Of a stretch of DNA of 64,000 nt, positions 1 through 64,000 are shown piece after piece. The DNA is taken from assembly GCA_964036045.1 (NCBI GenBank), contig OZ038378.1:194680001-194744000 (forward strand), given 5' to 3'. A program made the translations under genes and the position numbers. Position 1 is the stretch's first letter, and each line of letters opens with the position of its first letter. The DNA comes from Eutreptiella sp. 'Long Island Sound 2002' (lineage: Eukaryota > Protista > Euglenida). Below the pieces are notes generated by a model. It saw only the letters and a program-made list of their open reading frames with translations. It did no database searches and was not told the DNA's origin.

Positions 1-781
1 CCGATGACGCATCCACTGTGACAGTGACACCCTCTAAGCAAGACCCTCTTGTGTCAGTGTTTTGGGAAGCCAATGGCACATGAGACGAACACTTTCTGTG
101 ACGCGATGTTGAGCCCAAGTCACACCAGAGGGACAACGGAACATGGGCGAAGACAGCAAAGGCCGAAAGGCCAGCACTCCGTTGGGCGCCGCCCCATTTC
201 GACTCACTGAGGCAGTGAGGCACCTGTTAGGTGCGCATGCACACCTCGAAAGTCAAGCCAAGCAGAAGTGTCCCAGCACTGGTCAGTATTGGATCCAGAA
301 CAACCCTCCGACCAGGTGGGCACATTGTCCCCTTGCCTGAATGCCATTCCAAGTGCTGCTGATTAGTGGGCCGCTGAAGTTGAAGTAAGTTTCAGCGACA
401 TTGCAGGCCCAAAGCACCTGGTGGGGTGATGCAATACAACGGGATTTTGGGGGGGTTGATGAGATTATGTGGAAACATGAAGCTCCAGAGTACTGTACGG
501 CGCATATTTGTCAAGATTGCAATCCTGAGTTCCGACCGCTCCCCTAGAATGCCAATTTTTGAATGCATTTTCCTGCATCTTTCTGCACCGTTTGTGCCGC
601 CCTAGGACAGCCTGTTTCCTGCTCCCTACCCCCCTTTCCTACGCTCCTCACCGTCTGTGGACAAGCAATGCAGACCATTTCCTCAGACACCAAACCAGTT
701 TGTACACCTGGAGGTACCAACCGGGACACTTACTGGGTCTTTAAGGCAATCCCCCCCCCAGCACGTCTTCCGCCTCTGCAG

Positions 782-880
782 GATGCCGATACAGGGACCA
801 TGTACACCACTTTCCCGCCGGTGTTGATGCTCCATTTGAAACGCTTCCAGTTCAACAAGGAAACCTACAACCAAGAAAAG
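782..880 (+). CDS. USP7-like exon: DADTGTMYTTFPPVLMLHLKRFQFNKETYNQEK
   Basis: ctgcag acceptor, aag|gtattg donor, USP FPPVLxLHLKRF motif, phase 0/0. Confidence 0.95.
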
Positions 881-3800
881 GTATTGCCTGCCTGAGTCAT
901 TCATCATGTGTGCACTGTGTTGTGCGGTACTGTATTACACAGTGCTTGATAAGAAATACCATTTGGTCATCAATGATTCCACAGAAACACGCTTTTTAAT
1001 ACCCACACCTATTCGCTCAATGTGTTACCTGCATGTGCTAAGAGGGCATGCAAGAGCAAATATGTGATCCAAACTGCCTTTTTGAGCTTTTCGTGCTGCT
1101 GCTCTTTCGGGCTGCTACGGGTACTGCTATTGTTGCCACTTTATTCGACCCCGAGCACCACGCCACGAAGCTGCTGCAGAACAGCGACCACAGGCATCAG
1201 CTGTTCTTGCCATCTACCTTCCTGCTCTATGACAAAGCACCTGGGTGTGAGGCGGGGTGAAACACGTGGGCAAAAACTCTGGGTGTGAGCACAGCAGAAT
1301 GGGAAGATGAACAAACTGTTTTTCAAACGCAGTGTGGCTGATGCCGTGTTGCATCAGAATGGTAATGTCATGTACAAAGCAATTGTCGGGGTGAGACCTA
1401 ATTTCAAATGATTGAAGAGAGAAGAAGATGACAAATTGAGCAGCAAACTCGGCAAGGAAAGCAAACTAGGTATTGCCCTCCTCAACCTGCAATGAGTGCA
1501 ACTTTAGTCTCCAATACAGACGCTGATAGAACCCCAGTGGAACAATGGAACAGACATTCCACACCCAGGCAGATACAGACACACAAAGACAAATGCGCAC
1601 AGAGCAAATCAAACATATCAGGTCTGAGATGCGGGAGGCTGGGGTTCCACAGGTTCACCCTTCCCCCACCCACTCACCGAAAGCTGAGACCAGACCAGCC
1701 ACACTTGCAAAATACTTCTTATAAACAAGGTCGAGACAGTGCGGCGCCGGCGCCGGCGCCGGCGCAGTACCAGACTCGTGCAATACAGCACAGCACGGTA
1801 CGGTACGGTACGGTACGGTACTCCACAGTGCTGCACACTGCACAGTGCAAGCACCCCACCAAACATGTATGGTAGCATCACTTCCGTGGAGGTGGGACTG
1901 GGGATGTTGCATTTGATCCCCGGGAGAGCCCCCCCCCCCCCCCACCTCGGTCTGAGAGTCTTGGTGGGTAGGGTCAATTTTAGCTGGTGTGTGTAACCAA
2001 CCTGCCTCCCGCCCACTGCTCTTGAAACGAGGCCTGGTCCGGTCCTGTCCTGCACTGTACGGTACGGTACGGTACGTGCGGCATTCCGCTGTATTGCAAC
2101 CCACGGCACTGCACTGTATTTCACAGCTCCTGCTGTGCCCCAATGTGCCTATTTTTCAGGTGGAAGACCGCTTTGAGTTCAGCAGCGTCCTCGACGTAGG
2201 CCGGTTTACCCATGCGATTCTGCGGAAGTGCAAAACGTGCGGGAAGCAGCGCCCTTGCCGGCAGGACACGCAGTCCGCAGCCCCCGACCTAACCCCAATG
2301 TCCCCTGCCGTGTGCCCCCAGAACTCCCCCGCACGACCTCCAGGTCCCCCTGCCGTCGCAGTCCATCACGTTGCGCGCTGGATCCAGGGCCGCCTCGGGG
2401 CGGAGTCAGTTTGGGTGGGGGAAGTTTGAGTTGCCTGCTGGTGCCTGAGCCGAGGGCAGGGGTGTTGAGCGCTGTCACAGTGCCCGCACTTGCAGCCACC
2501 CCACCCCCGTCAGTCGCACAGCGGATGCCAATCGCACTCTACAATCCACTCGATGGCGGGCCGAGGACTGGCATAGCCTTGCACACATTCCACACTTTTC
2601 TTGCTTGTTTTGTTTTGACGCTGTTATTGTTGTAGGGGATGACCACCGTCCAATGGCTCCTGTGCATATGCGTTATTAATCACGTTAAAACGGGACCCGG
2701 ACGTTCGAATCCCGATTCAAGGAGAACTGAGGGTAAAGGTAGAGGTAAAGTGCTCGGGCGCTCTCCGAACTCCAGCGTAACCGTGATCCCTACCTGCCCC
2801 TCGCAGCATCCCTTCCGACTCGCGGGGTCACAGACACCCTAGCGCCTAGGACACTGCGTTCCGACCCCACCGGGATTCGAATCAAGCACCTCTAGTTCAG
2901 GTGTCACGTGCATGACCGCTGAACTACGCGACCTTCTTAAGGAGAACTGAGGGGGCTGGAAACGGGGCGCTGTGCAATTTTCTGTGGGCCTCTTTCCACA
3001 TTGAAGGCCCCTGACCAGGACGCTGATTGATAGAGGGGAAACGCCTGCGCGGCACGCTGTGTGGTGCAGCCCACTTGGTGCGTGCCGGCACACGTCTGCG
3101 GGCCATGCTTTTGTCGTCTCTGCGCTGCCCCACAGGGGACCGTCGGTCCCGCCGCTCACACGCCTTTTGGCGCATACTGACGGCCCGGGGCGGCCACCCC
3201 CCGCCTGCAAAGGCTTCGCGGGCAGCGGTGGGGGCGGATGGGGGGGTGGACCCTGCGCCACCCATTCACTCGCAGTTGCTCCTCACCGACTCATCAGTGG
3301 ATGCACATGGCGGGGCAGGGACCTACACCTCATGCGAACTCAAGCTCAGCCCCTGAAGGTGCCGAGTCCCAGCCGTGCCTTGTCCCATCTGTGCCTTCAG
3401 ATTTCCCCTTGACACCGACGACGCCGCCCAGGGCCCTAAGGCCTAGAGGTGATGGGCCTTCAGAAAATGGTACGCCCGAGTGCCTCCCTGTCCACCCATG
3501 TGGACGCTTGTCCATGTGCCTCAGGGGGGCTTCAAGGGGTCAGGGGGTGGCATGAGGTTTGCATCTGTTCTCAGTATATTGTTGGGGGGGGCATGTACAA
3601 CCCAGTGTCGCTGACGCGCGCACACACACATGCAGATGAGCAGGCTCACGGCCCCGGTACATGTGTTCTCTCGTGAAGCACTCCCCAGCCCAACGCCTCT
3701 CCTGGGTCTGCCTGGGTAACCGGACACACCGCACACACGTGCAGCCACAGACTCTTTGAACACATGGATACCACAAATTTGTAAAGCAGTGAAGTCCTTG

Positions 3801-6800
3801 CTGCACCTCGTGTCTGGTTGCTCTTGAGGTCTGGAGGTTCACCCGATGTGTGGCGCAGGCGCCGGATTCTTGCCAATTGCCAGGGGCGGGATGTCGATGC
3901 AGGCAAGCGGACTGTTTGCCATGGGATTCACGGGATGCGTGGGGTCACGCAGAGAAGTCACCCAAATACATGCAAAGAGATGCCAGGGTGCACAGGCGCA
4001 CCGAAGGGGTACAGGGATGCACAGCAAAGTTGCGCATCGGAAAGCAAATTTAGGGGGCGGAGGTGCACAGAGATCCACAGGGATTCGGATGTATGTTGAC
4101 GTGTTCTTCGGTGATTTCTGGGGTTATCTCTGTTGCTTTCCCGCAAGTCCATACCAGTCTACCGGATAAGATGCATCCCCATTGTTGTCTCGGTTGTATC
4201 CACTGTCTCCCGATTTTTTTTTCAATGTCTCACCAATGTATCCCAAAAACATGAACAACGTATCCACAATGTACCCTGTGCATTGCCATTACATTGCTCA
4301 CTGATCGATTACATTTTACATTACAATGTTTTACATTGCTTGCGTCACAGCGTGAAACAAAGTTCTCTTGCCATTGTGCCGACCAAATGCAAACACGGCT
4401 GTTATTGATTACAGATTTATTTTTATTTTTTTTTATGTTGGTGTGTATCTTTGTTTATTTGTGTCAAATTACCACACTGCACCGCACCACATATGTAACA
4501 CAATGTCTCCCAAATGCATCCACGATGTAACCCCCCAAAACGAACAGTGTATCCCAATCCTTTTGGATACAGCTTATCTGGAAGACCGGTCCATATTTTT
4601 GGTGTCCGCGCAATGATGCCTGTGATCTCAGGGGAAATCCCATCACCGCGGGCCTCCTCGACACCGGGGCGCAGGCCCAGTGCTGAGGCGACGTCTTCTC
4701 CAATGCGCTCCTCGCAAAATGCAAGTTCCAGCTCCAGCAGCAAACCCTCCGCCCCTGAGGGAGAGCCTCAGTGGTCAGGCCTTTGCCAGTGTCCTGCAGA
4801 CCACATCCCCGATATCTTTCAGCTCCACAGTGTGGTATGTGCAGCGTGTGTGGTGCTGAGGGGCAGGGGCTGTGCCGGTCGCCCTGAAATGCTGCAAGTG
4901 GGGCGGTCCCTGAGAGCAGAAAGAAGGAAACTGCTGGCGGCCATCAAACCTCACTCGACGGTTGACGGTAAAGGGATAACTAACGGCGGTTGGAAAAAAC
5001 GATAGGCCGCGGCTGGAAAATACCGAATCTGCTTCACATACTCAGCCTCTTTCTTTTAAGAGGGGAGGTCACCGCAGCGGTGGACTCCAGTGAGGCTCCA
5101 ACTTGATTACAGGTCCGGGAGCATCCACTGCATCGATCTCAGGGCCAGCCCCAGTTTTGGGCCATGATTTTCTTGTGTATTTCGGCGTTCACCGGGATAA
5201 CGGGTCCTACACCGACCGCCGACCCCGTTAGCAATTGCATTTTGGCTGCCACACCACACCCGTCAGAACAAAATAATCCCTCCACTCCACCTCGACGCTT
5301 CCTCTTTCTCCTCCACCGTTTGCCCTGCTTTGGGCGGTGCAGGTGTCTGGAGCAAACATGACACTTCTGGGTCACCTCAAACTCCCAACACCACATCTGA
5401 ATATTGAAATCCACGAGGGCTGGAAACGTGCACAAGGGAAGCCCATCCATCAGTACACATGCCTTCAACCCCGTGCCCCTCTGGGTATTCCTCAGAGACG
5501 AGCTGGAGTTCGTGCCACACCGCTCTCAAAGTTCTTTGACTCTCAAAGTTTCCAGTCCACTTTCAGCAATTCTGACATTTTTTCGTGGTTGTTAATGGGA
5601 CATACCACAGCACGCTGCATCAAAAAGGTTGGGGATGTGCCGCAAGATCCTCCGCAGGCATGTAGTGCTCCGTGTGATCCCCCCCCTGTGCAGTACGCAC
5701 GATGTGGTGTGCCAACGCCGTCGCATCCGCACGGTGTACCGTGCCCCCCCCCCCCGCGTGGGGACATGGAGAGAGGGGCTCCAGCGGGTGCATGCGTCTG
5801 ACAGCGATGCGCTCCTGAGCCGCCCCTGTTGGTAGGGTGCCCCGGGCGGGGAGGGTGGCTGCACCCCCCGCTGAGCCACGACGCCCCGTGGCCCATCAGG
5901 GGGCCCCTGGTGCACGGGGCATGACAAGGGCCCGAAGGACGGTTCCACCGGCGCAGGCGCACCCTCCGTTGTCTGCAGGTGGTTCACATTGGTGGTCCAG
6001 AGAGGGGGCATTACTACGCCTACGTGGACAACCATGGGCAGTGGCTGCGGTTTGACGACACCAAAGTGACCAAAGCAGAGCCTTATCAGGTCCATATCTG
6101 TGGTGCATGCCCCCGAACGGGGGAGGGGGACAGGGGGTTCACGTCGTGATGATGGTGGGGGCTCGGGAATCGGGGAGGGAAGGGCCCCCGGTGCATCACG
6201 ACACGGGGCGTATCAGATACTCGGTATCCCACCCCGACCGACCGACACAAGCACCTTTTGCCCCCCAACCACCGCACCGAAGGATTGTTGCGTTCAGGTG
6301 CTGGCTCTCAATGCGCCAGCGGCATTTGCTTTTTGCGGGCTGAGTGTGCCCTAAGAATGTGGATTGTGATGAATGTACCCCCTGCTCAGGGGTCCTCTTG
6401 AGTGGATCGCCGCCTCAGAAGCGCCACAAGAACAGCGATTAGTGGACAGTAATCCGAACCCCAGGCAGGCACGCATTAAAACAAAAAAATGTAAGGAGGA
6501 GGTAAACCCCCCCTCCCGGGTCCAAACCCCCCATCCCCATCCCCACCCCTTCCAAGTTACCTGGACCCAATTTTCTTCGGCGCCTTCGGCGGCAATGTAC
6601 TAACCCCCCCCCCCCCCCCCACCTACAACCCCCCCCTCCGTTGTTCGCAGTCATCCGGGGACCTATAGCCCCCCCTTCTCACCCAACTTCAAAGACAGAG
6701 CTGTGCAAAGAGACGGAGCAGCAAAGCGTGGGGGCCACAACTTCAGGATACTTTGCTGCCAGTTACTTCTTCCACATCTGCATCTGCATCTGCATTTGCT

Positions 6801-9800
6801 GGAGGCTGGTCAGCAGCATTGTTTGCCTCAGGGACACGCTTAGCCCTGAACCCAAGCAAAGCAGAGGAAACATCATATTTATAGTTTGGGAGCTCCCGTG
6901 GCTGAATGTGGCTGCCATCTGCTGTGGGCCAGATGTAACTAAATCAATATCTATGAGGGGAAAATAAGCAGAAACTGAAAACACAGAACAAACAACAGAT
7001 GGCGCGAAGCGCCTAAAGCAAAATTGGACAAACGGCTGACCCATAACCCCCCCCCCCCACCTATAACCCCCCCCTTTGGCTCGGGCATTCATCAAGAATA
7101 CTATAACCCCCGGGAGGGCTATAGGTGGGGGGGGGGTTATGTGTTCCTCAGGGTCAAGTTCAGGGTGTGAGTCAGTTCTTCACATTGAATGCATGTTTCT
7201 TATGAAAATGGACTGTCATGAATTGATGTTGTCTTATTGTGGACACGGGTTTTGCCACAAATTTATTGAGTTTACTTTGCACTGCAACCTTTGTTGAAAA
7301 GGAGGAGGGTCAACCAAGTATGGGTTTTTGCTATGCAAAAAAAATTTCCGGTGCTTTCGAGTCCTGTTGGCAAGGAGGAGCCCCCCTGCACATTCGCATG
7401 ATGAGAGTTCTTTCCTGCACATTCGCATCAATGACCGGGCCGGCATCGTACGCAATGGACAACTCAAAGGACACCATACAACATATGGCGTAAAGCGCCC
7501 AAGGGACAATTGAGGCCTTGCTCTAAACCCCCCCCCCCTCCACCCACCCATTTCCACGCCTGTAGCGTGCCATTCATCCACAATCCTTCCCCTAGGGCCC
7601 CTGCAGGAGCCCTTTCTTTCCTTTGCTTTTGGAGTCCCCTGCAGGACACAATGCAGCGGCCGTCACGGGGTAGAGCCAAGCGGGGCAGCTCTCTCAGTAA
7701 GGCGAAACACACAAGGGAAGAAGGGAGGGATCGGACGACGCGGGGCTGGCCTCGCTCGCTCGCAACATTTTCAAGCAATGGAGAAAGGAAGGGCAAAATC
7801 CCCCACAGGGGCAAATGACGCTGGCAGGTCCAGCAACCAGCACCGTACTCTGCACGGCGCTGCAAAAGTGCGGTCTGGAGGGGCTGTATTGTTGAGTACG
7901 CTTGCCGGACCATAATGTCGTGCAAAGCACATACACATGGCCCACGGCCCCTTGAGCACTGCAAACACGATGCCATGGGTTGCGAAAAAGGGGTGGGCCG
8001 CTCGCTTGGATGATGAAGTCCTTTGAGCCCTGCACACCCTCCCCATTCCCCGCCCCCTGTGTCATGTATGCACACCCGCTGTACGAGATGCTCGACTTGC
8101 TTGTGACTTATTGCCAGCAGGCGGTTCTGGGAGTGTGCACACGTGCACGACATTGCAGGCCTTGGATGAGAACTTTGGGGGTCGCAGTCACCTCAAGTGG
8201 TGGACCACCGAACCGTCCCGGGACATTCCGACAGCCTACATGTTGACCTATGTTCGGAAGGTGTGAAGACCAGAGCACCTCAGCCTTGCCCCAGCCGACA
8301 GACGCATTCGAGAGTTGAATCTGGGGAGCTGCCGTGGGAGCCAAGCCCCCCCCAGCCCCCCCCCCCCCCTGGTCCCAAGGAGCACATTGTCGCTCCGCCA
8401 CGGCAGCAAAAGCTGGTGCGCGTGCACGTAGAAGGAGTGTGTATCACTGCACTCACAAGGGGAACTGCGAGACGGCTGGGCGAACTTCTTCGAGAAAGCA
8501 TCAAGTACAGTCCCCCAAAAGTGAGAGTTGGGAAGACCGTCCGCCACGCCACCGGAACAATGCCCCAACCGCTCATCGCTTTCGGGGTTGCATTTTTGCC
8601 ACCCCACAAGCACACACCTTGTGGTATTACATCTGCCCAGCATGCGATTCCCTGTTGTGCCCCACCGTGAACAAGTGTAGCCAACGTGCATGAGGACAAA
8701 AATTTCACAAACCGCTCATAGCAGAGCACACCGCCCCGGCCACACAGCAGGGCTTTCTGCTCCTGAACTGGGGAACGATGCTGGAGGCACGACCCTGTGG
8801 CTTGGGAGTGCGGCAAGCTGGAGTGCAACGACCCCAAACCGCACCGGCATGAGCGATGACACGAAGGCCGGCACGCCCAAAAATTACAGCGGCACAGCAC
8901 AGTGCACTACAGAGGGTACGTCCTGCACTTGTGCTACTGAGGGTGATCCTTCTGAAACCAGCCAGCGGTGGTTTCTCCGGGCACGGCCTCTCCTTGCACC
9001 ACAAACTATCGTTGGTGCACCACCAACCTTCGTCAGTGACTGACGGTTGGCCAGGCACAATGACTGGGGGAGTGGCATCAGGGCTGCCCGGGAGCAGCAC
9101 AGCGAGTTTCTTGTGTCTCCAATGTTCCCTGCGCACCGCTCCTTAAGGACCACCTCTTTGGGCGGGCGGTTAGCCGGCGGCGGCGGTGAATGGCCCACTC
9201 TCCGCTCATTAAGTACGGACTGCGGGTCGAAGGTTCTTATGTCATCTCTGTACCAATGACACACCTCACACGGATGTGTGACTGAATGATGTGAAATTTT
9301 GCGGTGTGTAGTGCCCAGGGTGCCTTCTCCACAGGCGGTGTGCGTGTTTGTGGTGTGAGGCGTGCAACACTGAGGTTCTTTTTTGTTTTGTGGAAGGACA
9401 GCCCCCGAGTGGCATTGCCGGGTGTACGGACATCCATCAGAATGCTCGTGGACGATGCCCACGGGGTTTTGTTGTCCAGGAAAACGCGTCCACGCTCCGG
9501 ACTGCGGTGCTGGCCAGGCGTTGTTGGTGTTGCCAACCGCTGGCGGTTGCCGGCCCCGTTCGGTTGGTCCACCCCCCGTTGGGCGGTGCCGTCCCCTCCG
9601 CGGCCTCTGCTGTGCAGTCGGTCTGCCACGCATCGTGTCTGCCCGGGGCATTCGGGGCCCATGCCTCCCCGTCTCGTCGGGTGCCGCGCCGCGCCATGTC
9701 TGTCCTGCGCAGTCCCAAAGGCACATCTTCGACAACCCTTCGTCTAACCCCGCCGACAGCATTCCCCGGTTCCTTGAAGACCACATGCAACGCCTCATGG

Positions 9801-12800
9801 AGGCCGAGCGGACCCGGAAGGCCGAGAAGGAGGTGTGCATGTGTCGGAGCGCCGCCCCTCGGGCACCCCCCCCCCCCCCCCACCGCCCCCGAAGCGGCAG
9901 CCAGCACAGCCACACAACGCCGCAGGGCAGCAAGGCAGCGCAGCTGGAGGGACTCTGTTTAAACCCATACCCATACCCATTGGAAGGGAAGGCACCTCAG
10001 AGGCGGCCCCAGAAGCGGTTAGACAGGCGGTTGGAGGAGGTTGCCAAAGCGGTTGGGGGTTGGGTTACTGTCGGTTACAAATACTATTGAGGCTGGCACC
10101 TGGCGTCAGGGAGACAGTGGCTGAGCATAGGCTGGGCGCCCTGGAGGGGGGGGGGGGGGGCGTACCTTCCCTCTTCCAATGCTTCCCTGCCCGCCTGCCC
10201 CCCGAAGCCACACGTTGTGCACTTGTGTTCGTGGTGACGCCCGTGGAAGGCGGCGCTTTGTAGCACTGGTCGAACGTGCGTTGGGCCCTCGAGGCGGGAA
10301 GGCATGTGTAGGGGGGGCTGTGGCTGGACCCGAGCCCGCCCACCTCCAGGCCCCCCCCGGCCTACGGGAACAGTCATCCGTTGCCCTGCGTCGTACACTG
10401 CCCGCCGGGTGCCTTCGCTGGTTCATTTGTGCGGCTGCCGGCGTGCCCTGTTTGATTTTCGCAGGGGTTTCGCCTCCTCCCGCCCCCCCCCCCCCTTGAC
10501 TTGTGCACACTCAAACTGCTCAGAATGGAGCGGGGAGTTCAACGATCCCCCCCCAAAACCGAAGGACGTTATTTTGTTTGCGGGGGAAAGGCGGTTTTAG
10601 GACCCCCGGTTGGCGGTTGGCGGTTGGCGGTTGGCGGGTCAACGCCGGGAATAGATGGTCCCATTGACGCCACGCCCGTGGTCGATGCATCGGAGGCGGC
10701 TGACGGCCTTTCCGCTGGGCGGGTTGCCGCGGAATGGCAGTTATGTGTGCCTGCCGGTGTGAAGGAGTGCTGCCAGTTTGGCGGGACGACCCGCACCGTC
10801 CCCGCACAGGTCCTGTCCCTGCCCACGGCCCCTGGCCCCCTGCATGGCAGCTCTCTGTCGCTCGCTTCCCGAGCGGTGCGCACGTGCGGCCTCCTTCCCT
10901 CCCAGGAGCGGATGAATTCTTTGAAGTTCCAGATCGCCACGGACTATTCCGTCGAGGACTACTTGAACCATCAGGCCGCGCAGCACAACTACATGGTGTG
11001 CTCGCGATCCGGTGGTGGGGGAGGCCTGGTGTGGGCAGGAGGACACCAATTCCTCCGGCCCCCGGCGCCAGCCTAGTGGACGCCACGGGGCCTTTGTGCT
11101 GCACTGGGCACGGCAGATTTCCGGTTGCGGCGGGTCGGGGGGGATCAAGAGAGCACCCCCCCCCCCCCTCCAGGGCGTCCTTAGAATAATTGAGAACCCC
11201 CCTCCCCGGACCAAAGTGACCATCGTGGGAAAAAACGAAATTTACAATTGGAAATTCTGGTCCGGCCATTTTTGGTACACAATATTTTGGGTCCCAATCC
11301 CCGCGCTCAAAAGACCCCCTGCCCCCCCCCCCCCCCTTTCCCAGCAGGCTGCCACCCAAAATTTGGGTGAGTAGGGAGGTGAGGATAGGCCAGGCAGGGA
11401 GAGGGAGGGCAGAAGGTGGTCAGAGGCCGATGGGCGCCGCCGCCTGCGGAGGGAAAGGGTTCAAGGAAAGGGCAGGGGTAAGTGGCGAGAGGCCAATAGG
11501 CGCCGTCAGCTGCAGACAGCAGCACAAACCGGGCGTCATGCCAACCCCGCCCCCCCCCCCCCCCCCAAGTGAAGAGAGGGGGGTGCTGTGCAGCAAATCT
11601 ACGGGGTTCAGGGCAGGGGGCTCATAAATGCATCTGGGCCATGATCGGTCGCCATGAAATGAGCACTCACCTGGAGGAGGGTGGTCAGATCAGCGGGTAT
11701 TTGGCGTGGCACTGAGGCATGAAATGGGCTGTTGAAGTGCGCCAAAGGCACAGTGCAGATTTGGGCAAAGGGGGTGGGGAGGAGGGCACCCCTCGCATTG
11801 TTCCCGTCCCCTGTTCTTTGGATGTGTGGTGCGCAGAGCTGCACTTAACAACTCAGCACCACAGGGGGGGGCTGTCCCCAGACCACCGACCCCCCCCCCC
11901 CCAGGGCTTCTTTAGAATAATTAAAAACCAAAGGGGGGGGGACCCCTCCCCCAAAAACCCCCTCCCCCCCTCCCCAGACCAAAGTGACCATAGTGGGAAA
12001 AAACGAAATTTACAATAGGGAAAATCTGGTCAGGCCATTTCTGGTACACCAAGTTTTGGGTCCAAAACCCCCTCCCCCCTCCCCCCCCCCTGCTCAAAAG
12101 AAGCCCTGCCCTGCCCCCTTTGAAAGATTGGGCCAAATTTTCTTCTGGGCCTTCAGCCAATCAAAACTTTTCTCTGGCGCCCTCAGCGCCAATCAGTTTA
12201 GACCAAAAATTGTCTTCGGCGCCTTCAGCGCCTCTAAAACCTCAGCCCCACTTTGGAGGGGAAGGGGGGGCTGGACCCCCCCCCCCCCTCTTAAAAGGAG
12301 CCCCGTAGGACCCACCAACCGAACCCCCTTGGACTCACCCCACCCACCCACCCCCACCCCCTCCTCCTCTTCTTAAGTGAAGCTCTGGTGGTGTGTGGCG
12401 GTCACCACGGTGCACCCGACAGTATCTGTTTGCGAATTGTTGGCGTCGGGGCGCTGTGACCGCACCGCTCGTGCTCGTTGGGCGGTGCCTGTCTGAGATT
12501 GGTGGCCCTGGTCGGGGACACGGGACCCAGTAGGTGTGAGGAGATGAATGGTGTCCTGACAAAAACCCAGGGCTTGCAAAATCATCGGTCAGTCACCCTG
12601 ACGTGCCCCCCAAGGAATTTGTCACGTTTGGCCCCCACAGACATCATTGGGCTGGGTGTTTTTGTGGGGGGGGGGGGGGAGCCCCCGCTCCCCTTTTGGG
12701 TGGCTTGAAAATGGCGAATCTTTTGAAGAGCTTGTGGGACCAAAAGTATGCGGGCCCACACATGGGTTTTTTTTTGCGATTGGGGGGGGGGGTTGGCACA

Positions 12801-15800
12801 AGGCCTTGGTGTTAGGCTTTTGGGGGGGGGGGGGCGGACCCATATCGTCCACAAGCAATCCAGTGGTTGGAGTTTGGGGTGTCATAGAGTGAGGGGCTAT
12901 TTCTCAAGATTTTTAGACCCCATGTTGGCCACATTGCTTCTGAGTTTTACAAAAGGTGGCCAAAAAGGGGAAACCCAGGGGCATAGGCTGCTGCAGCCTG
13001 CAGGGGTGGAGGTTCACCTTCCTGGCATATTATCATTTTTGGCCAAAAGTGAAAACGGGTGACAACGTACAGTTTGATGTGGAAAATCCAAATTTGCACG
13101 AACCAGCCCTCAACAAAACAATGTATGGGAGACATGGTCCAACAATACAGCCCATTACCCCTCCCTAAGCCCCCTGCCCCAGAAGTACCAACCAGCACTC
13201 ACTCAGCCTGTATGGCCACTCCCCAAACAACCCAGACGCAATGCGTAGACGAACCCAGCCCTTGACAAGGGAGTCCACATCTGCCCTTGGTTTATATGTG
13301 GTGAGGCTTACGTGCGGAGGCCACTCCCAAAATCTCACCTATTTGAAGCCCACATAGCAGTTGTGCCGTGATGTGGTCATCACAGCTGAGGTCAGAGCCC
13401 AGCCAGTGCCCAGGGGTCCAGATCATGTGGCAACCGGAAACTCAACGTGTTTGTGAGGTGGACCCGGACTCAAATTCAAATTGCATTAGGAAGCCTTCAC
13501 ATGCCAATTTCAGAAAGGTACAACACACACCTATCCCCCCCCCCCCCTCCATTACCACACAGTTGGAAAGGGTTTGTATCCCGCCAGCCCCACTGAGTAA
13601 TATTAAGAAGGTCCTGAGATGGATGGTGTTTGAAAATTGCGGGGCTGCCCAAACCCATTATGGAGCTCCCAGCGTACCACCGGTAGTGGTCAATGCCCCC
13701 AGACACGCCTTAAGTTCTGGGTTCAAACCTGACACGCGAAACTGTTACTGAAAAATGACCCTCTGCCTCTGGAGTACTCAAGTGGTTACTGCGAAGCAAC
13801 AGGTGCTGGCGCACCTTTGGCGCAAAATGATTTAAGCTTGAAAATTTTTTCCGGCAACTTAGGCGCCCGGGTAGGGGGGACCACAGGAGGAGGCCCTCCC
13901 CCCCCCCCCCCCCTTCAAACCCCCCCAGCCGCTCCTCTGTTCCAATACATCCCTGGTCCTCCCAGACAACATGTCACATGTCATTCTTTTGGTGAATTGT
14001 AACAGAGCGATGTTGTCCTGTTGCAGACGGCAGCACTGTGGCTGTCTGAATTTACCAAGCTCTATATCCCGCCCGTGAAGGCACCACCGCTCGCCCAGAG
14101 AGCGGAGTGCCAGTGCTGTCCCCATGCCAGGCCATGCCAAGCAGCCCTGCCCCATGTTTCGAGGGTCGAGGGATGTTGGGCAGCTTCATGTCATCCCTGG
14201 CCCACAGGTTCCTCTAATCCTCCACAGCCCCAGAGTCCCACTTAACCACTCAGCTCAGGTGGGGGGACGGTCCCAGACCCACCCCCCATAGTGATTCGGC
14301 CAAATTTTTCTCCACACCTTCGGTGCCATTCTTCACTGCGTAGTTGGTGCGGCTGGCTATACCATCTGCATATGCCGCTATCCCCTGTCTTTTTCTTGTC
14401 CTTTTGTTGGGCTTCATATTGCCTTTTGCCTGCACGGATTTTCCAAAAAGGTTTGGCACCCCTCCCTCCCCCATTGTGCAACACAGTATGGCCGCTGGTG
14501 GCACTTGGATGAATGCATTTCTGGGCTGGCCCAAACATTGCTTGCCAAAATTTCAGGACCACTGCCCCCCCCCCCCCCCCTCCTTGACCAAAGGTCTACC
14601 AAAGATTCCACAAACACGTTCAGCTAGCTCACCTGAATTGGACCCCCTCCCCCCCTCCTCGACTCCCTCACCCCTTATGTGGAAGTCTGCTCAGCCCTAC
14701 CTCCCTAGTATGTCCTCGTCCCTCTCATGCCCCCATACTCTACTCCTGCAGGATGGGCTGTTCAAGTACACTTGCCCTAATTATGATGTGGTGGTAGTTC
14801 GAAAGCAGCGCACCTTCAGCGCATTATTGCAGATGCTGAGAGAGAAGTACCAGATCTCTCACGTCCGGCTGTATAGATGGAGGAAAGTATGGCTGCGTGC
14901 AGCCCCCCCCCCCCCCCCCCGACACCGCATGCAAACGCACAACCCGCGCCAACCTCCCACAACTCTATTCACAGGACCGCGACATGAAGCGGCCCGTCGA
15001 AGAGGTCGTCCATGATCTTCAGTGGCACCCCATCACGCAAACCACCCGCTTGGAGCAGGTGCCTACCCCTCTCCCTCAGCAAGGAGGTAGGCCTTGGTGC
15101 AAGCCCACGCAGGGAAAGGGGCATCTCAGGGGCTGTACAGACTGCGCAAGGCTGCACACCCTGCAGGCAACAGGGGCCGCTCTTGGCCCTGACCGGGGGG
15201 ATCAGCTACTCGACATTGGGGAGGTGGGAGAAAGGCTTGCAGGGGGGGGGGGGGGGGGGTTGTTCGAGCCCCTTACCCGGGGGGGGGGGGGCATTTTTCT
15301 GAAACCCTTCTGTGGCCCCTGGGATGGGTTTGGGTGGTCATTTGGTGACAATATGGGAACTCGAGCACCCATGGGGACCCATGTAGTGGCCGCTAGCCCC
15401 ATTGTAGCCTGAGCCATGGGCCCCCCGCAAGCCCTAATTTTGCCGGCCTGTGGCCAGCCCCGGTCGGGCGGGAGCCGCCGCCGCGGAAGGACTCCGAACC
15501 CCCCACCAACCCCCACCAGGGATGGGGAGCAGGGTGGCCCGCACAAAGGCCAGGGGAGGGGTGGACCACAATTTCCCCATGCCCCCAGCGGGCCAGGAAG
15601 GTCGAGGCCGGCCCCAGTCGGGCAGGAGGTCAGGGGGCCGGTGGTGCCAGCCAAGAAGGGGTGGAGGGCCCCCGGATCGGAGGTGCAAGTGAAGGTGAGG
15701 GTGCCCCTGGCGCGGGAGGAATGCGCCAATGGGGCTCGCCAGAGTGGGATGCAGGGCGCCAGGCAGGGTGCATGGGAGGGCGAGCCTGGAAGAGAAGTAG

Positions 15801-18800
15801 TCCCAACCAGCTCGTCCCTCTTGGCCGCAGCACAGGATAGGCGAGGGACACGACCGGAAGGCGGGATGCCAGAACTCACGTCCCACTTTCCTGCCTTGAC
15901 CACTGGGACTGTGGCCAGCTGTGACAGGGAGGGTGCAGGATCTGGCTACCCAGGCCTGCGCTGCCCCCCTCCCAAACACACGCATAGTAACTGCCAGTTG
16001 CGCTCTAACCGCATTCTTCCAACACCCCAAATTTCAGTAGCAAATGGTTCTGTAACCGCCACCTCCTGCTCCCCACACATTTTCTTAACCGTGGCCAACC
16101 GGTTTTACAGGCGTTTGCCGCACTACCCTGTGGCCCTCTAAGCGCACGCCTGTTCCGATGCCCCTTGCTTCTATTCTGCCCCCACAGATCTTCAGAGAGG
16201 ACCACGACACCCCCATCCGAGTATTTCTCTGCAGCTCCGCCCCCTTCGAAAGCCCCTCATCCGCAGAGTACGCGGACGAGCCCCCATGCCCCCGGCTGCT
16301 GATGTGCAAGGTCTATGACGCCTTCAAGCAGACCCTCTCCTACGCCGGCTCCCTCGTGGTCTTGGACCCCGAGGCCACGATGGTCCGCGACCTGTTCCCC
16401 CGGCTGCGCAAAATGCACGACCTCCCCCCAGACGCGGACCTCGCGGTCTACGAGGAGCACCGCCCCTGCATAGCGGCGCCGCTGGACCCCACCGACACCC
16501 TCAACAGGTTTGGCACCATCGAGAACGGCGACGTCCTGATCTTTGAGGCCCGTTACTCGTATGTGCCGGCGGAGGGTGGCATTTTGGGGGGCAATTTTGT
16601 GTGGGAAAGGGAGGCCGTGTGGCTCAGCGGTCGTACCGCATGCTGCCTGAACCGGATCCCGGTTCACCGGGTGGGGAATATGCGGGAACCCTCCGGCTGT
16701 GGGGCGTTAGGGTGTCCGCGACCCCCTGACCCGGATGGGCAGCTGCAAGGGATAGCGGGGAGGGTGATACTGGAGGCCAGGGATCGCCTGGGCACCCCTC
16801 CCCTGTCTTCGGTCGGGGCGGCCCCAGGCAGATTGGTTGGTGCGTGTCGGTGGCCCAGGGGGGCAGACCCAAAACTATGTTTCCCACGTCTGTGGACAAG
16901 CAATGTAGAGAATTCCCTCCTCAAAACCCAAGCCCCAAGTTGATCCCTTCAAGCCGAAGCTTTCCCTCAATGATTTGCGCATTGAGTTGAACTGTGGACA
17001 ACAGTCCTAGTGACCCCTCAGATCGCGGTTGGTGCTAGCCCCCCCGCCCGTCCCCCGCCCACCCACCGGCAAGCGGCGGGAAGCTCTTTTCGGCCATCCT
17101 GGTAATGCATGGCTTCTTTATCCGACACTGATCGCTGATGTCTGACTGACAGCTACTGACTGTGATTGTCTGACTAGCTGTAGTCAGACATGATGTTCTG
17201 CCTTCTGTTTCAGACACAGTGTGTGTCTTGAGGTTTAGCCAGGTTTGGCATAGAGAATAAAGATGCACTTATGCCTTACTGTGGAGTGCATTACCTCTGG
17301 TTTGCATTTGTCTGTTTTTTTAATTAGGTCCAACCCCCCCCCCCCCCCCGCCTTACCCTACTTTGCCCCTTACTTTTCGGTAACAGCATGGCATCGGGGG
17401 GCCTTGGAGATACAGGTCTGCGGGATGTATGGATTGCCGGCTGTGGGCAAGTGCCTCAGGCAGGCAGGGGCATGCTTCGTGTCTACCCCGGTGGAGGCGG
17501 TGTGACATCCCAGAGAAGTGTGCAGAAGGGTCCGGACCCTCTCATGGACCGGTGCCAGCAACCGCTTCCAACGCGTTTTGTTAGCGCCCTTTCGGCACAA
17601 GTGACTGCCTCATTGGGAATGCAAACGCAGGATTCGGTGGGCCATGGGACCAGATTGAGCTGGCGTCCGGGTCTGAAAGCTCTGGTCAAATGATTTGGTC
17701 CGCCCCCTTTTGCGAGCACGGAGGTGTGTAAGTGCGGCTACCAAACCTTTTGTTGCAAGGTATAAAAAAGGCAAGCTTCCCATGATTTCAACTGTTGTCA
17801 TATCTTTGAATCTCTTCAGCAGTTGACGGTAGAAATGCTGTCTTTTAAGGATGATGGATGTCAACAATGTCAATGCAGCTCCCATTTCTTTGTCGCTTCC
17901 TCTTCCTTCACTGATTATATGGCACCCATCAACGAAAGGATCTCGTATTTTGTAAGTGCTGCTGCCGTCATCAAGCTGCCACAAGAGGGTAAAGGATTCC
18001 TTGCTCTTGAGTGCCTGAGGAAGTAGCAAGTTGCTGACCCCCGTAGGCCCAATATTCTTCTGACCGCAATTTTTTGTGGTCAAGAATGCAAGACAACGTG
18101 CGTGTGAGTCGGTTGTAGTGGGGAACAGGGGCTGCGTCGTGCTTGTGAAGAGTTGTTTCTGCTTATCACCGAGCTTCTGCTGGTGACAGCAACCTACCAA
18201 CCGGTAAGGACTGCCTGAGGTGTTGCATGGCAGGATGGCGGTTATCCGGTGGATGGAGCTGGACCACCGGCAGGTGATGGTCAGTCGACACCAGTACATT
18301 GGTTGACTGACAGCAGTTGCTGACCGGCTGGTATTCTGTTGGGGTGTAGGCGGAACTGAGGCCAGCATTTTAGTTTTCTTGTTTTTTGGCATTGAGGACA
18401 GCCCTGATTCTGGTATTGCTTTTGCTGAAATTCTGCAGTTTGTGGTTTTCAGGGATCAGTGAGTTGGTCTTTAAAAATCGCGTCGTGCACTGGAGTCTGC
18501 ACTAGATGTTCACAGTATCTCTGACTGTGTGTGTGCCTGTGCACCCGGGTCATAATGGTGGGGCGATGGGGGCACTTTACCCAACCCATTGCGGGCCAGA
18601 GCTCAACAGCTGCAGCGGGCCAAAAAATTTTGTGCAACATTGACACCAATGTGGCATTTGTTGGTCCTCCCATATCTCTGTCCTCAAAATGATCAGAATT
18701 GTTGTGGCAATCCAAATATGCTATTTGAACCTGTAGCCACTTTTTTTTTTTTCATTTACCGCTTTGGGGTTTAAGGGTGCCCAGTGGGACACAGAAACAC

Positions 18801-21800
18801 AGGCAATTGGGGCAGTGTCAAGATGTTTATTGGAGCACATAAACCTCAGCCAATTGATGGGCTCATTGGGACACATAAACACTGACTGGGGGGCGCATGC
18901 CCTCAAACAACTACCACCCCTGAATCCCCCCCCCCCTCCTCCCCTGGCGCCTGCTGCCAGAACCACCACCCCTCACAGTCTGCCCAGGAGACGGGGGGAC
19001 ACCCCTGTTACGGGTGTGGCATTGCAACAGAAGGCCACGTATCGCAGGAGCTGGCAGAAGACATGGTCCACTTCTTTCAAAATCCTGGAAGACCATCATG
19101 GACTGAATTGTCAGCCAAGCAAACAACAGCACCCACACCGGCTACATCCGGCGTGGTTTTGGACCAGTTCCGGTAGCCTCCGCATAGAGTTGCCCTCACA
19201 TCCGGCGTTTGGCGTGCCAAAGACAAACGGGGCGCCTGTCTGGACCAACCGCTGACCCAATCAGACTGATACTGGAAACAGAAACCCGCCTCCAACTATT
19301 GCCATCTCCGCATGTGTCCCATTGACTCCTGGACCCTCACAACTGTGCTCTGGTGGTTTGCAGCGACGAGGAGCGCCAGACATATGAAACTCCCAGCGTC
19401 GTGGACTTCTTCAAGTACGTGGAGACGTTGGTCACTGTGGGATTCTTGGACCTGCGTTCCAGAGAGGACACTTGCACAGTGGTGTGTCCCGAGCCCCATT
19501 ACAACCTTGAGGGACCATACTTATTTGGTACATGGTATACCACCAGCACTATTTTGGGATATGGAAGTCCGACTTTCTGTGTGCCATGTCGTGATGCTGC
19601 TGACCTGTGGCACATGTTATGCATACCCCAACACACTGCGCCCTTTGATCGGTGTGTTTCCCTGTAATCACATGGTCTTGCAGACCACTGGACCCTTGTC
19701 TCGGAGGAATGGTGCTAATATGAGGCCTGCCTCGGGCTTAGACAAGGGGGTGCCATCTTCATCATGGCACTGTAGCTTGTTGGCTGTCTGGGATGGCTAG
19801 CAGAATGCCTACGCCCCTGCGCACTGGAGCGCACTGCAGCCCCCCCCCCCCCCCCGAGTGTGCTGGAATATCTGTTCGCGGTGCTATAGTGCACCGCATG
19901 CCGGTGTCCACAGCAGCAGATGCAGTGCAGAGGACGTGTTGCACAGAGGGAACAGGGTGGCAGAGTATGCGCCAGAAAAGGAAAAAGGACCACAAAAGCT
20001 AATGGCAAAATGCCTGGGAATGCTGCGCACAACCCATGGGGAACACTGGGTGATCCGGAAGCCCTTTATTACACTTGTCACATCGGATGTGGTGAGCACC
20101 CTCCGGATTTCACTGTCTTGGGACAGACCTTGTGTGGAGCATTGCCGGCGCGAGCGTGGGAGCGAGGTTCAGGGGCAGAAGCAGCACTTGTGAGCAGAGG
20201 GACAACTGTCCCACTGTTGCCCACTAATAATATTTCTTCCCGGTGGGTTGGGCTGTCTTGGTAAGTGATTTCTAAGAATCGGGCTGGGGGGCTTACGTGT
20301 TGGGCCCGGACCCCCCAACCCTTTTCAGGATCCCCCAACCCACACCAATGGTGAACAATTAGGAACAACCAGCCCAGAAAAACTTTTTTGGTCTCTGTGG
20401 ACCGGGGCACAGAGCTCCCCCCATTTTCCCCACTTCCATTTGTAGTGAACGGTAAAAGGGGATTTTCCACCCCTGACTTGTTCTATTCAAACTGCTCAAA
20501 ATGAAACAGGGAATTGAAAGGTGCCCTGACCCTGCTGCCCCCCCCCCCCCCCCCGCCGCACTGAAAACCCAAACCAGTGCGTACACCTGAAAGTACCAAC
20601 CGGCACACTGATTGAGCCTTTATGGCATCCCCCCCTCCCTGCATACAGGTCTTCAGATCTTCAGACCCCCCCCACCTGCTCACGCAGCCGGCCACCGTTG
20701 GGTCCAGAACTGAATTGAAATCCCCCACCCTCCTTTTTGAGAGGGAGGGCATTCAATTTCCAGAAGAATGTTGCGGTGCCATTTTCAGCAACTCCACCAA
20801 TCGTGACACGGATCCTCAGGCTTGTCTTGTCCACCCCACAGCGATACAGTGTCCCACGTACTTGCTGCATCGCCTTTCAATCCTCTTCAGACGCTAAAAT
20901 ACACTTCAGACTACGACACCGTCTGCAGAGATTTCTTGAATCGCGTTCCGCAGCTGCAGGTTGCACCTGAATATCTTCGGTTCCGGAATCACAGCCTTAC
21001 ATATACAGGTCCAAGCATCGAAGGTATGGATTGGGCTTGGAAGGCAACCCCTCTCCAACTGTTGGCACCCTGGTTTCTCCCAGCCGGGCCCTCACTACAC
21101 CCTTCAAGGAGATTTGTGGCTCAAAATGGGTCAAAGCCAAAGGAGCAACAACCAGGGACCCCCACCCCACCATCCATGTCAATGCCCTCCTGGAAAGAAG
21201 AAACATGCCCGCCCCCCCCTTCCCCTATCAACGGACCCGGAAAGAAAAGTCCCCCCCCCGCCCTGCCCCGGAGGGTTTTTAACTAAAATTCACAAATAAT
21301 GTCCATTTTTTTTTGCGCTGTTTCTTGGCCCTGTAGTTTGAGCAGATGGGCATACAAGATTATGTTGCTATTAAAGGGGTGGTATTTGATGTGTAGAAGT
21401 GTCTCAAGGTGTTTCATGGCATTTTCAGGAGTGAAGCAAAGGCGTGGTCTTTATTTCAACAGGCACCTGCGGTTGTTTGCTGAAAGCGTTTTGAGAGCAT
21501 TTCAGTTGTGTGCTTGTATGTGCTTTTGTGTGCAAAGAATTAATGGGAAACTCTGAGTGCATGCAATGCCTAGGCACAAAACCCACAAGAGTAACACCAC
21601 ATTTGCAAGCAGTGCAGCTTGCAAGTACACACAGGTAACAACCCACAAATGGTGAATAGTAAAAAAAATTTGCCAAGGTGAGCTCTGAAAGTGTCACGAA
21701 AGACGCAGGAGGTACAGAGTATACGTCCAAGCAGGTGCACAGCCCAGAAAACGCCTACGCAAAAGTTTCTGTAAAAGTTTGATGATATTTTGAGCCCACC

Positions 21801-24800
21801 CCCTGCGCACGCATGTCAATGCCTCCCCACCCCTACCCAGAAATAAGAATCATGGCCCCTCCGCATCGCTGCTGGACCCCCCACTCAGAAGTACAAAACA
21901 TGGCCCTAGGCCAATAATATGGGGGTGGGGGGTACCAAAGTAGTGCATCTTGCGCAAGCAGGGCCTAGAGAACCTTCAACAAAGATCAGTGGAATCAATG
22001 CCCCAACGTTCTTTTTCTCTTCAAGCAATCCCCGCTTTGAGCCCATTTTGAGTCCACCTAAAGGCCCAAAATAGCGGGGTTGTGGTAAAATTTAGCTACA
22101 AAGTCCCTTCGAGTTGGGGTCAAAGAGTCCCACACTTCAGTGTGGCCCCTTGGAGTTGCATTGATGGACTCCCACACTCAGTGGGTCCCTCGAGTTGGGG
22201 TGATGGACTCCCATGCTTCTGTGTGCCCCCTCGAGTTGGAGTGATGGACTCCCACGAGGGATGAATTTTGGCGCCACTTGGGGTTTCCGGGTCGGGGGAG
22301 GGAGGCATTTTTTGTGACTGGTCACAAAAAAAATTAAAGCGCAATAGTGGGAAAGTGAAAGCCCCAAAAATATTGTGACCAAATGAGGTGTCTCCGGCAG
22401 ATGTCTCCTATGCCTGTGCCTGCGTGCGCCTGCTTGTACTACAAATTTATTTTGCCTTTGTCTACTTGCACTACAAATTTATTGTGACTGCTGGTATTTG
22501 TACACTTTATGTGTATTCAGTTTTTGCAGGCCCTTTTGTAGTACAAGATCATCCAGGCCCTTTTGTAGTACAAAATCATCCAGTGGCATTGGCAGCAATA
22601 GTGAAAGTGATAAAGTGACAGGTCAAGTTGTGGTAGGTACAACGAGCAAGACAATTTTGTCACTGTGAGTGATCACAATCAATGACATTGAATGGTGTTG
22701 AATGACATTGGCAATGTTGCATCCACAGGGCTCTAGGGCTCTGTGCTGTCATGGGTGCTAGGGTGCTGTCATGTGTGTTGTTGCATCGCCCCCCCCCCCC
22801 CCCCCTGCCCCCCTCCCATGTACACGTACAGGCCGAGGGCTGCCCAAAACGGCCGGTTTTAGGTCACTTTTTTTTTACCAAATATCGTGACCTTTCTTGT
22901 GACCAGGGGGGGGGGTTTGGGTGGAGGGGGGGTAGGACCCAACCTCCAATTATATCCATCCGTGACTCACACACTTTGGTGTGACCACTCAAGTTGGGGT
23001 GATGCGCTCCCATGCTTCAGTGTGGCCCCTCGAGTTGGGGAGTCCATAACGCCATAACACCCGCCAGGCAAACCGAGACATGTAGATAGGAAGGACAAAT
23101 TGATCTTCAAGCATGTCTTTTGTAACTACTTGTAAGTAATTGGCATTAATGTTGGTTGTGGCCTTGCTGGGTTCTCTCTTTTTGTCACACCCGGTTTTGT
23201 TCCAGCGCCGCGGCACGGATTGGTTATGGCCCTGTCAAGATTCTTTTCTTGAACCTAATTTTGTTTCTAGTGCCCAATCCCAATTAGATTATGTTATGCT
23301 AAATTGGCCGAGTGCCAACGACTTGGTGTGCATGGTGGTTTGGCCCAGAAGGGTCGCCACTAACACAAGTGGCCGGGAATCCACCCAGGGGGCTTTATGC
23401 CCTGAAACAAAAGTACCACCTACCATTGAAGTGTGGAGTTCCTTAGTAAAAATGGGTTTGGGGGGATAGTAAAACGTAGTAAAAAGATTGTTTTCCTTTA
23501 GTGAAAATATTTTTTTGAAGTTTTTTAACTTGTATGTGTCATCTAGTACGGGATTCAAACCTGCACTCGGCCGGCCGTCTGCCGCCGTTCTTCCGCTCGA
23601 CCACTGTCTTTGCCCACACAGATAAGGTTCACCATCGCTTAGCGATGTAGGCTGCCACCAAAAAAACCAAATTGGGTGTTTTTGACAACCTGCCTGCCTG
23701 CCTGCCTGCCTGCCTGATGATTGGCTGACTGTCAGCCTAATTGATCCTAGTGTTCTAGCACTATCTTCGGGGTGCCTTGCCGGAGGCAATAGAACTTGCA
23801 TTTTTGGCATAAAATCACACCAAAACCCCACGACAGAAGCCACCGAAAATGAAGCCCACACTGCAGAAGAGGCTTGCTTTGCTTGGCTTCCAACCCCCCA
23901 ATGTGTCCCAGCAAGTGCTTTTGTCCAGACCTTTCATGGTTGACCTCTTCTGGTGTGAACCCATGCCATTGGAACCAACGTCCAGCATTAAATTAGTAAT
24001 ATGAATTCATGTTTATGTCATTCTCTCTCTCCCTCTTTCTCTCTCACTCTTATTTTTAATTTCTTTCCTTTCTTTTACTAGTTGTTCAGTTTTTTAAATG
24101 AAAGGTTTTTTTCTAATCTAATGGCATCCCTGCTTTTGCTCTGTGGCCGTGGTGCTAGGGCGTCAGAAGAATTTTGCAACCATTGCCCTCTGTGCAACAC
24201 AAAACTAGGGTCTTGCTTTTTGTGCCAAATTAATGAATTGGTGCACAAGCCTCAAACTGCCACTCTCCATAGTGTAGGGCATTTGATGATGAACACCCCT
24301 TTGCTTGGAGTCCAGCACATGCTCACAATCTGCACAGGAGCTAAATCTCAGGCCAAAGATTCATCCTGCCTCCAACAACGAGTTATCCCTGGGGCAGCTG
24401 TGCCAAGAAATATTGAGATTGATGTTGCATAGGGCTGGGTGGGGTGGGGGTATGGTCTGGACAAACGGTCTGGACGACGAAAATTTGTGCAGTTCGGAGC
24501 TCTGGCTGTACTGATACATCCCATTACGGTGGGCTGCGAATTTGATTGTGGCCATCCAACTTTCGGGAACCTCCCCCTCCCCTCCTCCCTGCAGGACAGC
24601 ACCCAACGAAGCCCCGACTTTCCACCCCTGAGGGTACGTGCGAAACCTTTCACAAGGGTTTAACAATGTCTTCATGCAGCCGAAACTGCATGCCCAAACC
24701 GCCCCCTGTAATTGTGGACGGGCCATGGTTGTGGAAGGGTGCTGTGTGGGTGTCAGTTGAGGGGCTGCCCCTGTGTTGCAGCATGCAAGCCAGGCCAGTC

Positions 24801-27800
24801 GCTTGACCAGATGCTGCATCCTCCTGAGACCAGTCACCCATTCCTCTATTGGGAGGTCCTTGATGTCCCTTGCGAGACTGTTGAGGGGCAGCTGCCTTTC
24901 ATCGTTTCTTGGTTCGTGGATGACAGGTTTGTTGCTGCGTTCATTTCTGTGCCGTGCAGTGTTCACTGGTGCACTCCCTCAGCAGCTCCCACAACATGGC
25001 CAGCAGCAGTGGTCCTTTACGGGGGCTGCACAGGGGACGGGCTGTGCATGCAAAGGGTCGGGGTGAGGACGGGGAGTGTTTTCAGCACACAGGCTGTGCA
25101 CACGGGGCACTGCACGCATGGGGCCTGTGAACAGCGGGCGGGGATGGGGCGTCTGTGGCAACGGTGCAATTCTCACCCAGCAGAATATGTTTCCCAAGTG
25201 TCTGAGCACAAACAATATCGACAATTTCCTCTGCAAAATGTGAACAATTGCAATCATCCTGAAGTGCCAACCGGCATACTTAGCCTTTTATAGCACCCCC
25301 CCCTGCGGTGCATTTTTTTGTTCCCCCCAAGTCCCCACTGATTTGATTTCTGCCCAGACCCCTGCGTAGGAGGTCTGGATCAAGCTTCAAGATAATTCCC
25401 GTGCTGATTGCACACGCACAATGTATTTGTTTGAGTGCAGAGCGAGTTCGGGTACGGTTGTTTGTCTGTCCGTATTTCTGAGGTTCAACCAGATGTGCCC
25501 TGGAGAATGAAGACGCACTCTCTTTTCAGGCTGTCATTGTCTCATTTGCATTTGATTCTGCTCCCTCCTGTCTTGATTGCCACGTCACCACATTTTTCTC
25601 ATTTAGATTTTAGGTTTCACAACCCCCCCCCCCCCCTGTTCCTGACTGGTCTCATTTTCCTCACACAACCCCCCCACCCCATGGAGCCCTACGGAACAAT
25701 TTGGACGAACGTCTATGGTGGGGACATTCAGTCAATCAGTACCAACCATTAATCCCCCCTGCACACACGCACACACATTGGAGTTGGGGACAGGTGTGGG
25801 CGATGGGGAAGAGGGGGTTGCAATGATCACACCCTGTGGGTTGTAGACATTATTTGCCACAAGTCTGCCACTGTGGATGCTGTTGGCATGTTTTTGACGA
25901 GGTTTTTTTTGTTGTGGTAAGGCGTGAAGCAGCGCAATGTACCACGCTAGACCACAGGCCGGGGGTTGCAGGGGCGGGGGGAGGGGACTTCGTGCATGCT
26001 ACAGTGCACTGTTGAGGTCCAGATGTACTGGAGTCCGACAGTTTTAATTTTTTTCCTTTGGCACTGCGGACAGCCCCACCTCTACAAGGACACCAAAACA
26101 GGCAGATTTTCTCCCCTTACCTGGCCTGCTGTGCTTGCAGCACCACCAGAGCTCACTACAGATTGAGTTGTTGTCAGCCCTAATCAGAAGACTCAGTTGC
26201 TTTTGCTGAGGCTGTGCTTTTTGGCCTCTGCCTGACGACTTTGGCACAAGTGCATAGGACAAATGGGGCTAGCCCCTGTCCCAAACATTTCAACTCTTGC
26301 CCCTGTTTGGCACTTGCCAGCACCTGCTCAACAACTGCGTGACACCCGCTGACACCCACTCAACAATGTCTTGATCACTGCTGACATATGGGGGGGCCAG
26401 ATTTTCTATGGCAGTGGGGGATGAGGGTCAGCAGTGACCACTGTTTGTCACTTTGAAATCCGACGGCGCTGACGAATTTTTCACATCAGTCATTCAACAA
26501 TTTTTTATACTGAATCCCCGAAAAGTGATGACTCTTCTGGACCCCCTCATTGCGGTGACTCAAAAAAGACCATTTTCACTTTTTCTGAAATTCCGGGTCC
26601 GGGCCACCTTTGGGCTCTGAGGAATCTGATCAATTGAGCCCTCTTTTTGAGGGGTAAACCCCCAGCATGGGCAGCCCTACAGGGTGCCACTCGCGTGGGT
26701 CGTCGTGTGGTGTGTGGAGGTACACACTTTGCTGGGTGGACCAGCTGTGGTACGCTAGTATGGCTTCCACCACATCTGAGTCCTAGTGGTCGTCGAAGGG
26801 GTGGCTTGGTTCTGTCTGTTGTACCGCTGTGGCCAGGCCGCCGATGTCACCGTTGGGGACGCGGTCGTCCCATGCCATGGGGGCTGTGGTGTTTTGTGGG
26901 CCCCTGTGCCCCTCCAAGATGTCCGTCTCATATTTTTTCCAGTCCTCCGGCATGCTCTCAACATACGTGTTGGCCGTGTACGGGTTGATGTTGTGCTCCG
27001 CTAGGGTGTGGGCATGTGCTAGTCGCTGGTAAAGTGTCCACTGTTGGGGCGTGGGCCTTGACGGTCCCACCTGTTCACCTGTCTTGTCGGGTGGCGTGCG
27101 TGGCTGTATGTGGCGGGTTGCGTGTACCATGGTATACTCGCCGTTTTGTGTTGGTTTCCAGTCCCAGTGGGTGGGGGTGTGTGGGTGGGGGATTCTGTTA
27201 GGGGGCTCCATCCCCTGGCACCGCAATTGACAGCCCTGGTGCCCCAGCTGGATTCTTGGTGTGCATAGGTATGTGTCTGTGTTTGGTTGTACATCCCATG
27301 TCCTGCCCCAGCTCGGCTGTATTTCCGCAGCCATGAAACAGAGCAAAACCAGCACGCAACGAGCACCCTCCAATCTTCATGGTCATGGGAATGACCAACC
27401 GGTGCACTTTCTCGGCCTTTACTGGGCAAATATGAACACTATGAATTCTGCACAAATAAGTAATTCAGGTGACAAAAATGGGCATGCGCAAAAAAAATTA
27501 ACGCAAAAAATAAATCAATACAGTGCTTGACATTGTGGAATTAGGAAAGTCTGCGCAAAAATTGGGTGTAATTAAATAATTGTAGGTTTGTGACCTTTGT
27601 TCCAGACATGTTGCACAGTACATACATACATTCAGAATCCACCAGGAAATAACAGCACCCATCCAGAGTGCACCAGAAAATAACAGCAGACATTCAAAAT
27701 CCCTCAAAAAACAACAGCAACCATACAGAGTCCACCAGGAAATAACAGCAACCATCCAGAGTCTACTGGCAAAATCTGATACGCGCAAAACGGCAATGAT

Positions 27801-30800
27801 GCCAAAGTTAATTGCAAAAATTCAAATAATTTTCGGCCCACTCCTTGCGCAAAATTCAACATTCGCAAAATTTAATCCTAACAAAAAATTACTTTCCCCC
27901 CATTTTACAGGTCAAAAACAAAATTTTGCTAATTTTTAATTGCTTTTCACTTGCGCAAAATATTCGGGTGCTAAAAATTTTCGCATTTGCCCGTTATGCC
28001 CCCCCCCCCCCCCGGTTTTGTGGATGCAGTACGTGGAGAGTCCCTTCATCCATTGCATGCTACACAGCCCAAGCCCCACTCCTGATCCATCCATTACGTG
28101 CCTCTTTCGACACACCACCCACTTTGGGGGGCTCATACATCTGTACAGGGGTGGGGGTGGGGGATTTCAGCAACGGAAAATTTGGTGGGGAATATTTCGG
28201 TTTTCAGATTGTTGCCGAAATTGTCCCCATGAACATTTTTGCGCAACCCAGGCCAGCCCTTTGCTTAAGGTGGGCAAGTGCCACAGTTCCCCAAAATTTT
28301 TGGGGGTGCCGAAATCCGCCCCCCTGTACCCCTGTACCAGCATTGATGCATTGAGCCATTGTACACGTGTCAGGTATCAGCAAACGATAACACTGCATCT
28401 GGGCGAGTCCAGCACCGTCGCGACTGCCATGTGCCAGCTGCGCCACAAGCTGCACCTGAACGCTCTGGGGTTCTCGGAGGCAGACTGGCAGCAATACGAG
28501 GCTCACGCTCATGACACACTGGAGGACCGAAAGGACTTGACGACCGCCGGGAAAATCGCGGCAGGTGTGCTCTGCACGTGAGGCGTCCTGAGCGTTGTGG
28601 TGGAGAGCACCCTCAAAATGGACCCTGAGTGTGAAGCCTCGCTGGCGCCGGCGTGGAAGGGACACAGAAGCAGCGCGTGTGCGCAGAGGGACGACTGCTC
28701 CGCTCTCACGCACCACAAAATCCTTCCTTCGGCAGCTTGGGACAAGCAGTCCAGACAGATTCCTCCCGAACACGCAACTCAGTGAGGCCGCTCTTGCCAC
28801 GGTGCGGGCGCAGTGCAAACTTGGGGTATATCTGGGGCCCCTCCCGGTGATAATTGCAACCGTCAAGAGGCCTCCGGGAAAGAACAAAAACCACCCTGAA
28901 GCCTTTGGAAAGTATTGGCAATCATACAAAAACCCCAGGAAGACGGGTGGTGTGCTTGCAACTGAGGTTTTCTGGGGTTCTATGGGCTGTTTGGGTGGGT
29001 ACATCTTGGGCTGGTTCATCGGTGTTTGACTACCAATAGTTGCCGCGGTGCGGACGCGGTGCGCGGGCGGTGCAGCAACCCCCACAGTGCGTAGACCCGG
29101 AAGCACCAACGTGCACACGTGCTGAGCCTCTATGGCACGTGCCCCCCCTCCCCCCCCCCCCCCCCAAGCCCCCGCATCAGCGGTGGAGAGCACCCTCCAG
29201 ACTTTCACGGTCAGGCAGAAGTGCGGTTGCCCTTGGAAGAGATCGATAGACTGTACCGGCTTTATCTGGACACCCCCCCCCCCCATCACCGTCCCACTCT
29301 CACCTACCAACAATGCTGTTCCCCGACAGACACTGTGGCCAAGCAATGAAGACAATTTCCCCCTGCAAACTGTGGTCCCAGTGGTTACCCCTGGGAGTAC
29401 CAACCGGCACACTCAGCCTCCCCCCTAAGAAGGCCTTCCCCGGCCCGGAGTTCCCACAACGATCAGCCCTGAAATGACCCATAGACGCACGACCAAGGAC
29501 CGCGGACACAGGATGCCGGCAGCAGAAGGCAGCCGTCCTCCCTCAGCCAACCTCCCCCAAACCCCTTGTGATGTCGTTCACAGATGCACCCGACTCTCTC
29601 GCCTGGGACGAGGACTGGTGCCCTCTGCTCTGTATGAAAATGATTGAGAACGGCGAGATGGTCGGGCGCCTCTTTAAGCCCCAGGAGCGGCTGTACCCGT
29701 TGTGCCGGAAGCAGTTCCGGCAATACCTGCTCAACACTCGAATGACCGAGTACCGAGTGGAGCGCTGCCCTGACAAAGTGCTGAATTCGGTATGGAGTTG
29801 CGTCCTGTCGCACATCTGTGTGTTGTGCGTAGCCCGACGTTTGCGCAACCTGGCTATTGCTTAAGGAAACCCCCTCCCCCCCCCCCGGAGGGGAGGTGGG
29901 CGGGTGGGTCAGGGGTCAAAAAAAAATTGTCTACCTAAAACCGGCCTCAAATTTCCGGCCCCTGTGATAAATTTCTTTTTTTTGCCGGTGGAAAATTTTT
30001 CTGATGTGGGTATGTGGGGGGGTCAGCCAGGGCTTCCCAGGGCCCCAAACCCCCCCCCCCCCCCCGCGGGGGTCACTAAGCAATAGCCTGTGCGCAACAG
30101 TAGGTCCGCTGTCCTTGGGGACGCTGTGGGTGCACAATGTTGTGGTACACCAAGTGTCGCTCCTGCATCAAGTTCGACGTGGTGTGCGCACTGCACAGCT
30201 CATGGCACAGGGCATGCTGTGGGCACCTGTTTACCGATTTGCTGGCACGTGTGCACGTCGTGGGTTGTATGGGCCACCCCGTTGCGCAGGACCGGTGAGT
30301 GTTGGTTTTTCCCAACCTCATTCATGGGTGTGAATGCTCAAAGCATTCCAAATGAATATCAGCAGGGCACTGCGCTCCTTATCCACCCCCCTCCTCCCCG
30401 GGGGGGGGGGGGGGTTTAAACAAGTTGGCACCCCCCCCCCCCCCCCGAAAGATTTGGCCAAATTTTCTTCCGGGCCTTCGGCCAATCAAAAATTTTCTCT
30501 GGCACTTTCTGCGCCAATTAGTTTAGACCAACAGTTTTTCTTCGGTGTCTGTAAATACTCAGCACAAGGGGGAGGAGGGGGCCACCCTCCCCCCCCCTTA
30601 AAAAAAGGAGCCTTTTTTTTCCCGCTAAGGAGGGCCCTTAGGGATCGACCAAAACAACTGCTCAACCGCCGTTGATTCCCACCCAATTGTCTACGAGTAT
30701 ACGGCCACGCACATTCCGATGTTTTTGTTTTTGCATGAGGGAGCGCCCTGCAGCAGGGGGATGTGATGCGGACGTCGGGAATCAGGTTGGGGGGGGAGCA

Positions 30801-33800
30801 GTGAGGGTTGGTGTCCGCTCGCCCGTCGCCGTCCCCCGCAGCCCCCTCCCGGACCCATGCGATTTCGCGCACCCGCCGCAGGGCTGCACCACCCCGATCC
30901 CGGGGCAAGAGCTGTTGCAAGTGGTGCACGCGACGCTGCTGCGGCAGTCCTTCTCCCCGCATTCCACCCCGTTCCTGATGTGGGTGTGTCCGGATGACAC
31001 GGTCCATGACGTCCGCGAGAAAATCCGACTGCGCCTCCGGGTCCGCACGGAAGAGATCCGCAGGTCTGTCCCGCTGCGGCTTCACTCGTGCGCTCCCGTC
31101 AGGGCTGTGGTGATTGTGGCCGCATCAGCACAAGCAGGAGCAGCAGCAGGACGGGTGCCCTTCAACCCCGCTGAGAAAATAGGCCAATAGTATGAAGAGG
31201 GCGCGGATCAACGATTTGTCAACCGGGGGGGGGGGGGCTCCGCCGGTCCGAGGATGCCAGATACCCCCCTCCCCACCCCGCCCGGTCCTGTGTTAAGTTC
31301 CTGCCCCTGGGCGCCAGCGTGGGAGGGACCCCCAGGGGCAACAGCAGCATTTGCGAGGAGCGGGCCAACTGTCCCACTCTCACACAGTGACAATGATTTT
31401 CCCCGGGCTGTGAGGTAGCCGAACAGGCTGCCCACCTCTCGCAGTTTTTTTGAACCTCTCAACCCCAACCCAACGGGCGGACAACCCACCCCCCGATCCA
31501 CGAGTGGAGGATTCCCTCCTCAGAAGGCGCACACGTACACCCAGAAGCACCAAGCGGCATGTTCCTTCAGCCTTGATGGCGCACCCCCCCCCCCCAGGGG
31601 GCCTCCGGCCAACAGTGAGTTGGAGGGGTACTCCGCGTCCTAACCAAGTGTGTTTGTCAAGTGTCGTGAAGAGATCAAGACATCATGTTGAGCTGCCGCA
31701 CATTGCTGCACATGCACATCAGGACGTGCACGTGCGGGGTGGGGCACTGTGTCACCTGCTTGTGTGGTTGTGTGATTGGTCTCCCCTTCTCCCTGCCAGC
31801 ACGCCGCCCAACCAGCAGCTCCCCTCCTCTCCTCAATGTGAGCAATTTATTCCTGAAAACTCAAACCAGTGCGTACACCCGGAAGTCCCAGCCGGCACAC
31901 TTACTCGGCCTATCAATGCCCCTCCAGGCCTCCTCACAGGGGGACGTGGACTTCCCCTTCCCCTCCCCTGCCCTCCCCTCTCTGGCCTCTGGCCAGACTT
32001 CGTTACCAAAGTCACTGGGCTTGGGCCTGACATGACCTTCTGCCACTCTCAGTATGGGGGTGGGATCCGCGTCGCAACCTGAGGAGGCCCATCTCCCTGC
32101 GTCCCATACTTCCATACAATATCACACAGCACAGCACAGCACACACTTCCGCACAGTATCACTTAGCACAGCACACACTTCCACATAGTACCACACAGTG
32201 TGTAGAAGTGTGTACTGTGCTGTGCGGAAGTGTGTGCTGTGCTGTGCTGTGTGGAAGTGTGTGCTGTGCTGTGAGATGGAGTGCACAGCACACACTACCA
32301 ACCACACACCACACACCACAGCACACATATCCACACAGTACCACACAGCGCAGCCCACACTACCACACAGCACACCGCACACTATCACACAGCACAGCAC
32401 GTGCAGTACAGTGCGGGAGGGTTCACTTTCGACCGGCACAGAGTGGATTCCCATGTGGCGGTTGATGCTCAGCAGTGCGGCATATGGACTGCTGGCGGCG
32501 CTAGTGCGAGCTGCATTGTTCTTCTGTGTGGGCAGACATTCCAGCGTACCACCCCCAGGATGGCCTGGCATATGCACCACGCACAAGGAACACCCCCCAC
32601 AAGCACGACACTGAACGGTTTCGGTCTGGCCCGAAGGGTTCTGGCGGCTGGCAATTAAAGCCTCCCAAATGGGTACCCATAATTTTCCCCCTTTGCTGCA
32701 TTCAAGGGGTACTGTGTACTGTGCTGTGCTGTGTGGTAGTGTGTGGAAGTGCGTGCTGTGCTGTGTGGTACTGTATGCTGTGCTGTGCAGTGTGTGGTAG
32801 TGTGTACTGTGCTGTGCTGTGTGGTAGTGTGTGGAATGTGTGCTGTGCTATGTGGTAGTGTGTGGAATGTGTGCTGTTTCAGTGTGTGGAATGTGTGCTG
32901 TGCTGCGTGGTAGTGTGTGGAAGTGCGTGCTGTGCTGAGTGCGTTTTTACTGAGGCCCACAGGGCCACAACCTGCTCCAAGCAATCCTCCTCCATCAGAG
33001 CCCCCCACCCTCCCCCACCCCTGAACCTCTGCTGCAATGTAACGGTTGTTTTTCTCCTGCTTTTGTGGATTACCCTTCAGCCTGCCTTGGTGGTTTTATC
33101 CACCCCCCCCCCCCCCAAAATAGCCCCTCCTGAAAACCCTAACAAGTGCATACACCCGGAAGTATCCGCAAGTGACACCCTTACTGAGCCTTTACAGCCT
33201 GCCACCTTGGTTTGTCTTTGGGCACCCCTTCCTCTCCTGCCCAGGCATGGGGCAGGAGCATGCACTTAGTTCGGTCAGTCAGTCCAAACAGGGAGGTCTA
33301 ATATGGGCAGGGATTGGGGGGGTCAGGTCACATGAGGCTTGTTGTTATGGCTCAATTTGGCCGGTGCTGCGTGCCCCAACAGACCTTTGCAGCCGATTTT
33401 TGTTTTTACAGGATAAGCAGATGAGTGAGAGATACAGCAGTCGCTGGCTGTGATAAGGGTGCGGCAGTCCCTATCAGTAATCCAAACATGGACCCACCGA
33501 ATAAAACAGTTTGTACACTGGTTCAAGAACCTCGTTTGTACGCCATTGAATATGTGTGCATGCGTGATGCATAGCTGTGGTCAGCGGAGAGACACTGGGC
33601 CTCGAATGTGGGACTGCAAAGTTTTCTCTTGCTCCCATTTCCACACATGCATCCTCTGCCTGTCATTATTTGGAGGGAAGTTAACCTCTTTCGACCCCTT
33701 CAATACCCGCCACACCTCCTCGCTCCCAATTATGGCTGCTTTCTCATATGCCGTGCCTGGCTACAGATGGAGGTTGTGGGCTCAATTCCAACATACTCAA

Positions 33801-35710
33801 GACACAATGGACGTGTCACTCAATGATGAGGCAAATGCAAACAACCCATTATTTCAATTTCTCTCGAGATATGATCCGCAGGTGTGCTTTTCTGACTGTC
33901 AGCAGATAGCTCAGGTGGGCAATGCACAGGTCTGTGACCGCAAGGTCATGGGGTTGAACCCCGGTTGAGTCTGGCAGAGGTGCAGAACTGAGTATGACGT
34001 TGGGCAGGGCAATCCTGTGGGCAACTCGGGTTCAAGCCGCCTGGATGATAGGTGCCCACAGTCAGCAGCTCGCACCTCAGTGCACTTGAGATGGGTCAAC
34101 ATCTCCTGTAGCACTGGCGTGGCGGCAAAGCTACGGAGGCTCTGTTGCTGAAGGCTGGGGCTTTGAACCTGGCTGGCACCAGAGTGCACCGGACTTTGGT
34201 TGGGTTCCTGTCTGCCGGTCCAACAAAAGGGAGGACTGCCAGCACTCCCAGGAGTTTGATCCAAGGGGGGACCACTGGCACCAACCTCAGGACCAAGAGG
34301 GCACAACCATGGTACCCCTGAGCACAAAAGAGGGAGTAACAGTGCGCCAGGCGCGCGCCGGGCATCTTTTTTCCCCATTTCTGATTTCTACCCCTGTTTT
34401 CGGGGGTGGATTCTACCCCTCTTTTTGGCCCGCCCCGGATTGCAGTGGTTACATACAGATGGGTGAGTGGGTGGGTGGGTGGGTGGGATGGTGCCCCTCA
34501 TGGACTTGCCCCTTTCCGGTTGGGGATATGGACTGGCCCCTTTCCGGTTGGGGATCCTCAGACCTCTTTTGCTATTTGTTATGGAGTTGAGCATTGTGGA
34601 CACTGTGTTCTACACCAGTCAGGATAGTCGGGATAGCAAATACAAAAGTAGTGCACTGGGCACGCGCCGGGCAAATACTCCTCCAAAGGCTAATTCCCTG
34701 CATAATATGGTTAAACCCCCAGGCGCACCAGTGTCCTGGACCGTAATAGACTGGCAGACCAATGGACACTCCACTGAAGATCCCACGTTTGGCAGCTGAT
34801 CCGGTCCTTCTGTCATGCTGCGATACACCAGGTGGGGCAGGGGAGGGCTACAGCAGGCTTCAGGCAGGCTCTAACCCGCTGACCCCCGCCTCCCTTCCCG
34901 TTCACACTAGCGGCCAGGACCTTAATAGGCCGTTGCCTTCCATAATATGGTTCTCCCCCCTCCGCCCTGTCACCACACAAACACTCTCACAGAACCACCT
35001 ACAGCCCCAGACACACTCTCCACAAAACACAGCAAGCACATGGAACCTCAAGTCCCAAGCGGCAAGCCTACTCCATCTTTTTGGTTCCACCCTTCGCCTG
35101 TTTGGTTGTGATGACGCTACCTCCTGCTGACCGGGGTGGAGATATAAGCCTATCTTTTTGGACCACACCAAGGGTCATTTGGCATGAGGCCCCAGACCCA
35201 TGATCTGTTGCTCATCTCAAGGAACACCATGCCTGCTCAAACAACCCCCCTTGCCCAGAGAATGTGGTGGCTGATCAAAGGTGTAGGCCATTGCAGGTTG
35301 GCAATGATGCGCCAGTTGCATTGACACATTGCCCCTCTGTCTGAGCCCAGCCCACTGCTCTGTGAGGTCCCCACCCCAGCCCCAGGGGGCGGGTCCCAGG
35401 CCCCCCTAAAAAGTTTTGTGTACCCAAAATCAGCCTCAAATTTCCAGCCCCTTTGATGAATTTTTTCCCCTGAGGAACAATTTTCTGTGGGTGGGGTGGG
35501 GGGTGCGGTGGATTGACCAGGCTCCCCATTTTGCCTGTTGCCGGGGGAGGGGGGGGGGCTCCATGAATGAGCTGCAGCTAGTTTCATCCCATGTTTGACC
35601 CTCTGCAGGGGCCTATCAGCATGGAGAATGGCTGGAGGCTGATTTTGGAGCATCCAGACCCTGAAAGGTCGGAGCCACCAGAAAAGGCTTTGAGAATAGA
35701 TGCACTATGA
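782..35710 (+). CDS. USP7: USP7/UBP12-13-like ubiquitin carboxyl-terminal hydrolase (peptidase C19), spliced, 19 exons in window, 5' part upstream of window
   Basis: Exons 782-880, 2160-2343, 4632-4834, 5979-6089, 8159-8260, 9713-9832, 10906-10995, 14752-14886, 14975-15058, 16188-16558, 19364-19481, 20891-21008, 24595-24633, 24782-24926, 28374-28564, 29584-29789, 30882-31063, 33767-33881, 35609-35710. All introns are GT-AG and all phases join into one frame. Motifs in USP7 order: FPPVLMLHLKRF, EDRFEF, LHSVVVHIGG..GHYYAY, WLRFDD, AYMLTYVR, LLMCKVYD..LSYAG, ENGDVLIF, LYWEVLDVP, PFLMWV..DTVHDVREKIRLRL, LEHPD..EKALRI-stop. Symbol assigned from recalled family motifs, not from a search. Confidence 0.92.
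1740..2075. repeat. (GGCGCC)n and (CGGTA)n simple repeats
   Basis: gcggcgccggcgccggcgccggcgc at ~1741-1765; cggtacggtacggtacggtacggtac at ~1796-1821 and tacggtacggtacggtacg at ~2058-2076. Confidence 0.9.
2160..2343 (+). CDS. USP7-like exon: VEDRFEFSSVLDVGRF...CKTCGKQRPC...PARPP
   Basis: tttttcag acceptor; DRFEF motif; cca g|gtcccc donor (phase 1) fits the next exon. Confidence 0.85.
2734..2938 (-). mobile_element. tRNA-derived SINE-like element with 15-bp target site duplication
   Basis: Minus strand begins GGTCGCGTAGTTCAGCGG (A-box-like), has GATTCGAATCCC (B-box-like) and ends in a TTTACCTCTACCTTTA tail; flanked by AAGGAGAACTGAGGG at 2719-2733 and 2939-2953. Confidence 0.78.
4632..4834 (+). 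CDS. USP7-like exon: Ser/Pro-rich insert then LCQCPADHIPDIFQLHSV
   Basis: atctcag acceptor (phase 1), gtg|gtatgt donor; ends in xLHSV, which continues into the His-box exon. Confidence 0.85.
5979..6089 (+). CDS. USP7-like exon: His box VVHIGGPERGHYYAYVDNHGQWLRFDDTKVTKAEPYQ
   Basis: ctgcag acceptor, cag|gtccat donor; catalytic GHY and WxxFDD motifs. Not in the ORF track because it lacks an in-frame start. Confidence 0.96.
8159..8260 (+). CDS. USP7-like exon: ALDENFGGRSHLKWWTTEPSRDIPTAYMLTYVRK
   Basis: ttgcag acceptor, aag|gtgtga donor; AxxxxFGG and AYMLxY end-of-catalytic-domain motifs. Confidence 0.95.
9713..9832 (+). CDS. USP7-like exon: SQRHIFDNPSSNPADSIPRFLEDHMQRLMEAERTRKAEKE
   Basis: ctgcgcag acceptor, gag|gtgtgc donor; resembles the USP7 helical linker. 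Confidence 0.88.
10906..10995 (+). CDS. USP7-like exon: ERMNSLKFQIATDYSVEDYLNHQAAQHNYM
   Basis: ctcccag acceptor, atg|gtgtgc donor, phase 0/0. Confidence 0.82.
11170..12075 (+). repeat. Two direct copies of a ~150-bp dispersed repeat (about 11170-11320 and 11905-12075)
   Basis: Shared ttagaataatt...ccXgaccaaagtgaccatXgtgggaaaaaacgaaatttacaat...ggccattt.tggtacac. Confidence 0.85.
12120..12305 (+). repeat. Dispersed repeat (MITE-like); other copies at about 30450-30612 and 6565-6600
   Basis: ttggccaaattttcttcYgggccttcRgccaatcaaaa.ttttctctggc...agtttagaccaa...cttcgg shared between copies. Confidence 0.82.
14752..14886 (+). CDS. USP7-like exon (UBL region): DGLFKYTCPNYDVVVVRKQRTFSALLQMLREKYQISHVRLYRWRK
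   Basis: ctgcag acceptor, aaa|gtatgg donor; UBL-like RLxxW. Confidence 0.88.
14975..15058 (+). CDS. USP7-like exon: DRDMKRPVEEVVHDLQWHPITQTTRLEQ
   Basis: ttcacag acceptor after an 88-bp intron, cag|gtgcct donor. Confidence 0.8.
16188..16558 (+). CDS. USP7-like exon (UBL): IFREDHDTPIRVFL...LLMCKVYDAFKQTLSYAG...IENGDVLIFEARYS
   Basis: cccacag acceptor, tc|gtatgt donor (phase 2); USP7-type LLFxKxYD..LxYxG and DGDIxxF equivalents; GC3-rich codons. Confidence 0.93.
19364..19481 (+). CDS. USP7-like exon: DEERQTYETPSVVDFFKYVETLVTVGFLDLRSREDTCTV
   Basis: tttgcag acceptor (phase 2), gtg|gtgtgt donor. Confidence 0.88.
20891..21008 (+). CDS. USP7-like exon: TLKYTSDYDTVCRDFLNRVPQLQVAPEYLRFRNHSLTYT
   Basis: ctcttcag acceptor, g|gtccaa donor (phase 1); YDxV and LRxxxH pattern of USP7 UBL. 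Confidence 0.85.
22100..23050 (+). repeat. ~40-bp minisatellite clusters (about 22100-22260 and 22960-23045) bracketing an ~0.7-kb core
   Basis: Unit approximately ccctcgagttggggtgatggactcccatgcttcagtgtgg, about 4 degenerate copies left and 2 right. Confidence 0.75.
24595..24633 (+). CDS. USP7-like 39-nt micro-exon: (G)QHPTKPRLSTPE
   Basis: ccctgcag acceptor with strong pyrimidine tract, g|gtacgt donor, phase 1/1. Confidence 0.7.
24782..24926 (+). CDS. USP7-like exon: ACKPGQSLDQMLHPPETSHPFLYWEVLDVPCETVEGQLPFIVSWFVDDR
   Basis: gttgcag acceptor, ag|gtttgt donor; LYWEVLDVP corresponds to USP7 LYYEVLDIP-type motif. Confidence 0.92.
28374..28564 (+). CDS. USP7-like exon: YQQTITLHLGESSTVATAMCQLRHKL...GKIAA
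   Basis: gtgtcag acceptor (phase 2), g|gtgtgc donor (phase 1). Confidence 0.83.
29584..29789 (+). CDS. USP7-like exon: DAPDSLAWDEDWCPLLCMKMIENGEMVGRLF...YRVERCPDKVLNS
   Basis: gttcacag acceptor, tcg|gtatgg donor; xRxExxP motif. Confidence 0.87.
30882..31063 (+). CDS. USP7-like exon (C-terminal UBL): GCTTPIPGQELLQVVHA...PFLMWVCPDDTVHDVREKIRLRLRVRTEEIR
   Basis: ccgcag acceptor, ag|gtctgt donor; matches the USP7 PFxxxxxxxETxxxVxxRIxxxL pattern. Confidence 0.92.
32120..32945. repeat. Fold-back simple-repeat element (CACAGCACA-rich and TGTGCTGTG-rich tracts)
   Basis: Hairpin 32121-32275 centred near 32197; CA-rich tract 32290-32410 is complementary in composition to GT-rich tract 32710-32940. 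Confidence 0.85.
33767..33881 (+). CDS. USP7-like exon: (R)WRLWAQFQHTQDTMDVSLNDEANANNPLFQFLSRYDPQ
   Basis: gctacag acceptor (phase 2) giving EEIRRWRL, cag|gtgtgc donor. Confidence 0.82.
35609..35710 (+). CDS. USP7-like terminal exon: GPISMENGWRLILEHPDPERSEPPEKALRIDAL-stop
   Basis: ctctgcag acceptor; LxLEHxD...EKAxxI C-terminal signature of USP7/UBP12-13; TGA 35708-35710. Confidence 0.92.
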   Translation, partial: GPISMENGWRLILEHPDPERSEPPEKALRIDAL

Positions 35711-35789
35711 AGGCTCAGGTGTGTGCTGGTGCTTGCATTTACAGTGACGTCGTGTGGATTGTGTTCACCCGGGGGCACTAGCTTGTAAG

Positions 35790-36062
35790 GCTGCTGCTGC
35801 TGCTGTTGTAAACGCTGGTGGTGGTGGTGGTGGCGGTGGTGGTGGGGTGTTGGTGGTGGTGGTTTTGGTGGTGGTGTGCCCAAACGTGCCCACAGCTGCC
35901 CCCATTTGGCCATGGACTTCAAACCAAGCACTACACTGGCAGGGGGCAACAAAACAACAACAACAACAACCACAACAACAACAACAACATCAACAACAAC
36001 ATTACAGACAACAGCAACAGCAACAGTAACAGCAACATCACCACCACCGCCACCACCAGCCA
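35790..36062. repeat. Compound triplet microsatellite (CTG, GGT, AAC, CAC) just 3' of the stop codon
   Basis: Direct reading: gctgctgctgctgctg, ggtggtggtggtggcggtggtggtgg, (aac)n, caccaccaccgccaccaccagc. Confidence 0.92.
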
Positions 36063-38290
36063 GTTAAGGCTGCATGACTATGAGGGAACGTCCGCACGGC
36101 GTGCATGGGCGGCGTTCGAGCCTACTTTCCGAGATCCCCCCCCTTCCCCCCTCAACACGGTTCCCATGACTGTTTCATGTATCCTGCCGACAGGACATGT
36201 CAGCGGGGGGTGCCTAACATATGCAAAGAAAAGTTATCCTCCTTGGCGTGCTAATCATTTTGAGCCCTGTGTGACAGGCGAGCTCTGCAGCCTGATTTCA
36301 AGCGAGCCTTCGGTCATAGGAGCCCCTTTCCTAGGCCTCTCCCTTCTTTTTTGGGGGGGGGGGGCTCAACCCCCCCCCCCCCATTTGAATTTTTTTTTCA
36401 TCCGCCTGAGGAGGTGTTTCCCCTCGCGCGGAAAGCGGAAAGAGAAACCTACGTGTAACAGGAGTGGAGATTCTGTTGGCGTCTTGCCACTGAATTTTGT
36501 TCTCTCTGTGGACCAATAGTGGTCAATGTTGAATTGTGTACTTGGATGTTGCTTTTGCAAGAACATGTGCAAATGAAACTCATCATTGTGGGCCTCGGGG
36601 GCGTTTATGACTTGCCTGTGCTTATGGACGAAGCTGGTGAGGCGCTTCATTAAATTTTGGGGCTTGCTGGAAGACAACGCAGACCCAAATTCAGAAGAGT
36701 GGTGAGCAGCAGCAACAAAAGTCCCTAATGAAATGCAAAGCAGTTGAGAAGGCTGCACCTGAGGCCATCCTAGAACGCAATGGTCAAAGTCAGGGAAAAG
36801 TTGAAAAGAATGCCTAATTATTTCATTTGATCCATGAAGTCCATTTTAGAAACGTGGGGGAAATTGCATTTCTCTTCCCCTGTGCCGGGGTCACGTTTTG
36901 GTTTTGTCTTGCACTTAGACAGAGTGACTGTATTCCATCAATTCGGGCCCAATTTGGATTTGGGCCTGCTTCAAATGGCATTGCAATATGCAATATCCGC
37001 GTCTTATTGAAACATTGAGTGATGTGGATTGGAATGTCGTTCTACCGCAGATTTGGGACTGAGCTCCCCCCACCCACATATGTCCCCAGTAGAGGGCCAA
37101 GATGTCTCTTTTCTTTCCATTGGCCGTGGACTTCCCACAGCGATGGTACCAATGACAGGGGCCAGGAGGAGACAGATCAGAGTCCTTCACATCTTCACAA
37201 AAGATATACATAAGAGACCTGCTGACACAATAACCAGTCCAACGCCAAGAACAACAACATGAACAACAATGGCAGGGCAGTTCGTTCTCTGAAGTCAGCA
37301 CATCGAGGGGATCCGACAGGGCTACCCCGCACCGGCCCGCTTTATCTTCGCTTGGACCAGATCATTTTTCACCTGTCTCCCCGTCCCTTGTGCCCCGAGA
37401 AGCTCGGGGCGGGGGGAGTGGGGTCCCTTGGCAAGGCTGGTGAAAATTTTACTTGGGGGGAGGAGGGGCCCTCGGAGCCCCCGCAAATTTGGAGGGGGGG
37501 GTTGCGGAAGGGGGTTTGAAGGGCCACAAGCTTGTTTCCTCAATAGAAATGCCTGAAATCTTGCCTCCAACAATTTCAAGGGGGGGGGGACAGTGCATGT
37601 TCACAAGGCACAACCCCCCCCCCCCCCTGTTCCGGTCGCCGGAAATGCCGGAACGTGCCAGAACGATTTGCTGGGACGTTGTGATTCTGTCACGCTTGAT
37701 GTTCTTCAGTGAAAACGCTTGCTCTTGTTGCATGGGGGCCTTTTACTTGGGGGGAGGGTGTGGAGATTTGAAATATTCATGAAAAATATGGAAAAAGAGA
37801 GCCGGCCCTTGGAGCTCCCTCCAGGGGGGGGGGTTGGAAAGGGGGCTCCAAGGGCCCCCCACCCCCCAAATAAATTTTTGGGGAGCCCAACTTCCACGTG
37901 GCAGGCATGGGGAACCATCACGCTCAGGGTGGGGGGCGATAATGTGGGGGGATGGATGTCACATTCTGGTGGTGCTTAAAGATTTCTCCATTGTCAAGTT
38001 TCAAAAATGGTCGTTTGGACCTTCTGAGCAAAGGTTCAGTTGGGGTATGCAGACCTGAAACAAGTTCTGGTGGGTATACATCCGGGCATTCCAAGGCCAC
38101 TGCCTTCATGTGTGGACAGGACACCCATCTCTTCCCCAAGGGAACGGACAGCAACGCCAGTGGGGCTCAGGAATTGAACACAAGTGCCCTCCGACCACCT
38201 GCAGATGTGTATTGGTCAACAGCAGGTCATCACACGTACCATTTCAATCTACCGTCAACAATGTACACAACCTGCATATCGCCGCGAGCG

Positions 38291-40794
38291 CAGTCCATTG
38301 ATCATTATGACAGTTCGAGATGCAGTGTATTTCACTGGAGGCTGCAGAATATTTTCCATCCCTCTTGGGCTTGTTGGCTACTGTGTCTCCTCCATGTGGA
38401 GGTTGTCTGCATTTCTCTCCTCATTCTTAGGGTTGATGATGAAGGCAACAGCAGAGGGGCTGAAGGTCCTGGGCTCAACAGAATGATGTGGAATGGACTT
38501 GGGACATATGTAATGTCTTTGCAATTGCACAGGCTCAAGGGATTCGCATGTGCACATCAAACAGCAAGCAAGCGATTGTGCCAGTCTCTATACATTTGCA
38601 TGGGATTGAGAGCATTTGCGAGGAGAGGGAGATGCAGGCTGGAAATTCAGTGGGTGGTCCGTGGGTGGTATGGTTTTGTCCTTCGGTGGGTTGAGCCCAG
38701 GGAATGCTCTGCAATACGACGGTCAATCTGCCTGTTAGGGCAGGCACAAGCTGCACATGAATGGGTGTTTGAGCCTGAATTAGTCCGCAGCACTACAGCG
38801 AGTAGTGTTTGATGCCAATCTGCCGCTGAACAGTATCAGTGGGGTTTGGAGTCAATGTGAGGGTTCCGAATGAGGCCACTTTGTTTCATCATCTTTGAAT
38901 GGATGTGGTTGCCTGGGAGATTCCAAGGATTTACTGGCTGTCAGTCCTCCACATGTCCAACACGTACCCAACATTGGAATGCTTTCGAGAGCTCAGTGTT
39001 GGATTTCTTATGAGTCCACTAACCATAGCCCAAGTCCGGCATCATACCCACATTGGGCCTGAGGTGTCACCAAAGCTGCGTGCAAAGCAAAAGGCTGCCC
39101 AATAGCTTTCCATGCCATGCCAGCTTAAGGGTCGGGTGTGCGGGGGTGGGAATTTTCGAAGAGGCTCCAACTGCTTGAAATGGCATAGCCCCCCCCCACC
39201 CCCCACCCCCCACCCCACCACCCAATGGAGCATAGGGACACCTGTACCACTCTTACCAGAAATATGTTTCCACGGCGTGGACAGATAATTTCCTCCTAAA
39301 AGCCCGAACCAGTGCGTGCACCTGGAAGCGCCAACCAGCACACATACCCAGCCTCACCCCCCGCTCCCCTTGGAGGGCTGGGACGCCTACCCACTGATGT
39401 GTACATGATGTGGACGCAGTTCCCACACAATCTTGATAACTACCCTGGGCTTACCTTGAGTTTGTCCAGGAGCGCCACGATATCCAGCCAAGAAAATCCC
39501 AGTCAGTGACACTGCCACAGGCCCACACCCCCTCCTCTGTCACCACGGCTGTCGCGCCCCAATGCACTCCAACCCTGAAGCACCAGAAGGAGAATCCGGA
39601 AAAGTTTGCCCGTGCCCATTGCATTGGCGCTCGCGAGCCGTAAGCGACTCCCCGGCAGCACTCCATTGCCCAATTGCCCTTGCTCAGCACAGCACCGCAA
39701 GGGTGGAGATGGGGAACGTGATCCCCATGCCATCACAAGACGCCTCTTTTTCTCAAAACTGAGCCTCACAGTGGGTATCTTTTTTTAACTCAATTCCATT
39801 GTCGTGACGAAGACGCATTTTTACAAATCATTTGGCAGGATTTTTACACAACGGTTTTGGGGTAAGGAGCCTTTAACATGACAAATCAAATGCTAACGCA
39901 CAAGCAGCGGGCCGCAGGCGGAGATGCCCCGGCCGATGCTCGGATGGGGCCATGTCTGCTGGCGGGGGATGGAGATGGAGAGGGAGTGGGCGAGGACGAG
40001 CTGCCCGGTGATGGTGGAAGAGGGACACACGGTCACATTGTGCAGGGCTCAAGGGAGCCCATACTCGGGAGGGAGGAGGGCCCAAGCCTCGTAGGGCAAC
40101 AACGCGCACAACTCGTTCCCCTTCAAACATGACATGCGACGGAGTGGTGGTGTTGGTGGTTGCGGTGCTGTCGGTGTTGCCAATATTTTTTGTCGCGTGG
40201 GGCGGTGCTGGGCCATGTATTCTGTTCTGTTTGTACATCGGACCCTCTGACATTTGGGCCGGAGCTGCAGAGCGTCAGGCGATGTTGCTTTGGCACCTCA
40301 GGGCCCGTTTGGGGGCAGATCTTTCGGAGTGCCAAGACTCGCAGTATGCCAGGCATCAAGCGCCACACACTGGGCACTGGGGCCCAACGGGGGGGAAAGG
40401 TCAGCCGGTTCGGTGGCTGTGGGGCAGGAGTGTGCGCGGACGTACCCCCCCAACCCCCTGGGTCCGTGAGGCGGTGTCGGATCCCTCGCAGCAGCAGTAC
40501 TCGAACAGACCAGGGTCTCGGGCAGGGCCGTAGGCGCAGGGTGCTCGACAGCACTTTCCGTCCGGGAACCTACCACCCGTTTTATATTACGCCGAGAGCT
40601 GCCTCGGTGGCTGGCGCATCACCCGCGGCAGTGCGCCCCCGCCTTGCCGGCACGTGCCATGCGCCGGCAGGTGTGCGCCGACCACCATCCAGTCCACTAT
40701 AAATCTATCCCACCGCTGACTGCTACGCGGACGCAGCAGTGGACTTGACAGCTGCAGTTTGTTTGCTTTTTGTTGCTGTGCAGGAGGCTCTGGT
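38291..40794 (+). repeat. Left arm of a 2,504-bp inverted repeat
   Basis: Reverse complement of 61482-63985. Mirrored ORFs in the track have identical translations and a constant coordinate sum of 102276. Outer end cagtccattgatc, inner end ggctctggt. Confidence 0.97.
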
Positions 40795-43700
40795 TGAAAA
40801 AAATTCAGCTCTGTGAAGTGCGCAATCAAATTTTTATCAAATAGACATGAATCCCATGCAGCTGCAATTGGCTGAATGACAGAATGAATCACGGCACTTT
40901 GACCTGAGCGAAACATGCTGAAATCTGTGGCCCCACGCCTGCTTGAAAACATTTCAGCACTGTGAACCTGGCTGGATCACTCTGCGTTGCAAAGCTCCCA
41001 GAAGTTGATCACTATGGCTGTCAAATGCTGCAGCAAAGCAGGGGCAGCTGGGTGGCACAATGCACTCCAGAAGAAATGAGCAGAAACAACCTGGCTGGAT
41101 GTAGTCCCTTCCTCAAACCCGAGACCTTGGTTCCCCGGAAACATGCAATTGTGCACATGGGCTCTGGCCAACATGGCCAAGTACTCGGCTTTACAAAATG
41201 CAGGCATGACCTACCAGACAATCTCAGTCTGCTCCATAGCAGACTTGGAACATTTTGAGAAATGAAAATCTACATTGAAAACCAAACACATGACACCAAG
41301 GATGGTGCCCATCACATGCCATTGCACACTCAGGAAACTAGGCAAAAAAGGGCAATTTGTGTGCGATTTGGTGAAAAAATCTCCGGGGGGGGGATATTTC
41401 TTCCTTCGAGAGGGGGTAGCCAGGGGGGCCATGTTTCTTCTTTCGAGACGGGGGGGGGGCATTGGCATGGCGGGTCCATTGGCATGGGGGGAGGGGGGGG
41501 GTGGCGTTGTTGTCCTGCACACCTGAATAGCTGTCCTACATCCACCAGAACCATCAAAAACCCATTACCCTGGAAAAAGAAGGTGATGTGGAAATGACCC
41601 GAGGCCTGGTTCAAAATTTTTCAGCACCATATACTTTATGTGGCAGTCAATGAAGCTGACGAGCGTGGCCTGCATTGGATCGCAACATACCACTGGGTCC
41701 AGATGTGGCACTGATCAGGGAAGCATTGTGGAAACCAGGCACACAACAGAGCTGAAAGTGGTGGCCCCAGGCCTGCTTGAAGAAATTCAGCTCTGTGAAG
41801 TGCGCAATCAAATTTTTATCAAATAGACATGAATCCCATGCAGCTGCAATTGGCTGAATGACAGAATGAATCACGGCACTTTGACCTGAGCGAAACATGC
41901 TGAAATCTGTGGCCCCACACCTGCTTGAAAACATTTCAGCACTGTGAACCTGGCTGGATCACTCTGCGTTGCAAAGCTCCCAGAAGTTGATCACTATGGC
42001 GGTCAAATGCTGCAGCAAAGCAGGGGCAGCTGGGTGGCACAATGCACTCCAGAAGAAATGAGCAGAAACAACCTGGCTGGATGTAGTCCCTTCCTCAAAC
42101 CCGAGACCTTGGTTCCCCGGAAACATGCAATTGTGCACATGGGCTCTGGCCAACATGGCCAAGTACTCGGCTTTACAAAATGCAGGCATGACCTACCAGA
42201 CAATCTCAGTCTGCTCCATAGGAGACTTGGAACATTTTGAGAAATGAAAATCTACATTGAAAACCAAACACATGACACCAAGGATGGTGCCCATCACATG
42301 CCATTGCACACTCAGGAAACTAGGCAAAAAAGGGCAATTTGTGTGCGATTTGGTGAAAAAATCTCCGGGGGGGGGGGATGTTTCTTCCTTCGAGAGGGGG
42401 TAGCCAGGGGGGCCATGTTTCTTCTTTCGAGACGGGGGGGGGGGCATTGGCATGGCGGGTCCATTGGCATGGGGGGAGGGGGGGGGTGGCGTTGTTGTCC
42501 TGTACACCTGAATAGCTGTCCTACATCCACCAGAACCATCAAAAACCCATTACCCTGGAAAAAGAAGGTGATGTGGAAATGACCCGAGGCCTGGTTCAAA
42601 ATTTTTCAGCACCATATACTTTATGTGGCAGTCAATGAAGCTGACGAGCGTGGCCTGAATTGGATCGCAACATACCACTGGGTCCAGATGTGGCACTGAT
42701 CAGGGAAGCATTGTGGAAACCAGGCACACAACAGAGCTGAAAGTGGTGGCCCCAGGCCTGCTTGAAAAAATTCAGCTCTGTGAAGTGCGCAATAAAATTT
42801 TTATCAAATAGACGTGAATCCCATGCAACTGCAATTGGCTGAATGACAGAATGAATCACGGCACTTTGACCTGAGCGAAACATGCTGAAATCTGTGGCCC
42901 CACGCCTGCTTGAAAACATTTCAGCATTGTGAACCTGGCTGGATCACTGTGCGTTGCAAAGCTCCCAGAAGTTGATCACTATGGCGGTCAAATGCTGCAG
43001 CAAAGCAGGGGCAGCTGGGTGGCACAATGCACTCCAGAAGAAATGAGCAGAAACAACCTGGCTGGATGTAGTCCCTTCCTCAAACCCGAGACCTTGGTTC
43101 CCCGGAAACATGCAATTGTGCACATGGGCTCTGGCCAACATGGCCAAGTACTCGGCTTTACAAAATGCAGGCATGACCTACCAGACAATCTCAGTCTGCT
43201 CCATAGGAGACTTGGAACATTTTGAGAAATGAAAATCTACATTGAAAACCAAACACATGACACCAAGGATGGTGCCCATCACATGCCATTGCACGCTCAG
43301 GAAACTAGGCAAAAAAGGGCAATTTGTGTGCGATTTGGTGAAAAAATCTCCGGGGGGGGAGATGTTTCTTCCTTCGAGAGGGGGTAGCCAGGGGGGCCAT
43401 ATTTCTTCTTTCGAGACGGGGGGGCGGCATTGGCATGGCGGGTCCATTGGCATGGGGGGAGGGGGGGGGTGGCGTTGTTGTCCTGCACACCTGAATAGCT
43501 GTCCTACATCCACCAGAACCATCAAAAACCCATTACCCTGGAAAAAGAAGGTGATGTGGAAATGACCCGAGGCCTGGTTCAAAATTTTTCAGCACCATAT
43601 ACTTTATGTGGCAGTCAATGAAGCTGACGAGCGTGGCCTGAATTGGATCGCAACATACCACTGGGTCCAGATGTGGCACTGATCAGGGAAGCATTGTGGA

Positions 43701-46700
43701 AACCAGGCACACAACAGAGCTGAAAGTGGTGGCCCCAGGCCTGCTTGAAAAAATTCAGCTCTGTGAAGTGCGCAATAAAATTTTTATCAAATAGACGTGA
43801 ATCCCATGCAACTGCAATTGGCTGAATGACAGAATGAATCACGGCACTTTGACCTGAGCGAAACATGCTGAAATCTGTGGCCCCTCGCCTGCTTGAAAAC
43901 ATTTCAGCATTGTGAACCTGGCTGGATCACTCTGCGTTGCAAAGCTCCCAGAAGTTGATCACTATGGCGGTCAAATGCTGCAGCAAAGCAGGGGCAGCTG
44001 GGTGGCACAATGCACTCCAGAAGAAATGAGCAGAAACAACCTGGCTGGATGTAGTCCCTTCCTCAAACCCGAGACCTTGGTTCCCCGGAAACATGCAATT
44101 GTGCACATGGGCTCTGGCCAACATGGCCAAGTACTCGGCTTTACAAAATGCAGGCATGACCTACCAGACAATCTGAGTCTGCTCCATAGGAGACTTGGAA
44201 CATTTTGAGAAATGAAAATCTACATTGAAAACCAAACACATGACACCAAGGATGGTGCCCATCACATGCCATTGCACACTCAGGAAACTAGGCAAAAAAG
44301 GGCAATTTTGTGCGATTTGGTGAAAAAATCTCGGGAGGGGGGATGTTTCTTCCTTCGAGAGGGGGTAGCCAGGGGGGCCATGTTTCTTCTTTCGAGACGG
44401 GGGGGGGGGCATTGGCATGGCGGGGCCATTGGCATGGGGGGTCCATTGGCATGGGAGGGGGGGGGGCGTTGTTGTCCTGCACACCTGAATAGCTGTCCTA
44501 CATCCACCAGAACCATCAAAAACCCATTACCCTGGAAAAAGAAGGTGATGTGGAAATGACCCGAGGCCTGGTTCAAAATTTTTCAGCACCATATACTTTA
44601 TGTGGCAGTCAATGAAGCTGACGAGCGTGGCCTGCATTGGATCGCAACATACCACTGGGTCCAGATGTGGCACTGATCAGGGAAGCATTGTGGAAACCAG
44701 GCACACAACAGAGCTGAAAGTGGTGGCCCCAGGCCTGCTTGAAAAAATTCAGCTCTGTGAAGTGCGCAATCAAATTTTTATCAAATAGACATGAATCCCA
44801 TGCAACTGCAATTGGCTGAATGACAGAATGAATCACGGCACTTTGACCTGAGCGAAACATGCTGAAATCTGTGGCCCCACGCCTGCTTGAAAACATTTCA
44901 GCACTGTGAACCTGGCTGGATCACTCTGCGTTGCAAAGCTCCCAGAAGTTGATCACTATGGCTGTCAAATGCTGCAGCAAAGCAGGGGCAGCTGGGTGGC
45001 ACAATGCACTCCAGAAGAAATGAGCAGAAACAACCTGGCTGGATGTAGTCCCTTCCTCAAACCCGAGACCTTGGTTCCCCGGAAACATGCAATTGTGCAC
45101 ATGGGCTCTGGCCAACATGGCCAAGTACTCGGCTTTACAAAATGCAGGCATGACCTACCAGACAATCTCAGTCTGCTCCATAGGAGACTTGGAACATTTT
45201 GAGAAATGAAAATCTACATTGAAAACCAAACACATGACACCAAGGATGGTGCCCATCACATGCCATTGCACACTCAGGAAACTAGGCAAAAAAGGGCAAT
45301 CTGTGTGCGATTTTGTGAAAAAATCTCCGGGGGGGGGATGTTTCTTCCTTCGAGAGGGGGTAGCCAGGGGGGCCATGTTTCTTCTTTCGAGACGGGGGGG
45401 GGCATTGGCATGGGGGGTCCATTGGCATGGGGGGAGGGGGGGGGTGGCGTTGTTGTCCTGCACACCTGAATAGCTGTCCTACATCCACCAGAACCATCAA
45501 AAACCCATTACCCTGGAAAAAGAAGGTGATGTGGAAATGACCCGAGGCCTGGTTCAAAATTTTTCAGCACCATATACTTTATGTGGCAGTCAATGAAGCT
45601 GACGAGCGTGGCCTGAATTGGATCGCAACATACCACTGGGTCCAGATGTGGCACTGATCAGGGAAGCATTGTGGAAACCAGGCACACAACAGAGCTGAAA
45701 GTGGTGGCCCCAGGCCTGCTTGAAAAAATTCAGCTCTGTGAAGTGCGCAATAAAATTTTTATCAAATAGACGTGAATCCCATGCAACTGCAATTGGCTGA
45801 ATGACAGAATGAATCACGGCACTTTGACCTGAGCGAAACATGCTGAAATCTGTGGCCCCACGCCTGCTTGAAAACATTTCAGCATTGTGAACCTGGCTGG
45901 ATCACTCTGCGTTGCAAAGCTCCCAGAAGTTGATCACTATGGCGGTCAAATGCTGCAGCAAAGCAGGGGCAGCTGGCTGGCACAATGCACTCCAGAAGAA
46001 ATGAGCAGAAACAACCTGGCTGGATGTAGTCCCTTCCTCAAACCCGAGACCTTGGTTCCCCGGAAACATGCAATTGTGCACATGGGCTCTGGCCAACATG
46101 GCCAAGTACTCGGCTTTACAAAATGCAGGCATGACCTACCAGACAATCTCAGTCTGCTCCATAGGAGACTTGGAACATTTTGAGAAATGAAAATCTACAT
46201 TGAAAACCAAACACATGACACCAAGGATGGTGCCCATCACATGCCATTGCACACTCAGGAAACTAGGCAAAAAAGGGCAATTTTGTGCGATTTGGTGAAA
46301 AAATCTCGGGGGGGGGGGGATTTTTCTTCCTTCGAGAGGGGGTAGCCAGGGGGGCCATGTTTCTTCTTTCGAGACGGGGGGGGGGCATTGGCATGGCGGG
46401 TCCATTGGCATGGGGGGTCCATTGGCATGGGGGGGGGGGGCGTTGTTGTCCTGCACACCTGAACAGCTGTCCTACATCCACCAGAACCATCAAAAACCCA
46501 TTACCCTGGAAAAAGAAGGTGCTGTGGAAATGACCAGAGGCCTGGTTCAAAATTTTTCAGCACCATATACTTTATGTGGCAGTCAATGAAACTGATGAGC
46601 GTGGCCTGAATTGCATCGCAACATACCACTGGGTCCAGATGTGGCACTGATCAGGGAAGCATTGTGGAAACCAGGCACACAACAGAGCTGAAAGTGGTGG

Positions 46701-49500
46701 CCCCAGGCCTGCTTGAAAAAAATTCAGCTCTGTGAAGTGCGCAATAATAATGTTTTCAAATAGACATGAATCCCATGCAACTGCAATTGGCTGAATGACA
46801 GAATGAATCACGGCACTTTGACCTGAGCGAAACATGCTGAAATCTGTGGCCCCACGCCTGCTTGAAAACATTTCAGCACTGTGAACCTGGCTGGATCACT
46901 CTGCGTTGCAAAGCTCCCAGAAGTTGATCACTATGGCTGTCAAATGCTGCAGCAAAGCAGGGGCAGCTGGGTGGCACAATGCACTCCAGAAGAAATGAGC
47001 AGAAACAACCTGGCTGGATGTAGTCCCTTCCTCAAACCCGAGACCTTGGTTCCCCGGAAACATGCAATTGTGCACATGGGCTCTGGCCAACATGGCCAAG
47101 TACTCGGCTTTACAAAATGCAGGCATGACCTACCAGACAATCTCAGTCTGCTCCATAGGAGACTTGGAACATTTTGAGAAATGAAAATCTACATTGAAAA
47201 CCAAACACATGACACCAAGGATGGTGCCCATCACATGCCATTGCACACTCAGGAAACTAGGCAAAAAAGGGCAATTTTGTGCGATTTGGTGAAAAAATCT
47301 CGGGGGGGGGGGGATGTTTCTTCCTTCGAGAGGGGGTAGCCAGGGAGGTCATGTTTCTTCTTTCGAGACGGGGGGGGGGCATTGGCATGGCGGGTCCATT
47401 GGCATGGGGGGTCCATTGGCATGGGGGGGGGGGGGGGCGTTGTTGTCCTGCACACCTGAATAGCTGTCCTACATCCACCAGAACCATCAAAAACCCATTG
47501 CCCTGGAAAAAGAAGGTGATGTGGAAATGACCCGAGGCCTGGTTCAAAATTTTTCAGCACCATATACTTTATGTGGCAGTCAATGAAGCTGACGAGCGTG
47601 GCCTGCATTGGATCGCAACATACCACTGCGTCCAGATGTGGCACTGATCAGGGAAGCATTGTGGAAACCAGGCACACAACAGAGCTGAAAGTGGTGGCCC
47701 CAGGCCTGCTTGAAAAAATTCAGCTCTGTGAAGTGCGCAATAAAATTTTTATCAAATAGACATGAATCCCATGCAACTGCAATTGGCTGAATGACAGAAT
47801 GAATCACGGCACTTTGACCTGAGCGAAACATGCTGAAATCTGTGGCCCCACGCCTGCTTGAAAACATTTCAGCACTGTGAACCTGGCTGGATCACTCTGC
47901 GTTGCAAAGCTCCCAGAAGTTGATCACTATGGCTGTCAAATGCTGCAGCAAAGCAGGGGCAGCTGGGTGGCACAATGCACTCCAGAAGAAATGAGCAGAA
48001 ACAACCTGGCTGGATGTAGTCCCTTCCTCAAACCCGAGACCTTGGTTCCCCGGAAACATGCAATTGTGCACATGGGCTCTGGCCAACATGGCCAAGTACT
48101 CGGCTTTACAAAATGCAGGCATGACCTACCAGACAATCTCAGTCTGCTCCATAGGAGACTTGGAACATTTTGAGAAATGAAAATCTACATTGAAAACCAA
48201 ACACATGACACCAAGGATGGTGCCCATCACATGCCATTGCACACTCAGGAAACTAGGCAAAAAAGGGCAATTTTGTGCGATTTGGTGAAAAAATCTCGGG
48301 GGGGGGGGATGTTTCTTCCTTCGAGAGGGGGTAGCCAGGGGGGCCATGTTTCTTCTTTCGAGACGGGGGGGGGGCATTGGCATGGCGGGTCCATTGGCAT
48401 GGGGGGTCCATTGGCATGGGGGGGGGGGGGCGTTGTTGTCCTGCACACCTGAACAGCTGTCCTACATCCACCAGAACCATCAAAAACCCATTACCCTGGA
48501 AAAAGAAGGTGATGTGGAAATGACCCGAGGCCTGGTTCAAAATTTTTCAGCACCATATACTTTATGTGGCAGTCAATGAAGCTGACGAGCGTGGCCTGAA
48601 TTGGATCGCAACATACCACTGGGTCCAGATGTGGCACTGATCAGGGAAGCATTGTGGAAACCAGGCACACAACAGAGCTGAAAGTGGTGGCCCCAGGCCT
48701 GCTTGAAAAAATTCAGCTCTGTGAAGTGCGCAATAAAATTTTTATCAAATAGACATGAATCCCATGCAACTGCAATTGGCTGAATGACAGAATGAATCAC
48801 GGCACTTTGACCTGAGCGAAACATGCTGAAATCTGTGGCCCCACACCTGCTTGAAAACATTTCAGCACTGTGAACCTGGCTGGATCACTCTGCGTTGCAA
48901 AGCTCCCAGAAGTTGATCACTATGGCTGTCAAATGCTGCAGCAAAGCAGGGGCAGCTGGGTGGCACAATGCACTCCAGAAGAAATGAGCAGAAACAACCT
49001 GGCTGGATGTAGTCCCTTCCTCAAACCCGAGACCTTGGTTCCCCGGAAACATGCAATTGTGCACATGGGCTCTGGCCAACATGGCCAAGTACTCGGCTTT
49101 ACAAAATGCAGGCATGACCTACCAGACAATCTCAGTCTGCTCCATAGGAGACTTAGAACATTTTGAGAAATGAAAATCTACATTGAAAACCAAACACATG
49201 ACACCAAGGATGGTGCCCATCACATGCCATTGCACACTCAGGAAACTAGGCAAAAAAGGGCAATTTGTGTGCGATTTGGTGAAAAAATCTCGGGGGGGGG
49301 GATGTTTCTTCCTTCGAGAGGGGGTAGCCAGGGGGGCCATGTTTCTTCTTTCGAGACGGGGGGGGGGCATTGGCATGGGGGGTTCATTGGCATGGGGGGA
49401 GGGGGGGGGGCGTTGTTGTCCTGCACACCTGAATAGCTGTCCTACATCCACCAGAACCATCAAAAACCCATTACCCTGGAAAAAGAAGGTGATGTGGAAA
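40795..49500 (+). repeat. Tandem array of an ~981-996-bp unit, about 8.8 copies
   Basis: The same ORF-track marker recurs at 40962, 41944, 42929, 43912, 44906, 45887, 46881, 47877, 48870. Units differ by SNPs, poly-G length and 2 vs 3 copies of a cattggcatgg subrepeat. Confidence 0.98.
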
Positions 49501-50508
49501 ATTGGACCGTGGAACCAGGGGGCGGTTCTTGCGCAAGGTGGTTCCTAGGCATGGGAGGGGGGGGGGGTACCTAGTAAAAACTTTTTTTTGAAAAAACGTT
49601 TACTCGGCTTTACTACAGACCCGCTTAGCAGGCGCAAGCAGATTTTTGGGAACCTATTTCCCTTCGGGAATGTCCCTTGTAAAATACAACTTGTTCCCAA
49701 AACTGCGTCCAACGACCTGTGCCAAAACAGGTTCCCCCGCAGAGCGGATGAACATCACATTTGTCCCAGGGAGAAAGATGGCTGTGCTGTCAAGTTCCAA
49801 GTACTCGGCTTTACAAAATGCAGGCATGACCTACCAGACAATCTCAGTCTGCTCCATAGGAGACTTAGAACATTTTGAGAAATGAAAATCTACATTGAAA
49901 ACCAAACACATGACACCAAGGATGGTGCCCATCACATGCCATTGCACACTCAGGAAACTAGGCAAAAAAGGGCAATTTGTGTGCGATTTGGTGAAAAAAT
50001 CTCGGGGGGGGGGATGTTTCTTCCTTCGAGAGGGGGTAGCCAGGGGGGCCATGTTTCTTCTTTCGAGACGGGGGGGGGGCATTGGCATGGGGGGTTCATT
50101 GGCATGGGGGGAGGGGGGGGGGCGTTGTTGTCCTGCACACCTGAATAGCTGTCCTACATCCACCAGAACCATCAAAAACCCATTACCCTGGAAAAAGAAG
50201 GTGATGTGGAAAATTGGACCGTGGAACCAGGGGGCGGTTCTTGCGCAAGGTGGTTCCTAGGCATGGGAGGGGGGGGGGGTACCTAGTAAAAACTTTTTTT
50301 TGAAAAAACGTTTACTCGGCTTTACTACAGACCCGCTTGGCAGGCGCAAGCAGATTTTTGGGAACCTATTTCCCTTCGGGAATGTCCCTTGTAAAATACA
50401 ACTTGTTCCCAAAACTGCGTCCAACGACCTGTGCCAAAACAGGTTCCCCCGCAGAGCGGATGAACATCACATTTGTCCCAGGGAGAAAGATGGCTGTGCT
50501 GTCAAGTT
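49085..50508 (+). repeat. 712-bp tandem duplication spanning the right border of the array
   Basis: 49085-49796 repeated at 49797-50508; each copy is the last ~415 bp of array sequence plus ~297 bp of flank; CCA microhomology at the join. Confidence 0.93.
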
Positions 50509-50936
50509 CCATTCAGCGAAAGTGAGCAAAATGTCCTGCCATGAGTACAAAGGATACAAGTGGCAGTACCCCACAACACAGTCACCCACACAACAACACA
50601 ATGAGCCGTAACGAAAAATTTTGGGTTGACCAAGTGACGGTCCCCCAGCCCCCCCCGGGGAACGACAAGGGCTGGGGAACGACAAGGGGGGGGGGGGGCG
50701 GAAGGAAAGGGGGGCAGGGGGGTAGGAGTGAGACATTTGTTCCAGCTACCAGCATGTAGTCCCTTCCTCGATCTTGAGACGTCGATTCCGCTGAGACTTG
50801 ACTGCTGATGACCATTTCATGTGGATTGCCACTGCCCACCCATGTCCTCAGACATTCCACAATGGGGTTCCTCAGTGGACTACAAACGACCTTGTCGCCA
50901 AAGAGTCCACTGAACAGGAAGACATGGCAAAAACAA

Positions 50937-51381
50937 GAAAACACATGCAATGTCGGTACCCCGGACCCCCCTTGCAATCTCCGAGCGCGCGACGGTCTCC
51001 CGGGGGGGGGGGGGGATGGGAGACGGTCGCCAAGTGACGGTCTCCCGGGGGGGGGGGGGGAGATTGCAAGGGTATTTCAAGGCAAACTTGTGGTACCCTC
51101 CACTGATGCAAGCAAAGAGAACACAGGTGAAGACTGGGGTGATTCAACCACCACAGCCTCTAGCCTTGAGAGTTGAGCGCTCTCATGATCCACTGGAGTG
51201 ACCCCACCAGGGCATGTACCGAATGTGGCAAATCTGTGGCCCATTTGGTGAAGGGCCCATGACAGTGGCCAACACATGTGCACCAAGTGTTAACGAGAAA
51301 AACATGGAAGCGACGGTCTCCCGGGGGGGGTCGGGGTGGGGAGATTGCAAGGGGGGGTTAGGGTACCTTTGCTTTGTTTTC
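50937..51381. mobile_element. MITE-like element with ~45-bp imperfect terminal inverted repeats
   Basis: gaaaacacatgcaatgtcggtaccccggaccccccttgcaatctcc vs the reverse complement of ggagattgcaagggggggttagggtacctttgctttgttttc; internal gacggtctcccggggg motif three times. Confidence 0.65.
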
Positions 51382-52920
51382 CTGCACGACTGGGTGAGCA
51401 GGGCAAGCCCTAGTACCTGGACATTGTGTCTCCAGGGCGGTATTGTGCTTGGCCTGGTCACTCGCTTGCGCCATCGTATGAGCCCCCCCCCTCCCCCCCC
51501 GGCGGGAAGCACTGAAACTGGAAACAATGCCTCCGATTGTCCTGACAAGAGCAGTGTTTACGCGCAGGAAGCAGCGGTGGTATAGCAAAGCATCATTCAG
51601 CTCCTTGCGCACCCGTCGACCTGCTCAAAAAACCACGAACGGCACCCCCCAGTGGAATCAACATCTCGTGGTGGCAGGCATACTACCACAGGAAGAGTAC
51701 AGGGCAGTGCACCCACGTACAGATGCCTGCATGCAAGAAACAGCTGTGCAGGATCTGGGTCCAAATTGCCAAATAGGGGCTGCAGCCTGTGAAGAACTTT
51801 TGTGGACCTCCTCCTTCCCTCTCGCAGACAACCCAAGGTTGGCTGAGCAGAGACCGGGGCCCAAAGACGGAGCTTCCAGTGAAACGTGATCCCCATTTTG
51901 TGCTGAATGAAATGGCAGTTTGTGAGAGGTTTCCTGGTGGTTCAGCAATCATAGCGCCTGATGGTCTCCGAGTGGTCCTGGGATGGGGGGTTCCATAAAG
52001 CCTGATTGGTTACAGTGCAGTACAATTGGTGTCCGGTGCTGTGGGGGCCATGTGGGGGGGGGGGGAGTGCTCCGCAAAGGCGGATTGCTCCCCACGGAGT
52101 ACCTCCCCCAACCCGCCCCAACTGACATGCTACTCTCACCCACAGAAGTGCACCCCACCCCACACCCATGCACGGGCGGCCGAAAGCTTGCCGTGCACGG
52201 CCGTGCCTGCTGAGGGGGCCCTCTCCCCGCCACCCAACCCCAGGCGGGCGACCAATGGGCCAGGTGCATAAACCCTACCCCAAGCCCCTGATCCCTGCAT
52301 TTCATGCACTGCAGGTCCCGGAACGGGTCCTACGCTGCCCCCCTTCCCTCTTCCCCTCTCTTTAGGCCCGCAGGTGAGGGAAGATCGGGGGCAACGGTTT
52401 AAGGCATAGCTCAGGGTTCGGTTCAGGGCCCCCCCGTCCACCAGTTCCCATTGGTACGACATCCAGGCCATTGCCTTTTGGAAACACCACCTTCGGCACA
52501 CACCTACACACACACACAAAGGAAGTAGACAGACATGTCTGGGACATCCGCGAGACCGACCTGTTGAACAAGTTTGAGGGGGTGAGACCTAATTAAGGTT
52601 AGCTAAGCGAAGGTGTGGGTGGAACCTTTGGTACACCCTGTTTAACACAGCCACCCCCCAAGAGCTACTGGATTGCAACCACTCAAAGGCACATAACTTC
52701 AAGCGCGGGAATGAAAACTTGGGGGGGGGGGGATGGAAAATCGACTCTTCTATACAAAAGTGCAGTCTTGTGGGGCTCAAGGTGTCTCTAGGCGCCGCGG
52801 ATATGGAATTCCCTCCTGCATGAGATGTCATTCACAATGCATCAGCCCCCCCCTCCCCTTGGGCTGCTTCGGGACAATGTTCGCCGGGGTATATCCGCTG
52901 GGGGTGCAGCGCCCACTCAA

Positions 52921-53712
52921 TCATGTGTCCCAGTTGTCAAGGCGCTTTCCATCGCGGCTGAAAGCCGGAAGCGTCGCCCCCTCAGGTGCCAGCGCGACCA
53001 CCAGCACCGACGCCGCGCCCTCCGCCGGAGTGCGGCCGGCGGCCGCCCCGCCCATGCGCGTGCTACACCAGCCGGGGCACACGGCCACCGTGGTCACACC
53101 CGCCGCCAGCAGTGCCGGGTCCCCCCTCAGCAGCAGGGTGTAGCGGTTCAGCAAGCACTTGGTGATCTTGTACGCGGCCACGTACGCGCGACCCCTGCGC
53201 TCCGAGACGTCTGAGGAGAGCGCCCGGCCGACCGCCAGCAGCTGCTCGGGCGTCGCGGCGGCCCAGATCTTAGGGCCCAGCGCACGCTCCGGCAGCTCGG
53301 ACCGCGCCCCATAACCGGACGAGACGTTGACGATGCGGCCGCCGGGCGCCAGGTGCGGGCGCAGCGCGTCCACAACGCCAACCGGACCCTCGAAGTTCGC
53401 GGCCAAGTGGGCGGCGTAGTTCGCCTCTGACCAGCCGTCGCGGTACACCGCCGCGTTGTTAATGAGCAGGTCCACGCGCAGGGACACCTCCGCCACGCCC
53501 AATGCGCACGCGACCCGGCCCGGCAGGGTCTGCCGGCTCGCGGGGCAACTCGTGTCCAGGACAACGCTTTTGCAGCCCAGCCTTTGCGCCGCACCTCGGC
53601 CGGCGGCCTCGTCACGACAGGCCAGGACCACGCTCTAGTGGCGGGCGACGAGCGTCCTGGCGGTTTCAAGGCCGATGCCACGGTTGCCGCCCGTCAGAAT
53701 GGCAGAGGGCTT
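52921..53712 (-). pseudogene. Carbonyl-reductase-like short-chain dehydrogenase/reductase (SDR), intronless, one in-frame TAG and no visible ATG
   Basis: AILTGGNRGIGLETARTLVARH-TAG-SVVLACRD, DLLINNAAV, RIVNVSS, YKITK (YxxxK), VCPGWCSTRMGG, TGA at 52921-52923. The TAG lies at 53635-53637. Confidence 0.85.
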
Positions 53713-53722
53713 TGCTCTGTTG

Positions 53723-54982
53723 CTACTGATTATGTTGTGTCACTATCAGCAGGGCAATCATGTTTACAAGGCTTGAGCAGTTCGGATTTCGACTTTTTAA
53801 ATTGGCTAGCCTCAATGTGGGTTTGACAAACCCAGGAGAAAACTCTGCCAGAGGAACAATTCTGTTGAATGCTTTTCCTTTTGGCACCCAGAAAGGCGGC
53901 GGAATACAGAGATCCATGCTCTTCCCCTGTGAGGAAATGACTGTTCCAAACCCATAACTTCCACTTGAAAAATATCCTGAAACGAGGACAGTGCCCAAGG
54001 GAAGGACAAAGGACGCGGTTGCTTGCTCTGTCTGCGGGCTCCTCCAGGACACCTTCTGATCTGTTCTTCCGCAGCAGTGAGGTTGTGATACAGTGACAGT
54101 CCAAGTTGACAAACTGGCACTCACTTGACGCTGAGTGGGTCCAACACAAAGGTAGGATGGCAAGTGTTGCAGATTGCGGTGGATCGGAGGAGGCAATTTT
54201 GTGCTGCCAGGGCACGCATGAGGAATACGAGCCTCAATTGCATATGCAATAAAGTAAGCAATGGCAGCATGTCCAAATGCACTTGGATGGTTTATACGAT
54301 TTGCAAAGTACGACACCCAGCAGCCTCGGGTCAATGACTCACATGCCTCCGATCTGAAAGCTGAATCAACATTGACAGCAAGGTCGACCTTGGAATAATG
54401 GAGAGCACCACTCAAACTCTCCCTCGGGAGGGTGCGATTAATGTTAGGTGGAAGCAGAATATGTACGACAGCAGCAGAGGATGGTAGTTGACGACGCAAT
54501 CCTTCCAAGTACCCATCAATCCAACCTCCATTTGGCTCATATTCCATGAAGACCAAGTCTTCGTCACCTTGAAACCGGGTGCAGTACATGGCGTACTCCA
54601 TGGTAATTCCTCCCATTGATAAGTTGCGGAATATGAGGTTCACAGTTGACGGCAACAGTTGATGAAACCATTCTTCGAGTTGTCCCCTGAAGGAACACTG
54701 ATTGAGGGAAGAGAAACGGCACTGTATCATGGCATCTCCTCCAGCGGTCACTGAGCCACCAACAAAAGTCACGACGAATCGTGTTCTGTTCAAAAAAAGG
54801 AAATCTTGGAAAAGGTCAACAATACGGCACCCCCCAGGCAATACAGCCAGTCTGGCGAGCGTGATAGTGCACCACGAATTATTTTGACATCCGGACGGAA
54901 GCCAACCAGATTGCAGTGGCAACACTCTGCATTCGCCGGGGAAAACAAAGACAAGAAACAAAAGTCTAAGGACAGTAGCCAT
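53723..54982 (-). CDS. Secreted SGNH/GDSL-type hydrolase-like protein, 419 aa, intronless ORF
   Basis: Hydrophobic N-terminus MATVLRLLFLVFVFP; block I FVGGSVTAG, block II NLSMGG, block III DLVFMEYEPN, block V HPSAFGHAAIA; longest clean ORF in the window. Confidence 0.82.
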   Translation of the reverse strand: MATVLRLLFLVFVFPGECRVLPLQSGWLPSGCQNNSWCTITLARLAVLPGGCRIVDLFQDFLFLNRTRFVVTFVGGSVTAGGDAMIQCRFSSLNQCSFRGQLEEWFHQLLPSTVNLIFRNLSMGGITMEYAMYCTRFQGDEDLVFMEYEPNGGWIDGYLEGLRRQLPSSAAVVHILLPPNINRTLPRESLSGALHYSKVDLAVNVDSAFRSEACESLTRGCWVSYFANRINHPSAFGHAAIAYFIAYAIEARIPHACPGSTKLPPPIHRNLQHLPSYLCVGPTQRQVSASLSTWTVTVSQPHCCGRTDQKVSWRSPQTEQATASFVLPLGTVLVSGYFSSGSYGFGTVISSQGKSMDLCIPPPFWVPKGKAFNRIVPLAEFSPGFVKPTLRLANLKSRNPNCSSLVNMIALLIVTQHNQ

Positions 54983-56067
54983 CTGAGAAACGTGAATACA
55001 GGATATTTCTTGAATTGGGCGGCTGAGCAGGAAGCGATTACTGCATTGTCCTATGATGCACTCTATTTCAGAATGGACAGGGCTCAGTTCAAAGCCACTG
55101 AATAATGCACAAGTAGTCTGGAGTAAGTGAGGAGCCTGTTATGTCTCGAGTACCGTCGGTGTTGGAATTGCCCTGTCAGATCTTTCCATGCTCCGGATTT
55201 TCACATAACCTCTCTTACTCACCAGCTTAAAACTGAAGGCAAACCGATGCAAGCCCGAAGTCTCACTACTATGCGCTAAGGATTCTGGTGGCACAAGAAT
55301 CCAGACCGCCAACTCATCTGTTTCTCTGGCAGCTGGTGATCACCTAACCAAGTGCTTCCGGATAATTGGAATGTCTTGACTAGAACCAAGCTGTCTGGTT
55401 TGTAGGCTCCATCTGGGATATATTACCCGCTGAAGCAGTGGCTCATTTATAATTTCCCAGATGCCTCCAAAAGCCGACAACAACTCTAGAACTTGGGTCA
55501 CAGATTCCAAGGAAAAAAGTTATGTGTTCGGCCCCCCACCCCGAGGGATTTTGGATCTTCTGCTTGGACAACTTCCACAAACTCCAATACTACCCACCCG
55601 CATGGCAACCAAAAACTACCCAAATCCAAGGCCACAACCTACAAACATCTGAAAATTTTGCCACCAAAACTCCAAAACAATAACCCAAAGAAAGTGATGA
55701 ACCAACAATCAATTAGGTCCGCCTCGACATTTTCAAGTCTTTAGAAGTGCTTGACTAGGAAGAGGTTTATTATTTCAATAAAATAAGCAAGCCAGACCTT
55801 GCAGATGCCCAATCCATCTCTTCCCAAAATCGATTTTTGGGGTTTGTGTGTCACATATATCCTAACCCCCCAATTATACCCCCGCGCCGCGAAAACCCCC
55901 TCAGACCCCCCCCCCTTTTAAACTTTGCGGTTGAATCATGTTATCCAATCTCCGAGACCCCCCCCCCCTGGTCACTGTCCCCACCAGGTTTGTTGCGGTG
56001 CATTATTTCACCACTGCAACCGTCGGCCTATGGTCTGCCACAGTGCCGGAAACACGACAGCCATAAG

Positions 56068-59000
56068 GGGGGCGCACCGTGCGCTGTGCGCGCGCTGTGC
56101 GAAAAGTAGGGTATTTTGGGGCACGTGGCCGTACTAGAAACCCATACTTCCTGATACTAGGGGCATAATTGTTGTTTGAAAACGGGCATTTTGATGCTTC
56201 TTTCGCATTGGAGATATGGTATATTTGGATTTTCACTCAGTTTCACCCATTTTCACCCATTCTTGTTTTTGGTGACTCAACTTGTGCAATTTGCCCAAGG
56301 TCATTGAGGGCTGGCCAAAGCCCAAAGTGATGAAAGAACTACGTGGCTTTCTCGGGTTGTGCAACTTCTACTCACAATATGTGCCGAAGTATGCCGAGAT
56401 GGCCAAACCCCTCATGGAGTTGCTGCAAACGGAGCATCTCAAAACGGATGTGCAGCAAAGAACCTCTATGATGAAAGTACACCGGAACGAGGCAGCCGAG
56501 GCGGCCTTTGTACTGTTGTGCTTGGGCGAATCAAGGGTGGGTGGATTCTAGGGTGGTCATGGGAAAGTAGCATAACTATTGGGCGCTGTGTGCGCGCTGT
56601 GCCCGCGCTGTGCCCGCGCTGTGCAGAAACACCCCAAAGGTCAAGGCTGCCACACCGTCACTGTCTATCTATGGCAATTTCCCAATTGGAATCTGGTGCA
56701 CGCGGTCAGTGCGCAGTAGAATCGTGTAGAAGTAGAAGCGCCCCTTTCTCCCCATCCAAATTCCACGTGGGGTGCACGGTTCATGCACGGATCAAGCAAC
56801 ACCCCCAATATGTGTTTCTAGTGCGGCCAGACACCCAAATAGTCCAACTGCTCTTAGGGTCCCCCTTAGCAACTGTTCTGGCAGGGTAGCTGTCATGCAG
56901 CGGGGGAGGGGGGGGGGGGGGGCTACATATTGCTCGCGCAAGCTTTTGGTGAAATCCCCTCTATTCACCCCGCTGAAAGCTTTGTCCTTCATGTAATCTG
57001 GTGTTGGCAGTATTCTTTACCCTTCCCCTATCTCCTTTTTTTGCCTGCATGTGCCTGTTTTGGTTGCATTGGCACCCCAGTGAAAAGGGTCAACATTGCA
57101 GGGAAAATTTTCACCTTTTCCACTTTTTCCGGGAAGGGGAGGGGGCGAGGGAGTGAATGGGGACCTTTTTCCCCTCTCCATGGTAAGCAGGGCATACTGT
57201 ACAGAAAAGAATCAAAATGCTATCCTCGCTCTGCTCTCCATTCAAACCCAGCTTGCTGCTGGCCTAGTGCTAGTGGGATACAGTGCAATGCTGTGATGCC
57301 AGAGCGTTAAGCGACTGGTCTGAGTTAATACCCTCGCGGTACAAAGGTTGAATTGAGCCTTTGCCTCCCTCCTCACTTGTTTCTCCTTCAAATCTGAACC
57401 CCAACATTGCATGACCATTGTGTGCCAGTAATTTCAGGTAGATCAATGTGTTCATATTGTTGCAAATCTATGTTTACACCACAACTGTTGTGCAAATTTA
57501 TGGGGTCAATCGGGCATTTGATTAGAAGGTTAGGGGCAGGCATTCCCTTTGAGGTGTGAGGGAATTGGCGGTGAATGGTAACCTTCTTACCAATGTTACG
57601 GCATACCATTACAATGGCTGCACAGGGAGCAGGCTGCGTGAAACGCAAAGAGACCTCAGACCTGAATTCCAAATCAGTCAAGAATACCACTTGTGCTTTC
57701 TTAGAATCCTTGTGCCAGAGAAGCATACCAAAAGCAAGATCACCAGCTGACTGTGATGCTTACGTGTGCATTCTGAGATGTAAGTGCTGTGCACCTTGGC
57801 AACCTCCACCACACATGTGCTTTCACATGTCACTCTGAACTGTCATGAATGGGCCCGCCACCGACGCATTTGCCTGTCGACTAAGACTGCTCAACCATAA
57901 GGTTGGGATTGAGGATGGCTAACCCAGATATCTACAAACTTTGCCCAAACAGGGTCAGTATCAACCCCAAACGGACCGCAGGACTGCAATGCAATGCAAT
58001 GCAACACAATGCAATGCTCCATCTATTAACACTCTAAGCTAAAAAAACGGCAGCAGAAGATGAAGACTAACACAAAAACCTGAAAAAGTTTGTGCGAAAA
58101 GCTGTAGAGGACCATGATAGTCTATTCCAGATGGGGTGGGGGTGATAATACACAATGTACACTGATGACCTCGCAAAGAGGTGCCACCACCGCCTCCAAA
58201 AGGACCCCACACACAAATGCACATTCCAGTCACTTTTGAACACTTTTCGGGTTTTCACAATGTACGGAGTGCCATGCCAATGCTGCAGACAGGAAAAGCA
58301 TCAGGGCCATCCCACAGCAAAGCAGCCCGGGACGTGTTTGCACCAGCAGGTCCAAAGCGGCATCTCGGCAACCATGTTGCTTGCAGCTGTACCAGAAACC
58401 CCAAAAATGTGCATGCTGCATGGTGGTGCATGCCTAATGGGAATCCGGATAGTGGGTAAGCATTCGGGGCTGGTCAAGAGGGAAATTTGCCATTCCAATA
58501 CACCGCACACGAAACTGCTGGAGCTGACCACCAAGTACAAGAGGATCAGGCTTCCATTATTGGGAGACCCACTACCCCTGGTGTCGCTTTCACTACCATT
58601 CCTACCCCCCCTTCAATACACCAACAGTGCCCCCCCCCCCCCCCCCCCTGAATACACCAACAGTGCCTTCTACGGAGCCCCCACCTGGATAGCTGGGAGG
58701 CACAGAGCAAAAGCAGCGCCTTCTGCGCATTTTCCCCAGGAAAGGAATCCACTCTGAGATGGTCTATACCTCCCCGTCCGGGGCTATCTTGGAAGCGGGG
58801 GGGGGGGGGGGCTACAAAGAAATTTTCATTGATGGCGAAATGACAAACAGGAGCAAATGCAGAGCAGAAGCAAACATTGAGGCATTCCACTCCGGGGGGT
58901 GTTGCCATGAAGGCTGAGTAGGTGCTGAGTAAATTGGTACTGTGGCGTGTCTGCACATCAGGGGGGTTGGGGAGAGGGGGTTTAAGGGGGGACAGGGTGT

Positions 59001-61445
59001 CACTGCATAGCTGCACTACCCACCAGTGGCGATGGTTGTCTAGGCCTTGCGTGGTGGCTCACCAAACGCTGCAACTAAATTCAACAGGTACATCCAAAAT
59101 GCCCAAGTTCATCACAACTTCCAATGTCAATTGCAAGCAACCATAGACCATAGACCAACCCCAAGGGAGCAAACTCACGATGAGGAATTGCAATTTCTGT
59201 ACAGTCTTGAACATCACAGGACGCGCATCTTGTACCATTGTTACCTTTTTTCAGTTCTGCCACCTGTCGCACCAACACTCATTGTAGGCTCAGGGCCTTG
59301 ACGTAGCCGCACTATCCATGCCCAGAGGAGGTTGGTAGTAGGCTTGGCTGAGACTGGATTCCTGAGCCCACTCCCACCCCTTCCATTTCCCCTTCCATTA
59401 CCTTGTACCCCATCCCGTTGTCTAAGCCAATGCCAGACACCAAATTCATGCAGTCCTCAAGATACTTCGGCCTAGACTAGGGCGGGGTTTGCTGCGCAGG
59501 GAACAACGAATGGTCCTTGAGGGGGGGCTGCCCATTGCCCTTTGATGAGGTCCCTCAAACGCTCTCAGCTGCTTTGGTTGTAAACCAGGCAGAATCCATG
59601 CTATCGATTCAGAGAAGACCAAATAAGGTACCAACTTCATACAGTCTGTCGTGGTTGTTGGGCTATGGGAGCTTTCATGCACAGCGCAAAGTTTTCAGGG
59701 GAACTACTACCAGAATTTAAAATCTTGAGGCTAGTACATAAACCGACTGCATCTTGGACTTGTGCGCGGGGACTGTAAGGGTGGGCAGATTAGGGACCAT
59801 CAGTTTGAAGAAGGGTCCAGATTGCTGTTTGTCCAGACTGCGGTCAGTAATAAGAAGGGAGTTGCTATTACAGTAGACAAGGTGCTCCAGGGAAAGGGTC
59901 ACTCATAATGTGCATGGTGCATTGAATGCTGATGCAAACCCCAACGCTCCACGAATAGAGACTCTTTAGGGGTAACCTGTTCCCGGGGGGTGCCATCAAG
60001 GCAAGTAAGTGTGCCAGTTGGTAGGTGTACACACTGGTTTGAGGCTTTTTAGGAGGAAATTGTCTGCGTTGCTTGTCCCAACCCACCAGGGAAGGGTGTT
60101 TCTGGTCGGTGAGAGCGGAACAGTGGTCCCTCTGCATACAAATGCTTCCCGCACCGGAGCCGGCAATGCTTCACACAAAGTCTTTTCCAAGACAGTCTTT
60201 GGAGGGTGCTCACCACCACTGAGTGGTGGTTGGGGTATGCAAACGCATGGTCTGCACCACAAAATAAAGGAAAATACATAGCACTGCCGGACGCATCCTG
60301 GAAAATCACACACAAATCCGGTGCAAATCCCTTGCAAATTTGGATCAAACACCAAACAATGCATGAAACATTCCGCACTCTGAGCTCGACATGAGGCGGT
60401 CTCGACGGGGATGGAACTGGCTGGCCCCACAAATCCAGCCGTTTACCCTAGGTAAAGGTGGGGAACTTCCTTCCCTCTCCCCAACATTGCCGCCCACAAT
60501 ACCCATAGGACTGGCAAGAAGTGTCAGTGTTGCTGAAAAGACCCAACAGAGCCTGCATTGCCCCCCATTGCTGCCATTACCCCTTGTAAACCTGATGCAG
60601 TTAGATGCATTGACAAAAGGTCCGACCGTATTGTGATCCTCCAACATCCAGCATCACTCTGTCAGCGCAGGAAGTGTATGACGGTTCTGAGAGCACTGGG
60701 CCTGGGTAAGAGACGTATTTCTGGTGCACCCCTGGCCGTGTCCCAGTCGATGTTTTGCAGTCACATCAGGCGGCGTGCCCTGAACCGAGCCAGCCGGTGC
60801 CGCGGATCCGCACCCAAATTCAGCTCCTGCTGTCGTCTTACTGCTGTGGTGTGGTGCACAGGCACCATGACAACCACCGTTGGCTACCCTACAGCTGCGT
60901 GGCCTTCGGCTTCCGTCCACAGCCTTCAAGTAAGGCCTGCGGTCAGCATCCCACTGCTGTCATTGTGCCAATCCTGTGCTGGAACAAGGAGCGAATTCGG
61001 AGAGGCAGGGGGACAAAACGGGAGGTAGCAACCGCAGAGGCAGGTCCAGAGGGGCGACAAACCCTGCGGCCACAGCAAATGGCAGCCTGGAGGCCGCACG
61101 ACGGCACGCGGGATTCCGTTTGGCTTGCTGGGGGCGTTTCTGCACAGCGTGCACACAGCGCGGGCACAGTGCCCAAAAGTAAGTCAGTGTTCCCGTGACC
61201 ACCCTGAAAACCCCCCACCACCCAGGGAGCTACGCCCACAGGGCAAAAACAGCAGATTGAGACAGCAATCTGGCATTTTCAGTGTGAAATATGGTTTGTT
61301 TTAACTCATTATCTGAGTTTTTGCGCTCATTAAGATCCTGTGTATCGGAACACAGTTTTTACTGCGGTCACCTTGGCCATCGTGGAAAACCAGTCCAAAG
61401 CAGCCCACGTTCCGCACAGCGCGCGCGGAGGGCACAGTGCGCCCT
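56068..61445. mobile_element. Diverged inverted repeat pair (about 56068-56655 and 61080-61445), possible old TIR element
   Basis: Both arms share in order gggcgcacYgtgc..gcgcgcgctgtgcg, agggtggtcaYgggaa...tttgggcRctgtg, gcgctgtgcagaaac and ggctgcca. Confidence 0.55.
56282..56520 (+). mobile_element. Ty3/Gypsy LTR-retrotransposon pol fragment (RT thumb/connection)
   Basis: IEGWPKPKVMKELRGFLGLCNFYSQYVPKYAEMAKPLMELL...EAAEAAF matches the WPxPxxxxxLRxFLGLxNFY..YAxxAxPL pattern; no other pol domains or LTRs nearby. Confidence 0.87.
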
Positions 61446-61481
61446 CGTTATTCTGCACGGTGTTGTTTATCGTCGGTGAGC

Positions 61482-63985
61482 ACCAGAGCCTCCTGCACAG
61501 CAACAAAAAGCAAACAAACTGCAGCTGTCAAGTCCACTGCTGCGTCCGCGTAGCAGTCAGCGGTGGGATAGATTTATAGTGGACTGGATGGTGGTCGGCG
61601 CACACCTGCCGGCGCATGGCACGTGCCGGCAAGGCGGGGGCGCACTGCCGCGGGTGATGCGCCAGCCACCGAGGCAGCTCTCGGCGTAATATAAAACGGG
61701 TGGTAGGTTCCCGGACGGAAAGTGCTGTCGAGCACCCTGCGCCTACGGCCCTGCCCGAGACCCTGGTCTGTTCGAGTACTGCTGCTGCGAGGGATCCGAC
61801 ACCGCCTCACGGACCCAGGGGGTTGGGGGGGTACGTCCGCGCACACTCCTGCCCCACAGCCACCGAACCGGCTGACCTTTCCCCCCCGTTGGGCCCCAGT
61901 GCCCAGTGTGTGGCGCTTGATGCCTGGCATACTGCGAGTCTTGGCACTCCGAAAGATCTGCCCCCAAACGGGCCCTGAGGTGCCAAAGCAACATCGCCTG
62001 ACGCTCTGCAGCTCCGGCCCAAATGTCAGAGGGTCCGATGTACAAACAGAACAGAATACATGGCCCAGCACCGCCCCACGCGACAAAAAATATTGGCAAC
62101 ACCGACAGCACCGCAACCACCAACACCACCACTCCGTCGCATGTCATGTTTGAAGGGGAACGAGTTGTGCGCGTTGTTGCCCTACGAGGCTTGGGCCCTC
62201 CTCCCTCCCGAGTATGGGCTCCCTTGAGCCCTGCACAATGTGACCGTGTGTCCCTCTTCCACCATCACCGGGCAGCTCGTCCTCGCCCACTCCCTCTCCA
62301 TCTCCATCCCCCGCCAGCAGACATGGCCCCATCCGAGCATCGGCCGGGGCATCTCCGCCTGCGGCCCGCTGCTTGTGCGTTAGCATTTGATTTGTCATGT
62401 TAAAGGCTCCTTACCCCAAAACCGTTGTGTAAAAATCCTGCCAAATGATTTGTAAAAATGCGTCTTCGTCACGACAATGGAATTGAGTTAAAAAAAGATA
62501 CCCACTGTGAGGCTCAGTTTTGAGAAAAAGAGGCGTCTTGTGATGGCATGGGGATCACGTTCCCCATCTCCACCCTTGCGGTGCTGTGCTGAGCAAGGGC
62601 AATTGGGCAATGGAGTGCTGCCGGGGAGTCGCTTACGGCTCGCGAGCGCCAATGCAATGGGCACGGGCAAACTTTTCCGGATTCTCCTTCTGGTGCTTCA
62701 GGGTTGGAGTGCATTGGGGCGCGACAGCCGTGGTGACAGAGGAGGGGGTGTGGGCCTGTGGCAGTGTCACTGACTGGGATTTTCTTGGCTGGATATCGTG
62801 GCGCTCCTGGACAAACTCAAGGTAAGCCCAGGGTAGTTATCAAGATTGTGTGGGAACTGCGTCCACATCATGTACACATCAGTGGGTAGGCGTCCCAGCC
62901 CTCCAAGGGGAGCGGGGGGTGAGGCTGGGTATGTGTGCTGGTTGGCGCTTCCAGGTGCACGCACTGGTTCGGGCTTTTAGGAGGAAATTATCTGTCCACG
63001 CCGTGGAAACATATTTCTGGTAAGAGTGGTACAGGTGTCCCTATGCTCCATTGGGTGGTGGGGTGGGGGGTGGGGGGTGGGGGGGGGCTATGCCATTTCA
63101 AGCAGTTGGAGCCTCTTCGAAAATTCCCACCCCCGCACACCCGACCCTTAAGCTGGCATGGCATGGAAAGCTATTGGGCAGCCTTTTGCTTTGCACGCAG
63201 CTTTGGTGACACCTCAGGCCCAATGTGGGTATGATGCCGGACTTGGGCTATGGTTAGTGGACTCATAAGAAATCCAACACTGAGCTCTCGAAAGCATTCC
63301 AATGTTGGGTACGTGTTGGACATGTGGAGGACTGACAGCCAGTAAATCCTTGGAATCTCCCAGGCAACCACATCCATTCAAAGATGATGAAACAAAGTGG
63401 CCTCATTCGGAACCCTCACATTGACTCCAAACCCCACTGATACTGTTCAGCGGCAGATTGGCATCAAACACTACTCGCTGTAGTGCTGCGGACTAATTCA
63501 GGCTCAAACACCCATTCATGTGCAGCTTGTGCCTGCCCTAACAGGCAGATTGACCGTCGTATTGCAGAGCATTCCCTGGGCTCAACCCACCGAAGGACAA
63601 AACCATACCACCCACGGACCACCCACTGAATTTCCAGCCTGCATCTCCCTCTCCTCGCAAATGCTCTCAATCCCATGCAAATGTATAGAGACTGGCACAA
63701 TCGCTTGCTTGCTGTTTGATGTGCACATGCGAATCCCTTGAGCCTGTGCAATTGCAAAGACATTACATATGTCCCAAGTCCATTCCACATCATTCTGTTG
63801 AGCCCAGGACCTTCAGCCCCTCTGCTGTTGCCTTCATCATCAACCCTAAGAATGAGGAGAGAAATGCAGACAACCTCCACATGGAGGAGACACAGTAGCC
63901 AACAAGCCCAAGAGGGATGGAAAATATTCTGCAGCCTCCAGTGAAATACACTGCATCTCGAACTGTCATAATGATCAATGGACTG
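61482..63985 (-). repeat. Right arm of the 2,504-bp inverted repeat
   Basis: Mirror of 38291-40794; similarity stops at 63985 (gactg|gacaaaacattatta). Confidence 0.97.
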
Positions 63986-64000
63986 GACAAAACATTATTA

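Follow-up and report, generated by a model that had tools for sequence, protein, structure and literature searches.

Identical inverted arms around a 20-kb interior in Eutreptiella sp. 'Long Island Sound 2002': probably a recent inverted low-copy repeat

Two 2.5-kb arms, each the mirror image of the other, bracket some 20 kb of gene- and repeat-bearing DNA in the euglenid Eutreptiella sp. 'Long Island Sound 2002'. Are they the termini of a mobile element, the trace of a rearrangement, or a product of the assembly? The segment lies in a 64,000-nt window (the whole stretch of DNA analysed here; GenBank assembly GCA_964036045.1, contig OZ038378.1, positions 194,680,001–194,744,000 of the forward strand), and its features are collected in Table 1. 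An earlier note on this DNA had left the choice between a giant fold-back or cargo-carrying element and a very recent inverted segmental duplication. Our results retain the second reading and speak against the first. We put at about 0.6 the probability that the arms are a recent inverted low-copy repeat that arose in one break-repair event and not by transposition.

Table 1. Features of the segment and their coordinates in the window
Feature	Position	Strand	Remarks
Left arm	38291–40794	+	2504 nt; Pfam, Rfam, tRNA and internal-repeat searches blank
Tandem array of non-coding ~990-bp satellite	40795–49500	+	8.8 units, 98.0–99.3% identical
712-bp tandem duplication	49085–50508	+	Satellite unit (412 bp) and unique DNA beyond the array (300 bp); one mismatch (49627 A/G)
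MITE-like element	50955–51367		28-nt TIRs 86% complementary; internal poly-G sub-repeats
SDR relic	52921–53739	−	Frame overlaps 3′ end of SGNH ORF
SGNH/GDSL-type esterase-like ORF, 419 aa, intronless	53723–54982	−	Divergent; predicted SGNH domain and C-terminal beta-sandwich
Degraded TIR-bearing element(s)	56063–61451		Inverted pairs with GCGCTGTGC sub-repeats
Short retroelement pol relic	56276–56548	+	Motif LRGFLGLCNFY...PL; not covered by Pfam
Right arm	61482–63985	−	Exact reverse complement of left arm; window ends after 15 nt of unrelated flank

The arms, their ends and their copies

In direct comparison the arms are reverse complements that agree at 2504 of 2504 positions. They are separated by a spacer of 20,687 nt, and their coordinates sum to 102276 at both arm ends, in keeping with the indel-free symmetry first read from the letters. 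The segment has four junctions: 38290/38291 (J1), 40794/40795, 61481/61482 and 63985/63986. At the last of these, identity ends sharply, and the next 15 nt (GACAAAACATTATTA) do not resemble the reverse complement of the left flank. No TSD surrounds either the whole segment or one of its arms; the flanks, ...CGCGAGCG before the left arm and GACAAAAC... after the right arm, share nothing, as the earlier note had already observed.

The arms themselves carry few recognisable features. Internal repeats, tandem sub-repeats and terminal repeats were not found within the arm, the arm ORFs contain no Pfam domain, and Rfam and tRNA searches gave no match in the arms. Among the scanned ORFs of at least 100 aa, in arms and interior alike, no Pfam domain of a recombinase, transposase, integrase, polymerase or capsid protein was detected, which upholds the claim that no transposase, polymerase, integrase or capsid gene is recognisable here. 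The window holds no further copy of the arm, or of its first or last ~22 nt, with up to three mismatches allowed, and a metagenome scan with the outer terminus of the arm gave no match. Descent of the arm from a degenerate satellite unit was rejected: the likeness at the junction extends over ~10 nt and is no better than in shuffled controls. The arms are apparently low-copy, seemingly non-coding host DNA.

Copy number was judged through called ORFs in a protein collection. The arm ORF at 40129–40533 (equivalent to 61743–62147) forms a one-sequence cluster with no 90% cluster mates and is recorded on two contigs only. The longer of these measures 582,323 bp; we assume that the second is a 39,533-bp ENA contig. 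The 39,533-bp contig carries the ORF at 37952–38812, which crosses the outer junction J1 and has no relatives in the collection but itself. This 286-aa ORF was considered as a host gene spanning the arm boundary and was set aside, as it looks non-coding, has no Pfam match and lacks relatives.

These observations bear on a double insertion, in which two independent and very recent landings, in opposite orientations, of one 2.5-kb low-copy mobile or retro-copied sequence would have enclosed the 20-kb segment by coincidence. Identical ends and zero divergence are what one young element would produce. Nonetheless, LTR-type TG..CA termini, poly-A, Helitron-type ends and TIRs are absent from both arm copies, as is a TSD; further copies are not on record; and two landings 20 kb apart, genome-wide, would be an implausible coincidence. 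We consider a double insertion quite unlikely.

Genes, repeats and relics between the arms

The interior begins with the satellite array, which follows immediately on the left arm. The first of its nine units begins at 40798 and the ninth, truncated at ~49,500, at 48706. The units measure 981–996 bp (98.0–99.3% pairwise identity); the ~8.8 copies of a 990-bp unit described earlier are thereby confirmed. An array of RNA genes was ruled out by blank Rfam and tRNA scans, which gave no match anywhere in the window, and a metagenome scan with a conserved satellite 24-mer also returned nothing. Further along, the MITE reported between the arms was recovered as the MITE-like element of Table 1, with its 28-nt TIRs. 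Across the contig as a whole, GC content is ~55%, poly-G tracts are plentiful, and homologues are alga-like.

The earlier note had described a pair of intronless enzyme genes, an SGNH hydrolase and an SDR. The first of these is an uninterrupted and conserved ORF of 419 aa. It has no Pfam match of its own, and its distant relatives match Lipase_GDSL_2 above threshold; the segments GGS(76)VTAG, E..N151 and H232-P-..-G-H align with those of the relatives that pass. Alignment and structural model together place the block I Ser, the block III Asn and the block V His in an SGNH fold, and the model (pLDDT 67, pTM 0.72) resembles the two-domain SGNH esterase 6HFZ with a TM of 0.65–0.73. Remote homology and predicted fold thus suggest an SGNH/GDSL hydrolase-like protein. 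In this ORF and its close paralogues, Arg (NRINHP) takes the place of the catalytic Asp expected three residues ahead of the block V His; the more distant relatives have Asp at this position in four of four cases. Activity may be changed or lost.

The second member of the pair has fared less well. Both a Pfam adh_short domain and the Rossmann motif TGGNRGIG are present, but an in-frame TAG at 53637–53635 separates them and there is no upstream ATG. Since it has an in-frame stop and lacks a start codon, the SDR is not an intact enzyme gene. Of the pair, then, the SGNH-like member stands on remote homology and fold, and the SDR stands as a domain in a broken frame.

Paralogues of both ORFs, 94–98% identical, occur on contigs of 746 kb, 2.88 Mb and 4.14 Mb, and the arm ORF is not recorded on these contigs. 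One alternative is a non-autonomous giant fold-back or cargo transposon whose arms would be long TIRs and which would be mobilised in trans. The segment shares with FB-type transposons and with giant cargo transposons of the Starship, Maverick or virus-like kind its long inverted terminal arms, here perfect, and an interior of unrelated genes, intronless in this case, and repeats; moreover, the SGNH/SDR pair is multi-copy, as cargo might be. Unlike such transposons, it has no TSD, its arms lack the sub-repeat arrays usual in fold-back elements, and the scanned ORFs include no transposase, recombinase or polymerase. The SGNH-like protein has no relatives on viral contigs, and a giant-virus or virophage origin of the interior was dropped on this ground. 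Just two copies of the arm are on record and, because the arm ORF is recorded on just two contigs, without 90% cluster mates, no other copy of the putative cargo is recorded together with it. We therefore judge a fold-back or cargo element very unlikely.

The right part of the interior contains transposon remains. A short pol relic carries the motif LRGFLGLCNFY...PL, which we take to be the linker between the reverse transcriptase and RNase H of LTR retroelements. Around it lie the inverted pairs of one or more degraded TIR-bearing elements, at 56063–56119/61395–61451 (79%) and 56536–56635/61131–61219 (76–87%). On the right, the TIR element stops ~10–30 nt short of the right arm. Had the 56063/61451 TIR continued into the arm, J3 would have been shown to be ancestral, but past ~15 nt the alignment is full of gaps and does not convince.

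This closeness raises the possibility that alternative or aberrant transposition of a TIR element ending at ~61,451–61,470 made the adjoining inverted duplication. There is a precedent in maize, where alternative transposition reportedly generates inversions and inverted duplications. Against such an origin, the TIRs agree at just 76–87%, which makes the element old beside newly formed arms; a transposase could not be recognised; the breakpoint does not fall precisely at the element end; and closeness of this order may easily be due to chance in a TE-rich region. Its involvement seems to us very doubtful.

The segment in two assemblies

In a public ENA assembly, exact ORF look-ups find this region divided among three contigs, 86,581, 39,533 and 582,323 bp long. 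The left flank and J1 are on the 39,533-bp contig, the interior ORFs and the arm ORF are on the 582,323-bp contig, and the break between these arm-bearing contigs falls within 46,996–52,921. The three contigs are in biological order, because a USP7-like gene straddles the first boundary in the right order and on the right strand: its USP His-box (~5,985) and its USP7 ICP0-binding domain (16,158) lie on the same strand, one on either side. Its exons were viewed one at a time, by reference or short motif. The same gene led us to reject the window as an arbitrary concatenation of contigs. At the contig boundary tentatively predicted near 10,264, no discontinuity was seen.

Length arithmetic then locates the arms. 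If the ENA contigs are collinear with the window, the 39,533-bp contig would reach at least 6 kb beyond the left arm and the 582,323-bp contig more than 500 kb beyond the right arm. Each arm would thus sit inside a different contig with its own unique flanks and, as both contigs would run past the arms, all four junctions would be internal to contigs. The ENA assembly, probed indirectly, appears to show the same interior orientation.

The region between the arms is more delicate. A 712-bp block, missed by the earlier note, is present in two adjacent copies (49085–49796 and 49797–50508), whose junction reads ...GTCAAGTTCCA followed by AGTACTCGG... It may have arisen by tandem duplication very recently, or two contig ends may overlap here and have been left untrimmed; the contig arithmetic permits a join at 49,796/49,797.

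An assembly or scaffolding artefact has to be weighed here in two versions. One arm may be unreal at its locus, or the arm-bearing contigs may have been misjoined across the satellite array, in which case the arms would be real yet would not bound a 25.7-kb segment as drawn. The link from arm to arm traverses the 9-kb array and the suspicious 712-bp duplication, where the other assembly, made from the same organism, breaks into separate contigs; the window runs through without any N. The block repeats exactly where a join at 49,796/49,797 would give a short contig of 39,533 bp, and false duplications are a recognised class of error beside gaps or where gaps have been badly filled (PMC9516828). 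The same reads used twice would also give perfect identity, homopolymers included. On the other side, the arithmetic puts both arms well within contigs, with unique flanks that differ on both sides. The product of a fold-back chimera is a palindrome with no spacer, placed where a contig ends, which these arms are not, and such a chimera is unlikely because each arm would fall within its own uniquely flanked contig. If the 712-bp block is an overlap, its 300 bp of unique DNA support the order and orientation of the join, and trimming would shorten the spacer by 712 bp only, to 19,975 nt. We consider an artefact unlikely in either version.

Origin of the arms and possible inversion of the interior

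We favour break repair over transposition because the arms have sharp ends, no TSD and no TE hallmarks, and because few copies are recorded. The favoured mechanism is an inversion in which one end would have been cut with a long stagger and the resulting overhang filled in on both fragments. The inverted segment would then carry the breakpoint sequence, duplicated and in inverted orientation, on its two sides; a second arm made by templated (replicative) copying in inverted orientation would be an equivalent alternative. The satellite array, MITE, SGNH-like gene, dead SDR and relics would then be ordinary repeat-rich host DNA, present by chance and not as cargo. Both the mechanism and the age of the duplication are inferred. 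The arms show no differences, as opposed to 1–2% among array units and 2–6% among SGNH/SDR paralogues, and on this basis they are younger than either. Their perfect identity would reflect youth, possibly maintained through arm-to-arm gene conversion, and the arms may possibly be homogenised by conversion instead of merely recent.

Inversion breakpoints in Drosophila offer the closest parallel to this break-repair reading. There, 17 of 29 inversions have inverted duplications of non-repetitive sequence at their breakpoints, often at one breakpoint only, and staggered breaks have been invoked (Ranz et al. 2007, PMC1885836). The Eutreptiella segment resembles those cases in that its arms would be an inverted duplication of ancestrally unique, non-repetitive sequence, with no TSD and no transposon involved. 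The Drosophila duplications were inferred by comparison of species, are old (~88% identity) and extend to at most ~1.9 kb (PMC1885836), whereas the arms described here are 2.5 kb long and 100% identical and enclose only ~20 kb. A length of 2.5 kb is thus at the upper edge of what the Drosophila cases would suggest.

Recombination between inverted repeats can invert the DNA between them, and 2.5 kb of perfect inverted homology would be a substrate able to flip the interior. It is plausible that the arms could mediate such inversion. Sex-chromosome palindromes with gene conversion likewise have ~100% identical inverted arms around a unique spacer. Their arms measure tens of kb to Mb and carry the genes, with a comparatively short spacer in between, whereas the Eutreptiella arms are short, lack genes and enclose a spacer eight times their own length. 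The 11.3-kb inverted repeats at human Xq28 FLNA-EMD are more similar in layout, with near-identical arms on either side of a spacer that spans tens of kb and holds genes. Those arms recombine, flip the spacer and stay highly identical (10.1101/2020.04.20.051185). Both orientations are documented at Xq28 in populations and even in somatic cells, while the Eutreptiella arms are 4–5 times shorter and one orientation has been seen.

A stronger proposal would have the arms act as a recombination switch, with the ~20-kb interior present in both orientations in the population or culture. We regard this as most improbable. If it were true, the locus would be a eukaryotic nuclear invertible cassette and not a passive duplication, and each inversion would join the SGNH-like gene or the satellite array anew to whichever promoters the arms or flanks contain.

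On the favoured reading, the segment is another young inverted low-copy repeat, a real and well-known kind of structure. It serves chiefly to alert assembly curators to the 712-bp duplication and to the number of satellite units, and it marks a candidate site of structural polymorphism. If both orientations exist, the locus would be a small, tractable system in which to measure how short perfect inverted repeats recombine in an alga. If a sister strain proves to be uninverted, with a single arm, the segment would be an unusually fresh example of a staggered break, caught before any divergence.

Two identical inverted arms

The two arms form one inverted repeat of 2504 nt per copy, 100% complementary and separated by a spacer of 20,687 nt, which bears out the earlier note's claim of 2.5-kb identical arms, with boundaries exactly where it placed them. 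A perfect match of 2.5 kb is beyond chance, and the inverted repeat is real. Identity stops abruptly: the window's final 15 nt (GACAAAACATTATTA) are unlike the reverse complement of the left flank, so the right arm terminates within the window and is not truncated by its edge. The window holds no further copies of the arm or of its terminal ~22-mers, with up to 3 mismatches allowed. The arms are the youngest duplicate of the region, with 0 differences as compared with 1–2% among satellite units and 2–6% among paralogues.

Features of the window and the ENA contigs on which their ORFs were called
Feature	Position (nt)	Strand	ENA contig (bp)	Remark
ORF	7464–8153		86,581	
ORF	15416–16141		39,533	
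ORF	16158–16943		39,533	
ORF	17610–18392		39,533	
ORF	33911–34378		39,533	
ORF	37952–38812		39,533	spans J1, the outer left junction
Left arm	38291–40794			
Arm ORF	40129–40533		two contigs, longer 582,323	
Satellite array	starts 40795			directly at left arm's inner end; non-coding
MITE-like element	50955–51367			
SDR relic	52921–53739	-	582,323	short-chain dehydrogenase
SGNH-like ORF (419 aa)	53723–54982	-	582,323	directly upstream of SDR relic
Transposon debris	56–61.5 kb			
ORF	58155–58757		582,323	
Right arm	61482–63985			

Contig structure and the arm junctions

The host is a eukaryote, as its multi-exon USP7-like gene indicates. The parts of this gene noted on the forward strand (~5,985 to ~16,943) are a His-box near 5,985 and a UBL/ICP0-binding region at 14.7–16.9 kb. 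The ~8.7 kb between them leave room for little coding sequence and contain proline-rich repeat copies (11197–11302 and 11965–12071; 12122–12219, which recurs at 30447–30545), so that large TE-filled introns are probable. The window has a GC content of ~55% and numerous poly-G/C tracts. G or C homopolymers of 13–19 nt are unusually dense (10147–10160, 50686–51067, 56903–56923, 58629–58648 and others); such runs are a problem for consensus calling from long reads and may fall at contig breaks. A minisatellite cluster at 32130–32941 consists of 22–32-bp TGTGCTGTGC-type units in a local imperfect palindrome whose halves are ~80% alike, and the microsatellites (TGG)n and (CAA)n lie side by side at 35816–36037, with about 20 and 30 repeats.

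Each window ORF was matched exactly to the ENA contig on which it had been called, and contig sizes were compared. In a public ENA assembly from this same organism the window is thus spread over three contigs, with the left and right arms apparently on different ones. Since the ORFs fall on three contigs and the window contains zero Ns, the window derives from a version of the assembly that is more contiguous or has had its gaps closed. Assuming that the ENA contigs run collinear with the window, and that the second carrier of the arm ORF is the one of 39.5 kb, arithmetic places the start of that contig between 8,153 and 14,099 and its end between 46,996 and 53,631. It would then extend across the left arm and into the satellite for 6 kb or more, and the 582-kb contig would reach more than 500 kb past the right arm. 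On the same assumption all four arm junctions would be contig-internal and each arm would lie in its own contig with unique flanks, which argues against a fold-back chimera as the source of the arms. The comparison also suggests that the interior is oriented alike in the ENA assembly and the window. Moreover, the first contig boundary falls between two USP7-like features on the same strand, the USP His-box (about 5,985) and the ICP0-binding domain (16,158), and their order across it indicates that the contig order is biological.

The least secure part is the join of the two contigs that carry the arms, which lies within the satellite array or directly beyond it. Here a tandem repeat that was absent from the earlier note (49085–50508) interrupts the array's ~990-bp period: a 712-bp block at 49085–49796, made up of 412 bp of satellite unit and 300 bp of unique post-array DNA, is repeated at 49797–50508 with one mismatch (49627 A/G). 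A short contig ending at 49,796 would begin at 10,264, within the constraints on its ends; no discontinuity is visible at that predicted start. Spurious duplications next to gaps or gap fills are a recognised type of assembly error (PMC9516828), and we give roughly even odds that the 712-bp duplication is one, left where the overlapping ends of two contigs were not trimmed. If it is, the spacer only shrinks, to 19,975 nt, and the overlap, with its 300 bp of unique DNA, would itself confirm order and orientation.

Genes and repeats between the arms

The satellite array has nine unit starts from 40798 to 48706, with units of 981–996 bp and pairwise identities of 98.0–99.3%; the final unit is truncated at about 49,500, giving 8.8 units in total, and the satellite has no Rfam family match or tRNA. 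The transposon debris includes two decayed inverted-repeat pairs that carry GCGCTGTGC sub-repeats; the outermost of these repeats stops ~10–30 nt short of the right arm's inner end. The debris also includes a short motif (56276–56548) that we take for the segment linking reverse transcriptase to RNase H in LTR retroelements. The earlier note's ~8.8 x 990-bp array, MITE and TE relics all hold up, as does its report of no recognisable mobility genes: the ORFs scanned in and between the arms contain no transposase, recombinase, polymerase or capsid domain.

The SGNH hydrolase and SDR pair described in that note stands in part. The 419-aa ORF has one full-length homologue at 43% identity and three weak homologues, which pass the Pfam Lipase_GDSL_2 threshold. 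At the SGNH blocks, the Ser of block I, the Asn of block III and the His of block V line up, and its AlphaFold model (moderate confidence; pLDDT 67, pTM 0.72) matches the two-domain acetyl-mannan esterase 6HFZ with a TM of 0.65–0.73 over about 396 aligned columns. Judged by sequence and model, the ORF is evidently a real gene, and these homologues, blocks and fold support its assignment as a divergent SGNH hydrolase. The usual catalytic Asp, which precedes the block V His by three residues, is replaced by Arg in the ORF and its close paralogues and retained in all more distant relatives. The protein is possibly inactive. The SDR, on the other hand, carries a TGGNRGIG motif and an adh_short domain but has an in-frame TAG (53637–53635) and no start codon, and would better be named an SDR pseudogene-like relic. 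Its closest named relative is from the trebouxiophyte [Myrmecia] bisecta (38% identity). The two reading frames (together 52921–54982) lie on one strand and share a few bases, as in a bacterial operon, yet differ strongly in GC content: ~48% versus ~62% in the 2-kb stretches containing them.

Copy number was estimated by proxy, from called ORFs in the protein collection. Versions of the SGNH-like ORF at 96–100% identity occur on ENA contigs of 582,323, 746,098 and 2,882,031 bp and on a short JGI contig; SDR copies occur at 94% on the 746-kb contig(s), and a 4.14-Mb contig holds a fragment at 80%. These copies on separate contigs indicate that the pair is part of a segment duplicated several times. 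Across the pair, paralogues on other large contigs are 94–98% identical, and substitutions between copies appear unconstrained. The arm ORF forms a single-sequence cluster recorded on two contigs only, and the J1-crossing ORF has no relatives other than itself in the collection. Two metagenome scans, with the arm's outer terminus and with a conserved satellite 24-mer, gave no matches. Judged by called ORFs, the arm looks unlike a dispersed repeat and does not accompany the other copies of the would-be cargo.

Origin and behaviour of the arms

The giant fold-back or cargo transposon proposed earlier is unsupported. No TSD flanks the whole segment, as the earlier note had observed, or either arm singly; the arm has no TIRs, LTR-type ends, poly-A, Helitron-type ends or internal sub-repeats; and no additional arm copies are on record among called ORFs. 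Transposon readings thus fail on every feature tested (TSD, ends, sub-repeats, mobility gene, extra copies). What remains is that note's other reading, a recent inverted segmental duplication: an inverted duplication, in two copies as far as called ORFs show, of ordinary host DNA that appears to be non-coding, with arms at 0 differences. The feature is best read as a recently formed inverted low-copy repeat pair, an already known kind of structure.

A single break-repair event best fits the arms, because their ends are sharp and lack a TSD. In a staggered break, the overhang at one breakpoint would be filled in on both fragments, and the inverted segment would thereby be bracketed by an inverted duplication of that breakpoint's sequence. 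Junctions 38290/38291 and 61481/61482 would then be ancestral, and 40794/40795 and 63985/63986 new. Inverted duplications of this kind, of non-repetitive sequence, accompany 17 of 29 fixed inversions in Drosophila; in 12 of these 17, one breakpoint's sequence only is duplicated, and the duplications reach ~1.9 kb (PMC1885836). The arms here are 2504 nt. A templated inverted duplication may have acted in place of the staggered break, and one arm would then keep both junctions ancestral. Since an old TIR element ends near the inner junction of the right arm, a transposon may have mediated the event, but that element is far older than the arms.

Perfect inverted homology over 2.5 kb, once in place, would be expected to recombine and flip the interior, and the earlier note's flip-flop cassette is possible. 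At human Xq28, the repeats flanking FLNA-EMD recombine and flip the interval (10.1101/2020.04.20.051185); those repeats are 11.3 kb long, whereas here the arms are 2.5 kb and flipping is a prediction. The arm's inner ~230 nt (40560–40794, mirrored at 61482–61716) contain a TATAAA-like motif (ccactataaatc) directed toward the interior. If this motif were a promoter, inward transcription would be driven from both arms.
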